A stretch of DNA of 64,000 nt from Neophaeotheca triangularis (taxonomy: Eukaryota), in contig BAAIJX010000012.1 of NCBI GenBank assembly GCA_054600435.1, forward strand, positions 186,001 to 250,000, written 5' to 3'. The notes beneath the pieces were generated by a model. That model had not been told where the DNA came from, searched no databases, and was given only the letters and a program-made list of their open reading frames with translations. Both the position numbers and the translations under genes were made by a program. Shown here piece after piece: positions 1 to 64,000 of the stretch. Each line of letters opens with the position of its first letter. The first letter of the stretch is position 1.

Positions 1-36
1 GACGCCCTGGAATGCTGACCCGCCCTACACAGCACC

Positions 37-3000
37 ATGCCTTCGAGCTCCGACATGCCTTCGCGCCCAGAACCGGCATCGCCACGTCGCCGAGACAGTC
101 GCCGCCATTCAAGGCACGGTTCGAGGAGAGTTTCTGGCTCACGAAACAGAGGGGGCAGAGATTCAGACACAGAAGCTCGCGAGAGCACTCACAGATCGCG
201 AAGACACAGTCATCGTGGTTCCAGGGGCGACCACGACGAGCCGCGCTCTTCCCACCACCACCGACATCACAGCAGGAGGAGAAGCTCGACGACAACCCGA
301 CAACAGCCGCCGCGCGGTATCCTCGACAGCGAGAAGCCTTCGTTCCAACCCGACATAGACGCCCGATCTCTACCATCACCAGGCGAACGACTAGGGGATC
401 GTGATCCCATGATGGCAGCCGCCGCAGCTGCGACGCCGTCGAGAATGTATGGCGAGACTGATCTCAACCGCAAAAGGAGCTTGATTAGGCCGGAGAGGCG
501 ACGGCGTGATCCAGAGGATCCCAACTATTACTACCGACAGCATGCGCAGCACATGAATGTCATGCCTTCGGAGACTGGCAATGATCCGCAAGTTGAAGAG
601 GGAGAGGACGAGACGAGTTTCGGTTCCGGGTCGGGGGAGATGAAGAGGGAACAATCAGCATACGATACCAGTGACCCCAGGCCTGATCGAAAGCGCTCGC
701 ACCGCAAAGATGGAGGCAAGAAGTTACAGAGTAACAAACTCACGCGCAAAAGTACGGCTGACGAAAGGGCCGAGGAGAAGCGAAGACAGAAGCAGCTTGA
801 TGAGCATCGAGTGCCGACGATATGGGGTACCTATTGTCATTTGGTCACTTTCTGGGCGCCCAACTTCTTGTTGAGCTGTTTTGGTATGCGACAGAAAGAG
901 CAGCAACGGGCATGGCGTGAGAAGATGGGTCTGATTAGCATCATCATGTGCATCATGGCCTTTGTCGGTTTCCTCACTTTTGGCTTTACCGAAACTGTGT
1001 GTCCAGCTGGCGGACCCACGAGGATGCAGATCAACAAAGTGGATTCTGGACATATGATCTTTCACGGCGTGGCATACGACTTGACGAGATCTCAGCATCC
1101 GCTCGCAAGGGGCATCTCTGACGGCGGCAACGTCCTGTGGGACATGCCAGAAGAACACGGTGGACAAGATGGCAGCTTTCTCTTCCAGAATGTCAATGGC
1201 GCCTGCAAAGGCTTGGTCACCCCGGCCGAGGATTCTGATGTCCCCACGAACAGCGATGGAGACCTTGCCTGGTACTTTCCATGTCAAACGTTCAATCAAG
1301 ACGGCTCGACTGAACCCAACAAAACGATACCCTACTACTTTGGTTACGGCTGCCACACTAGCAAGCTCGCCCGCCAGAACTACTATGGCCTACGCGCATC
1401 TGGAGATGTCTACTTTACGTGGGACGACGTGAAGAACACTTCTCGCAACCTAGTCGTGTACTCGGGTGACGTCCTCGACTTGGATCTGCTGAACTGGTTC
1501 AACACATCTCAGGTCGCTTACCCATCCCAGTTTGACGATATCCGCACGAATGAGCAACTCCGTGGCAAGGACTTGACGCTAGCATTTTCATCTGGAAATT
1601 CGAAGCAAATCGCTCAATGTTTCCAGGACATTATAAAGGTCGGCTCTGTCGACACGGAGACAGTCGGTTGCATTGCCTCCAAGGTCGTTCTCTACGTCTC
1701 GCTCATCTTCATTCTTTCCATTGTGTCGGTGAAATTCCTCTTTGCGCTGCTATTCCAATGGTTTCTGTCAAAGAAGTTCGCTGCGAAGAAAACTTCAATG
1801 GGCGGCGACGAGAAGAAGCGAAGGGACCAAATCGAAGACTGGACCGACGACATTTACCGACCTCCGCCAAAGTTCAATGACCCACTCTCTGGTTCGTCGG
1901 ATAGATCGACCAAGCGCTCAAGCTTCCTGCCGACCACTTCTCGTTTTACGAGCCCGTATGCGATTGAGAATATCAAGTCGAAGAGTAGACCCCCTCCTAC
2001 AACGATGGCAAGTCAGGGCAGCACAGCTCGATTGCTACCAGGTGCTGGTCTTTTGAGTGGAGCTAACCGATCCGAAGGAACTTTGCCTACTTATGATAGC
2101 CAAGGCACGCCTCGAAGCGGCAATAGAGCCAGCACTTTCATGAACAGCGACTCAAACAACTACAGCAGTGCTATCGACACTGACCGTTCCGGTCCTCAGG
2201 GTTTCATCCACGATGCTGTCGTACCCCAACCTCCTCCTGAATGGCAACCGTTTGGCTACCCACTGGCTCACACCATCAACTTGGTCACTTGCTACTCCGA
2301 AGGGCCCGACGGTATTCGAACAACTCTCGACTCAATCGCCATGACAGACTACCCAAACAGCCACAAGCTTATCTTTGTAGTATGCGACGGTATCATCAAG
2401 GGTAAAGGCGAATCCATGTCGACTCCCGAAGCTTGTCTTAACATGATGACGGATCACGCCGTGCTCCCCGACGAAGTTCAGCCGTTTTCCTACGTCGCAG
2501 TCGCTTCCGGCAGCAAGCGTCACAACATGGCCAAAATCTACTCCGGCTTCTACGACTATGGCGCTGACAGCATCGTACCTGTCGAGAAGCAGCAACGTGT
2601 TCCCATGGTATTGGTGGTTAAATGCGGCACCTCTGAAGAAGCGGGAAAGCCTAAACCCGGTAACCGTGGCAAGCGCGACTCGCAGATCATTCTCATGTCG
2701 TTCCTCCAAAAGGTCATGTTTGACGAACGCATGACCGAGCTCGAGTACGAGATGTTCAACGGTATCTGGAAAATTACAGGCATCAGTCCCGACTTCTACG
2801 AAATTGTACTCATGGTTGACGCCGACACCAAGGTCTTCCCAGACTCTTTAACCCACATGGTCAGCGCCATGGTGCAGGACCCCGAAATCATGGGCTTGTG
2901 CGGCGAGACGAAGATTGCCAACAAGACGCAAAGCTGGGTCAGCATGATCCAAGTCTTTGAGTACTTCATCTCGCACCACCAGAGCAAATCATTCGAGTCC

Positions 3001-4054
3001 GTCTTTGGAGGTGTCACCTGTCTCCCCGGCTGCTTCTGCATGTACCGCATCAAGACACCCAAAGGTGGGCAAAATTACTGGGTCCCCATCCTCGCGAACC
3101 CGGACATTGTCGAGCACTACTCGGAAAACGTCGTCGACACGCTGCACAAGAAGAACTTGCTGCTGCTGGGCGAGGACCGCTACCTCTCCACGCTCATGCT
3201 CAAGACTTTTCCCAAGCGCAAGCAAGTCTTTGTCCCGCAAGCCGTGTGCAAGACCACGGTCCCGGACGAGTTCAAAGTGCTGCTCTCGCAACGCCGGCGC
3301 TGGATCAACTCGACGGTCCACAATCTCATGGAACTCGTCCTCGTGCGCGACTTGTGCGGCACTTTTTGCTTCAGCATGCAATTCGTTGTCTTCATCGAGC
3401 TCGTCGGCACTCTCGTCCTCCCCGCCGCCATCTCTTTCACAATCTACCTAAGTGAGTCCAAACCCCGCCCACTCTGAAAAAAAAAAAAAAAAAAAAAAGT
3501 AAACCCCCAACTAACACCCACTCCTCACAGTCGCCATAGCAATCAAAGCCGCCATAACCAACACGCCCGCCCCCACCATCCCCCTCATCCTACTAGCCCT
3601 CATCCTCGGTCTCCCCGCCGTCCTAATCGTCGTAACCGCGCACCGCTGGTCCTACATCCTCTGGATGCTGATCTACCTCTGCTCCCTCCCAATCTGGAAC
3701 TTCGTCCTCCCGACCTACGCCTACTGGCACTTCGACGACTTCAGCTGGGGCGACACCCGCAAATCCGAAGGCGAAGCCAAGGGCGCGGACAAAGGCGGTC
3801 ACGGCGGCGATGGCGAATTCGATTCCAGTCGCATTGTTATGAAGCGCTGGGGCGACTTTGAGCAGGAGAGGAGACTCCGTGCACCGGTTGCTGCTGGTAC
3901 CGGGGGTTTCAAGGCCGGGGATCGCAGTGTTGGGACTACGGTTTATACGGGTTCTGCACCTAGTCAGGCGAGTTGGCCCGAGAGACCTCAGCCCGGCCAT
4001 CAAAGGGGCGGGAGTAGTGGGTTTGTGGCTGGCGGTCGGGCGCAGGATTGGTGA
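37..4054 (+). CDS. chs4: Class IV chitin synthase (yeast Chs3-like), ~1312 aa; exons 37-3451, 3531-4054
   Basis: GT2 chitin synthase motifs MVDADT, LGEDRYL and QRRRW; N-terminal TM pair plus luminal cytochrome-b5-like region. Intron 3452-3530 (GTGAGT...CTAAC...CAG) restores the frame into the 3665..4054 ORF ([15 protein letters not shown]). A branch point and acceptor (GCTGAC 14-19, AG 31-32) just before the ATG imply an upstream intron. Confidence 0.95.
3477..3498 (+). repeat. Poly(A)22 tract inside the chitin synthase intron
   Basis: 22 consecutive A between the donor at 3452 and the branch point near 3511. Confidence 0.9.
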
Positions 4055-4815
4055 GGTTTTGGGTTTGTAGCAGGGCTGTCGTTTCCAAAAAGGACACGGA
4101 TGAGGTGGAGTGCTTTGGTTCTTTCTGTTTTTGTTTGAGCAGTTTCGCGATAATTACCCGTTTCTTCCTCCTGTTTTTCGTCATATCCTTGCCGAAGGGT
4201 CGCGAAGGAGGATAACACGGCGCGATCTTGGTTGACTACTTCGATCCAACCTCGTGGGCTTTGAGCTCCTTTTGTATCATTACTAATGAGGAAGAAAGAT
4301 TTGCTTGGTGGCTTTTCAGGAGTTTGTCCCAATGTTTTTGAAAACGATCGAGGAAAACATTAATACATGACTTCCCACGACGCCCCAACGTGGTTTTTAA
4401 GTACCTAACTATGTTTGTAGCAGCGAGGCGACGGATTCAAAAGACTTTCGCTTGACTACTTTTATCTGCCGTCACCTTCCTTTGCCTCATCCATGCACCC
4501 CCATCGATCTGCCTTCCCGCTCGCCCCAGCCTGATCAAAGCATCTGCCTGGACGCACCCACTAGGAAGGATGCCTAGCCGATAATGTGGCAATGAGAACG
4601 CACAACAGGGCGAAACGGCATCGGAGGACGGGCCCCAGACTCCAGCAGCTTTCTCATACACTTGATGGCAAAGTTACCAAGCAACTCATAGGCGCAGGAA
4701 AAGACAGCACTCAGCTCGCGACAGAAAACGGAAAACAGGAAGACTAAAAAAAGAAGAAAGAAGAAAAAAGGGTATCTACAAGAAAGAAGCCAAAAAGGGT
4801 CCGTTCCCAAAACTC

Positions 4816-6496
4816 TCACATAATCAACCTAAACAAAAACCCCTCGTCAGGCAAGCGCGTGTGCGCAGTCTTGACATGGCCGGTCCACGTATCCACGACG
4901 CCCGTCGCCCCCAAAACCTCCTGCCACTCATTCAGCGCCACAAGCCTCACAAACCGCTCCTCCCAGACCACGGCAATCTCGGTCTCGAACCCGCGCTTCG
5001 GCACCGTGGCGACTATCTCCTCGTGCATGTTGTTCTCCGGCCCGAAGCGCTCCAAAACCTCGGTCCGCGAATGCGCCAGCACCGCCCACGATATCACCTC
5101 GGTGGCGCCGTTCCACGAGACCCAGAGTTTGCGGTCGTGTGGGTCGGCGGCCGCGCGCGGCGGCCAGCGCGGCCAGCCCTGCCACGCGCTCTTGTAGACG
5201 CGGTACGTGCGCACCCAGCTGTCCAGGACGCCGAATTGCACGTCCATGACGCACGCGCCGCCCGCCGTGTACTCGGAGAAGGAGGCCATGGAGCCCCAGC
5301 CGAGCAGCGCGTTGCCGTTGGCCAGCTGGTCGTAGCTGCCCATGGCGTAGGCGCCGATGTCTTGCGGCGCGAAGAATTCTTGCTCCACCATGGCCGTCAT
5401 GTTGTCGTGGTTGAGTTTTATGCGGACGCCGCGCGAGCAGCGGTCGTCGGTGCAGCCGACTGGGTCGCTCCAGTGGAGGTTGCGGTTGTCGAAGACGGTG
5501 AGTTGGGTCCAGTTTGCGTCGATGAAGCGCGAGTGGTGTTGCCAGGCGAAGTCGGTGGCGCGGTGCGAGCTTAGGTCGCGGAAGTTGTTGTGTTTGCCGC
5601 CCAAGTGCCAGATGGCGGCGCCTGAGGTGCCGTTGATGAGGTGTAGGGAGTGGAGCCGGCGGAAGGAGACGAGGTAGTGGCCGAAGTGGTTCTGGTGGGC
5701 TTGTTAGTGGGTTGCGGGTTAGGATTGGGCAGCCAGGTTTGGGTTTGGAGCGTACTTTTTGCAGGCTGTTGATGTGGTAGGCGTCCCAGCCAATCTCTTC
5801 ATTCCTCTCGTAGTCGGAATAGGAGTCCGTCACGGGTATGTTCTCCGAACCACGCCACGAGAAAAGGAGCTCGCCGGTCTCGATATCAATCTCCTGGAAC
5901 ACGCTATCCAGCAGAGCATCCTCTTTCAGCCCGCCGATGGGCGAAAGATCGAAGATTGTCCTCTCGTAGGCCGTGACAAGCACCGTATCGTCCTCCGTGA
6001 TCTGACACTCGTGCAAATCCACATTCGTCGTCAACCCCACCGTCGAGATGTTGTACACGACCTCATAGCGATTGTTCATGAAGAAGCAATTCCCCGTAGC
6101 ATGCCCTTTACCCTGGTGTCCGGCCCAATACGTGAGATAATCCTCGCCCCTGTACTTTTGCACGCGCGCATTGTTCGAGTTTTGAAACGCCGGGTTCCCG
6201 TAGACCAAGCTTAGGTCTTTGCTACTGAAGAGATAGGGGCCTACTCTTTGCTCGCCGTCTTCCATGTAATTGGGTTCGAAGATGATGTGCGAGGTTTGGT
6301 CGATTAGGGAGTCGTTCCAGACGGTTACGTCGAAAAGAGGCGAGCGGACGGGGTCGGACTTGTAGGTTTGGAAGGGGGAATCGCCGTATTCGCCTCCCTG
6401 ATAGGCTGTGTAATTGTAAATCACTCCTTGGTCACATACTACCCTGCTCGCCAGGGCCAGTATTGAGACGCATACTGACAGTAGGCGGCTCGACAT
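4816..6496 (-). CDS. Secreted arylsulfotransferase (ASST)-like beta-propeller protein, ~538 aa; exons 6496-5756, 5691-4816
   Basis: Signal peptide MSSRLLSVCVSILALASRVVC; ASST-family motifs DLHE, FQEIDIETGELLFSW, DAYHINSL, WQHHSR, GNALLGWG, YRVYKSAWQGWP and WVSWNGATEV. Intron 5755-5692 (GTACGC...CTAAC...CAG) joins the two ORFs in frame. Confidence 0.85.
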
Positions 6497-7932
6497 CTGA
6501 GGGTGGGGGGCGTATGGAATGGCGTGTTGGACTTTTAGGCGAATCCGCAACAGCAGCCCAAGCGATGCGATAAGGTATGCTTGAGGGTAGCTCGTAGCAA
6601 TGCTACCGTCCTGACACCGACATCTAGTGTTTACCGTTGTAATCGTAACCTCCAAAAGCCGGCCGAATGTTGTTCTACGCAATGGAAGCCCAAGCTACCG
6701 ACCGTGACCTATCTCTTTCTCCCGTAGTTATTGCCTCTTGTGCGGAACGATTGTTACGATCCTGGCCGCGCGAACACAGAGCAAGCCGAGCAAAGAAAGC
6801 GCAAAAACAATAGTAGAGGAGATGGAAAAAAGAAGTGTTTTCCAAAGCAGAAACCGATCCAGAGGGCGGTCGTCCTAACTTACCTAGCAGTCTAAGAGGT
6901 CACCCTGCAGATAGTACCAACCTGTACTACTAGTCAGTAATCAAGACAAGACAGACGACTTGCGACTAATGAAGCACGAGGAGGAGCCGTTGCAATCTAC
7001 GCTCAAGCATCCCCGCGCGCCTCGATGCAGTCGGGTAGTATCTTAGTGGAGAATGTTGATGATGCACGTAGGGCTTGGAGAGTCCTGCCAAGAGAGCAAA
7101 ACTACCTTTGACCTGCCGTTGAGTCGAGCAGCGAGCTGTTCGCCAGATGCCCACTTGTGACCTACGTCCGGTCATGGTTTCAGTAGTAGCAGTCTGGCTT
7201 TCGCAGGACATAACGTTAGAATGCTGCTACGAGGGACGGCAATCAGAGTTCCGCATGTTCCGAGGAGCAGCAAACGGGCATGCGGATTCGAGGAGGCAGC
7301 CATGGCGGCCGCGGCGGCGTCAACGGTGGCGTGTCGTCAGGACTCAGGCGGTTGCAACTTTATTAGGTCCAAATGCCAAGATGCCCCTGGGCCGAGCGAG
7401 GTCCTCCGAGAGTCGGAAGATTATCGTTATCATTTATTCTGTAGAGTAGTAGTACCCAATCAATAAGGTAGGAGGGTAGGTAGCTACCCTAGTTGTAGTG
7501 AACAAGGATGATTAGCCTGCTCTATTGAAGACTCGAGGCTGGTTGGCGTGAGACTGAGAGGCTCCTGGTATAATGATTTCTTTGCAATCTTCTCACATTG
7601 GACGTCCATAGAGAGCGTGAGGGTGAAGTGCCCGATTATTGGCCGGTCCGTCCCCCAGGGCTGAAACATTGACAGGCACCTCGGATTCTTCATCTTCCTT
7701 TCCTTTCGGGATGATCGTGTCGCAGAAGGAGAATAATGCATGATTGAGGCCTCTATTTGCTGCTGCGATTGCGCGTAAAAGCTTGACGCCGTCGCAGGTG
7801 AGGGCTTGGAATGCCACCTGCACCTACCTTTACCCGGAATCTGCAATCTTATACGATAAAACAGTGCGAGGAGCAATATGGTAACGAAACTGCTAGGTAG
7901 AAGCTGGACGTCGAGGAATACGGCAGGTTAAG

Positions 7933-7933
<1 letters not shown>

Positions 7934-7963
<30 letters not shown>
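7934..7963. repeat. (TAT)10 microsatellite
   Basis: Direct reading of the sequence. Confidence 0.9.
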
Positions 7964-8114
7964 CATATGGGAAGACTGATTCTCGTCACGCAATCAGCGG
8001 CGAATCTGTCGAAACCAGCACAAGTCCTGAGCACGTGGCTAATGGACTCCCCAACGCAGAAAACACCATAATCTTCAACAAATCCATTGCCATTCATATC
8101 GCATACACTGTCAA

Positions 8115-9128
8115 TCAATAAATGGACTGCTTGGACATCTCAATCGCCGTCGCCGTAGCCTCGTCCATGTCCTCCTTTGGCAGATCAAGCACCTCGTTAA
8201 CCGTACCACGAGTCTTCTCGAAATCACCCGAGTCGTCTGGAAAAAAGACGCGCGAGTACATTGCCTTGACAAAACCCATCCTATCACCCGCTTGCATCGC
8301 AGCATTGCCTTCTTCGTAACGCTCCCTGACTGGCTGCTTGACAACATTCCAGTCCCCCTCCTTGGAACCCGTGACCCGGAGCGCCGAGTCGAACATCTCC
8401 CTTTGCGTGACTGTGAAGGAATTGATGTAGACCATTTTGTTACGGTAAACATCAAGGCAGGCCTCGCCATTGCCACTCTCCGGCTTGATGGGCAAAGACA
8501 GCAAGGCAGCGACGCCACGACCGAGCTGCGGCCACGTGGTAACGGAGGTAAGAGTCTCGCCCTCGCCAAACAAAGTAGCAGTCCGCTCCTTGAAATCGAA
8601 GCCAAAAGCCGAAGGAATCGCCATGGACCATTCGTACCAGAAACCGCAGCTTACACCCAGCCAGGCGCTCTTGCCATGACTTTCGATTTGCTCACGGGCT
8701 GCCTTCAAGCGCTGAAACACCGGAACGTCCTCGAGAAGACCGTCGTGAGCCGAGTCCGGCGAAAACTCGTTGGGGAGGACCCACGGAACCTTTGCGTCTG
8801 CTGCCGCTTGTAGGATTGTGGCTTGCGTGTCGTGAGCGAGGATGCTCAGCGTGATGACCAGGGCGTCTTGACCTCTGAGTGCTTCGACGATGGTGGCCGG
8901 GCTGGAGTAATCGACTTTTGCGACTTTGACACCTTCGGGGAGGCTGGACTTGCTATCCACGCGAGTGACGGCCGTGACGACGTGTTTGCCGGTTTTGAGG
9001 AGCTCTCTGGTAATGTGGCTGCCGCTGTTGCCGCCGGCCTGGTAGGTTTTAGCATGGGACTTTTTGGCAGGAACATGATGGGCCGAGCATACCCCAACGA
9101 TGGCTACGTTCTTGATGTAGTTGGACAT
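8115..9128 (-). CDS. NmrA/isoflavone-reductase-like NAD(P)-binding oxidoreductase, ~319 aa; exons 9128-9093, 9038-8115
   Basis: Removing the in-frame 54-nt intron 9092-9039 (GTATGC...CAG) gives the Rossmann motif NVAIVGAGGNSG. Also LRGQDALV, VPWVLPNEF and CGFWYEWS, typical of fungal CipA-like atypical SDRs. Confidence 0.88.
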   Translation of the reverse strand: MSNYIKNVAIVGVCSAHHVPAKKSHAKTYQAGGNSGSHITRELLKTGKHVVTAVTRVDSKSSLPEGVKVAKVDYSSPATIVEALRGQDALVITLSILAHDTQATILQAAADAKVPWVLPNEFSPDSAHDGLLEDVPVFQRLKAAREQIESHGKSAWLGVSCGFWYEWSMAIPSAFGFDFKERTATLFGEGETLTSVTTWPQLGRGVAALLSLPIKPESGNGEACLDVYRNKMVYINSFTVTQREMFDSALRVTGSKEGDWNVVKQPVRERYEEGNAAMQAGDRMGFVKAMYSRVFFPDDSGDFEKTRGTVNEVLDLPKEDMDEATATAIEMSKQSIY

Positions 9129-10220
9129 GGTGTTGTCAAGCAACTTCTGCATGTACTTCTGCGTAGTCTCAATCAAACGAGGATCTCCACGGGCAGCTTT
9201 CTCGACGGACGGAACTTAACGAGACGAGGGAAGAGGCCATAGCTATCTACCTAACGTTCTTTCTTATAGCTTTATTTTTCCTCCGTCAATGCCCCTGCCC
9301 TCGCGATGCGAACGCGGGTTAGCGTGTATCCATCACACTTTACGGGCTTCGTAGAGGTACTCTCGGCGATACCCTCCTATCGCCGCCATGTCACGACTGT
9401 CGGAGGGTTCATCTGGGCAGGGGCTGACATTCAATGTCCGAGAAAGGCAACGCGCTAACCTCAAGTCGTATTGTCCAAAGCCAAAAGCCTCATGGGCCAT
9501 GGCTCAGGCGCGACCAACAACGCTCCTGCTCGTAGCCGGTATCTCTTGGTCTTCTGCTTTGTCACAACATCACCAAACGCCTCACATGCCGTCTAAGTGA
9601 CTGATGATCCAACACCATGTGACTTTCCACGTCATGATTCTTGTGTGTTCTGCTACAATCGTGCCGTCTCCTAGAAGCAACAGGAAACGTGCCAGCCATC
9701 GGTCAAGCTAGTTCTCGCACGCGAATCCTCGAGACACATTAGGCCCAGAGAAGCGAGAGCGGCTCGCACTGTATCGTAGAACGGATGGCGCGCCGAACCT
9801 GGCAGGCTGGAAGGCAAGCCGACTCCAGTCGCCGAATCGATGCGGAATCACTCGCTGCTCGATGAACTGGCTGCTCAGGGCTTTTGCGTCTGTATGCGAA
9901 TCCGGATTCAGTTCAACCCTCAACGTGTCAAGGCTGTGGTGAGGGACAACAGACTCCGTTTGGTTTACAGGACTGCTTCCTAGACAAAGAAAACCGGCGT
10001 TCTTGCTCGAGCCATGTCACCATGTGCACGCTTGGATACTTTCCGCCGATCCGAGAGATCATTGCAACGCCGTGAATGTACATACCCTCTCAATGGATCT
10101 TGTCGGTCTTCCCAGGACCTGCGCAACCTCGCATCGATGGGCGGACTTTCGCCCAATAAATCAGTTTAACCCTATGTTTGTGTGATGCTGTCTTGCTTTG
10201 GCGAGTGCCAATTTCACCGT

Positions 10221-10241
10221 CTCGGGTGCTCATAACCCGAG
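10221..10241. promoter_or_regulatory. Palindromic CGG-N11-CCG Zn2Cys6-type site upstream of the lyase gene
   Basis: CTCGGGT-GCTCATA-ACCCGAG is a 7-bp inverted repeat with CGG at 10223-10225 and CCG at 10237-10239, ~315 bp before the ATG at 10556. Confidence 0.5.
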
Positions 10242-10555
10242 TCAAAAGAGGAGATATGCTTGGCATTCTTCGTGTTCCTGGATTCATGCATCCAACACCT
10301 CGAAACGTTGCATCTCCAGCTTACAATTAGCTCCTAGAACGGGAAGGTCTTCATGTACTCCTCCTGCCAAGGTAATCTGGGGCCGGCGTGGAGATCGTGG
10401 AGTGAGAGGTTGAGCGTAGCAATACGCCCCGAATATCGTGGAGAAAAGCAGGTTTAGAGGGGAATGCTGTAGGTATAAGTCGTGCCTCAAGAAAGGTAGG
10501 TTTGCTTGATGCTTTCTTCTGATCATTGCACGATTCTCGACTTACAGTCGCCATC

Positions 10556-13503
10556 ATGTTTGTGAAGTATTTGCCCCTACTGGGGATCTTGGGTCTGACA
10601 GGGCATGGACTCGCTCAGGAGGGCTATGGTGATTCCAGACCATCAGCGAACGACCAAGTCAGAGTGCACTGGCTTGGTGATACGCCTCCGGTCGTATCGG
10701 GCACTACTTTCGGCGTACCATGGGCTCGAGGCCAGTACATGCCCGAAGAGGCACGCTTCTCCATCATGTCGACAGATGGGCAGGAAGTGAATGCTCAGAC
10801 CTGGCCTACGGCTTACTGGCCAGACGGTTCTATCAAGTGGACGGCTCACGCCATTGCGGCCAGCAACACGACTTTCGACGAGTACACCATCAATGTATCC
10901 AGCGATGGCGGCTCCGCTCACGCCAGCTCGGATAACCACGGCGGAGTTACAGTTACTCAGAACGATGACTACGTTGAGGTCGACACTGGATCTATCGCGG
11001 CTAAATTCCCCAAGTCCGGTCATTCCATCATCAGCGAGATTATGTCTTCCAGTGGAAACGTCATTGGCGAGAACGGCAGACTCGTCTTGCAGCACAAGTC
11101 CGAGTTCGCTGGGCGCGACGTTACGCACTTCGAGAGCAACATCCTAGATGTCACCGTTCAAGAAGAGAGCGGCCCTGTCAGAGCTCTGGTCACGGTCAAG
11201 GGTAACCACACCGTGCAAGGGGACTCTGGGGACAGCCACGCTCCATGGCTACCATTCCAGCTGCGCTTCTACATGTACGCCAACTCGGAGGCAATCAGGG
11301 TTGTGCACAGCGTGATATACGATGGCGACCAAAACTCCGACTTCATCGCTGGGCTCGGGCTCCGATTCGACGTTCCTTTGAACGACAAGCTTTACAACCG
11401 ACACGTCCGTATTGCCAACCAAGAGGGCGGCTTCCTCAGCGAGGCTGTCTTGGGTATCACTGGTCTTCGCCGGGACCCTGGCGAGGAAATCAGGGACGCT
11501 CAGATCGAAGGGGTACCGCTCCCGCCCGAAGAGGAATGGGACGAGCGAGTCACCTCCCGGCTCCAGTGGATTTTCCCCTGGAAGGAGTACAGCCTAGACC
11601 AGCTGTCTCCAGACGGCTTCACCATGGACAAGCGTGTCGATACCCAGTGGGGCCGCGTCAAGATCGCCGGAGGCACTCGCGCCGGCGGTCTTGCGTATCT
11701 TGGGGGTGCCACCTCGGGCGGTCTCGCACTTGGTCTGCGCGACTTTTGGCAACAGTACCCGGTCAGCCTTGACATTAGAAACGCCACCGACGACGCTGGT
11801 GAACTCACCCTGTGGCTCTACAGCCCCAAAGCCGAGCCCATGGATCTCCGCCCTTACCACGGTGTCGCAGGCCAGGAGACATTCGAGGACCAACTCGATG
11901 CTCTGGACATCACCTATGAAGACTACCAGCCCGGCTGGGACACTCCCTACGGCAACGCTAAGACGCACGAACTTTACATCTTCGGCTTTGAAAGCACGCC
12001 CTCCACGGATCATCTCGCAGACCTGACCGAGAACATGCACGACCCTCCCGTTCTGGTCGCTGAGCCCGGATACATGGCTTCCACCGAAGCTCTTGGGGAC
12101 TACTGGTACACGCTCCCGAACGTAACCTCGGAAGCCACGCAGGAGATTGAGGGAAACCTTCAGTTCCTCATGGATTTCTACATGCGTCAAGTTGAGGACC
12201 ACAGGTGGTATGGCTGGTGGGATTACGGTGATGTTATGCACACCTATGACCCGGACAGGCATCAATGGCGCTACGATGTGAGTGATAATATGGAGATGTA
12301 GAGAAAAGAGGGACCCTCCGGCATTGTATTGCTTGCTAACTCATCCTTTCAGGTCGGGGGTTACGCGTGGGACAACTCGGAACTCTCCCCAGACCTCTGG
12401 CTCTGGCAGGACTTCCTTCGAACTTCATCGCACGATACTTACAGAATGGCTGAAAGAATGACTAGACACACTGGCGAAGTAGACGTGTACCACTTTGGCC
12501 CATTCAAGGGCTTTGGTACCAGGCACGGTGTTCAGCACTTCTCCGACAGCTCCAAGCAGCCGCGGGTGTCGCAAGCCCAATACCGCAAGACCTTCTTCTA
12601 CCTCTCCGGCGGCGACGAGCGCGTAGGCGAGCTGCTCGACGAGATGCTCGACGCCGAAGACACCTTCCTGAACGTCGACATCCGCCGTAAAGTCCGCGAC
12701 TCGGACATTGAGTACTCACCGGACCCGGAAGCGCTGCTCTTCGACACCGGCCTCGACTGGTCCGGTGTCGCCAGTGCCTGGCTGATCGAGTGGGAAAGGC
12801 GCGGTCCTCGCTGGGAAGAATCCCGCATGAAGCTCATCAACACCATGAACGGGCTCGGCAACCTCACCAACGGCTTCGCCACCGGCTCCGCCCTGTACAA
12901 CCAAACCGACGGCACCCTTTCCCCACCCCCCGAAGACCCGGACAACGAAGGCGTCGTCGACGTAAGCCACCTAACAGCCGTCTTCGGCCTCCCCGAAGTG
13001 ATCGCCCAGGTAAGCCCAAACCCCCAGCCCCCCCTCCCAAAACCAACCAACCGACCCTAACCCCCCCTCCTCCCTCAAAGCTCCGCGTCCACATGGCCTC
13101 CGAATTCCCCCAACCCTTCCTCTCCGCCTGGCTCGAATACTGCACCCTCTACGGCGCCAGCCGCGCCGAGCAAGCCGGCCGCTACGGCGAAGACTTCGGC
13201 AACCTGATCCTGCAACAAGGCCACTCGCGGCTCACAGCCTACGCGGCGCGCGAGTCGCAAAACGCCACGCTGCGCGACCGCGCTTGGCAGGCCTTCTACA
13301 CCGACGGCCTCACGCCCTACGTGCCTTGGTCCGCTGAGCTTCTCGACGGCAGTCGCGTGCAGCGGCCTTTGGAGGAGGCCCAGTGGGTTAGCACCAACGA
13401 GGCCGCGCAGTATGGTTTGGCGGCTATTCAGAACTTGGCTTTGATTGGAGCCGCGCCGCCGCCGCCGCCGGAGCCTGAGGAGGAGCCTGAGGAGGGGGCT
13501 TGA
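10556..13503 (+). CDS. Secreted PL26-family exo-rhamnogalacturonan lyase (PcRGLX/YetA-like), ~933 aa; exons 10556-12277, 12353-13009, 13081-13503
   Basis: Signal peptide MFVKYLPLLGILGLTGHGLA; family motifs TTFGVPW, WPDGSIKWTAHA, WYGWWDYGDVMHTYD..RHQWRYDVGGYAWDNSELSPDLWLW, RHTGEVDVYH, GTRHGVQH, GHSRLTAYAA and STNEAAQYGL. Introns 12278-12352 and 13010-13080 are canonical and give a continuous frame. Confidence 0.85.
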
Positions 13504-14255
13504 GGGTCGGTCTTACTCCTGAGTGAGGCTTGACTTTGTAGATGAGTGAATTGGTAGAATCAATGTTCTTGAGCTAGAGTCTTGAATCGTAGATTGAACG
13601 TTGCTAGTTACTAGTACTAGTTTGATCTAATGAAGAGGATCATGGCTCGGGATGCTCCTCTCTCTCTCTCCCTCTCCCTCTCTCTCTCTCTGCACAAAGG
13701 CGCTACATAAAAACGTATTAAAAGCCACATAAAACCAAAGAAACAAGAGAGATATAGTTGTATTCGAGACGAAAATGAACCCCCAGTAGAAGGAACTACC
13801 TAGCTGAGGGGGAAAGGGATTTGGCGTAAAACTAGTTAGACACGCTCTTACTTCTGGCTCTGCATACCAACTACACACCAGCCGCAAAAAGCTCCAGCAC
13901 GTACCGGAGCCAGTTGTGGATCCTAGTACAGTACTGATGGGAAACAGGGAAACCTCTAGTCTTCTGTATGCAAGCCTCCAAGCGACGCTATCGCCGGAAG
14001 AGTATATCTCCGTACTGTATATATACCTTTGGCTCTTAAAAAGCTGTCTCTCTCTCTCTCTCTCTTCTTCCTTCAGTGTATATAGTCAAGCAGACATGTC
14101 GCTTTTAATAGCTGTATCGACAAGACGCGAACATGGCCGCAAAAAAACAAGCACGCGCATAAAAGTAGAAATCCGGGTGGCGAGCCGCTCTTCCCAGAGT
14201 TGTGAACCTCCCAAAAAAAAAAAAAAACGCCCAGAAAAATGCAGTCGTCGACGGC

Positions 14256-16902
14256 TTACTCCGAACCGTTGGAATCGTCCTCGATGGCTTGATCGTCGTC
14301 GTGGTGCCTCTTCTCCAACTCCTCGACATTGTGAATAGCGCTCTGCAGCGCACTCGTCAGGTCGAGATGGAACAGAGGGCGATTCAGCCCCTGCACGACA
14401 GCAACCTTGGTGTTGGGCGCCGGGCGGTAGGCTTTGCTGGACTTGATGGCAGCGTCGATGTCGTCGCCGTCGGTAAAGTCCTTGTCGGAGAAGTCTTTGC
14501 GGGCGACGGCATCGTGAGCGCCGGTAGAGCTGCGCAGGCGACCCGTCTCGACGTCGCGGGTGCGTTGCCGGTTGAGAGCGTCTTCGGCGGCTTCGGCGGC
14601 CGAAGAGGCTCCGCCTAGTTCGGCCACGCTGAAGATGGGTTTCCAGCGGTGGAAGCCTTCGTCGGCTTCGGCGGTTGGGTAGCCAAAACCGGCTGCGGCG
14701 AGGGCACGCTTGGTCCAACGGTTGTTGATGCAGGCGATGTGCCATTGCACGGTGTGGGGTGCGGCATATTTGTCGAGTTGATTTCGTACGTCGATGAGGT
14801 GCTGGACTGACGTAATATCTACGTTATTGACGGAAGAGAAGTCCAGGATGATGGCCTTGAGAGTCGGGCGATCGTCTTCTACCGTTTGCTCTGCACCCTT
14901 CCGCGGGCCAGGGTCGTTCCACGGCCTATCGCCTCTCTTCTTGAAAGTATCTGGGTCGGTACGGCGGGTGTCCTTGAATATGACTTCTACCATGTAGTCA
15001 AGATAGTGGTTCGCGTTGGGGTAGTTGTAGCCTTCAGAGAAGCGATAGATGAAGATACCAGGGTAGGGGTGCTGCGCTTGAATTTGCGGGTTGGAGCCAT
15101 CGAGGTGGTCGATGGGCAGGAAAAGGTTCCTAGTGGACGTGTTGTTGGCGTTTGGTCCTTTCTTGACTTGATTGAGGTGGTCATCGCTGTCGACGAGGTG
15201 ATCGCCGATGACGGAATGCACCTTGACCCTGCCAAGGAAGCGACCTCTCGCCTTGAAGATGCGGAACAGGAGCAGAGCGGCGGACACAGCGACGACGACG
15301 TAGATACCAATCTCGATGGTGGTGAAGACCGTAACAATGACACCAGCAAAGAAGATGAAGACCTCGAATGGCGAAATCCTCCAAAACTGGTAGACAGTGT
15401 TTGGTGGTGTAATCAGGTCGCCGACAGCGTGGATGATGACAGCGGAGAGCGCAGCATTTGGAATGTAGAAAAAGACAGCTGGAAGGGCGTAGATGGCCAG
15501 CAAAACGACAACGGCCGTGATGACACCGGCGAAAGGTGTTCGGACACCGGCCTTGGACTTGATGGCTGTACGAGAGAAGGATCCAGTAGCTGGGTAGCCA
15601 CCAAGAAAAGGTCCTAAGAGGTTGGAAACACCAATGGCCACAAGCTCTTGCGAAGGATCGATGGTGTAGTTGTTGATCCTGCCGAACGACTTGGCAATGG
15701 AAATGTGCTCAATTAGCAGAACAATGACCGAGGCCGGAAGCTGATCGGCAAAGATTGAGATGATGTTCGAGTTGACTGTCGGGACAGCGGCATGCTGAAA
15801 ACCACGGGGAACCTGACCCAGAATTCTGAAGGGAGATTGGTCTTCATTCTGGCCGTCGAGGTCGAGATTGGCAAGCCAGCCAACAAGGGTGTAAAGCAGA
15901 ATGATGAAGACCGTCCTCAGAGTTTGACAAAAGAACCAGAATTTTCTGCGCTGCGGTTGCTTCTTGGCAAGGTAGGTGAAACCCGAGCGGATCGCGTAGA
16001 GCGCGAACAGGGCCGTCAAACCCAAGGCAGCATCGAGAGAAGTTGTCGGGAGGTTCCTGAGCGTGTTGATGAAGACGAGATACGGAGAGTCGCGCGTGGA
16101 AGGAACGGTGATTCCCATCATGGTAGGTACTTGACCAACGGCGATTGTGATGGCAGATCCAGTCATAAAGGCAGAAATGGCAGTGAGCGAGATGAAGTCG
16201 ACGAGCCAACCCATTCTCAAAAGACCAAAGGCGCAGACGATAGCACCCGCAATAACACCCAGCGAGGATGCGATTACGTGACCAGGGATTTCAGGGTTGG
16301 TATCTTGAGCGTCCAAAACGATGTTGCCGACAATGGTCGACATGACGGCGACAGGCTGGAATTGGAGTCAGCATGGGCTGCACCGAAACGAGGGCTAGCC
16401 AACACTTACGCCAATAGTAATGTCTTTAGAAGTGGCGAAGAACCAATAGACGAGTACACCCATGAAGGACGAGTAAAGACCGTACTCGACGGGCAGCTGC
16501 GCGAGCTGTGCGTAGGCCATTCCTTGCGGCACGACAACAGCGCCAATGGTGATTCCTGATCATTCATCAGCTCTACCACACACAACACGACTGGATCAAA
16601 AGTAGATTCCAAAGCATACCAGCAACCAAGTCTCCGATAAGCCATTGGACATTGTACTTTCCGATCCAGTGGACAAAGGGAAACAGGCCGTAGACATAAT
16701 TCTTCATGTCAGTAGGCGTGGGGGTGATTTCCTTGAAATATTCCGCTACAGTCGGTTCCTGCTCGACATAGGTGTCGGCGCTGGTGACGGAGAAGACTGA
16801 TTCGCCGCGCGACAGCTTTTCCTGTTGGATCTCATTGCGGTAGTCGAGTTTGATGCCGAGACCTTTGGCCAGGCCGTGGCCAAGTTGAGATCTGGACGGC
16901 AT
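14256..16902 (-). CDS. SUL1: SulP/SLC26 sulfate permease with STAS domain, ~842 aa; exons 16902-16620, 16555-16410, 16355-14256
   Basis: Spliced sequence GDLVAGITIGAVVVPQGMAYA...ITIGPVAVMS; EHISIAKSFGR, GYPATGSFSRTAIKS, and STAS motif IILDFSSVNNVD. Introns 16619-16556 and 16409-16356 are canonical. Confidence 0.95.
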
Positions 16903-16980
16903 GGTGTTGAATGAGAGGAGAGGGGTGGGGGTGCCCTGAGGGCGGAGGGCGGATTTGGATTGGCCTCCTCAATCGGTAGT

Positions 16981-17001
16981 GGTGGTGGTGGTGGTGGTGG
17001 T
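16981..17001. repeat. (GGT)7 microsatellite in the permease 5' leader
   Basis: Direct reading. Confidence 0.8.
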
Positions 17002-17527
17002 GTTTGATGTTTGATGTTTCTGCTGCTGAAGTCGCGACCCAGTTTCGTCGGAATGAGTAGTGTGAAGTAGAGGAAAAGGCAACATGAAGGTCAACAACGA
17101 CAACAACAATAGCAAAAGGGCGTGTTTGATGTTTTTGATAGCGTCGAGAGCGTAATAATTAAGTCGGTAATAGTTTGGGTGACTCGGGTGAGAGGGAGAG
17201 AGTTTCTGATCAGCACGACGCAATCGGACCCACGCTGGAACAATGTCGTGATGCGCACAGGCGGAAGGGTGGGCGACTTGAGTCTTGGGCTCTTGATAGA
17301 CTGACAAAATCCCTGCACTACTTTCGCCAGATTCGCCAGCCGCCACGGCTGAGAACTTTAACACAGACAGTAGTAGTACTCTAGGTAGTACTAAACTACC
17401 CTCCAGCCAATGACCGACGCTGCAGAAGGCATCATTCTAGCGGCTCGCACGCATTATTATAATAATTATTCCAATGTCAATCAATCTTGACATACCTTAT
17501 CTCACCATCTCTACTACTAGTTATTAT

Positions 17528-17563
<36 letters not shown>
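17528..17563. repeat. (TAC)12 microsatellite
   Basis: Direct reading. Confidence 0.9.
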
Positions 17564-18267
17564 CTCCTACTCCTACTAACATCCACCCCGACATGCAAGT
17601 TGCAACCTCTCGCACAATTTCAACTGTTTAGCTTGTAGTCAGTCTTGCACCACTAATGCATCTAGACATCGCCAAATGCCCATGGGGAATGAGAAAGTGG
17701 ATGCTGTCCGCTCTAGGTACCTGGTAGCCTGACTTCACCTCGTCTTGAAAGTCCCTCAGACTATTTGCCCGCCTGTTTGCTTTCACACACCGCTATCTTC
17801 GTTGGAGAGTGTCAAGATATCAATTCGCAATCACACGAGGAATAGCAACTGTATTGGTCTTCCTGCATGGACAGCCCCCGGGCATGACAGCTCATACATT
17901 TATCTCCTATCCACCAGTCTGACTAGCTGCTTGCACCTCTGGGACATAGCTAAATTGATGAGGGAGTACCCAGGCTGCATCGATGGACAGTCGCAAGGAA
18001 CACTTTAGTCCGCCTAGCTGTTCGTACCTCCTTCATCGGTACCGCCAATACCAGTTCTCTAGCTCTTCGCGTCAAGGAAGACTGTAGATAGAACTGCAGA
18101 CTTCCCGTACAAAGCTTTGATCGTCAGCCTCTCCAGCGTAGAACGTTCACCTACGTGGGAAGAAGCCTTCTGGAAGAAACCTGTAAATTCTTACCCAAGA
18201 GCTTGTCACCGGTCAAGGTGCAACTGGAAGTCTTGATTGCAATTGCTGATCGCCATACTTGGTATGG

Positions 18268-18363
18268 ATTGCGCGATGACACGTGATGCACGTGCCGAAA
18301 AAACGCGTGAGCCACGTGCTTGCTTCTGGAGATACTGCACCTCACCCCACGAGGTCGCACGTT
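18268..18363. promoter_or_regulatory. Cluster of bHLH E-boxes (3x CACGTG plus CACGAG and CACGTT) ~1.4 kb upstream of the sulfate permease
   Basis: CACGTG at 18280, 18289 and 18313; CACGAG at 18348; CACGTT at 18358; near-palindrome ATTGCGCGAT at 18268. Confidence 0.45.
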
Positions 18364-18641
18364 GACGAGGCCGGTGAGTTTTTGGCAACTCCCGTTAGAG
18401 GAAATCCTCGATTGCGTGGTGGTATGTAGGCGTCCATGAATCCTCAACCGGAAGGTGGTAGACGGTGGGTAGACTAGCCGATGCTCCGAGTGCTGTCCCT
18501 ATGGCGCTGTTTGAGCTGATGTCCGCCGCGGCATCAAAGCTTAGACAACAGTATCATCGCTCCGGAAGCCAACCGTTCTCGAACGAGTCCTTCCGCCTCG
18601 AGCGCAAGTTCTCACAAGCTCTAGCCCGAACGCAACCACAA

Positions 18642-19127
18642 TTACCAAGGCTCAACCCTAGGCGTCCTCACCACCTCCGCCTCCTTCCCCCCCTCAGCAT
18701 CCCTCATCTCATCCTCCCTGGGATCCGCAAGCGCCCCAGCCTCCCCATCCCCAAACCGGGCCCTCGCCCTCCGCCACCCAAACTTGCCCACCGCCCACAA
18801 AACCCCCATCCCCGCACCGCCCAAGATCCCCGTCGGCGCTATCACAAAAGCCGCCCCGGAAACCACACTCCCCAGCACCGTACCGCTCACGGCCGCCACG
18901 GCCGCCCCCACGGCCGCGTACTTTGCGTACCGCACGACGCGCCAGAACAGGAAGACGGCCACGTAGCGCGCGCTGCGCAGCAAGGCTCGCGTTCGTAAAG
19001 TCGCAGGCCGCGGTCCGGTTTGAGGGTCTAGCATGTATTTGACCGTGTTTTTGGCGCTTGAGAGGCGGGTGTGGGTTTCGGGATGGGGGGTTTGGGGCGC
19101 TTGGGTGGCGGTTTGGGTTGAGGCCAT
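18642..19127 (-). CDS. Hypothetical small membrane protein, 161 aa
   Basis: Clean ORF: a basic amphipathic segment (LRTRALLRSARY...FWRVVRYAKY) followed by a long Ala/Gly-rich hydrophobic stretch. Resembles a conserved Pezizomycotina unknown protein. Confidence 0.75.
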   Translation of the reverse strand: MASTQTATQAPQTPHPETHTRLSSAKNTVKYMLDPQTGPRPATLRTRALLRSARYVAVFLFWRVVRYAKYAAVGAAVAAVSGTVLGSVVSGAAFVIAPTGILGGAGMGVLWAVGKFGWRRARARFGDGEAGALADPREDEMRDAEGGKEAEVVRTPRVEPW

Positions 19128-19710
19128 GCTTGCGGGTGGTGCTGCTGTGAGGTGGGCGGACCGTGGGAGGAGAAGCCTGGTTTTCTGGCCTTTCCCGATC
19201 TTCTTTCCTGGTTATTTCGAATTCACGTTCCGACGAGAAGGGTGGCGATGTGGCAGAGACTACGTTTCCTACTGACAGGTGCAAACGTGATGAAGCTCGG
19301 ACGCGTTGTGCTGCTTAGTCGCCTCGTTAGGGTTAGGGTTGGTGAATGCTCTCGCCCTCTGCCATGTTCTCCTTTTGTCCGCCTCTGTTGTTGCCCTAGT
19401 AATGGCGCTTGCTCTCCTTATATGTATGCATTGCCTATATTGTGGGAAAGGAAGAAACGTGTTGAACTATTGAAATTGATACTACGGTCTCACCCCCACT
19501 GCTGGGTAATGATATCGCGAACCAACAGCCGCACTAACCATAACACAAACCAAATGTTTCCACCCGCCTGTCTATCATACATGATGATCAAGTTCCAGTC
19601 TGACGATGGCACAGCTTCACCGAAGACAATCCAGCCCTCGCTTCTCCCCGAGGAACCATACGCAAAGCCACCTTCCTCTACCCCCCTCCACCGCCGACCT
19701 CTGCAATGGC

Positions 19711-20793
19711 CTAGCTCAAGTACCTCCCATCAACATACCAAGCGTCGGCATATCCCTCGCCCAACACCGTCGCCACCTCCACAGGGTGCTCAAGCTCAGT
19801 CGCAAAATCCACCCTCTCACCCTCACTCCCCGGCCCATAATTCCCAAACTCAGCATAAGTAACATTGCCCACCTCATCCCCCTCATTCCACCGGATCCAG
19901 CCCGCGGGATTAATCACAGCACTCATCTCGGTAAACTGGAAGCCCACGCGAGCATGGTCCCTCCAAGGCCTGCCCAAGTAGTAGCTGCCATCCGGCACGT
20001 CTTGGCCCTCGGCAGCGGCGATGTTGCACTTGTTGAAGAGGTACCAGTTTGCGTCGTCGCTTTGGCGGCCCGAGGCGGTGATCCAGCGCCCGCCTTCGAC
20101 GACCCGGATGTCGCATTGCTCGAACCAGACGGACGCTTGCAGGCCGAAGACGAAGTCGGTGGCCCCTGTGATCAGCGAGTGGCTGTAGGTTTGGTTGCCG
20201 ACGTTGGCGAGGAGCGTGTCTTGGTGGCCGTAGATGCCGATGCCGTAGTAGCCTTGGTTCTGGAGGAGTGTCAGTGGGGTGTTTACAAGGAACGGGGGTT
20301 TTGTTGGAGGGGGGAGGGTGCTTACGGTGGCGTAAGTGGAGAGGGCGATCGCTTGGCTACCGACGCCCCAGGAGTTGATCACGTCCACATTGTAGAGTTT
20401 GAAGTTCTCGGTGTGGACGCGAAGGGTGCCGGTCAAGTCGTTGTTTGCTTTAGTCTCTTGGCTCTCGCCGGCGGTAATGGAGACCTGGTTGCCCTTGTAC
20501 GACGTCATGTCTTCGGTGTAGCCGTAGACGGTCAGTGGTCCATCCAGGCGCGAAATGTACACCTGCTCGGCGTAGACGCCGGGATAGATGAAGATGGCCT
20601 GCTCGTCCGTGGTGTTGGTCGTCAAGGCATCGACTGCGGCTTGGATGGTGGTGTATTCAGCGCCAGCACCGACTACAAAGGCTCCTTCGGGGGGCGAGAT
20701 GTTGGCATTGGGTGCAACGGGAGGTTGGGCAGCAGAACCCTCTTGCCCAAGGGCAAAGGCTGCGAAAGCTAGAACAAATTTAACGGCCAGCAT
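19711..20793 (-). CDS. pme: Secreted pectin methylesterase (CE8), ~338 aa; exons 20793-20326, 20259-19711
   Basis: Signal peptide MLAVKFVLAFAAFALG; CE8 motifs YTTIQAAVDAL, PGVYAEQV, QAIAL, QDTL, GATDFVFG and YLGRPW. In-frame 66-nt intron 20325-20260 (GTAAGC...CTGAC...CAG). Confidence 0.95.
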   Translation of the reverse strand: MLAVKFVLAFAAFALGQEGSAAQPPVAPNANISPPEGAFVVGAGAEYTTIQAAVDALTTNTTDEQAIFIYPGVYAEQVYISRLDGPLTVYGYTEDMTSYKGNQVSITAGESQETKANNDLTGTLRVHTENFKLYNVDVINSWGVGSQAIALSTYATVSTLPPPTKPPFLVNTPLTLLQNQGYYGIGIYGHQDTLLANVGNQTYSHSLITGATDFVFGLQASVWFEQCDIRVVEGGRWITASGRQSDDANWYLFNKCNIAAAEGQDVPDGSYYLGRPWRDHARVGFQFTEMSAVINPAGWIRWNEGDEVGNVTYAEFGNYGPGSEGERVDFATELEHPVEVATVLGEGYADAWYVDGRYLS

Positions 20794-21650
20794 GGTTGGA
20801 TTGGAAATGCTTGCTTGTTGAATTCCAAAAGGACCAAGAAGAGAGGTCACGCCGGTACTTATACGGATCGATTATTTTAATTGACAGGCGAAGTAATCGA
20901 ACTTGCAGCAATAATGGTAGGGCTGCGCTTGGTTTCAAGGGGCGAAACATGCACCTAGGGCTTACTACGCACGGATAAATGTCGTAGTAACGCTTCAGAT
21001 AGACAGAAGCGCGTCAGCCATGCTACAAATATTTCGACAGTCATTACGGACTTGTTTGCATGGAGTGAAAATTTTGGGGTGGGCTACTGAAAGAAATATA
21101 AGAAAGTTGCCACAGACACTTCTAGCCTTATGTTGGTCACCTACTGCCACCGTCTTTCGGCCGTAGCTGCCGGTCTTCGGCGTCGCTTCGCTTTTGTCTC
21201 GCAGGACGGTACCAAGCATCACCCGTCAGCCTGATGGTGCAGCGTTTTACCGCGTAGACGCGTAGTATAGAAGTGTCGCATACCCAAACGGCAGAAGAAG
21301 CCGAGACATTGACAAGACACGATTTTGGCGTCGCCGCGGTTGAACGAGGGCAATGGAACACAAGTATGTATAGAGTCCAAAAGCACGGCTTCAGCACTGT
21401 CATGAGGATGAGTTCCACCAGTGGTTGTTCTATGGTTGCAATGTTGTTGTTCGTCCAAATCTTTATCGAGGCGTACTACCTTCTTGGATGAAACCCGGGC
21501 TGTACACACCTACCGGCATCCAATGTGTGTCAAGCCATGGCTGACGTCGATGAGAGCAGCCTGCTATCTCAATGTCTATCCGTGGAAACGGACGAACACA
21601 CGCTTATGCCGAGAAAGCCAAGCGTAAGGTTTACCGTAAGGTCGAGTAGA

Positions 21651-24600
21651 TCATGTACTTCTATTCGCATTCGCCGTCTCAGGAAAGACGATTCTAACAA
21701 CCTCATCCACAAGCGTAAAGATCAGGTGCGTACTGCGAAACACACGTCAGCAAGCGAATCATCTTCAACCCGAAGCCCGCAAAAGCTCAGCCGAGGCGGC
21801 CGAGAAGAAGGGGATGAGGAACACGTACTTCAGCCTCTCGTTATTAATCAACGCCATGATTTTCCGACTCGCAGCCTTTGCATTTGACCTTCCCACGACA
21901 CTCCCGGCCAAATCCGGCAACAGCGTACTCAGCAACAAACCCGCCTCCTTGCGCGTCCGAGCCTTTTCCACAGCCGTCCTAGGCGTCCCAGGCGTCCGCA
22001 TCTTGCCATCAGGCCACATGACATCCCGCAGAAGCTTTACATAGCCCGCCAGACTTTCATCTTGCAAACCCGCTTTCGCGCCATCGCGGACTTTGCGCTC
22101 GATAGTGCCACCAAGAAGCTGATGCAGGACGACGACGACAGTGCGCCCGCGAAGCCAGCTGTTACCCTTGGCGAGCTCGAAAGTCTCGAGGAAGAGGTCG
22201 CAAATGGGCTTGACGAAGGGTTCGAGCTCTTTAGTAGTTTCGTAGGCATTGAGCTCGGCTTCAGCCTCGGCGGCAGTCGCGGGGTCTTGCGTCGCGGGAT
22301 CGAGGTTATCCACCGCGCTGCTGGGGTCGTTCATTTGCGCTGTTGCGGCGGTTATGAGGTTTTGCCCCGCCGTGGAGAGTTGGTCCAGGACGGGGATGTT
22401 GCCAAGAAATTCTTCCATGCCGTCGGAAACGGAATTGTAGATACGAGTTACGAAGTCGCGGGCGTCGACTTGGTTGCCGTTGGCGCCGTTGGAGGTGATG
22501 GCGGATTGCGAGAGGAAGGCACGGAGTTCGCGGCTGCGACATATGGCTGGGACGAGCAAGAGGGATCGGAGGTAGCGTTCGAGAGTGATGCGGCGTTTTT
22601 GGAGAAAGTCCTTTTGGAGTGTGAAAAGGGTTTGTCGGCGCGGGAACTCGAGGTCGCGTACTGCAGCGAAGCGTGCCCGAAGCCGTTTATGCAACTCGTG
22701 GAACTGGCTGTATCGTCGAGTGACGGCCCATGCAGCAGCTGGTACTTGATCTCCCGCCTGTCTTCTGACCTCGATAACGTACATGGCAAACTCATGTCCA
22801 TCGTCTTCGCGGCCGACCATGACGGATTTAATATTGATAGCTGCACGGCCATACAAGCTGTTGTCGCTCTCTTGCGTCACGTACTGCTGTTTCTGCATTT
22901 CCTTACGCTTGATCTCGCGCTGCAGACTCTGCTCAGACTTTCGCAAGATCCTCAGCTCAGCCGTGTTGTTGGTGAGCTCGGCTTTGGCGCTCAGAGAATC
23001 CACGATATTCTTCTGAGCGGCCAACCTCTCAATCTCAGCATTGAGCGCGTCGATTGCCTCTGAAAGTCCTAGGTCTCCGGGCGCAGCTTCCCGTACTTGA
23101 TCCCGATCGTCGTCTGTCGGAGCATCCGAGTCTTCTCGCTCGTCCTCGGCAAATTTCTGTGCTTCGTCGCCGAACAGGTCATCAACAAACACGCCTCGAC
23201 TAGAAGGTGCACCAACAAGACCCAAAGACGCAATACTGGGCTTATTCGACTCCGAAGACCGGTTAGACAGGGGCGGCCTCCCTTGATCTACAGACTTCCG
23301 CTTCACCTCGCCATCGAAAGACTGCTTGCTCGCGCCGTCCCCGAAGAGGGAGTTCTTTTCATCGTCGTCGCCGACAATATTATCCAGAGCCAGCTGCATC
23401 GCGTCAACAGCTTGCGCCTGATCCTGCGCTTGCTGTCCGTTCTCGTTCTCAGACTCCACGCTACGCAGGCTCGACACCGACTGCGTCATGTGCTCGTCCT
23501 CAACATCGTCTTCGAAGAGCGAGGGGCGTTTACCAGTGTCGTCTAGCGAACGTCGCGCTTCGCCAAAGGCGCTGTTCGATCTCGACGAGCTCCTCAAATC
23601 AGTGCTTGACAACACCGCCCGACGCAATTCGGGCTCCTTATTCGACGCAGCGAGCAGGGGTTTGCGCACTTTGACCGGCGATGTTTCTTTGTCGCTTGCG
23701 CTTGTGGGCGCAGGATTCGAGCCGAGCTGTTTGCTTTGCACAGCTGCGAGCGCAGTGTCGTCTTCCACGGCGAGCCATTTGTAGAACAGATCTGACTTCT
23801 TAAACTCCTGGAAACTCGTGTCTTTGATCCTCTCATAGACTTCTGTCTGCGTCCTGAGTACCGCCTGCCGAGCAGCTACGTAGTCCTGATGCGATGCCTG
23901 CTTCCCAGCGTCGAGATACCGCTTTACAGCCTGTGTTGCAGAATCGGAAGTCTGCAGTTCAGGCTTGCTAAGGTATCCGTCGTACATCTGCGAAATGTCC
24001 ATCCGGTCGGCCTCTGCACCAGGGCCGGGCTCGTCAGTATCTCCCTCGAGCGGGTTCCTATAACCGTCGACCACGATGAAGAACTGAACGAGTTTCATAA
24101 GCTGCTTTCGATCCATGAACTCCATGAAGTAGCTTAGCCCAGATGCGTCGTATAGCAGACTACGCAGAGACGATTGCTTCTTTCTGGCCGTCGCGTCTCC
24201 GTTACTACCGAAGGTTTGCACAGAAAGGGCTGGCTTTGCCCTAGAGCTATCACCAGAGCCAAAACTGGCAACCTTCTGATCGAGCAGCCTCTTTCCAGTT
24301 TCCAATCTCCGTAGATACACTGCATCATGATTCTCCCCCGCCGAGTCCCTTCGCAGCTGGCTGACAACCTCACTCCGGAACCTTCTTGCATCCGAAACGG
24401 TATTGACATGCCGTATCGCGCGAATGAAGCGCTCAAACTGCCTCTCAGTATCAGAAGGCCTCAGCCTAGGGAATTGAGCATGCCTCGCGCCACTCTTCCC
24501 CGTCTTGGGCGAAGCAGGCGCGTGCTGATCCAATGCAGCCCTCAGCTTCCGAATCTGCTTCCGATCATGCAACATGCCCTGCCCGACGCTCACAATCAAC

Positions 24601-25457
24601 TGGTTCCACGTATCCGGATCCTGCAGCAACTGAAAAACCGGCGCCAACACAGCGCAAGCCACAATCTCCCGCACCAACACCGTAACGGCGGAACTACTCT
24701 GCATGTTCCCCGGCAGCACCACCGGCAACAACCTCCCCACCAACCCACGCAAATGCTTCTGCCTCGCGACCCCAGTATCCGAATACCCCAGCAAAGCAAC
24801 CGCATGCACCTTCCCATTCCTATACTTCCCCGCGACCGCGAGATCCAACTCCTCACTCTCCGTAACCATATGGCTCAAATCCTTACCCCTAACGACGCGC
24901 TCCGCATCATAGAACTCACGCATATGCCCCGTAAGCAGCGGCAAAAGCCTCGCGACGCCGATTTCGACGATATCGAGTTCGAAGACGCGCGCGGAAACGG
25001 CGACGAGGACGGAGCGCACGACGCGGTCGATTTCGTTTTGGAACAAGGGCCGCGGGCTGATGCTGCCGTACCAGCTTGTGACGTAGTCGCGCAGGATGAG
25101 GTCGAGGAGGTCGTCGACGGCGCGGGAAAAGGCGCGCACGTGCGGAAAGATGGTTGGGCGGCGGTACTCGGCTTGGGCGCCGAGAGTGGCTTTCTCTTCT
25201 TCCCAGACAGCAGGGTTGGCGGTGAAAGCGGGGGCGAGTGGTCGGCGGCGGGTGCTGGTTTTGGAGGCGGAGGCATCATGGTTGATGGGTCTGCTGGTGC
25301 TGAGGACGAGGTATGCGAGTGCCAGGAGGGTGGTGGTTGCGCCAGCGAGGAAGGCGTGCGGGATCCAGCGTAGGGAGGGTAGCCAGTCAGTCAGGTAGGC
25401 CCAGGCGATGAACGCGGCCAGGGCTCCAAGGGCCAGATGCTTGCGATGCAAGCCCAT
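21651..25457 (-). CDS. MDM1: Mdm1/SNX13-14-type PXA-RGS-PX-Nexin_C protein, ~1236 aa; exons 25457-21829, 21732-21651
   Basis: Two N-terminal TM helices; PXA (LILRDYVTSWY), RGS-like (GLSYFMEFMDR), PX (WAVTRRYSQFHELHKRL, LERYLRSLL) and Nexin_C (NSWLRGR, MWPDG). Intron 21828-21733 gives the C-terminus LNTHLIFTLVDEVVRIVFPE. Confidence 0.92.
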
Positions 25458-26096
25458 GGTGCGAAAGGCGAAGGGGGCGGCCTCGAGACATGTCGCGGCC
25501 GGAGTGCTTTGTTGCGGAGGGAAAGCCGGTGCTTCGACGTGGGTACGAGGGGTTGAATTGAACATTCACAGCGGGCGCTGCTGACATCACCTGTTGCACC
25601 TGATGAGAGTCAATACATAAAACAAGTAATACATGAAACTAGCCATTGAATGCCGCACTGGGCCGATCGAGTGAGCGATCGCATCGTCAGACGAGATCCA
25701 AACGTGAGTTGAAAAGTCCAACGATGGTTGCAGGTGGTCCAGAACATGGCACGTCAACAAAGGGCACATCTCCATCGCTATCACAAGATTATCTAAACAA
25801 ACCATACCATAAGACTACTAACACAGGGTATCCGCCGCACACGAGCACACAAAGATCCAACGAAACACGCCCACCAAAAACCACGAACCCAGCACAAAAC
25901 TTGTAGACCGCCACTCTTTTTCTTCCCTCTTTACGTTTCCCGCTCACCACCAACACCTTCCCCCAACCCCAAGACACCCACACAACAACTTTTCCCCAAC
26001 CACCACCCCCACATCATTGGAATCCAAACTCTTGACACTCCTTTCCTCTTCCCCACGCTCCCTAGCATCCCACTCATGTGGCAGCACCCTAGGATC

Positions 26097-28432
26097 CTAC
26101 CACTTGGTGCCCTGCCCCTCGTACGCGCCAGCGTCGAGCGCGGGGATGCTGAAACCATAACCCTGCGTATGGCCTTTAGGATCGCCTTGTTGGATTTCGA
26201 CGCGGATGGTCACGTCGAGACCGTCGATACCGCTGAGATTGGTCTTAGTATAGCCGCTTGCGGCGGCATGGGTGGTGCCTGCTGAGACTTCGCCCGGGTG
26301 GAGGGGTTCGCGCGGGTTTTTGGGCGGGTTGAAAGGTTTGCTCTCGTCAGCAGAGGTGCCGTTGATCATGCCGCCGTCCGCGTGGCCGTTGGTAGCGGCT
26401 TCGGCGGTGTGAGAGTGGGATTCGCTGATGATGGCGTAGTTCCTGCTTGGCATAGTTGCGTGGTTGCTCTCGGCGGTTTTGGGCTTGACGCCATCTTGGC
26501 CAGCGCCGGGGTTCTTGTCGAAGAGCTCGAGGAGGGTCTCGTCGGTCTCGTCGTCGAGGTGATGGATCTTGTTGCGCTTGGCGAGAATGTTGGCGACTGC
26601 TGTCGGAGGCGGCTTATTTGTGATGGCCGAAGAGATGACGTTGGGCATGTAGCGCCAGTCTTTCTCGGCCGGAATGTTCAAGTCGGGATTGCTGTAAAAG
26701 CGACCCATGGCTGCGAGGTGGACGTCGCCGCCTAGAATAGTGACACGGACGTTATGTTTCTTTGCGAGATCCTGAAGACGATGAATAAGCTGCTTGCGCT
26801 CTTTCTTGTGCTGATGCGCCGTGTAGTGGTCGTCCAAGTCGTCCAGCAGATCTGGGTTTCCGTCGAAGTGGTTGAAGATGCCACCAGCGACACCAAAACG
26901 CTTGTTCATGAAGCGAAGCACACCAATCAGAGGACTCCGCAAAATGTTTTCCAGCCATTGTAGCCTAGGGTAGGCAATAGGAACGCCAAGAAGAAGCACC
27001 AGATGGCGTATCGAACCATTGCTCTTAGCAATCTCAGAGGACGCATGACGGAAAATCATGTCATAGGTCTCGGGATAGTTGATCTGGTGACGGGTACGTT
27101 CCGTGCGAGCGTCGATGCCCACCAAAGCAATGCGTTTGCCGAGTTGACAGTACAGATTGCGACTTCTCTCTTCCACGTACGGACCTGGGCGAGGGCCAAT
27201 GATGTACGATGGGTCCTCATTCTGCTCGACCCTGACGTAAGTATCTTTCAACTGAACAGAGTCCGCGGTTGTTCCATCGTCATTCTCCCGTGTGGTCTGC
27301 GGTGCGTCTGTGGTGAAAGTCGAGACCGGTGGAGGCAAATGATGTTGGAAAAGCATGTAGTACTTTTGCGCTACACCACCAATACCGCGGAACACTGCAC
27401 ATTTCATGAAGTGATCGGTGTATGATCCGAAACCTGAGAATACAATCAGTAAACCGAAAAAGACGCTTTGGCGTAAAAACGGTACCTACCATCAATGATG
27501 TCGTGGTCGTCCCAAATGTTGAGCTGGGGGATTTGGCCATTGGCGGACGAGAAAGGTTCCAAATTGTACCATTTGGTGTAATTGTTGAAGTAGTACTCGT
27601 CACACTGTTGCCTCATGTCCTCGTTGAATGGAAATTCGCGCCTCTTGTGCGGATTCGCTATATCCGTCCACGGCTTGAGCGGCCCATCCACACGCACGCT
27701 ATCGTTGTAGATCTGGTCTCCGCCTCCTATCATGACATGGAAAGGCTGCTTCTCATGCATGCGCAAGACGTCATTCCAGAGCGCCGGCCCCTTCCACGCA
27801 TCCTCGTCCGTGCCGACGGAGAAGCCGTTGCAAGAGTGGAACATGATGCGCATGCTCTCGTGCTTGGAGGGCACGCTGAAGCGTTTGGCCTTCTCGAGGT
27901 TGGGCCTACCACCTTTGGCGTGCATCGACGGGATGATATACTCCCAAGTCGACTCGTACTCCTGAAGGGGCAGGGAAATCTCGTACCGCCAAAAACCTTT
28001 CCACGGGTCTTCGTAGAGCTTGACAGCGGGAAAGCTCGAGTCCCGAGGCGCTGAGTAGCCGTTGGCTATGCCGTCGCCATCAACAGCGCCTACACAGCTG
28101 AGACGCAGGTGTTGTGGGTTTTGACCAGGGGTGGTACAGATCAAGACACTGCCGTGCCAGGTAGGGTTTTCACTGAAGGCATCGCCCATGCGCCTGTAGT
28201 TGAGCAACGGCCCGCACATGACCTCGACATCGTCGCTAGTACTCAAAATCTGGGGCCCAGTCCCGACCCCCTGATCCTGCGAAGGTATTTGTCGTTGTGT
28301 TTGCTCATTGTTGACGGTGCTGCCAGGCCCGATGTCTCCGTATCCATTCGGTACTCCGTTCTGTTGCTTTACGTCGACCTGCCCCAACCTATTCTCCAGC
28401 TCTTCGCCCGACGCTGGCACATTGTCCACCAT
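26097..28432 (-). CDS. PhoD-like metallophosphatase-domain protein, ~759 aa; exons 28432-27490, 27433-26097
   Basis: Motifs FHSCNGFS, HVMIGGGDQIYND, WDDHDIIDGFGSY (spanning intron 27489-27434), DARTER, LGVPIAYPRL and LGGDVHLAA. Confidence 0.88.
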
Positions 28433-29427
28433 GGCCGCGTTGTCGACTGCGATTGCGCTCGGCGGCTAGCAGGGAAACCAATCGGTATGCGCACTCGTGG
28501 TGGCTCTGGTCTGGTCCTTTGAGAATAATGCAGTAAATGGACAAGGTGTATGCGTATTCCGAAAGTCTTTTCGATATCAGCAAGAAGTGTAAGGATTGTT
28601 GATAAAGGCAAGGCTATGGTACAAGTTCCTGAGGATACAGCGCGATCGAGTCAAGATGAAGAGGAAGGAGGAGGAGGAGAGGACGAAGGACGGCGACGAG
28701 GCCAACCAATGCCAGCGGCTGGAAAGGTGCATCAAGGTGTACCGCAACTTGTAAGTGCCCAGCCTCCTACCGCGGATCCCTACGCTCCTGGACAAACAGA
28801 TAACGACAAGACTCTTCCATCATTTGCAGGTTGCTGCCAAGCTCATCGACTTCCTAGTCATCTCCACTTGCTAAGATCAATCTTAAACTCGCCAGCGCAA
28901 GCTTCGTCTTTCTTCACTCTTCACTGCAGACCGACCAGTACTTTTACTGCTGTATACGTGCTTCTCGGACATTCGATTGCTACAGCAACAACAGCTTACA
29001 CAGTACACTTGGCAAACGACATCAGCTGTTGCACATACCGGTATACCTAGGTACCTTACTTTTTGGAGCTACTGTACATACTATAACGCATACTCTACTG
29101 CTGTCACCAGCCACGACCAGCCCCCAAAGCCAGATTCCACCAACCAAATAACCCTAAAAGTCGGCCCGCCGCAGGGTTTGGACTACTGCAGCCTAATCTT
29201 GTCGGCCAAAACCCTGACCCACCTAATGTTTGTCGTATAAGTTCAAACAGGTAGCCGTGAACCTCCAAGCTCGAATAATGTCAAAGGTGCAGCTCCGCCT
29301 CGAACGACAACAGCACAAGAAAGAGGTCAAATAAGTCTTCTTCCCGGCCCACTACCATGCAAGTGATTCCACCGCTCATCACGCCCACTTGAACCAGAAA
29401 AGCCTCCAAGTGCACTCACCTAGCCAT

Positions 29428-30705
29428 TCACTCCTCATAAACCACAAACTCCCCAACCCCAACCCCATCTAAATCCCTCTCCGCATCGACGACAACCACA
29501 GCCCGCTTCCTCTCAACCGGAATGCTCACACAAGACATCCTCAACACCTTCCCTGCCGCCACCGTCTCCTCAACCCCCTTGACTTTCCTCTTCCTGCTCC
29601 CCATCTTCCTACCCCCATTCCCCCCGGCAAACCGCCAGCTCCGCTCAAGCTTCTCCGTCCGCGTAGCAGGTCTCGGGATCATCTTCGCCGAAGGTCGATC
29701 ATCGCGACTACTGCCTCCTGGCGTCACACGAGCAGCCGCAAGCCCAGGAATCTGCAGATTGCGCGGACGGCCTTTGTAAAGCTTGCGCTTCTTCTGCTTC
29801 CGCCCGCTCAATTTCGCAGCAGATGTCGACATAGCCTCTTTGCCGGCTGCTCCCCCTTCCTCAAGCCCTTCTTCCGCGCCGATCTCAGTTCCCGCGAACC
29901 AGTCGGTCTCGTTCGCCTCAGAAACTCCTGCCACAGCACCCATCATCCCCAGCTCAAAGGGCTGTGACTCCCCCTTCTCCTCAGGAGGGTAAGCGTACTT
30001 CTCCACCACGCTCGCGTGCAGTTCAAACAGCGGGTCGAGAGCGTCATCACCCATAGCTGAAGGCTCGTAATCGGGAGCAGGCAAGCCAGAAAAGTCACCC
30101 CACTCCGGGTACGCGAACCCGGCTTCCAGGTCATCCCAGAGCATATCGTTGGAGTGGATACGATGACCGGGGAAATTAAGGGATGGTGACGCTTCTTTCT
30201 GAGCTGTCGTGGAGGTTTTAGTGTTGGAGGTTTCGCCGGGCGGTTTGATTGCGTTTTGGTAGGTGCCGAACATGCCGCCTTTCTTTGGGGGAAGTTTGCG
30301 GGAAGGTGAGGCGGTTGGCTTGGGGTGCTTTTGAGTCGTAGGCGAAGTTGGTGGCTTGTAGCCCGCCTTTGAGACTGTGGTAGATTAGTGTAAGTGAGGA
30401 TTCCCTCGGCAAAGTGAACTTGCCGTCCTACCTGCACACCTGACGTCGCTTGGTTTGACTTCGTGCTCACTTGCGCTCGCTTTGACAGGCTTCCTCGTGT
30501 GGAACTGTTTGAAGAAACCGGGTAGGTGGTTTGAGCGAGTCTGTTTGGGTTGCTGATCGTAGTCGCTGTCCTCGGACTCGCAGATATCGGGGTGGAGATC
30601 CTCGTCTGTGTTCTTGAGGCCATGGATGTCTTCGTAGTAGGGGGATTGGTAGGTGGTGTGGCGCATAAGTTTGCGGCCGGTTTTGGGGGGAGTCGGGTAA
30701 TCCAT
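29428..30705 (-). CDS. Hypothetical, largely disordered protein, ~406 aa; exons 30705-30432, 30374-29428
   Basis: Intron 30431-30375 (GTAGGA...CTAAT...CAG) joins ORF 30385..30705 to ORF 29428..30273 in frame. Acidic middle region and basic NLS-like tracts (RKQKKRK, SRKRK). No recognised domain. Confidence 0.55.
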
Positions 30706-31076
30706 GCTGGCTGTGTTGTTAGTGTCTTCTGAAATTGTACTTGTTGGGGTTGTGCTTCGAGGCAGAGTGTTTGAGGAGTATGCCCCAGGGAACTAGTGAG
30801 AAGGTGACAAATCCAAAGGAAGGGAGAAAGAGAGGCAGTATATAGGAGAAAGATAGACTCAGTGGAAAGGCAGAAGCTCTTCGAGTCCGAAAGTACAAAG
30901 TAGGGCACGTGCAGCTGAGGCGAGTGAACAAGAGTAAGCCTACGTTAACAACGTATTAAGTCTGCCAGTCTTCACGCAAATGAAGCACACTCTTCAACCA
31001 GAGTCTACTGACCGTGAGAAAAACGCCATAGAAAGCCTTGAGTTCTTTCCGTACGCATCGTCAACACACACCTCCC

Positions 31077-31443
31077 CTACATTTTCGGCTTTCCGTCCGT
31101 CTTACTCGTCCCCAACGCCCCCCGATCATCCTTAGTGACCTCAGTCTCACTAGTCTCAGCTTTCAAACTGACCGGGTCGCCCAACTGCGACGGATTGCCC
31201 TTATCCATCTTGTCCTGCGCAATCTGCTTTAGCGACTTGTTCTCGTTGTCGTTGCTCTTGGCTCCGAGGTCCTTTTCGGTGGGTTTGGTGTTGGAAGTCT
31301 CGGCTTTGAGGGAGACGGGGTCGCCGATTTGCGACGGGTTTGTTTCGTTCTTATCTTCGGCGATGTTCTTGAGGGATTTCTAGTGGGTGTTAGCGCAGGG
31401 CTTTTGGATGGTGGGTTTTGGGGAGTGGTACTGAGGGTGCCAT
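31077..31443 (-). CDS. Small hydrophilic two-repeat protein, 104 aa (not in ORF track); exons 31443-31432, 31379-31077
   Basis: MAPS, intron 31431-31380 (GTACCA...GCTAAC...TAG), then KSLKNIAEDK..NPSQIGDPVSLKAETS...KSLKQIAQDK..NPSQLGDPVSLKAETS...KPKM*. The repeat is conserved at protein level with synonymous DNA differences. Confidence 0.8.
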
Positions 31444-32110
31444 GTTGGATGTGTTTTCGGGATTGAGGATTCTCAGGGAGGGTCGTGGTGCGTGTCTGGT
31501 ATTGTCGTGACAGAGAAATAGCAAACTTGAAGATGTTTGGGAGTACTATCAAACAGCGACATGGTCGGGATGTCTAGCCGCAACCTTTAATGGAATGTCG
31601 TCACGTCGTTCATCGACGCATTTGGATCGACGGGGACCTCGGTTGTTGTGAAGTCGCGCCTCCGATCTCTTTAGATCTAAGTCGACCCCGAACTGGCATA
31701 TGATCGGACACCAGACGATTCAGATGCTCGCTTTGTTGCCGCTACAAGGATAACATGGATACCTTATCTGCTTCTCGTATTGCACAACAAATCTTATCTG
31801 TATGGTGCGTTGATCTATAGTGTTTTGGGGAGGTTCATTCATTGTTTCCACAAGCAATTGCCGAGAGTCGGCGTTTGCAGCAGGCCCCCAAACCGACTCT
31901 GTCCCAGCCACGCGATAACTTCGCATCTTGCCCTTGGTAGGGGGTAGATAGGGTAGTAGGTCGTTCACGTAGTCGTTCGAATACATATGTCGTACGACCC
32001 AAAACCTCTGATTATTGCATGCAGACAATCGTGCTCTTCCATCAATTCAGCGCCATGACTCCGGTTCGCCAGATAGACCCAGTGGTATCTCATCGCATCG
32101 CAGTTATGCT

Positions 32111-32963
32111 TCACACCTCCGCGACGGCTCTAGCGAAAAGCGTCCTCATCCTCTTCAACATGCCTCCGAGCCCGACATCCCTGAACGCCTCCATGGCACC
32201 CTCAATTCCGTCCTCCTCCAGAACAGGCTGACACTTCACAATCTCAAACTCTTTCCCACCCATATCCATCTCGAACCAACACTCCTCCCCCTTCCCTTCC
32301 GAATCCAATCCCACAAATACAAATCTCAGCCTATCCATAGCACCCGCCCCTTCGATCCTCAAACCCAAACACTCCTCCCAAAACCGCAGCTCGGGTGAAT
32401 TGTGCTTAGCCTGCGCATCCAGAGCACGCTGATGCGCCGCTTGCGCTTCTCGACGCTGCTTGATAGCAGCTTGAGTGGCGGCAATCTCGGACTTCAGGTG
32501 CTCGCGACGGGCCATGTGCTCCTCGCGCTGTGATTTCAAGGATGCGATGGCATCGTGTAACTCGTCGCTCTCGATCTGTTCCTTCTCCAGCGACTGCGCG
32601 TGTTCAGCGGATTTGGAGTCCAAGTTTGCGATCTCTTGTCGACGGGTTCGTTTTGAATCTGAGATAGTGTTAGATATCGTCGCGCGGCTCGCAACAGCAG
32701 ATGCTTATAGACTCATGCTTACCCTCAATCTCTGCTAAGTTCATGCGGAAGGCGTTGCGTTCATCCAACACGCGCTTCCTGCCTTTCTCTATGAACTCAT
32801 CGAAGCGGGACGTAAAGTGTGCCATGCGCTCACGCAGATCATTGAAGTTGAAGTCGATGCTGGGGAGAGAGTCGGCCATGGATGGGTTTTGCGAGGCGAA
32901 TGCGCTCTGTGAGTTGTTGAAGGAGGTGCCGAAGCGATTCGGTGTCATTGTTGCTGCTGCCAT
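32111..32963 (-). CDS. SPC25: Kinetochore Ndc80-complex subunit Spc25, ~262 aa; exons 32963-32723, 32658-32111
   Basis: LPSIDFNFNDLRERMAHFTSRFDEFIEKGRKRVL, long coiled coil, and C-terminal RWD-like PELRFWEECLGLRIEGAG..DRLRFVF. Intron 32722-32659. Confidence 0.9.
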
Positions 32964-33348
32964 GTTGCGAAGTCTGAGCTGAATTGAGTGTTTGGGCTTT
33001 ATGGTGTATGGCAAAGGTTCTCGATAGTAGATGTGTATTGTTGCTGGTCAGCCTGGGTCATTGGAGAGCGCGACACCGAATTGTCAACAAAGAGCGGCGC
33101 TAGTTGTCGGTCCGGCCCGGTTGCTACATGGCCCAACGCGCTAGCACTCCAAGCCGAAGAACTTCACAAAAAGTTCGAGTCCAAGGCTGCCTTCAAATCA
33201 AATGCGCCAGATATTTTTTTTCACACAGCTGCAGCCGGTCTGCTTCAAAGCTGTCTCTGACAAAAGGGCATATCACCTTCATCTACAAATCCGGCCATGA
33301 CTATAGACGTGCGAGCTATCATAGAGCGAGGACCGCGTGAGAAGCCGA

Positions 33349-36210
33349 ATGGCTGAAGCCGCATCAAAAGGCCTGCCGTATGGACATTTTGGGCAGGCCG
33401 CCTACGACACAGAATCACAGCAATGGCGTTTTACCAGACGAGTGGGAGGAAGCCGCACGTTGCAAGTGCTTGGCGGGTCTGAAGTGATCCGCGAGCCAAC
33501 TGCCACAAAGCCGAATTCACACGAAGCCTCAAGAATCCGCCTTCCGCCAAGTCAAAAGGACGCGAAACAGGTCAGAGAACTTTTGCGTACTCTGCCGGAA
33601 GTGCAGCCTGCTACTGGTCTATTTTCGCCCTTACTTTGCGTCTCTGAAGCAATCATAGATGCCTCCGCTGTACGGCCACTTGAACATGACAATCTCCTCG
33701 CGATCGGACTGGTGCCATCGGAACTCACCCACAGAAGAGTCGAACTACTGGCCCACCCGACTGGTGCAAACGGAAGCGACTTGTTCCTCGCAACACTAAG
33801 CTCTCAGCGCCGGTACTGGAAAGGTAGCAAGTCTACGTGGCTCAACCTACCGATAGTGACTAGCGAGGACGCAACTTGGAGTGGCCCCGGAGTGCCCATC
33901 CAGCAATTATGCTTCGCGCAGCCTATAAGTCATGGCGACGTCTTTCTAGCTGTCCGCACGCCGATTGAGACAATCATCTTCCGCCCAGTGCTACGAAAGC
34001 ATCCACTGTCGTGCTCCACTTCTGCACTGGATTCCAATTTGGTTTGCAGGATTCCGATAGATAGAGAAGTCGGAGCTTCCCATGCGAATGTTTCATTTTG
34101 TCCTTGGCGCACGTCTAGGCTGGCAGTGATCGACGTGGAAGGCTCCTGCGTGGTACGGGACATAGAACCTCAGCGCAAGCGTCTAGGGAAGCAACTCTGC
34201 GTCTTCAAGGTTACCCAGGATATTCCCGGAGATGTCGACAATACTTGCAACGACGGGTGGGGGAGGGTAACTTGGGTTCTTGGGGAATCCTTCCTGCTTG
34301 TGGCCAACCGGAAGCAGATTTGTCTCTTCGACATCGCGAGAAATCCAGAGAGAGTTCTCGACTTAGATGCCGAGCTCAAGAAAGACACATCTCTGGTCCT
34401 AGACGTCCAACTGATCCCTGCGCGAAACGATGTTGCCTGCGTTTTGACCACAAGCCGGCTCCTCATATTCAGTTTTAGCGGTGTCGAAAAAGGCACGCCC
34501 AAGGCAGTATGCTTACTGGGTTGGCGACACCACATCTCGGCAGAGCTTCTCGACTTGCGCCTTTCCACCTTCGCGGATGGGAACGACGTGGCACTCCTTT
34601 TAAGATCCCAAACCGGTACCATGCAGACGACTTATCAGCTCACTCTAGGCGCATCCGGAATCTCCTACGCATTCGAGCCCGGCACTCTCGAGACTTTAGC
34701 TGAAACTCCCGCCCTGACTGACGTACTGATCCGACCGCTAGACTACGGTGGTAAAGCCAGCTCAACTGAGGGCGAAGACCGTGACAGACCGCGCTTCCTA
34801 GCCGCTCTCACGCTGGCCCGCGACCTTGCGGTCAGGCGAGAATTTCTGGCTAGCCGAGAATCTGGAACGCATAGCTTGGTTTCCATGCCAGGTGAGAAAG
34901 GTTTGACCAAAGCTGGAACTTCACGGCTTCCGAAAGAGCACTTTGTGACCGACGGTGACATGGACATGGAAAATGAGGCTCCGCTTAGACCCAAACCCAC
35001 ATCGCAGTATGTGCAGCATCGCTTGCTTTTGGCAAGTACTGCTTCAGAACCGCAGTGGACGATTAGCTACCGACCGACATGTCAGCACCTCTGCCAGCAG
35101 CCCGAGGATGATGCTATAAGCTTTGTCGAAGTCATCTCACGCGCCCGAGAGCAGACGACAAAGCAAGATGCTAGTGTAGATGCTTTTTCGACTCTACAGC
35201 AACTCGCAAATAGCCGTATAAGATTAGACGACATGAACGTCGCTGCCAGAAGCCTCAAAGGCTTTCTAGAGTCGACGCCCGAGAGTGCACCATCTTGGAC
35301 CGATGTCAACGAGGACCAATCTACGACAATCGCCGTGAAGCCCGTGAAATTCCCTGCAAACATGTACGAAGTCTTCAAGAATCGAGAGTTGACGTCGATC
35401 TACGACCGCATGATTCGACAATACGTGTCGACGCTATCTAGGGGTATCCCTGGCCGCACCAGATTGGCAAAAGATGAGACGGCTCGTCAGATAGCAGCGG
35501 ACGTCGTTCTATCTAGCCATATCCTAAGACCCAGCGCTCCCTACGCCCAAGGCGAACCGCATCAGTCGCAAAGTCAGGCTGAAAGCTGGGAACTACCTAT
35601 GCGAGCATCGTCTCAAATGTTTCCCGATTCGCAAATGTCTGAGTTACCCACTTCACAAACCGCACTCCCTACGCCTTCGCCAACGGCAACGCCTTCCGTG
35701 ACCACGGCCTCATATCCTGCTAGTATTGTGGCGCCTGAGGTCTCTCGCTTGAGCCGTTACACCACCTTCAACGGGCCTACACCTCCTGCTCTTCCGAAGG
35801 CGTTGAACCGTGTGCTGGCTCACTGGCCGCCTGGGACCGACCCGGCAAACTACGACTGGTTATCGACATATCGCCGGCTCGAGCAACCGAGCGAATCGGT
35901 CGATGAGGACATGACAGAGAAGGAACGCGCGCGTCTCCAGAGAAGGGCAGAACGTCATATACGTCGTCAGCGAAGGGAAGCGAAAGTAAGTGAACAGCAG
36001 CACATCGCAAGCAGTCAAGCACCGAGAGTCGCACCTAGTCAATCGCAGGGCTTGAGTCAAAAGCCCCCTCCGATGATGGGCAGTCAACCTGCAGCTGTTC
36101 TGGCTAGTAGTCAAAGTGTGGGTGCAGGGCAGATTCCAGCTGCTAGTCAAGTGGAAAGGGGAAAGTTTGGAGGCAAGCCGCCGAAGAAGAAGAGAAAGCA
36201 GGGGTTTTGA
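33349..36210 (+). CDS. RRN6: RNA polymerase I core factor subunit Rrn6-like, ~953 aa
   Basis: N-terminal LPYGHFGQAAYD..W.F.R; beta-propeller features (HANVSFCPW, DGWGRVTWV); HWPPGTDPANYDW; C-terminal SQVERGKFGG..KKKRKQGF, typical of Pezizomycotina Rrn6. Divergent from SPC25 across ~385 bp. Confidence 0.85.
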   Translation: MAEAASKGLPYGHFGQAAYDTESQQWRFTRRVGGSRTLQVLGGSEVIREPTATKPNSHEASRIRLPPSQKDAKQVRELLRTLPEVQPATGLFSPLLCVSEAIIDASAVRPLEHDNLLAIGLVPSELTHRRVELLAHPTGANGSDLFLATLSSQRRYWKGSKSTWLNLPIVTSEDATWSGPGVPIQQLCFAQPISHGDVFLAVRTPIETIIFRPVLRKHPLSCSTSALDSNLVCRIPIDREVGASHANVSFCPWRTSRLAVIDVEGSCVVRDIEPQRKRLGKQLCVFKVTQDIPGDVDNTCNDGWGRVTWVLGESFLLVANRKQICLFDIARNPERVLDLDAELKKDTSLVLDVQLIPARNDVACVLTTSRLLIFSFSGVEKGTPKAVCLLGWRHHISAELLDLRLSTFADGNDVALLLRSQTGTMQTTYQLTLGASGISYAFEPGTLETLAETPALTDVLIRPLDYGGKASSTEGEDRDRPRFLAALTLARDLAVRREFLASRESGTHSLVSMPGEKGLTKAGTSRLPKEHFVTDGDMDMENEAPLRPKPTSQYVQHRLLLASTASEPQWTISYRPTCQHLCQQPEDDAISFVEVISRAREQTTKQDASVDAFSTLQQLANSRIRLDDMNVAARSLKGFLESTPESAPSWTDVNEDQSTTIAVKPVKFPANMYEVFKNRELTSIYDRMIRQYVSTLSRGIPGRTRLAKDETARQIAADVVLSSHILRPSAPYAQGEPHQSQSQAESWELPMRASSQMFPDSQMSELPTSQTALPTPSPTATPSVTTASYPASIVAPEVSRLSRYTTFNGPTPPALPKALNRVLAHWPPGTDPANYDWLSTYRRLEQPSESVDEDMTEKERARLQRRAERHIRRQRREAKVSEQQHIASSQAPRVAPSQSQGLSQKPPPMMGSQPAAVLASSQSVGAGQIPAASQVERGKFGGKPPKKKRKQGF

Positions 36211-36930
36211 TGATGAACCAATGTTTCAGTATTTCCGCCCGAAGTACCTTGCATAAAGAGCCTCCGACCTCGCCGTTCTTCGTATTGAACGACTGCTCAG
36301 GTGATGATGAGGTCGAGATCCAGTCGCATTGGCCCGCGTTTTACCCCAGACACTACGGGGTACTACCCCGCAAACCTTAAAAATGCCCCACTATCAGCTG
36401 CGTCCCAGGGCAAGGACGGCATGGACGATATCAAAGGACCCGAAGAGGGAGGCCAAATGGCTCATTACTAGCTAACAGCAGCATATTGTAATACAAAGAA
36501 CCTCAAGAAAGAATATTTGCCTCTGCAAGGTCCAATCGCAACTGGGGTCAAGTAGAAGTCACCTGACAGATGCATCCAGCTCCGCGACTGCCCCTTGCGA
36601 CGCCGGAGCATGATCGCGTGATCAACATGGGAAGCTTCATGAGCACCTCGAGAGCTGTCGTAAGACCCGTGGACGGCGGCGGGACATGATAAGCTGGAAA
36701 CACTGCCCGGGCTCCATCGAGGGCAGGTCACGAGGCCACCCCGCTCCAAGCACCAGAGCTCTTGCTCTTCCATTGACCTCCCAAGACCTTCCCACTTCTC
36801 TTCCTCCTTTCTTCTCACCACCTTTTCTGAGTCTTCTGTTCCTGACGACTGCACTCCATCCCAAGCTCACAGCACCAAAACATCTGTAAACTCTCCCACT
36901 CGTCTTACTCGACGAACAAACTTCACAACA

Positions 36931-37782
36931 ATGGCCGCCGAAGTAGCAGAAAGCACTGCGCCCCTTAGCAAGGTCGACAGCGCTATTTCTGAAGGTCATG
37001 CATCCCCCGGAGAGAGCAAGATCAAGCACCGTCGGACCAGCAGTACTGTGTCAGGTGTCTTCAACATCAACGACATGGGTGAGTCGAATTTCTTGCTCTC
37101 TACATTTTGCCTCATCTGGCTGGTACGGCCAGGCTGACTGTCCCCTGCAGAAAAGGAAGGAGCCGACCTAAAGATTGCTCCCGAGACGCAGAAACTGAAC
37201 TGGTGAGTCCCATCGTGCAGTAAACATCTGCTTACCAGGAGTACCGATGTCTACCTCAGATGGCAGCCACCGCGCTGAGCAATGGTAACCTTGGCATAGA
37301 AACCATCAGCTAATATCTCGCGTCTAGGAAAATCAACACCTCGCCACAGTCGATAGACGACAAGGACTACCTCAAGAAATACCTGACCGACCCACCGATC
37401 AAGAAGATCGACCTTCACTTCCCGCTGGGTCTCGAAGTCACGGCTCGCAACATGAAGGGCGTGACCATCAAAGACGCCATGGATGCTATCCACAAACAGT
37501 TCAAGAAGAAGGTATGCCACTCCATCACTCTAATCATCATTGTCCCCAAGTCGGTGATGTTTGGCAGTAGTCTTTCGACGCGTAAGGGCATGACTGACTT
37601 GAAAATTTCGTGACATTCAGGCAGACGATGAGCTCGAAGCCCCCTACCTCGCAGGTTTCGAGTGGGACCGGGAAGAGTGCTACACGAAATTCATCGTGCA
37701 CCAGAAGAAGACCGGGGAGGCTGCGGCGCCCGCTGGTGGCAAGAAGAAGAACAAGGCGAAGAAGGAGGAGGGCGAGGAATAG
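36931..37782 (+). CDS. Conserved hypothetical protein, ~181 aa; exons 36931-37078, 37151-37202, 37328-37511, 37621-37782
   Basis: Three GT-AG introns give a continuous frame: ...HRRTSSTVSGVFNINDMEKEGADLKIAPETQKLNWKINTSP...IDLHFPLGLEVTARNMKGVTIKDAMDAIHKQFKKKADDELEAPYLAGFEWD...KKEEGEE*. Confidence 0.85.
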
Positions 37783-38366
37783 AATTCTCCATGGCCTAGG
37801 CTGGAGAGTGATGTCGGAGAATGCTGTCATGGCTCTTGCGGCATCGGCTTGCTATCTTGCTTGCCTACGATCGTCGATGATCCCTATATTGACGGAAGTG
37901 TTATTAGCTGATGGGCGCCTGTCAAGGCTGAAGTGGTAGATTAGGAACTTAATCAGTAATTGCCACATGAATGAACCTTGACCCTCATCTTCAATGCGCA
38001 GTGACTTTCATTTAATCCAGTGACCGGAGCTGTATCATGCCTTTTGCTTTCAGAAAGGTGCGTCGGTGCAAATCCGGGATTGCTCTCGTGCAAGAACAGG
38101 AGACACGTAGCTTGCAACTTCCGCTTCAGAGACTCGGTAACTCGAGCATGTAGGCATGGAAAAGTTAAGAGTATTGAATAAATCCGACCAAAACTGTCTA
38201 TATTTATCAAGAGGGTATTGACCAGAGAAAAGCAAAAGACTCAAAAACGACAACGCTTCAAAAACCCCCGCCAGCTTCCCCTGCCATTACATCCTCCACC
38301 TCCCCGAAATAACCCAAGATCTACCAACTAAACACCGAATCAGCAAACCGAAAGAAACCCCCCAAA

Positions 38367-39575
38367 TCAAGGTTTAGCAAACTTCTTCCCCAAAAACAAG
38401 CCCTCCCTCGTCCCCAAAAAGTAATCCTTCCCCTTGGCCATACTAATCGCAAACCCAGGCATCTGCCAACCGCTAAAAGCCCCCACTCCCGTCTTAGCAC
38501 CCACGGGCACCAATTGCGTCTCGCCCGGTTTGAAATGGTACTGGCGCTCGCCAACGGCGCCGCTCACGCCGGCCTCTTTGAAGAGATCGTATTGGAAATT
38601 CGCGCCGAAGACTGGGACGGCGTTGTAGAGGTTCAGGATGCCGCCGGCGTCGTAGCCGCCCACGTCGCCGAGAGCGTAGCAGCGCGCGCCCAGGCCGGGC
38701 AGGCGGAGGGTTTGCGCGTTGCTGGCCAGGTACGAGGTTTGCGGGTTGAGGGCCTGCGGGGGGAGGAAGGAGGTGTTGGGTTTGACGCCGACGCAGGGGA
38801 TGTACAAGTCGCAGGTGCGGGTGGTGCCGTCGGAGAAGGTGAGGGTGGTTTTGCTTGGGTCGGCTGAAGAGGGCGCCGAGGAGGTGATGTGTTGGTTGTA
38901 GACTGTTTTGACGTTGAGTTTGGCGAGTTGGCCTTCGGCTTTGGTGGAGAGGGAGGGGCGCAGGACGGGGAGGAGCTTTTTGCCCCCCGTGATGAGGGTG
39001 ATGTTGGTGTTGCTCAGGTGGCTACCGAGTTCGCCCGCCGTCTCGACGGCTACGGGGCCGCCGCCGCCGATTACTATGTCTTTGGCTTTGGGGAGGGCGG
39101 TGTTCATGTCGTCGAGGGCGTTGATGGTGATGGTGTGGTCGCCTTGGAGCGTTGTCAGGGGTGTTGGGGAGCGAGTTCCGGTGGCGATGACGAGGGCGTA
39201 GTAGCTGAGAGTGTTGGATGCGGTTCCTTGGTCATCTTTGTCGCCGCTTTTGAGCGTCAGAGTGCGGGTTTCGGGGTCGAGGCTCGTGACTTCGGCGTGG
39301 TGGATGTGGATCGAGTCTTTGAGGTTGGTGTATTGCTTGAAGCCGTCTTTGATCGGGATAAAGGTCTTGTCGTGGGGCATTTCTTTGGTAGAGACCATTT
39401 CCCTAGGAGCCGCCAGTCGCCACCAGAAGTGTGTCGATGGGTCGATGATGTGGAACTCGTATTTGGCATCTTTCTTCTGCTGGAGCTTGGGAAGGGTGTG
39501 TTGCAGGATGTGGTGCGCTCCTGCGATTCCTGCAAAAGATGCTCCGAGAACTACAATATTGCGTGTTTCCGACAT
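38367..39575 (-). CDS. AIF/AMID-like FAD/NAD(P)H-dependent oxidoreductase, 402 aa
   Basis: IVVLGASFAG (FAD), YYALVIATG, IVIGGGGPVAVETAGE (NAD) and YALGD motifs. Confidence 0.9.
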   Translation of the reverse strand: MSETRNIVVLGASFAGIAGAHHILQHTLPKLQQKKDAKYEFHIIDPSTHFWWRLAAPREMVSTKEMPHDKTFIPIKDGFKQYTNLKDSIHIHHAEVTSLDPETRTLTLKSGDKDDQGTASNTLSYYALVIATGTRSPTPLTTLQGDHTITINALDDMNTALPKAKDIVIGGGGPVAVETAGELGSHLSNTNITLITGGKKLLPVLRPSLSTKAEGQLAKLNVKTVYNQHITSSAPSSADPSKTTLTFSDGTTRTCDLYIPCVGVKPNTSFLPPQALNPQTSYLASNAQTLRLPGLGARCYALGDVGGYDAGGILNLYNAVPVFGANFQYDLFKEAGVSGAVGERQYHFKPGETQLVPVGAKTGVGAFSGWQMPGFAISMAKGKDYFLGTREGLFLGKKFAKP

Positions 39576-40385
39576 GGCTTGAGGTTACTGCTGAAGAGGC
39601 AATGGGCGTCCGGGTGCTATTACAGCAAAGTAGATGTTATGACCAGGGAGTGTCGATTAGTTGTCGAGGTGGCGCCAGAAAAATTACCTCTGCTTCTCAG
39701 TCGCAACTGTGTCCGCGGGTCTTGTAGAAATAAAAACCAAACAAACAGGGGGTGGAGCAGAAGTCGTTGAAAGTCTTGGGGAGCCGTCGGCGAGCTTGAT
39801 ATATAAATAGTTGTCAGCAGACACACTAAGTCAGCTTGAGAGTGTGAGATGTGGTCCGTCTTTGAAATTGAATAATGTGAGAGAGCGTTGTGTTTTCGAA
39901 GAAAAGAGACGAGAAGAAAGAAGCCCTCATATATACTCAAAGAGACGTGTAGTTCTCACAACATTGATGAGGTCAAAGAAGGCCTGACGACCAGAAAATG
40001 TCCGAAGCGCGAGGGCGACGGGTTGCGCCAAAGGTTCCGAAAGCGTAACTCTATTTAATTATCAACAGTAAGTTACTGATTACAATAGCCTAGATCGCCT
40101 AGACCTTTGCTTGCAAAGGCTTAGAAATTACATGCTTATTTCTACGTAGAGCAGTACATTGTACTACTAAGGTACTGACGAAAGTGAGACGGCCGAATGT
40201 GCAAATGTCTGCTAATTAGCGGTATTTACCACGTTCGAGTTTACGAACGATCAGCGACTTGACGGTGCGTTGGTGTTTTACAATTGCAATGCATGGTAAG
40301 CGTCTGCCCTAGACTCGAAAGTGTTTCGCCAGAGCAGAATGGTATGATACAGTGAGAGGTTTTCTTGTGTCTCAGTCGCCCTCCC

Positions 40386-41448
40386 TCAAACGAGCCTCCT
40401 CTCAGCCCTCCTAATCAACTCCTCATACACCGTCCAAGCCAAAGCACTACTAACAGCCTTGCGCCCAATCCGCAAACTAAGCCCATCAAACATACTCCTC
40501 AGTCCTTCCTCCTTGAGCATCAGCTTTGCCCCCTGCACCATATTCGCATACTTGCGCGGCATAATCTGCAACCGCGTCTTGATAGCATCAAAAGGATTCG
40601 TGAGCGTCGTCGCCGCGACGGCCGCGACGACCCCAGAAGCAAAGTTCACACTGGCAGCGCCATAAACCGTCGTCGTCGACCTCGCCTTCGCCTTCTTTCC
40701 CCCATCATCACCATCACCCCCCTCTCCTTCCACAGCCCTCACAGCCCCCAACCTCGCCTTCGCGTTCTCGTAAACCAACACGTACAGGCCCGCGTACGGC
40801 GCATCACGCACAGCGGTGGCGCCGAAACCGGCAAAAAACCCGCGCAGCCCTTCGCGCCCGAGGACATCCCTGCCCGCTCCCGCCAGCGTCGTGTAATTGT
40901 AGTAGGAGCTCTCATACCGCACCTTGAGCACGGTGACGGGGTTCATGATGAAGCCGGCGGCAACCCTTGCAGCGGCACCGGTGGACAGATTGGCCAAATT
41001 GCCCAATTTCGGTAGCGCGGAGCTATCGCTCTTGTTGTTGTTGGTGGTGGTGGTGGTGGTGTTGCCGCTGCCGCCGATGGTCGCCGGGAGAGCGGCCGCG
41101 TGGCTGCGCAGCTGGTTCAGCATGCCGAAGTACAGGGCGCTGCCGAAGCCTGTGCGGATGACCGAGGGGGTTGTGCCGCGCCATAGTTGCTGCAAGGGTT
41201 GCGGGCCGGCGAGGACGGAGCGCAGGACCGAGGTCAGGGTCGCGGAGCGGGATTGCTGGATGCGGGTTTTGAGGAGGTCGGCGGGCTGCAGGAGGAAGGC
41301 GGAGGTGCAGCCTGAGGTTAGGCCGGCGAGGAAGTGGAAGCCTGGTTGGGTGGGAGTTAGGAGTGAGGGCAGTGGATGGATGCATGGATGGGTCGCGGTT
41401 TTGTTGCTTACCTGTCGACGCTTTTTGCTTTGCAGCGCCATCGGACAT
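40386..41448 (-). CDS. HEM25: Mitochondrial carrier, glycine transporter Hem25/SLC25A38, ~330 aa; exons 41448-41412, 41341-40386
   Basis: Three carrier signature repeats ([27 protein letters not shown]); [19 protein letters not shown] and [14 protein letters not shown], characteristic of SLC25A38. Intron 41411-41342. Confidence 0.9.
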
Positions 41449-42086
41449 TGCAGTTGTGGAGTTAGTACATTGTGGCTCTCGTCAAGTGCCCTGGGCCTTT
41501 TTCAAAGGCGGACGCTTGTGGCCATGATGAAGAATGGCTTTTGTAATGATATATTAGACTGTTTGCTGCGAAACTCGGGTCGGCCAGCAGCGAATCAGCA
41601 AAAAAAGCGCGTCTCGCGTGTTGGAGATGAGGTCATGGACTTTCAATTGAACTCGAGTCAGGGCATCGAGGGCAACGACTGTTCTCTAAAAGCTAAACTA
41701 CCTAGCTAACTTATGTCTCTATATCCAACAACAAAACATGAGAGAAGCAAATTCATTACCGTTAGTAGAAGACCGGCAGAGGCGCAGAATAATGTCGCGC
41801 AGTATGAAGAAAAGGGTTCGTTGCGATCATACGGACATGGCTAACTACACGCCTAGCACCACTCACTCTCTCATTCACCCCATCCATCCACATAGTTTCC
41901 GCTCATCACTATTATGTACAGCCAACCGCCACCCCACACTCCTTTACATCAACTAAGCGTCCGAAAGACCTCACAAACAAACCACCCACCGTAACATCAC
42001 AAGCACGTCCCCATCTGCGGTGAAGCACTCAAGATACGGCTTTAGAGCTTTCTCTCCTCGCGTGAGTGTTAACAAGAACAATCCCC

Positions 42087-42767
42087 TCAACTCCTCTCAT
42101 CAGCATCTTCAATCTTGACTCTAAGCTTCGCACGTTTCTGCGCCTCCTCTTCACCCACCCCCTCCCTGCCGTCATCCTCCGCCTTCCTCTTCGCGCCCAT
42201 GGAAGCCTGCTGCTGCGTAATCTTTGGCGCCTGCGCAGCTCCCACGCGCATCCCTCCTTCCGGGGGCTCGACAGGCGTCGGCAACTGAGCATTATTGGGA
42301 GTAGCAGCAGCCGTCGCCGTCGCACTTGCCGGCACCGGAACGTTGGGGAGTTTGGGCTTGACACCAAAGTTCCCAATGACATTCCTATCGCCAACGATGG
42401 TGGTGCCGCAGTTGACGGTGAGGTTGACTTTGATGCGCGGTTTACGGCTCTGAAGAGCGTTGGCGTTGTTGAGCTGGGTGATGGCTTGCAGCAGCACGGT
42501 GCTAAAGCGCGAAGCTTCCATCATGGGCGATGGTGTGGTGGGGACTAGGTTGTTGTGGCCGTGGATTTGGTTGGCGGCGTTGATGGTCAGGTTGATGGGG
42601 TGTGTGGGGGTGTCATCGTCGGAGTCATCGTCTGAGTCGGCGTCGTCGTCGTCGTCTTGATAGGGTGGTGGTGGGGCTGTGGCGTCGACTGATGGTGCGG
42701 GCGCAGTGGTTTGTTGGCGAGCGCGTTCGGCCATGATCTTTTGTGTAAGATGGGTTAGATCGCTCAT
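42087..42767 (-). CDS. Hypothetical protein, ~226 aa
   Basis: PPPPY plus an acidic tract; two similar beta-strand motifs (INLTINAANQIHGHNNLV and VNLTVNCGTTIVGDRNVI); C-terminal bipartite-NLS-like KRKA...KRAK. TATA-like element near 42862. Confidence 0.7.
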   Translation of the reverse strand: MSDLTHLTQKIMAERARQQTTAPAPSVDATAPPPPYQDDDDDADSDDDSDDDTPTHPINLTINAANQIHGHNNLVPTTPSPMMEASRFSTVLLQAITQLNNANALQSRKPRIKVNLTVNCGTTIVGDRNVIGNFGVKPKLPNVPVPASATATAAATPNNAQLPTPVEPPEGGMRVGAAQAPKITQQQASMGAKRKAEDDGREGVGEEEAQKRAKLRVKIEDADERS

Positions 42768-43265
42768 GGTTGGTGCAGGTTTGGTCTGGATTGGGTGTTG
42801 CGCACGATGCACGATCTCTAGAGGACGATGCTATGCGCGTTGAAGGGGCGGTTTGGTCCCTTATATAGGGTGCTTCCTGCTTGTTGTTGCGATCTGGAGG
42901 CTGCGACAAGGGGAGGAGGTGTTGCTTGGTGATGGCAACAATAAGTCAGGATTTTCTCTCAGGTGATCTGTCGAAAGGGCGCAGATGCGAAGAGAGGGTT
43001 GGAGAATATCAATCACACTGCGACGTCTGGAAAAGGCAAGAATGGTCGGTGTTGGGTAAGGGTAGAGCAGAGTTCAGTTGAGACAGAATAATAGATGTAT
43101 GCCTGAGGCTCGATGATGGATGGTATGTCGAGAGTGAGGTCAACAAGTAAGAAGAGTGGAAGTGATGTGTAGTGAGGTGAAAGTGTAGAGATAGATATAG
43201 GGAGACTCTTTTCAACCTCACTTATTGACGACGAGTAGGAGAGGGTGGGTACATAGTACTTATTC

Positions 43266-43591
43266 CTATTGTTGGTGGGTGGCGGGCAACGCTGCTATTG
43301 TCGCTCAGCTTCCCTATTGATGCCGGTCGTGTGTCACACCACCGCGACCACTCCAAACTTTTGCTATTGACCCGGAGGCAACAGCCCGGGCAAGAAGGTG
43401 ACTGACCTGGCATCCGACTCATACTCTGTCGACTGTGCCGCGTCTTACTATTGGGAGCACGACCAATTATTTTATCTTGCGGGCTGGTTTTCGCGTTTGT
43501 ATCAGGTATCATCCTGACACTCGAACTTGCTGAGCGGAGGTGGAGTTACATAAGGTAGGTTGCTATTGTCGGCTTTTCAAGGTTGCTATTG
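43266..43591. promoter_or_regulatory. Array of seven same-orientation CTATTG motifs (HMG/alpha-box-like sites)
   Basis: CTATTG at 43266, 43295, 43314, 43364, 43448, 43563 and 43586; three are extended as TGCTATTGTCG. Confidence 0.6.
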
Positions 43592-43846
43592 TCGCTTGGT
43601 CTGTGCAGTTTGTGCCAAGGCTGCAAGGGTGTACTAACGACCCGGATTATACCACTAGTACTGTATACATGGCTGTCGATACCAAATCTAGGCACAAATG
43701 GTATGACTGACTAGCAGTCGGAGCAAGATAGCCCACATCAATCTACAACATCTCCTTCCAAACGCAGAAATCCCACATATCCAAACATTTTCCCGCTCAC
43801 GAACAATCTGCCACCTACTCCACTCCTAACCACCCACCAAAGCCCA

Positions 43847-45198
43847 TCACTTTTTGAGCTCCAAAATCCCAAATCTCTCAATCTGACCCTTGCCGTTCTT
43901 GCTACGGCTGCGACTGCGCGTCCTGTACCAAGCGTACTGCTTCTCATTCTTCGGCGCCTCCAACAGCAGCTTGCCCGACCGTAAGCGTCTCGTATGCTCG
44001 AACAAAACGTCAGTCTCGTACTTGTCCATTTCACGCAGGATGATGATGTAGTTGGGGTCGGTCTATGGGTACATTCTTCAATCAGTATATCTTACATGAC
44101 GCTACGGGGGTTGTCAGAAGTAGAGGAAGAACTCACGCAATCGTACTCGTAGGGAATGTCGTAGTACACCAGTGTCTCGATAGATAGGTAGTTGCGGTGG
44201 ACCTTGGCGTAGACGGGTTGGCGTGGCGATTTCCACTTCTCTAGCGTCGTGGTCGTTGTCGTAGTAGTCGTCTGCTTGGGGGTCACTTTCTTGTTGTAAC
44301 CATCCGACAACATCATCTCAATTTGATCGTCCCTGTAACCCAGCTTCTTAAACCTCCTCCGCATAGCATCGTCTATCTCCGCCTTTTTCTCCTTGGCCTC
44401 TCGCTCCGACCTCTCCTTCTTTTCCTTCTGCTTTGCCAAAAACTCCGCATACTCCCGCTCCTCCCTTTCCTGCTTCTCCTTCTCCTCGCGCTGAATCTTT
44501 GCCAACAGATCCGCCTCTGCTTGCCTCGCCCTTTCAGCTTTCTCAACCTTTCCCCTCTCATACTCGTCAATCATGCGCTTGCGATCCGCTTCCGCCTGCT
44601 CTTCGTCTGCCTTTCGCTTGGCCTCGCTCTTGATGCGCTGCAGCTCGAGCTCCTGCTTGATGCGTTCTTCTTCGCGCTCCCTACCTTTCTGTCGCTCCAT
44701 CTCCCGCAGTTCGCTGCGCGCTTGCTCCGCTTGCCATTGATAGTAGTCTCTGTTGCGATCGAGGATGTCTGCATCCGTGCGGCCTCGTGAGCGGGAGCGG
44801 CGCTGCCGATCAAGTTCAAGTCCCGCAAGTTCCTCAGCTAGCAGCTGTTCGCGAAGGTGTTCTCTGAGTCTGCTGTTTGAGCGGCGCCCTCGACCGTGGA
44901 ATTCTGGGGACGTAGGGTATGGGACCTGTTGTGACGGAGACGGTGGGTAGGGGACTTGCTGATGCGCTGTGTACGGTGGCGAATTGGAACCTTTGCGATA
45001 GTCGGTGGCTTGGTGGACATCGTTGAAGACGTTGACGACGGGTACGGGAGCATGGCCCTGGGAGCGCGTGCGATGGAGGCCGGAGAAGTTGCCTTGGGGG
45101 TTGAGGAACTGACTGCTGCGATGGAATTCGTGGAGGTTGCGTGGAGATGGGCGACGAGGTTGTGGAGACTCCCATTCATCTTCGCCAAGATAAGCCAT
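43847..45198 (-). CDS. Conserved hypothetical protein with an E/R/K-rich coiled coil and a conserved C-terminal domain, ~425 aa; exons 45198-44137, 44062-43847
   Basis: Intron 44136-44063 yields PVYAKVHRNYLSIETLVYYDIPYEYDCTDPNYIIILREMDKYETDVLFEHTRRLR, a C-terminal motif I recognise from many ascomycete hypothetical proteins. Confidence 0.8.
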
Positions 45199-46934
45199 TT
45201 CGTGAGATGCGCTCCTTGAGGGAAGAGAGGTGGCGTTTCGATAAGATCCGAGGGAATATGCGCCGGAAATATGGGTGCACCGTCAAGTCGCAGCGACAGA
45301 AGGAATGTTGGTGTCTCCGGAGATCTGTTCTAGCTCCTCGAGGAATGGCGGGGTGGAGAAGGCGAGACGAAGAGAGAAAGAAGTTGGAAGCTCTCTCAGC
45401 TGCGCAGAGTAAGGCAGGTAGCTTAATAAACCAAGGCTACCGTGACGCTTCGGCGTGACCGCTTCAGCTCGGTAGGTATGTCGCTTGGTGCAGATTCGGG
45501 GCTGAGAAAGATAGGAAGGAAAAGGTGACTCCAAGGGTGGCATGATCCTTTCGCGCGTACCTTGGGTATTATTATACCTCTTCTACGCTTCTACCTCCCA
45601 CCTACCTCGTCGTTTTACAGTTTGGCTGCCTGCTGCGGCGAAGGCGGCCGGACCCACATGGTGAGTCTTTGTGATAATGCACATGTTTGTAAGTGTTGGG
45701 CGCAACGGGTGGTGATGGGCTTGTCATTTGAGACTTGCGGCGGAGTTTGTTGTTTGCCGCGCGAAGGATCAAAGCCCCTGTCAAAGCCTGGAGGGCTGAA
45801 AGAGGAAAGGGACCTAAATGGAGGGAAGGGGTGGGCAGTGGGGTGGGGTAGGCTGTGGGCGGTGGGCGGTGTTGGAACGGGAGCTCGGGCACGTGCTCGG
45901 GCTTCGCGTATATCAACGTTAATAACAACAAGAAGGTGCATGGGTGCTTTCTGCCGCCAACCGACTGCATGTGCCCGGAAATAGGATTGATATGACTTCG
46001 CCGCATGTCTCACTCACTACTCCCGTCTCGTCAAAGAAAATGCCCGACGCTAATCAATTCCATCAAATGCTAGGCCTTCTGATCTTCCACCCACCTCATG
46101 CTGCAGAATGCCAAAGTATCCTCGGCAGTCTTCTCCGTGTCCCACCACTTCCTCTCGAATCCATCGGGAGCATGGCCGACCCTCGAAAGCCGTACCTTCG
46201 ACGGCGCCACCCAAGAGTGAGAGTGGAAAAGCGTCGCCGAGAAGGTCTCGAAGGTGTTCAGCTCTCACCTGGCGTCGGAACTTCTTAAGCATGGGTAAGA
46301 GCAATCATCTTGTGCCTCCCTCTCGGTCAGTAAGCTTGGGGACCTTGTTGAGTTTGCAGATGAACCTGATCCTTGAGATCTCTTCTTCGGCCCGATCATC
46401 GAGGCGGTCGCGGACAATTTTCTAATCACGTCAAAAGTCGCCTGTGCTCTGAACACGAGAAGGGAGTCGTACCTCTGACAATGGCGCTCGCCCAGCTTCG
46501 GCCACACAGTTGACGTTGCATGGCGCGGTCGACCTCCAGAAGATAGCAATTCCAACCACATCATCCCCAGTCCCCTAACCTACAAAACCACCCGGCCAGC
46601 ATCTCCCGACGAGATACCCAGACACCTGTCGGGATCTCGTAAACCTGGGAGGTAACTCGTAGGCACCTCGCTATCGCTTCCATCGATTCAATACATCGTC
46701 ATCAATCATGTCGACAAGGCACCGTGCTACGGACGACAGAAGCTCCTTTCTCAAAGTACGACGCCATAGATTGATGGTTTTTCAAACATTTAACTTCAGC
46801 TCTGATTGATGAAAACGACATCGTCGACCGCGTGTTTCCATGCATATGGCCAGCCATCGATTCAAGGCTCTAGAACGCTCAAACGCTGTATCAAAATCCC
46901 AGTCGATCCACCCACATTTACCCGTAGGCTGCCA

Positions 46935-49760
46935 TTACAACAAACTCTCGTACCTATCAAGTCCCCCTCCCGCGCCGCCCGTCGTCCCACTCCCGCCAGC
47001 ACCCGCTCTCTGCTGCTGCTGCTGCTGCTGTTGTTGTTGTTGTTGTTGTTGTTGTTGCCTCTGCTGCGGATTCCCAAACGGCGGCGCCTGAAACCCCTGT
47101 CCCACAGCCTGCGGGCTCACAGGCGGAGGGGGCAGACCAAAGCCCTTGCTCGCGGCGTTAACGCCACCGTAACCGTTGGAAGTCTGCTGCGGCCGTGGTG
47201 CGGTCGACCAGTTCGAACTACTGCTATTGGCGGCCGCGGACCAGTCTATTGCCGAGCCTTTGCTTGCGTTGTTTGCGGGTCGGAGCGGCATGCTAGTCTG
47301 AGGTTGGGTTTGGGTGCCCAGTCGGGAGGGCTGCAGGGGCATGCTGTATTGACTTGATGGCGTGAGGGAGGCGAATGAGCTCATGGATTGATCGGGGGTG
47401 ACTGTGCGGTTGATGGAGGATTGTTGTCGAGGGGGCTGAAGAGTGTTGATGCTTTGCTGTTGTTGGGGCCGTGACGGTTGGGCGGTGGGGGTGGATTGCC
47501 AGGAGAAGGTCGGCGCTTGATTGGTATTGTTTCTGGCATTATTTGCTTGGGCGGTTGCTGGGGTGCCCCAGTCGTTCATGAGGTCGTCGTTGCCGTTGGC
47601 CTGGGCTTTGCGGCCAGAGACCAGGGTCTCGAAATCCGTTTCTTCCCCATTGCCCATTGCGTCGGTATCCCCAGTGGCTGTCTGTCGGCCTAGACGTGCA
47701 GCGCCGGCGCCGGCGCCGGCACCAGCGCCTGAATTAGTGCTGGATAGCTCGCGCAGCTTCCTAGTTTGCTCGCGTTCGATCTTGTTGCTGAGGCTCTTGA
47801 TTAAGGTCATGAAGGCTTGGAACTGCTGCAGGTTCAGGAGTGGCCCCAGACTGAACTGCCATAGTATTGGAAGCACTTCCATGGCCAGGTAGTCAGTGTC
47901 CGCCACTTGTCCAACTTGCTTGAAGACTTTGAGCGCGGCGACCATGACGCCAGGTTCTTTTGTCTTGATGCCCTTAAGCAAGGGCACTACCTTTTCTTGC
48001 ACCGTGAATTTGTCGAGAATGATGGACGAGCTACTGTTGGAGGGCTTCTTGTCTGGTATGCCAATGCCATTGAGATCATCCTCTTCGCTCGAGTCTGTGG
48101 AAGACCCACCACAGAGGGTATAGAAAGCTTCAAGACCCCGTATCTTGATTGTAAGGCTGCTCGTCTTGGCGAAGACTGCAGCAATCGCTGGGAACAAATC
48201 GTTCTTAATAGTAGAGAAATCCAACATTGGAAGCACGTACTGCAGAGTACTGAGAGCAGCGTCTACAAGGCCGTGGGTTGGGCTGTCAAGTGCCAGTAAG
48301 ATGATAGGTAGTATGTCGTCGTGGAACTCCTTGCCTTGGCAGTTCTCAGCTACTGTTGGCATCTGCTCGAGTAGTATCATGAGGCCTGCTTCTCTGCTGG
48401 CGTCTTTCTCCGTAGCGGCAGCTTTTGTTAGGAAGATCTCTCGCAAACGTGGTACAACTTTCTCGGTAAAAGCGCGTTTGCCTGTAGGCATCGCTTGCAC
48501 CATGGCGAAAACGTTGTTCAGGATTGGTGCGAGTAGATCCCGGTCCTTCATCTCCTCCAGTAGTGCAGGGAGCACCTTCTTTTCCAATACGCTCTTTGGG
48601 AACTGCGGCATGATCTTCGGCAGCCCTCGCATGAACTGCGCCTTTTCGTTGGGTGTCTTTGCTGGAAGAGCGTCGAGAAAGCGTATCGTGGAGACGAGGA
48701 TGTTGTCGAAATAGCTTGCCTCCTGAAACTCTCTGGCACCGAGCCGCTGTGCAGGTCGACGGGTGATCAAACGTGGCAAAAGCTCCGAGGCCAGCTTAGG
48801 GGGTAATGGGTTTGTTCGTGGCACAAGAAAGTTGTTTGATTGCGAGGGAACGCTGGAGCTGGATGAAAATGTACGCTTGTACGTTGAGAGTGAACCCGAG
48901 GTCTGTAGGGGCGAAGTGTGAGGAGAATTGTACAGCGCGATGATCAGCAGCCCTAAGGAGAACATGTCGGCACTTGGGTTGAGATTGTTATCGAGCACAA
49001 AGTCCGGACTGGTGTAATCCAAGTTCAGCTGCACTGAGCGAGGGAGCCGAGGATCGTGAGTTAGCACTTCGCTCAGATTGATGGGCGTAATACTGCTGGC
49101 AGCAGTGCTGTTCTCATGTGGCCCGCAGAATGCCAACCCACTGATCTTCCAGTCGCCCTTTGCATTGATCAATACCGCCTCAGGCGTCAGATTCGCGTGT
49201 ACCAGGCCAGCGCTCTCGTGCATAAACTCCAGTCCTTTGCCCAACTGCAACAGCCCCTTCTGAATTTCTAGCTCGTCAATCTCCAGCTCCCGTCTCTTTC
49301 TCGTGCCATCAGCCTCTTCGACAACGTACCGACTGCCCCTTCCACCCACCCCACCCGAGCGCTCTTGCTCATCCTTCTCTTGTAACAGACCGGCCAAACT
49401 CGCCGTCACAGGCTCCGTAGCAAACATCAAACCCCCATTGCGCGTCTCTTCGACCGGCTCGGCTAGCTCCAGGATACTGGGATGTCGCAACCGCGCCAGG
49501 CTACTTGCTTCCTTGCGTAGGCGTTCGAAGATCTGCTCATGCACCCGCTTGATTGCACTGGTACTGCTACTTCCACGCAAACCACCGCCAGCAGGCTCGA
49601 GCGACTTCTTATCGAATACGAAGACGGAAAAGGGCTTTCCGGTCTTCTTGTGCTTGGCGTCGAAGATGTTCCATGGCCCTGAACTGGACGATGGCTTCGG
49701 ATCGAGGGTATAGTTGCTGCCAATGTTGGAGCTAAAGGACTTCAAGGCATTGGAGAACAT
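46935..49760 (-). CDS. SCY1: SCY1/SCYL2-family pseudokinase with HEAT repeats, ~941 aa
   Basis: LARLRHPSIL, FATEPV, HANLTPEAVLINAKGDWKISGLAF (no HRD/DFG), LDYTSPD, HEAT region, LPILWQFSLGPLLNLQQF and terminal GLDRYESLL. Confidence 0.93.
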   Translation of the reverse strand: MFSNALKSFSSNIGSNYTLDPKPSSSSGPWNIFDAKHKKTGKPFSVFVFDKKSLEPAGGGLRGSSSTSAIKRVHEQIFERLRKEASSLARLRHPSILELAEPVEETRNGGLMFATEPVTASLAGLLQEKDEQERSGGVGGRGSRYVVEEADGTRKRRELEIDELEIQKGLLQLGKGLEFMHESAGLVHANLTPEAVLINAKGDWKISGLAFCGPHENSTAASSITPINLSEVLTHDPRLPRSVQLNLDYTSPDFVLDNNLNPSADMFSLGLLIIALYNSPHTSPLQTSGSLSTYKRTFSSSSSVPSQSNNFLVPRTNPLPPKLASELLPRLITRRPAQRLGAREFQEASYFDNILVSTIRFLDALPAKTPNEKAQFMRGLPKIMPQFPKSVLEKKVLPALLEEMKDRDLLAPILNNVFAMVQAMPTGKRAFTEKVVPRLREIFLTKAAATEKDASREAGLMILLEQMPTVAENCQGKEFHDDILPIILLALDSPTHGLVDAALSTLQYVLPMLDFSTIKNDLFPAIAAVFAKTSSLTIKIRGLEAFYTLCGGSSTDSSEEDDLNGIGIPDKKPSNSSSSIILDKFTVQEKVVPLLKGIKTKEPGVMVAALKVFKQVGQVADTDYLAMEVLPILWQFSLGPLLNLQQFQAFMTLIKSLSNKIEREQTRKLRELSSTNSGAGAGAGAGAARLGRQTATGDTDAMGNGEETDFETLVSGRKAQANGNDDLMNDWGTPATAQANNARNNTNQAPTFSWQSTPTAQPSRPQQQQSINTLQPPRQQSSINRTVTPDQSMSSFASLTPSSQYSMPLQPSRLGTQTQPQTSMPLRPANNASKGSAIDWSAAANSSSSNWSTAPRPQQTSNGYGGVNAASKGFGLPPPPVSPQAVGQGFQAPPFGNPQQRQQQQQQQQQQQQQQQQRAGAGGSGTTGGAGGGLDRYESLL
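47010..47057 (-). repeat. (CAA)9(CAG)7 coding repeat encoding polyQ16 in the SCY1 tail
   Basis: On the plus strand it reads (CTG)7(TTG)9. Confidence 0.9.
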
Positions 49761-50986
49761 ATTCGTTGGTATCGCCGCTGAGTCAAAGTTCACGGAGTCG
49801 AGGTGTTTCTGAGTTCCATCTGCGTGCTTATGCGCTTAGTGTTCCCTTGCTGACATGTGAAGTCCACAAGTCGCGCGACTTGGAGTTTGCTTGGCGTGTA
49901 CGGCGGCGAGGACAACGAGAAGTTGGAGGGGACAGGTGAGGAATGACTCTCAACGTGATGTAGTGGTTCTTTGCTTCCTAGTACGGATATCTAGTCTGCC
50001 ATTACCAGAGCATTGGTAGGGTACATGTCCAATCGCAGAGCCGTCTGAGGGACATCGTCCGAGCTCCGAGCTGTACTTCAACTTCGACTTACGAGTTTCA
50101 ACACCAGCAATAATTAACAACTATCGTTCTTACGGCCGGAAAATGTCAGACAGTAGTACACTGAATGTTAAGTCTCCTGGGGGCCACAGACGAGCGAAGG
50201 AATCGAAAGCGTCACGTGTCCCAAGTCTTGGCGATTACCACTCCCCTCCTTGCCTGAAGCCATTTCACGCGTTCAATGGTTGTCTTCGCCGCGACTAGGT
50301 CAAAGATACTCGCTTTCAGGCGTTGGTTGTATCTGAAAAAACGAGAAACATCCATCGACTCGCGAAGATCTACTAGATAGCCTGTCCTGCCGCTACAGCG
50401 TGCCAATACTTTTGCCCTTCGAGCCCTCGATACGCAGCCCCTCGCGAGCGGTAATTGCCCGAGACTGTAGAATTTATACCTGCGCAACGACCGGTGACCT
50501 ACGCTCATGTGGCACCCATCGTATCCTCGTTTTCCTTGATCTCCGCACTGGCCCTCCCACAGCACGGCGGCTCTTTGGAGCCAAACAACGACGTTGCATC
50601 TCCGAGGACGGTCACGCTGTTTTCCTGGACGCTACTAGAAAGTCATTTTGTTTCCCACGTGTCTAACGCCGAGTGCTGGCCTGTTAAGTACCTAGCTTTC
50701 GTACAAGCGGTGTGGTGCCTCTTTAAGCTCTGCTATTTTGGCGTATTGTTTGAGTTCGGCTCTGATATTTGCTAGCACAACCGTTGAGACTACGCAATAC
50801 GCTGAGATGGCTGGAAGCGGGATTTTGAGGATGCTCTAGTCTCGTGGTCAAATGCGTTAAAGCCCTCCGTTGCTCCGTTGCTCATACTCGGCATATGTAA
50901 ACTTCAAGGACGATGCTTTGCTCGCGTCGTGTATGGACATGTTTCCTTAGCGTTCAGTGCCGTCACTAGTCGTGAAAACCGAAGCA

Positions 50987-52024
50987 TCAATCTTCCCGCC
51001 ACCTGATTGACCAATCCCCTTTTGCGAAAGATGGCTCAACGACAGCGCCATGCATGAGAGCCTCGCACTTCTTCCTCACCTGTGCATCCGCTTCGAGATG
51101 TTCCACTTCGTGCTTCTTCCTCTTTCCTTTTCCCCCTTTTCCCGATTTAACCTCCACCTCATCAGCATTAACGAGCAGCCCAAACACCACCGCCCTTCTA
51201 GCGGCACGTTTCACCACTTCCTGCTCCTCGGCCCGCTTCTGACCCTCCCTCCTGCGTTGCAGCATCTCAGGCGTCTCGTCGATCTTCTCACTCCAGCCTC
51301 TCTCGCCACCAACGCTAAAATTCACATCGCTCTCATTCTGCGGCGGTCGCACATTGATGGGAACTCCGCCAACTTCATCAGCCGTTTCCGAACCGCTGTC
51401 CCATGAGTCGTCCGGATCGTTCTGCGGCGGCTGCGAAGACGGATCTTCCATATCGACGCTCTTCCACTCGGGTGCATCAGGAACGCCTCTTTTGTAGCGG
51501 TTCTTGTTACGACCGTAGACTTTCTCGGGATTTTGACGGTTGCCAAAAACGGCTTCTCCAACTTGACTGAGCTGAACTATGATCCGCGGGTCGCCCTTCT
51601 TGGGAAATGCCTTTTTAGCTTTAGCAGCTTTAAGCGCAGCTTGCTCGGCCTCGACATCATCATCCTCAGCTTCTCCACGAACGGATTTGGGCGGTTCGAG
51701 ACCTTTAAGTAATGCCACGAGAGCATCGTGGATTCGACTGTCTATGCTTTTGGGCCCGGTGCTGGGTTTGTTGCGCTTGCATCTGTCGGAGCAGTATTTG
51801 ACTTCCGTAGAGCTGGTTTTGGAGCTATTGGCTCTTCGTTGACCTACCGTTTGGTCAGCAAGAGAGGAGTGTTTTGCCTATTGAGCAAAAGTGCGCGGCT
51901 TTCACGGACCAATGACTCTGCCGCAAGAGTGGCAATAGGGCACGTCGTCGCCTTGGGTGAGGTAGAATGGTGCTGGTGTGGCTTGACTTTTGCTGGGCCG
52001 TGACCATGAGTCCATCCACGACAT
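50987..52024 (-). CDS. DUF2256-like Cys4 zinc-finger protein, ~323 aa; exons 52024-51910, 51843-50987
   Basis: MSWMDSWSRPSKSQATPAPFYL...YCHSCGRVIG, intron 51909-51844 (GTCCGT...GCTGAC...TAG), then ...EVKYCSDRCKRNKP, in frame with ORF 50987..51718 ending EPSFAKGDWSIRWRED. Confidence 0.8.
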
Positions 52025-52432
52025 GTTGAAGACTTTCTAGAAAGGTAATGTAACGTGATGTGTTTACTTGTTGCGGATGTGACTGGCGAGCTGTGGCCGT
52101 AAGAGTAGACTCTCAGTTCTCCTTGCAAAAGAGGCAGTATGCGTTGTTCCTGTAAACAAGGCTTTATGATGACTTCGGACCGTAATTCCAGACCTCGCAG
52201 CGACGCTCCAAAATGCATTCGGCTTGCCGAATGATGATGGTTAGAGGTCCTCGAGAGGTGACGTTGGTATCCATTCTAACCCGCTAAGGTTGCTTCCAAC
52301 CACCTCATTGAGGCTAGTACCACATCATCTTTCCCAAAGCAGTCTGGAGCTGAAGCTCTCGCTGACTAAACACACATTCCGCCTAACATAACATGAAGCT
52401 GGTGCAACACGAACAAGCTCCAAGACTCTGAC

Positions 52433-53422
52433 ATGCCACGCCATGTAATCGCCCGTAACTCGGAAGTCCACAGGACCGCCGCCATAGCACTTTACCGCGC
52501 ACTCCTATCACAGTGCCAACTCGTCCCCACGACGCAGCACATCCGTGAAAATGCACGAAACATCATCCGCAACCGCTTCCGCCAGGTCACGCACCTGGGC
52601 AGCGCCAGAAGGCTGAGAGTCGCTTTCCAAGCCGGCTACGAAGCCGTCGATAAACTGGACGCAGCTGTGGCTGGTCATGAGGATAGCAAACGGTACCTCG
52701 AGGACTTGGTGGGAAAGGCGCCGGAGAGGATCAAACAGCCTTGGGAATACTTGTACCCTCTGAAGAAGAGACCAGCGGAGGAAACTCCCCAATCTGCCAA
52801 CGTGGAACCGCCAAAGCGCAAAGTCGAGTTTTCCGAGCGACCTTTGCCTCTGGAGAAGCTGTCGGGGAAACGACACGTGCCGCACTTGGTTAATGCGAAT
52901 CATGTGCCCATCCTGCGCTTCAAGAAACCCCAACCGGAAAACTTGTCAGGTTATATCAGCAAACAAGTCAAGCGAAGACAGAGGCGTCACGACCGACGGC
53001 ATCTTTTGGAGGACAGCTTGCAGCTCGCGCGCTTCGAGGATGGTTGGGAGAATCTTATGCAAAAACAATTAGTCGAAGAAGGCGAACGGATGAAAAGAGG
53101 CGTGGGCACTTGGAGTCGCGGCAAAGCCGCCGGCGCCGATCGTTCTGACTCTTATTTGACGCCTATCAGGCAAGCTATGAAGGCTACGCAGCAGGCTTTG
53201 GATACTGAGAAGCGGAAGAACAAACTGTGGGCTGAGAAGTTGCAAGGGGTGGTTGATCGCGAGCAGGCGCAGCTTGAAAGGGATCTTGTCAATCAGAAGC
53301 AAGCCGGGAGGGATAGGCGATATCTTAGGTGGTGTCGGCGGAAAGGGCTGGAGCCTAATACTGCTGGGACTGCGCTGAGTCGTCCGCTCTCGGATAAGAC
53401 CGTGGATGAGGCGCCTGGTTGA
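52433..53422 (+). CDS. LYR-motif-containing protein, probably mitochondrial, 329 aa
   Basis: N-terminal HRTAAIALYRALL..C...IRNRFR; R.VP.LVNAN.VPILRFKKPQP motif; coiled-coil C-terminus. Confidence 0.75.
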   Translation: MPRHVIARNSEVHRTAAIALYRALLSQCQLVPTTQHIRENARNIIRNRFRQVTHLGSARRLRVAFQAGYEAVDKLDAAVAGHEDSKRYLEDLVGKAPERIKQPWEYLYPLKKRPAEETPQSANVEPPKRKVEFSERPLPLEKLSGKRHVPHLVNANHVPILRFKKPQPENLSGYISKQVKRRQRRHDRRHLLEDSLQLARFEDGWENLMQKQLVEEGERMKRGVGTWSRGKAAGADRSDSYLTPIRQAMKATQQALDTEKRKNKLWAEKLQGVVDREQAQLERDLVNQKQAGRDRRYLRWCRRKGLEPNTAGTALSRPLSDKTVDEAPG

Positions 53423-53996
53423 AGGGTTGAGGACTCGTCAGATTACTGGTTGTGCGTTTTCTGGGATATAGTGGACGACTCAATGGGTTCCGGGTGCCAG
53501 TGCCTGGCTGATAAGGTCGTTCCGCTTCTCCCAGTGTCTGGTAGCCATGGAGTTGCTTCTGGGTGGCCCGCCTGGGCGAGAGCATCCCACTGCCTTCAAG
53601 CCATGCATGGGCAAGACTTGCCAGGGGCCGCTACACGCTTGGTCTCTCAGGACGTTCAAAAGCTAAGGGACCACAGCCTATGCGTGCGATGACTGTCCAA
53701 AGCACAGATTCGGCGAAGCGGCTCGTTGAGGATGGGCAGGATCCCACCACATCATGATGTATTTGTACGTGTGAGTACTGGGGTCGATGCACTTGGAGTA
53801 GCATGCTAGGCGATAAATGTGATATAGGACTTGATAACAGTTTAACAGTGACCCTACACTAGAGACACAGGTCTCGCAAAGGTAGCAGAGCGCAGCTCAT
53901 GGTATCGCCCAGACCGACCCCCGTTTGGAGGCTAAAAACACCAAACTCCATGCACGCACATCTATACCCTGAACCCCCTCAAACCATCCAAGAGCA

Positions 53997-54826
53997 CTAA
54001 ACATCTTGTACCAAAACGCCCTCCACAACTCCCTTCGCCAGCGCCTGCACGGCCACGCTATCCCCACTAGCATCCACCGCCAAAACGTCCCCTTCATCCA
54101 CCGTCGGCGCTTCCAAACTCTGAAACTGACTCCTCACCATCGAATCCTTCATGTAATGGCCCTTCCGCATTCTCACGCGATCGAGCAGCGCCGCCTCATC
54201 GGCTTGCAAGAAGACAAAATGCACTTGCACGCCGGGGTGGCTATAGGCGGCGACGCGCAGCACGTCGCGGTATTTGCGTTTTAGGGCGCTGCAGGTTACG
54301 ATGACGCCGGAGGGGGAGGGGGAAGTGGGGGTATCGGTTTTTGGGTGCAGAGTGGAGAGTGCTTCTTCTCGGAGTAAGATCAGCCAGTCCCACCTGTCCG
54401 CGTCGGTTAGGGGGATGTTGTTGCCCATTTTCTCGACGTTGGAGGGGGGGTGGTACTATGGGGTGGGGTGTTGGTTAGCTGGCGGTTCTTTTATTGCGGG
54501 TGGTCTTGGAGCTTAGGGCGGTGGGTCTGAATTGTTCACGCTCGTTTAGGTCTCAGGCGAAGGAGTTTACTCACGGTATCGCCCTCCAGATACGGCAGTT
54601 CGAACGTCTGGTGTAAGTACTCGGCGACAGACGTCTTGCCGCAGCCGGCCGGCCCCGTTATCACCCAGATGTGCTTGTGAGCGGGCTGCGATGCTGAGAC
54701 GGTGGGAGAGATTGAGTCGTCGTTGGCCATTTGCGCGGGCTCGGAGGGCGGTGTCAAGGGCATGCTTGTGGGCATGGTGGCCTTGGTCGACTTCTCGTAG
54801 TTGAGCATGTTTGCTATTGAGGCCAT
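53997..54826 (-). CDS. Gluconokinase (GntK/IdnK type), ~236 aa; exons 54826-54575, 54455-53997
   Basis: P-loop ITGPAGCGKTSV; EGDT|YHPPSNVEKM..IPLTDADRWDWL across intron 54574-54456; CSALKRKYRD and GHYMKDSMVRSQF. Confidence 0.93.
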
Positions 54827-55551
54827 TGTGGAAGAGGAGAAAGGGCGATCTGGGCTGGAGAGAGGCTATGTGGTACTGGATAGGTGGACCGGGTAATTGG
54901 TAGACACAGTGCCTAGGAATGGGACATAGAGGTGGATAGGTACTGGGAGAGACAGAGGGGATCGCACAGCGAAAGAGCGGAGAGTAGACCACCTACCTAT
55001 ATCGTTTGGGGCAGAGCGAAGGTCGGGACCGCCAACTTCCTTTGCTGTGGTGAGTGACGGATGAGTCTCCCAAGGACGTCGTCTCAATCGAGTGGTTGTA
55101 CCGCCGGGCGGAAAGGCTTGCCTACGTGCCATCCCACGCGGCACAATCTTTTACCGAGGGGGTGGGGAGGGGGGTGGGAGGTTGGCATGAGGTAGGGCAA
55201 AAAGTAAGAATGGGCATGCTTTGGGGGAAAGAGGGGGAATCGAGGCAAAGTGGGAAAAGATCCGCCTGCGGAAGTTAAGAAGGCGACGAGTCGGGCGAGA
55301 TTATTGGTGCGGTTGTGCTTGGAGGAATGACCGTTGCAAACGCCGAAAGAGAGGGTCGGCGTCTGCCCCTCGGAAGTCTCCTCCGAGCATCGACTCCCAC
55401 GCCAAAGCTCACATTTTCGTGGGATGCATTCAATGAAAGAAGCAAGAATCTACGCTGCATAATGGTAGAATACAACCTCAGCCGCATATTCGGTAGTCAT
55501 AATTATTCATTGAGAACGCCGGCGCCATGCTTCCCCGCCTTGAACACACCC

Positions 55552-57372
55552 TTAAACCTCATTAGATGGATACTCGACCTTCGAAATCGGCACGAACTCC
55601 TCCTTGATAGCCCTCATGCTCACGAACCTCGACAAGATGTTCGCAGACCCCGCCTTATCGTTCGTCCCGGAGGCTCTCGCGCCACCAAAAGGCTGCTGGC
55701 CCACAACAGCACCAGTGCTCTTGCAGTTGAGGTAGAAGTTGCCCGCGCTGTTGCGAAGGGCTTCCTCGCCTATTCTCAGCGCCTCGCGGTCTTGTGCGAA
55801 GATGGCGCCGGTCAGAGCGTAGTCCGAAGAGCTGTCGATGGTCTTGCAGATGTCGAGGTAAGCTTGCGCCGGGTTCGGGGAGTCGTCGTAGACGTAGATG
55901 GTGAGGACTGGGCCAAAGAACTCGGTGCTCATGTGCTTGTGCAGTGGGTCTTTGGTTTGATAGATGGTCGGGTGGACGAAGTAGCCTTGCGAGCCGTCGT
56001 ACTTGCCGCCGACCAGGCACTCGAGGTTGGCATCCGTCTTCGACTCGTCGATAACCTTGCTGAGCTTGTCGAAAGACTGCTTGTGGATGACAGGGCCGAT
56101 GAAGTTGCTAAAATCGTCTGGAGCGCCGACCTTGAGCTTCTTTGTTTCATCTACTACCTTGCTCTTGAACTCTTCCCACCGGCTTGCAGGCACGTAGGCA
56201 CGGCTCGTCGCCGAACACTTCTGACCTTGGAATTCGAAAGCACCGCGAACCGTATTGATCGCAGCGTTGTCAATGTCCGCTGTCGGGTGGATGAGATGAA
56301 AGTTCTTTCCGCCGGTTTCGCCAACAATGCGCGGGTACCCTCGATACCTTCCCTCGGCGACACCACTGGAGATTTGACCGTAAAGCTGGCGGAAAACAGC
56401 CGTCGAGCCAGTGTAGTGCAGAGAGGCAAAGTCCTTGTGAGCGAGGACAGTCTTGGTAACCTCAACAGCATCGCCGGGGACAAACTGAATAACATTCTCG
56501 GGCAGCCCGGCCTCTCTCAGGATCTGGTAGAGTAGCCAGTTGGATGCCATGGCCGACGGGCTAGGCTTCCACACCACCACGTTACCCATTAGCGCCGGCG
56601 CACAAGGCAGGTTGGCAGCGATAGCGGTGAAGTTGAAAGGCGTGACAGCGTATACGAAACCTTCAAGAGGCCTGTACTCCACCCTGTTCCAGACGCCCGG
56701 AGAGTTGTCCACGGGCTGGTGTCCGTACGTCTCCTGCGCATACTTGACGTTGTATCTCAAGAAATCGCACGTCTCCGCAGCCGAATCGATCTCCGCTTGC
56801 CACGCATTCTTGCCCTGCCCGAGCATCGTGGCAGCCATGACCTCGTACCTGTACTTGCTGCTGATCAAGTCTGCCGCCTTGAGAAAGATGGCTGCTCGGT
56901 CGGCAAAAGGCATGCTTTCCCAGCTGGGCTTCGCCGCTAGAGCAGAGTCGATGGCTGTCGAGACATCCGAGGGCGAAGCGTTGGAGTAGGAGGCGATGTG
57001 GTTCTGGTGGTCGTGCGGGTATGGTTGGTTTTGAACGGTCGAAGTATTCGTTTCTTTGCCAGCAACGACAATGGGGACCTCGACCGTTCCTCGCTGGCGC
57101 ATGAGCTTGACAGCCTTGGCCAATCCCTCTCGATCTGGTGAGCCCTTTGCATAGTGTTTCTGATTGCGGTCAGTCGTGCCCTCTCTCGTATTAGCCGAGG
57201 TACTCACATTTGGCTCATTTTTGATGTCTGGTATCCTGAAGTTTGCCATTGTCGCCATACTGCCGGTCTGTGTCCTCGAGCCCGCTGCCCTTGCTCCAGA
57301 TGAGGCTGCATTGCGGGAAGAACGAGCTCCAAGTCGTGGAAGCAATGCTCCCTGTTGTAGAGTTGCTGCCAT
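55552..57372 (-). CDS. PUT2: Mitochondrial delta-1-pyrroline-5-carboxylate dehydrogenase, ~590 aa; exons 57372-57208, 57159-55552
   Basis: GQGKNAWQAEIDSAAE, YRPLEGFVYAVTPFNFTAI, ETGGKNFH, FEFQGQKCSA and QQPFGGARASGTNDKAG; Arg/Ser-rich presequence; in-frame 48-nt intron 57207-57160. Confidence 0.96.
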   Translation of the reverse strand: MAATLQQGALLPRLGARSSRNAASSGARAAGSRTQTGSMATMANFRIPDIKNEPNVSTSANTREGTTDRNQKHYAKGSPDREGLAKAVKLMRQRGTVEVPIVVAGKETNTSTVQNQPYPHDHQNHIASYSNASPSDVSTAIDSALAAKPSWESMPFADRAAIFLKAADLISSKYRYEVMAATMLGQGKNAWQAEIDSAAETCDFLRYNVKYAQETYGHQPVDNSPGVWNRVEYRPLEGFVYAVTPFNFTAIAANLPCAPALMGNVVVWKPSPSAMASNWLLYQILREAGLPENVIQFVPGDAVEVTKTVLAHKDFASLHYTGSTAVFRQLYGQISSGVAEGRYRGYPRIVGETGGKNFHLIHPTADIDNAAINTVRGAFEFQGQKCSATSRAYVPASRWEEFKSKVVDETKKLKVGAPDDFSNFIGPVIHKQSFDKLSKVIDESKTDANLECLVGGKYDGSQGYFVHPTIYQTKDPLHKHMSTEFFGPVLTIYVYDDSPNPAQAYLDICKTIDSSSDYALTGAIFAQDREALRIGEEALRNSAGNFYLNCKSTGAVVGQQPFGGARASGTNDKAGSANILSRFVSMRAIKEEFVPISKVEYPSNEV

Positions 57373-57775
57373 ATTGTTTGATGGTGAACGACGTAGCAAG
57401 TGTCGGTCGAGGAATGTGGTTGTTAGTAGGTAGTCTCAAACATTTCAAACATCTCCAGTCGGTATATGAATATTAAAGAGAGCTCGTGAAGCTTGTCGGC
57501 TACCTACGGCATACCAGCAGATGGAGCTATGGTGGGGCAAGTTGTCACACTACTTAACCAATCAGCGCCTCGAGTGAAGAGAGACTTTGGGGTTAGGGAC
57601 TGAGCTCTGAGATCAGTCTTGATGATACTCGCTCCGCATGTAGCCTTGATGCATTGCACGATTATTGAAATTTTGCAAATGCCGCTGGAACGTATCGCTA
57701 ATGCAGCGCCATCAGCACCAATCCAATTCCTGATTCTTCTCCGCCAGAATTGGGCTCTGCACTCGTCAAACGGTC

Positions 57776-59224
57776 CTATCTCATGTCAATCATCATAGCC
57801 GCCGGATCCTCAATCAGACTCTTCACCCTTTCAGCACACCTAGCGCACTCCGCACCGTCGACAACCCGATGATCAGCACTCCAGCTCAAGACCAGCTCTT
57901 CCTTCTTAACCAGCTCGTCCCGTTCATTGAAAGCCGGAACCACCTTGCTCCGCCCAACACCAAGGATACCAACTTGTGGTTCGCTGATAATGGGAGCCAC
58001 CACGCCTCCACCCACAGAGCCAATATTCGAAACGGTGAAGGTCGCGCCATTGAAATCGGAAGGCGTCAGCTTGTTCGTTCGAGCAGCTTCGGATAGCTGT
58101 CGCAGCTTGGTCGCTATCTCGGTAATGCTGAGGTTCTGGACGTCGCGCAGGACAGGGACGAGAAGTCCCGAGGGAGTGTCCACGGCTACGCCGATGTTGT
58201 GGGAGCTCCGGTAAGTCAACTCAGGCTTCTTTGGGTCCTTGGTGTCGAGCGAGGAGTTTAGTAGTGGGTGTCGTTGGAGAGACATGCTCACGGCTTTGAT
58301 AATGAAAGGTAGGTGGGTGAGCTTCTGCTCTGCTGCGGGGGAAGCGTTCAGTCTCTTTCGCATTGTTGTAACGGCAGTCATGTCTGCTGTGCTGCTGTAC
58401 AAGAAGTGCGGGATGTTCAATGATTTTGTCATTAGCTTGTACATCTGGTTCTGGACCGGGGTGAGTGGCATCTTCCGATCTTGTTGCGATGGCGCTGCTG
58501 TTTGAGCAGCAGGTTGTTGCTGTGTACCCTGGGAAACATGGCGATGAACGTCCTCCTTTAACACACGACCATCTTTACCAGTCCCTTCTACTTCCGTAAT
58601 ATCCACATTCAGCTCTTTGGTCAGATGTCGTACAGCTGGCGTGGCAAGCGAGGCATGTTTGCTCTGATTCCGCGGCCGATGCTGTTGGCTCTCTTCTTGT
58701 GTTGACCGACCCAATGGCCCATCTACCGGTTCCTCCGCTTGCGCTTTCGACTCTCCCATCACCTCAGGTGCATCTTGCTCTTTGCTTTGTGTCGCAGCCT
58801 GACCCTCTTCTCCTCCACCCAGTTTCGCTGCCTCTTCCTCACCGACCTCACCTTGGATATCAATGTCAACCAGAGGTTTCCCCGTAATAGCCATATCGTC
58901 CGGCTCATAGTGTAACTTCTTGATGACGCCGTCAAACGGACTTGTAATCTCCACGCTTGCTTTGTCTGATTGCACCTCACAGATCTTGTCGAACTGCTCG
59001 ACGCGAGCGCCGGGTTGGACGAACCATTGTATCAGCTGGCATTCGGTGATACCCTCGCCAATGTCAGCCAAAAGGAATGGCTTTAGGGCGAAGAGGCTTC
59101 GAGACGAGTGGAAGGCGCGTCGAGCGAAGGGTTGCTGATAGGGCCGCGACAGGGTACAGGCGCGGTAGGAGCCATGTGGTAAAGACGGGGTCTTCTGTGC
59201 GAGGATTGATCGTGAGGGTTTCAT
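57776..59224 (-). CDS. DBT: Branched-chain 2-oxoacid dehydrogenase E2 (dihydrolipoamide acyltransferase), 482 aa
   Basis: Lipoyl domain LADIGEGITEC...EVQSDKASVEITS; E3-binding ATPAVRHL..GTGKDGRVLKED; catalytic WSADHRVVDG. Confidence 0.95.
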   Translation of the reverse strand: MKPSRSILAQKTPSLPHGSYRACTLSRPYQQPFARRAFHSSRSLFALKPFLLADIGEGITECQLIQWFVQPGARVEQFDKICEVQSDKASVEITSPFDGVIKKLHYEPDDMAITGKPLVDIDIQGEVGEEEAAKLGGGEEGQAATQSKEQDAPEVMGESKAQAEEPVDGPLGRSTQEESQQHRPRNQSKHASLATPAVRHLTKELNVDITEVEGTGKDGRVLKEDVHRHVSQGTQQQPAAQTAAPSQQDRKMPLTPVQNQMYKLMTKSLNIPHFLYSSTADMTAVTTMRKRLNASPAAEQKLTHLPFIIKAVSMSLQRHPLLNSSLDTKDPKKPELTYRSSHNIGVAVDTPSGLLVPVLRDVQNLSITEIATKLRQLSEAARTNKLTPSDFNGATFTVSNIGSVGGGVVAPIISEPQVGILGVGRSKVVPAFNERDELVKKEELVLSWSADHRVVDGAECARCAERVKSLIEDPAAMMIDMR

Positions 59225-60037
59225 GGTAAATTGTGGTGATGTACTGCTTGGAAAGCAACTGAGTGTTGAAGATTCTACCTACGAGCTACACCATGTCGAT
59301 TTGTTGTGGACGTGGATGTTTATGAAGCGGTTGTCTTGTGGAATGCCGAGGCGGAGAGGGCTTAAGCCCGCGCTTAGCCGGGTCGCTCCTTCGGCTTAGT
59401 ATATGATGCACAGCCAATCAAAACATATCTTCGGAATAGATAGAAGTATGGGGGTGGACCGTTCGTAAAGTCGATGGATGGCGGAGAAGAGACTTGAAGG
59501 CTTCGGTGCTACTGGAATAAGTCTCTCGATCGTTCGCGATGAGCGAGCCCGTTCGCAGGCAAGAAGCTATTGGCAGTGTTCTCCCTCAGAAAGGCCATTC
59601 GCTCACCTGACAGCGCAATCAACGGTAGATACCAGGACCGACCTTGATTGAAGATGATTAAATCTGCTGTCAGAGGGCATTAGCTTGGCGCGCGATCTAG
59701 CGTTTGGCGGGAGTCTGCAAAGCGGCCAACTTACCATGACGCGCCTGCCAAAATAGAGGAGCGAAGGCCATGAGATACAGAGCTGGAACTATAAGATGTT
59801 TTCCCGATACTTGCGGTTCAGCGTGATGCAGTCCGGCCTGCGATAGCCGGCTTGGTCACTTCTATCCGTTCCTGGCTTGATGTGTATCGTGGCGTGTCCG
59901 GGCGATCAAAGAAGAAGATGGGGAATCATAGTATCCGGCTAAGCATAGAGAGAGCAGTAGATGCGGTTCAAAGAGGCGAAGATGCGCAGTCTCGAGAAGT
60001 CCAGGTCATCCGAAAAGTCACAAAAGGCAGGCTTCCC

Positions 60038-60388
60038 TCAAGAAGCCTCGGCGCGAGCTCGCTCCATCTCATTGCGCTCATTCTGATCGCGCAGCTCGTT
60101 GATAACATTCTACGACCATGTCAGTACGTGAGGTTTATTAGACAGACCCGCAAGCGAGGAGTGGACTCACGGCCAGCGCCTCAGGGTTCACGCCGTTCTC
60201 GATGAGCGAGACGCAGTAGGACAGAGATTGCCTGTCAAGGTGAGTGTTCTGCAGAAGGACGTTAGTGATGATCTCACGAGACGTGGAAAGAGCGAGATAT
60301 GTGTGCTTACGAGCAGAGTGGATATGTCGTGGAGTATGTCGATTGTCTCACGCGCCGCCTTGCGTTTGCTGTCGTCGGTGGATGGCAT
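60038..60388 (-). CDS. MZT1: Mitotic-spindle organizing protein Mzt1/MOZART1, 75 aa; exons 60388-60311, 60248-60171, 60109-60038
   Basis: Spliced product [59 protein letters not shown]...; introns 60310-60249 and 60170-60110 are canonical. Confidence 0.93.
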
Positions 60389-60748
60389 GCTGCACCTCCT
60401 ATCGCTATTCGGAAAGTTCACAAGAATGGATTTCCCGGTGTTCGTGACGAATTTTGCGTTGAATATTTACCTAGGTTCAAAGACGACTGATGAGCTCGGT
60501 TTGTTTGCTATTTGTTGTTGATGAGGTCTCAAGCCGGCCTGAAGAGGCAGAGGCGCGTCTCTTGGCAAAAAGGTGGGTGGTATGAGCTTCACTAGCGCTG
60601 AAGGTGCCTACATGTCCAAGAGGGGGCGACGCTCGCAACAACACTACGATATCGCAGCCGTGATTCATTATCTTCCATGGGCGTTGGTCATAAGCTATCT
60701 AAGGTAGTGCTACAGAGCCAAACGAGGTTCGGCTTGGCTGTCAGCGTC

Positions 60749-62676
60749 TCAACCTCCTTCTTGCTTACTCCACTCCGATCTCAGCTCCTGCGTCAAGTCT
60801 GTATTACATGGCCAACCCGTATATTGTTGATGGTCGTGGATCAATTCAATTATTCGTTCCCGCTTTACCTCCTCCTTACAATACAAACCCGCCCCAAACA
60901 AGAATTGCGTCGACAAGAGGCGAGTAGCGTTCTCGGTCAACTCTATGGCAACGCCCGCGATAGTAGCGATGCATTCCGCTATGGCCTTTTCCCGCTCCAC
61001 CCAATCTCGAAAGCCCCCAGGGGACGGTTTATTGAGCAGAAGCAATATTCGCGCGAGGCTGTAAAACTGAAGTGCGACTCCGAAAGCCTCCGGCACAATC
61101 CAGACGGGCTCGAAGATTTCGGTTCCTCTTGATTCGACGGGCAGGGAGTTGGAATAGACGCTGCTGTTACTCCGCCACTCCTCCAACGCCTGCAATTGCG
61201 CGTCTGCATTGGCAATGCGACCGTTGAGATTGCCCTCTCCCGCAGCTTTTTCCTCATCTGAGCTGTAGTTGACGGCTCGAGCAAGCAGGTAGGTCGAATA
61301 GGATGCCACGTCCCACATGCTCATGGCACAATATGGCTTCGTGGGCCTGAAGAAACTAAAGCATCTTCTTCGCTCCCTAAAAGCAGCCCACCAGTCTTGT
61401 CTGATCCATGCCCACCAGATGGCTTGCTCCAAGCCGCCGGACTCTCCGTTGATGTTGCGACTTCTCTGTATCCAGAAGACGCCTTTGAGATGCCTTTCCC
61501 AACCGTCCCCGGCACCGTCGATCATCTCGTAAGTCGACACAACCAAAACGGTTGCCAGTAACTCGAGACTGTTCTTGTAGGATGCAAAGGTCATAGCTGT
61601 GTACAAGTATTGGAGTGTCTCGTGGTAGTATTGTACAGCCGCCGTTCTGTCCTCATCGGTACCACCGCTTTCGGGCGGTCGAATGGAATTTTGTCGAGCA
61701 CCAAGAGCCAAGATGGCTTTCATCAGGCCTTCGTTGTAGAGCGCGAGATGCGGTATAAGGCTTGAAAAATGTCTAAGCGGATCTAGCACGTCGATCCACC
61801 TTGCGACATCCTTAACAAATCTCGAAAAACTTGCGTGCTCAGCTTCGTCTAGGATTAGGGGCTCCTTGGCTTGCCAACAGGCACGCTCGTCCGCTATCGA
61901 CCCGAGGCTCTGGACTGGTGCGATGGGCTGGGAGTATTGAGAGTATGATCCTGGAGCAAGAGCTTTCTGTACATTGGGCAGATTTCGCTCGGGTTGTCTC
62001 CCCAGTTGGAAGGAATGATGCCTGAGAGCTGCATCACTTAAGGTGTCCAAAGAGGTCGCTTGATGGCCACGATTGGCTGCATCATCGGCCAGAAGTCCAA
62101 ACCAGCGCAATGGCGCAACGTCGAGCCTATAGTTCGACGACTGCGGACTAGTATCGTGCCGACTGAGGTCGTCAGGAGAATGGGGCCACTGATGGAAAGT
62201 AGATCCCGGGCCAAAGTACTGTGAATGGAGAGAGTCTTCTGTAGGGGGCCTCGCGGGCTCTGGTAGAGTTCCATCCATGGGTCCCATAGACGCGTTGGCA
62301 TTAGGAGACTCGTCTGGTTCTATGGTCACGGGGGGGTCGTTCTTTCCCGGCTCCTCGCGTGCTGACAGAGGTGGCGTACTCGTCGCATACTCGCAATCTC
62401 GCCGTGACTTCGTGCATGGCCCACACACTGGTCTCGTCTCATCGCATTTGACGCGACGCTTTCTGCACGTTACACTGGAAAAGTGTTAATGATTTGTCAA
62501 GGCTAGCGGGTTCTAAAGTCATACTACGTCTTGTGGATGAAGTCCTGTCGTCGAGCAGGGGAGACTTACCAGCCCGTAGTGGTGCGCAATCCGCGACCGC
62601 GCTTTCTCCTCGGCTTTCGCGAGCCCGAAGATGGATCGCTCTGTGGTGGTAAATGTACAGTCTTGCTGGCCTGCAT
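60749..62676 (-). CDS. Zn(II)2Cys6 transcription factor with fungal-specific TF domain, ~610 aa; exons 62676-62570, 62474-60749
   Basis: Intron 62569-62475 builds [32 protein letters not shown]; C-terminal STYEMID..WERHLKGVFWIQRS..WWAWIRQD. The start codon is uncertain. Confidence 0.9.
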
Positions 62677-62846
62677 CGCGAGTTGGAGAGCCTCGAGACG
62701 AGACGGGCGAGCATTTTGGTGCCGAGCACTGCTTCCACCCGCACTTGAATCAGACTCCCCCGCAGCGGTATCCCCAGATATGTAAAGTACGTGCACGTGT
62801 TTAAAAGCTTCCAAGTTCCGACAGTCCAGGACCGACACTCCCCGAA

Positions 62847-62869
62847 TGTCGGACTGTACCAGTCCGACA
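62847..62869. promoter_or_regulatory. Perfect 10-bp inverted repeat containing CGG-N11-CCG
   Basis: TGTCGGACTG-TAC-CAGTCCGACA; extra CCGACA half-sites at 62818 and 62832; ~170 bp upstream of the TF start. Confidence 0.55.
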
Positions 62870-63169
62870 AGTTACAACCATGGCCGCCGTTTGAAAGGCA
62901 TACATACGTATGACTCACATCCATCAATGATGTGAGGGGCAGCTATTCACAAAAGTATCCCGTGGCAGTGACAGCTGAGAGCAATGGGTCTACCAGCCTA
63001 CCAAGGGTCATTGACAAGTCACTTGTATTGATGAGCTTGATACGCCCCAGCCAGGAAGAAGTCATGTCCTAGAACAAGAGTTGCTAGATTGAATGGAATA
63101 TCTATCGGATATCTATGGTCTCGTAATCATATCACGTTTTCGCGCCAAACACCATGCTCTTTACCCAAT

Positions 63170-63993
63170 TCACCAAGCACCAACAATGCCGGCTACGGGG
63201 ATATCGATACCAGTAGTGTAGCTCGCTACGTCCGACAGCAGGTACACGTAAGCACCGCCCAGCTCTTGTGGAAGTGCTAATCTGTCCATGCCTCCATAGT
63301 ACTATCCGACTGTCAGCATTCTCTACATTTGAATCGAGTAGGATTCGTACTGACCTTCATCTTGAGGTCCCAGTCAGGGGCGCTGCGCTGCTTCTCCGTC
63401 AAAGCAGTGAGAACATATCCAGGGCTCACGCAGTTGACACGAATGCCGTGCTTCGCCCATTCCATCGCCAGAGTGTGTGTCATGTTGCGGACGGCAGCTT
63501 TGGTGCCACCGTAGGGTGCTGAAGGCGCGGAGCGGTTCGGTCGGTAGGAGGTCATGGAGCTGGTGAAGACGATGCCGCCCTTGATGCCGAGCTCAATGAA
63601 CTTGCGTGCAGCGGCCTGAGCGCAGGAGTATGCGCCGAAGACGTTCAAGTCGAACAGCTTTTGCACTTGTTCGCGAGAGAAGTCGAGAGCGGGCTGGTGC
63701 TTGGTCATGCCCGCGTTGCAGATCATGCTGTGGATGGCGCCTTCAGCGGAGACAATGGCGTCAATGGCCTCGTTGACATTTTGCTCGCTGGTTACGTCCA
63801 TTTGTTGGTATTTCAGGCGACCCTCGTTCTTCTTTGCCAGGGCGGCGAAGTCTTCGCTCGGTGCGTTGAGGTCGAGGGAGTAGACGCATTTGGCGTTGTT
63901 GGCCAGGCAGACCTCTGCGAGGCCGAGACCGATGCCTTGGTTGGCACCGGTGATGGCCACGACCTTGCCGCTGAGAGTTATCTGCCAGTTCAT
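63170..63993 (-). CDS. Short-chain dehydrogenase/reductase, polyol or sugar dehydrogenase-like, >=256 aa; exons 63993-63355, 63301-63170 (5' end may lie beyond the window)
   Basis: [21 protein letters not shown] (YxxxK) and IRVNCVSPG. Intron 63354-63302 gives the C-terminus [43 protein letters not shown]. The frame stays open to the window edge. Confidence 0.92.
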
Positions 63994-64000
63994 GTTCGCT

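Follow-up and report, generated by a model that had tools for sequence, protein, structure and literature searches.

The window, the whole 64-kb stretch of DNA analysed here, is gene-dense, with about 24 genes whose models were built on open reading frames (ORFs), Pfam and PDB, five of them on ORFs only. Across it, the keto skew (G/T against C/A) repeatedly changes from C/A-rich to G/T-rich within modules whose arms are 300-700 bp long, and it is back to zero between genes; the modules occur once per gene, every few kb. A sliding keto-skew profile, combined with a flip score defined as the mean skew over 300 bp to the right less that over 300 bp to the left, recovered every centre listed in the original prediction. 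At a score threshold of 0.5, the whole window contains 12 up-flips (C/A to G/T) and 4 down-flips; the corresponding counts are 5 versus 0 at 0.6 and 19 versus 15 at 0.4, and up-flips are steeper than down-flips. Shuffling the window in 100-bp blocks yielded a mean of 0.94 up-flips (maximum 4) and never at least 12 (0/200), and blocks of 300 bp, which leave complete arms intact, gave a mean of 4.9, with 12 reached in 1 of 200 shuffles. An up-minus-down excess of at least 8 was seen in 0/200. The repeated flips that the original prediction had described, 12 against 4 and unmatched by the 100-bp shuffles, are therefore real. No motif common to the flip centres was found. The modules lie at the following positions.

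3379..4277, plus strand: 3' end of a chitin synthase gene (stop 4054, centre 274 bp upstream of it); a C/A-rich candidate intron of 79 nt lies within the C/A arm, 3379-3780, and the G/T arm, 3781-4277, spans the ~90 terminal codons together with the 3' UTR.
4600..5817, minus strand: 3' end of an arylsulfotransferase-like gene (stop 4816, centre 5311 at W=400); the coding strand is C/A-rich over 5817-5312 (position-3 skew -0.80) and G/T-rich over ~5100-4600.
8150..9127, minus strand: NmrA-like gene (stop 8115), a weak module whose centre, 8767, precedes the stop by 652 bp.
12798..13613, plus strand: 3' end of a PcRGLX-like lyase gene (stop 13503), with a strong C/A arm that carries a C/A-rich intron-like junction, and a short G/T arm.
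18554..19433, minus strand: the strongest module (F 0.77), covering a small whole gene modelled on its ORF only (ATG 19127, stop 18642) with no Pfam match; it is C/A-rich in the 5' UTR and N-terminal half and G/T-rich in the C-terminal half.
19503..20700, minus strand: 3' end of a pectinesterase gene (stop 19711); position-3 skew -0.68, -0.48, then +0.64.
21640..22699, minus strand: 3' end of MDM1 (stop 21765), a weaker module called at threshold 0.4; an RNA contig with 99% identity confirms the sequence at the flip.
24486..25522, minus strand: 5' part of MDM1 (ATG 25565, centre ~540 bp downstream of it), with codons 50-200 C/A-ending and codons 200-450 G/T-ending; this exception is the sole one of the 15 originally listed centres outside 50-750 bp of a stop.
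25655..26795, minus strand: 3' end of a PhoD-like phosphatase gene (stop 26097; the centre precedes it by 67 bp); on the coding strand the G/T arm is nearly all 3' UTR.
29200..30827, minus strand: ORF-only gene running from ~30705 to 29428, with no Pfam match and a long G/T arm.
30950..31592, minus strand: small gene (stop 31077) with a C/A-rich intron, 31380-31431, that is spliced in an RNA contig.
32057..33050, minus strand: 3' end of the Spc25 gene (stop 32111).
38146..39500, minus strand: 3' end of a pyridine-nucleotide disulphide oxidoreductase gene (stop 38367); along its long C/A arm, position-3 skew runs from -0.28 to -0.80.
40400..41579, minus strand: mitochondrial carrier gene (stop 40386), covered by the module.
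41750..43283, minus strand: ORF-only gene (ATG 42767, stop 42087) with its 5' flank; no Pfam match.
46600..47664, minus strand: 3' end of a protein kinase gene (stop 46935).
53864..54986, minus strand: gluconokinase gene (stop 53997; PDB gluconokinase match, E 9e-22) with a C/A-rich intron-like gap at 54456-54535.
57724..58612, minus strand: 3' end of a 2-oxoacid dehydrogenase E2 gene (stop 57776), called at threshold 0.4.

These modules are not scattered units; they are anchored at the 3' ends of genes. With 24 stop codons considered, a stop is located 50-750 bp downstream of 16 of 19 unbiased up-flips (26% expected, p = 2e-7) and of 14 of the 15 originally listed centres (26% expected, p = 8e-8). 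When only the 19 stops supported by homology or RNA were used, the counts were 13/19 (p = 1e-5) and 11/15 (p = 2e-5), respectively. Ten of 15 down-flips fall 20-450 bp downstream of a stop, which places them between genes. In 18 of 19 genes, keto skew is higher in the tail than in the pre-terminal zone (Wilcoxon p = 1.9e-5). Relative to the stop codon, the coding-strand skew is about -0.2 from about -1000 to -450; pooled over 24 genes, it is -0.20 to -0.23 at -600 to -450, passes zero near -280, reaches +0.22 at -50 to +100 and is ~0 from +150, giving a sharp outer edge. The G-C skew near the stop is +0.29, +0.36 and +0.26 in bins -200, -100 and 0, and G+C is 0.60-0.62 at -500 to -300, compared with 0.52-0.53 further upstream and 0.49-0.50 past the stop (0.595 at the flip centres). 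A second C/A-rich zone surrounds the start codon, from -100 to +400. Here the start-anchored skew lies between -0.16 and -0.19 over -100 to +200, an interval in which each of three 100-bp bins has negative keto skew in 15-16 of 19 genes, and the G-C skew lies between -0.14 and -0.23 over -200 to +200 (19 starts). According to the per-gene position-3 profiles, the C/A bias deepens right before the switch in 6 of 7 long genes, producing the sharp bipolar modules. The flips that do not follow the rule, outside the 3' zone, are the strong MDM1 centre at ~25000 in the 5' part of a long gene, 16707 and 44009.

Because the pattern is oriented by transcription and equals its own reverse complement, the plus strand always runs from C/A to G/T whichever strand the gene occupies, in agreement with the earlier observation that the pattern is self-complementary and present in genes of both strands. 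We conclude that the modules are very probably a compositional signature of gene ends and no separate element. The CpG-rich centre that had been described holds in that CpG observed/expected is 1.17 there, against ~1.0 in the arms, but it is not specific to CpG, as GpC also stands at 1.16; the rise occurs because C and G are balanced at the centres at a higher G+C (0.60). For a CpG-island-like bidirectional promoter, the centres offer near-equal CpG and GpC ratios and no shared motif.

Codon position 3 carries most of the skew, ranging from -0.8 to +0.84, with positions 1 and 2 mostly within 0.3 of zero, and the skew extends into introns and 3' UTRs. In MDM1, position 3 reads -0.56, -0.56 and -0.64, then +0.60, +0.84 and +0.72, and positions 1 and 2 remain within about 0.25 of zero; the codons quoted for this gene in the original prediction occur exactly as given, in frame, on the minus strand at 25319 and 24830. 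Fourfold sites contain A.14, C.49, G.21 and T.16 in the pre-terminal zone versus A.07, C.28, G.41 and T.24 in the tail, so that the G-C skew moves from -0.39 to +0.18 and the T-A skew from +0.07 to +0.57. What had been called a C/A-rich arm is therefore mainly C at these sites, and the A excess resides in two-fold codons and introns. Among two-fold codons, T makes up.22 of NNY in the pre-terminal zone versus.50 in the tail (Fisher p = 2e-20), and A makes up.48 versus.26 of NNR (Fisher p = 2e-12). C and A thus climb together, followed by T and G, an outcome that neither optimal-codon selection nor GC-biased conversion would produce; window-wide, T-A and G-C skews correlate at r = +0.30. Two candidate introns called within C/A arms are C/A-rich (skew -0.62 and -0.53), as are three further ones in such arms judged by eye, one of them RNA-supported, whereas two introns remote from gene ends are not. 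Position-3, intron and UTR skew together bear out the earlier claim that synonymous codon choice flips and that introns and UTRs take part.

Overall, these features are best explained by a gene-end signature arising from a transcription-linked, strand-asymmetric transition bias, an account that we consider probable by a modest measure. Over the last ~1 kb of most genes, the coding strand first becomes C/A-rich, which would reflect a bias in the distal gene body favouring T>C and G>A. At ~280 bp before the stop it switches to G/T-rich and remains so until ~150 bp past the stop, which would reflect a bias in the terminal ~430 bp of the transcript favouring C>T and A>G. To the mutational cause as such, a strand-asymmetric bias in transition mutation or repair that is linked to transcription, we assign about even chances. 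The sign reversal 280 bp before the stop is not accounted for by a single transcription-coupled process alone. The "local bidirectional mutational footprint" of the original prediction persists as a class, nucleotide-level and strand-asymmetric, but the mechanisms proposed for it (replication origins, breaks and fold-backs) do not.

It is conceivable, although unlikely, that selection on nascent RNA or DNA acts in place of mutation, with a C-rich, G-poor body avoiding R-loops and structure and a G/U-rich terminal ~430 nt aiding polymerase pausing, R-loops and termination in a gene-dense genome. The G/T zone does stop sharply ~150 bp past the stop codon, about where the transcript is expected to end, and the window is densely packed (~24 genes in 64 kb). 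However, the zone begins within conserved coding domains (carrier repeats, the E2 catalytic domain and pectinesterase) and precedes the likely poly(A) site, unlike mammalian pause elements, which are located after it. The flip centres are without a shared motif, and skews of -0.5 to -0.8 in introns and at position 3, both neutral-looking, are reached more easily by mutation bias than by weak per-site selection. In human genes, terminal GC skew has been reported together with 3' R-loops, enriched where genes are closely spaced, by Ginno et al. 2013 (PMC3787257). The window shares the G>C on the coding strand at 3' ends and the gene-dense setting; in contrast, the G-rich zone here lies mostly in coding sequence, follows an opposite skew and has T>A. 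Of a terminal R-loop or GC-skew terminator, the window presents the G skew at the 3' end, as a skew in the sequence alone. Selection would also take in the nucleotide-supply idea of the 2011 paper by McLean and Tirosh, who likewise offered an adaptive hypothesis (PMC3315797).

Convergent antisense transcription is a more doubtful source of the tail. An antisense start ~150 bp downstream of the stop would write on the opposite strand the C/A-rich footprint that fungal genes usually carry behind their starts, equivalent to sense G/T, and polymerases meeting near -280 would reinforce both footprints. Known genes have a C/A-rich 5' zone of ~500 bp, the tail mirrors it in length (~430 bp) and strength with a sharp edge at +150, and the up-flips are the steeper ones. 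Nevertheless, one RNA run, whose unstranded contigs lie over little of the region, lent no support for antisense transcripts, and the module at 25000 could arise in this way only if antisense transcription also began within MDM1.

It is very unlikely that the modules mark hotspots of meiotic breaks or recombination, where conversion would be GC-biased at the centre and resected DNA would suffer strand-asymmetric damage. The G+C peak near the centres (0.60-0.62 at -500 to -300) does exist, and the bipolar change of sign in strand composition is shared with human break hotspots (PMC7615360). At those hotspots, however, the retained single strand loses C+A (PMC7615360), which by analogy would put G/T to the left and C/A to the right of the centre, and the forward strand here has the opposite polarity. 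Moreover, the flip centres are in coding sequence, not in nucleosome-free intergenic DNA, and A is favoured over G at two-fold codons in the pre-terminal zone, which is unexpected under GC-biased conversion. The hotspot idea put forward earlier is therefore disfavoured by polarity and location despite the G+C peak.

Selected long C/A:G/U fold-backs in mRNAs, also suggested in the original prediction, are scarcely credible. Minimum-energy folds of two modules pair both arms, and complementary 7- and 8-mers slightly exceed mononucleotide block shuffles (z 3.6 and 3.0), but this small excess is as expected from low-complexity C-runs and G-runs. In folding energy, the two modules do not surpass dinucleotide shuffles (z -0.83 and +1.25; 3/20 and 16/20 shuffles fold at least equally well), and the longest exact complementary stretch measures 7-14 nt, which for 13 of 15 modules falls inside or close to the range of the shuffles. 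Arm complementarity is thus what composition predicts. Amino-acid composition or selection for translationally optimal codons deserves as little credence. Synonymous-shuffle means reach 0.48 (small TM gene), 0.38 (Spc25) and 0.31 (gluconokinase gene), and this part of the jump, left after shuffling, indicates that protein content contributes. However, the observed jump was matched by 0/500 synonymous-codon shuffles in 14 of 22 genes and by at most 9/500 in 18 of 22, a jump beyond the shuffles being absent in PhoD (by the shuffle measure), Rrn6, unk44k and ALDH (4/22). The codon-shuffle control proposed with the original prediction, once run, thereby placed the skew jump beyond amino-acid composition in those 18 genes and upheld the view that protein function is no explanation. 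Since non-optimal A-ending and T-ending codons increase in the respective arms, and introns and UTRs are skewed too, amino acids or optimal codons as the main cause are refuted. Replication origins with a leading-strand G+T excess, the mechanism preferred earlier, can be practically discarded: the polarity fits and nothing else does, for although bacterial origins share the bipolar sign change, scale and anchoring differ here, where instead of a replicon-scale skew independent of gene ends we found arms of 300-700 bp, flips once per gene every few kb, centres locked to stop codons (16/19 flips 50-750 bp upstream) and a skew that is zero again between genes.

Taken as a whole, the original interpretation is partly supported; it overlooked both the gene-end anchoring and an existing report of the pattern in fungi (PMC3315797). 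McLean and Tirosh 2011 described, in most fungi, a C-biased gene body and a small G-biased 3' end that continues into the UTR, varying in strength among species, and offered both mutational and adaptive hypotheses for its cause, nucleotide supply being among the latter (PMC3315797). As there, the coding strand in the window is C-rich at the start (C>G) and in the body and G-rich at the stop (G>C) into the 3' UTR, gene by gene, with skew at fourfold sites and in non-coding flanks. In their data, however, AT skews were flat along genes, which served as an argument against a deamination-type cause, and the effect was similar at degenerate and non-degenerate codon positions (PMC3315797). Here T-A moves with G-C (fourfold A 0.07 in the tail) and position 3 and introns dominate, so the match to the published pattern is inexact. 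The C/A-rich zone around starts (-100 to +400 here) is in common with work from 2005 that deals with 5' ends only (PMC555766), whereas most of the originally listed modules are at 3' ends. Among relatives, 46 of the 48 metagenome loci that were scored (redundant copies included) have a G/T zone following the 3' end of chitin synthase, and ORFs of at least 300 aa from 33 non-redundant fungal loci have the same sign, more weakly (mean +0.066, 36/59 positive, p = 0.005). Strong flips number 1.9 per 10 kb in the window and 0.15 per 10 kb in other fungal contigs totalling 330 kb, a ~12-fold difference in density. The window is an unusually strong case, of the keto/amino (transition) type, of the gene-end skew already described for fungi.

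The window carries a recurrent compositional module in which a C/A-rich arm gives way, across a flip centre, to a G/T-rich arm. The feature is real and statistically solid. It is a strong, keto-type example of the published fungal gene-end skew, so that the kind of element is not new, and it is a compositional habit of the genome, as read in one 64-kb window, rather than a set of discrete elements. Keto skew, the excess of G+T over A+C, ranges from about -0.4 to +0.45 in a 300-bp profile across the window. We scored flips as the mean skew of the right 300 bp minus that of the left 300 bp. At a score of 0.5 the window has 12 up-flips (C/A to G/T) versus 4 down-flips (the reverse); the counts are 5 and 0 at 0.6, and 19 and 15 at 0.4. 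All 15 centres of the original prediction, which had been read from the sequence alone, were recovered, and the codons it quoted from MDM1 are exact and in frame. Shuffling the window in 100-bp blocks gave a mean of 0.94 up-flips, with at least 12 in 0 of 200 trials, and shuffling in 300-bp blocks, which keeps the arms whole, gave a mean of 4.9, with at least 12 in 1 of 200. The up-minus-down excess of 8 was reached in 0 of 200 shuffles. The arms therefore exist and are joined preferentially in one order.

The window is gene-dense fungal DNA with 54% G+C and zero N. Gene models are ORF-based, with support from Pfam, PDB or RNA contigs, and the analysis covers this one 64-kb window and the loci of relatives. 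Five more genes are ORF-only calls; the supported genes are as follows.

Supported genes in the window (Pfam support unless stated)
19-4054, + strand, chitin synthase
10523-13503, + strand, PcRGLX-like lyase
33325-36210, + strand, Rrn6
52397-53422, + strand, LYR protein
4816-6694, - strand, arylsulfotransferase-like
8115-9215, - strand, NmrA-like
from 14256, - strand, sulfate permease
19711-20871, - strand, pectinesterase
21765-25565, - strand, MDM1
26097-28465, - strand, PhoD-like phosphatase
from 32111, - strand, Spc25
38367-39584, - strand, pyridine-nucleotide oxidoreductase
40386-41501, - strand, mitochondrial carrier
46935-49835, - strand, protein kinase
55552-57435, - strand, aldehyde dehydrogenase (ALDH)
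57776-59278, - strand, 2-oxoacid dehydrogenase E2
60749-62485, - strand, Zn-cluster factor
53997-54865, - strand, gluconokinase (PDB matches, E 9e-22)
stop at 31077, - strand, small gene (spliced RNA contig)

RNA evidence came from a public metatranscriptome run labelled marine metagenome, in which 9% of sampled words were present. Against 14000-33900 it yielded seven short unstranded contig pieces at ~99% identity, covering parts of MDM1 (21971-23386) and 30948-31544, the latter with a 52-nt intron (31380-31431) spliced out. By this match, that sample contained the same or a near-identical fungus. The flips at 22205 and 31210 are covered by these contigs at 99% identity, and the sequence there is thus no assembly quirk. 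The protein of the small gene is K/E/D/N-rich and has no Pfam match; its last exon (31077-31379, - strand) holds two copies of a ~17-residue peptide, NPSQ-I/L-GDPVSLKAETS... Simple repeats were also seen: (TAT)10 at 7934-7963, (CT)17 at 13658-13691 between the convergent lyase and sulfate permease genes, (CTA)22 at 17511-17578 upstream of the sulfate permease, and (TGT)9.7 at 47029-47057 within the 3' end of the kinase ORF.

The modules are anchored to gene ends. The zone 50-750 bp upstream of the 24 stops makes up 26% of the window and contains 16 of 19 up-flips called without bias (p 2e-7) and 14 of the 15 predicted centres (p 8e-8); with only the 19 stops supported by homology or RNA, the counts are 13/19 and 11/15. 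Of 15 down-flips, one falls there and 10 are intergenic, 20-450 bp downstream of a stop. When coding-strand skew is pooled over 24 genes, it stands at -0.20 to -0.23 from -600 to -450, crosses zero near -280, holds +0.22 from -50 to +100 and is about 0 by +150. The tail (last 300 bp before the stop) exceeds the pre-terminal zone (900-300 bp before it) in 18 of 19 genes. A second C/A zone spans -100 to +400 around start codons, and this zone fuses with the pre-terminal one in short genes, making the entire gene a single module, as at 18554-19433. By our reading of position-3 runs, the C/A bias intensifies right before the switch in 6 of 7 long genes, which accounts for the sharpness of the flips. 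Since the pattern runs with transcription and is identical to its reverse complement, the plus strand shows one and the same order for genes of either orientation; gene-end anchoring thus explains why the modules had been described as self-complementary, present in + and - genes and spaced every few kb. The gene-end rule is broken by the flips at 16707 and 44009 and, in MDM1, by a strong module (centre ~25000) that lies in the 5' part of the gene. Inspection by eye of module strength against distance to the downstream gene gave no clear trend.

The skew is carried by codon position 3 in every homology-supported ORF, while positions 1 and 2 change little. Successive position-3 values are -0.56, -0.56, -0.64, then +0.60, +0.84, +0.72 in MDM1, and -0.68, -0.68, -0.80, -0.60, -0.52, then +0.60 in the oxidoreductase gene. 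We shuffled synonymous codons within each gene (500 trials) and compared the jump from pre-terminal zone to tail: the observed jump was matched by 0/500 shuffles in 14 of 22 genes and by at most 9/500 in 18 of 22, the exceptions being PhoD, whose G/T arm is UTR, Rrn6, one ORF-only gene and ALDH (27/500). Shuffle means of up to 0.48 imply some contribution from protein content. Candidate introns in C/A arms share the C/A richness (chitin synthase, 79 nt, -0.62; arylsulfotransferase, 64 nt, -0.53), as are, by eye, junctions in the lyase, the gluconokinase and the 31-kb gene, the last of these an RNA-supported intron; neither of two introns distant from gene ends is C/A-rich. The last candidate intron of chitin synthase also holds a run of ~22 A at 3478-3500. 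Neither protein content nor translational selection is thus the main cause of the skew, in line with the earlier claim on protein function. Extension of ORFs into an A-poor 3' UTR was ruled out as a general explanation of the coding part of the tail; Pfam domains end a few residues before the stop in the carrier, E2, ALDH, Spc25, MDM1 and pectinesterase genes.

At pooled fourfold sites, the shares of A, C, G and T are.19,.34,.24 and.23 in gene bodies,.14,.49,.21 and.16 in the pre-terminal zone, and.07,.28,.41 and.24 in the tail. In two-fold codons, the T share of NNY is.39 in the body,.22 in the pre-terminal zone and.50 in the tail, and the A share of NNR is.38,.48 and.26. This joint rise of C and A, and then of T and G, marks the skew as amino/keto, of transition type. 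It is not what selection for optimal codons or GC-biased conversion would give, since both favor C and G.

McLean and Tirosh (PMC3315797) described C bias at coding-strand 5' ends and G bias at 3' ends across 64 fungal species, with filamentous ascomycetes well represented; the skew was common to fourfold sites and flanks, and its strength differed by species. Fujimori et al. (PMC555766) reported an excess of C over G around the start sites of plants and of some fungi. The window fits the McLean and Tirosh pattern in four defining points and departs from it in two. First, T-A skew moves with G-C skew (r +0.30 in 213 windows here; median 0.01 in 33 other fungal loci). This coupling matters because the 2011 paper argued against a deamination-type cause on the strength of flat AT skews. 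Second, position 3 dominates in the window. McLean and Tirosh left the cause open, proposing phase-specific mutation or adaptive nucleotide supply, and among three citing papers found, judged by title and abstract, none concerns this mechanism, although other work may be in print.

We scanned metagenomes with the window's chitin synthase ORF and obtained 80 fungal loci, 56 of them with at least 1 kb past the match. A G/T zone lies +500 to +800 past the match in 46 of the 48 loci scored at +500, redundant copies included. The preceding C/A arm is weak in most loci and strong in L004, L013/L014/L016, L025 and L035; in L004, L013, L025 and L035, flips at the same gene end equal the window's strength, and most loci are weaker. 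The strong version may be a mark of certain lineages. Over 330 kb from 33 non-redundant loci, 5 up-flips and 2 down-flips reach 0.5, and strong-flip density is 0.15 per 10 kb versus 1.9 per 10 kb in the window. Among ORFs of at least 300 aa in these loci, the mean tail-minus-pre-terminal difference is +0.066 (36/59 positive; p 0.005); the same crude method gives +0.18 in the window (14/19 positive), and 5% of ORFs in the loci versus 32% in the window reach 0.35 (window versus loci, p 0.07 for the difference). Relatives thus share the pattern, with this genome at the strong end.

The bias is transition-type, extends to all nucleotides that are transcribed and is oriented by transcription; its sign switches ~280 bp ahead of the stop, and it ends ~150 bp past the stop. 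We infer that it is linked to transcription. Rrn6 (33325-36210, + strand) and the Zn-cluster factor gene (60749-62485, - strand) have almost no module and a low GC3 of about 0.5-0.6. Both are presumably weakly expressed, and the near-absence of modules in these two genes is consistent with a link to expression. As the cause of the skew we favor a bias in mutation or repair that is strand-asymmetric and takes one form during elongation and another in the terminal phase. The coding strand would become C/A-rich if G and T were lost from the untranscribed strand, as might happen when O-alkylation stays unrepaired there while transcription-coupled repair clears the template, and deamination of an exposed coding strand would yield a G/T-rich tail.

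Rivals are selection for termination or R-loop control (PMC3787257) and antisense transcription that starts at the 3' end and converges on the gene. Distinctly improbable, in our judgment, is that the modules are scars of pervasive convergent transcription. Antisense transcripts would start ~150 bp past the stop codon in almost every gene of the lineage, the mutational footprint near starts, to which fungal 5' ends owe their C/A richness, would be written on both strands, and the two footprints would meet ~280 bp inside the coding sequence; the footprint would have to be strong enough for skews of 0.6-0.8 at neutral sites. If so, sense and antisense transcription units could be mapped from the skew by itself, and the transition-type signature would implicate damage or repair on a single exposed strand as the long-sought cause of fungal gene-end skews.

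The alternatives of the original prediction fare less well. Break hotspots, in whose favor G+C peaks near the centres, fail on polarity and location; according to PMC7615360, the retained single strand left of the break, on the forward strand, loses C and A. The centres had also been called CpG-rich: CpG observed/expected is indeed 1.17, but GpC is 1.16, so the specificity for CpG falls away, and what had been seen is C and G in balance where G+C is higher. Shared 5- and 6-mers lying no more than 100 bp from 18 centres were all G+C-rich words, and none stayed significant after correction (493 and 1452 tests; best p 4.6e-4 and 6.4e-4). Flip centres are without a discrete element. Fold-backs in the transcripts are contradicted by both complementarity and stability: the arms do not form inverted repeats (longest complementary stretch 7-14 nt), and two folded modules showed no gain over dinucleotide shuffles (z -0.83 and +1.25); total k-mer complementarity of the arms is z 3.0-3.6 above mononucleotide shuffles. 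Replication origins, the favored reading of the prediction, fail on scale and anchoring.

The skew has consequences for annotation. A-poor or T-poor arms remove stop codons on both strands and thereby create long false ORFs; exactly where skew is strong, real genes are faced on the other strand by stop-free ORFs 267-394 aa long.

Antisense stop-free ORFs (ORF scan)
24315-25373, + strand
19588-20772, + strand
38868-39770, + strand
40906-41709, + strand
4666-5574, + strand

These five have no Pfam match, and their like are likely false gene calls in similar genomes. The flip 280 bp before the stop is usable as a gene-end marker for annotation. The cause of fungal gene-end skew has been open since 2011, and an effect that is strong, clearly of transition type and visible in introns makes this a good genome for testing mutation against selection.
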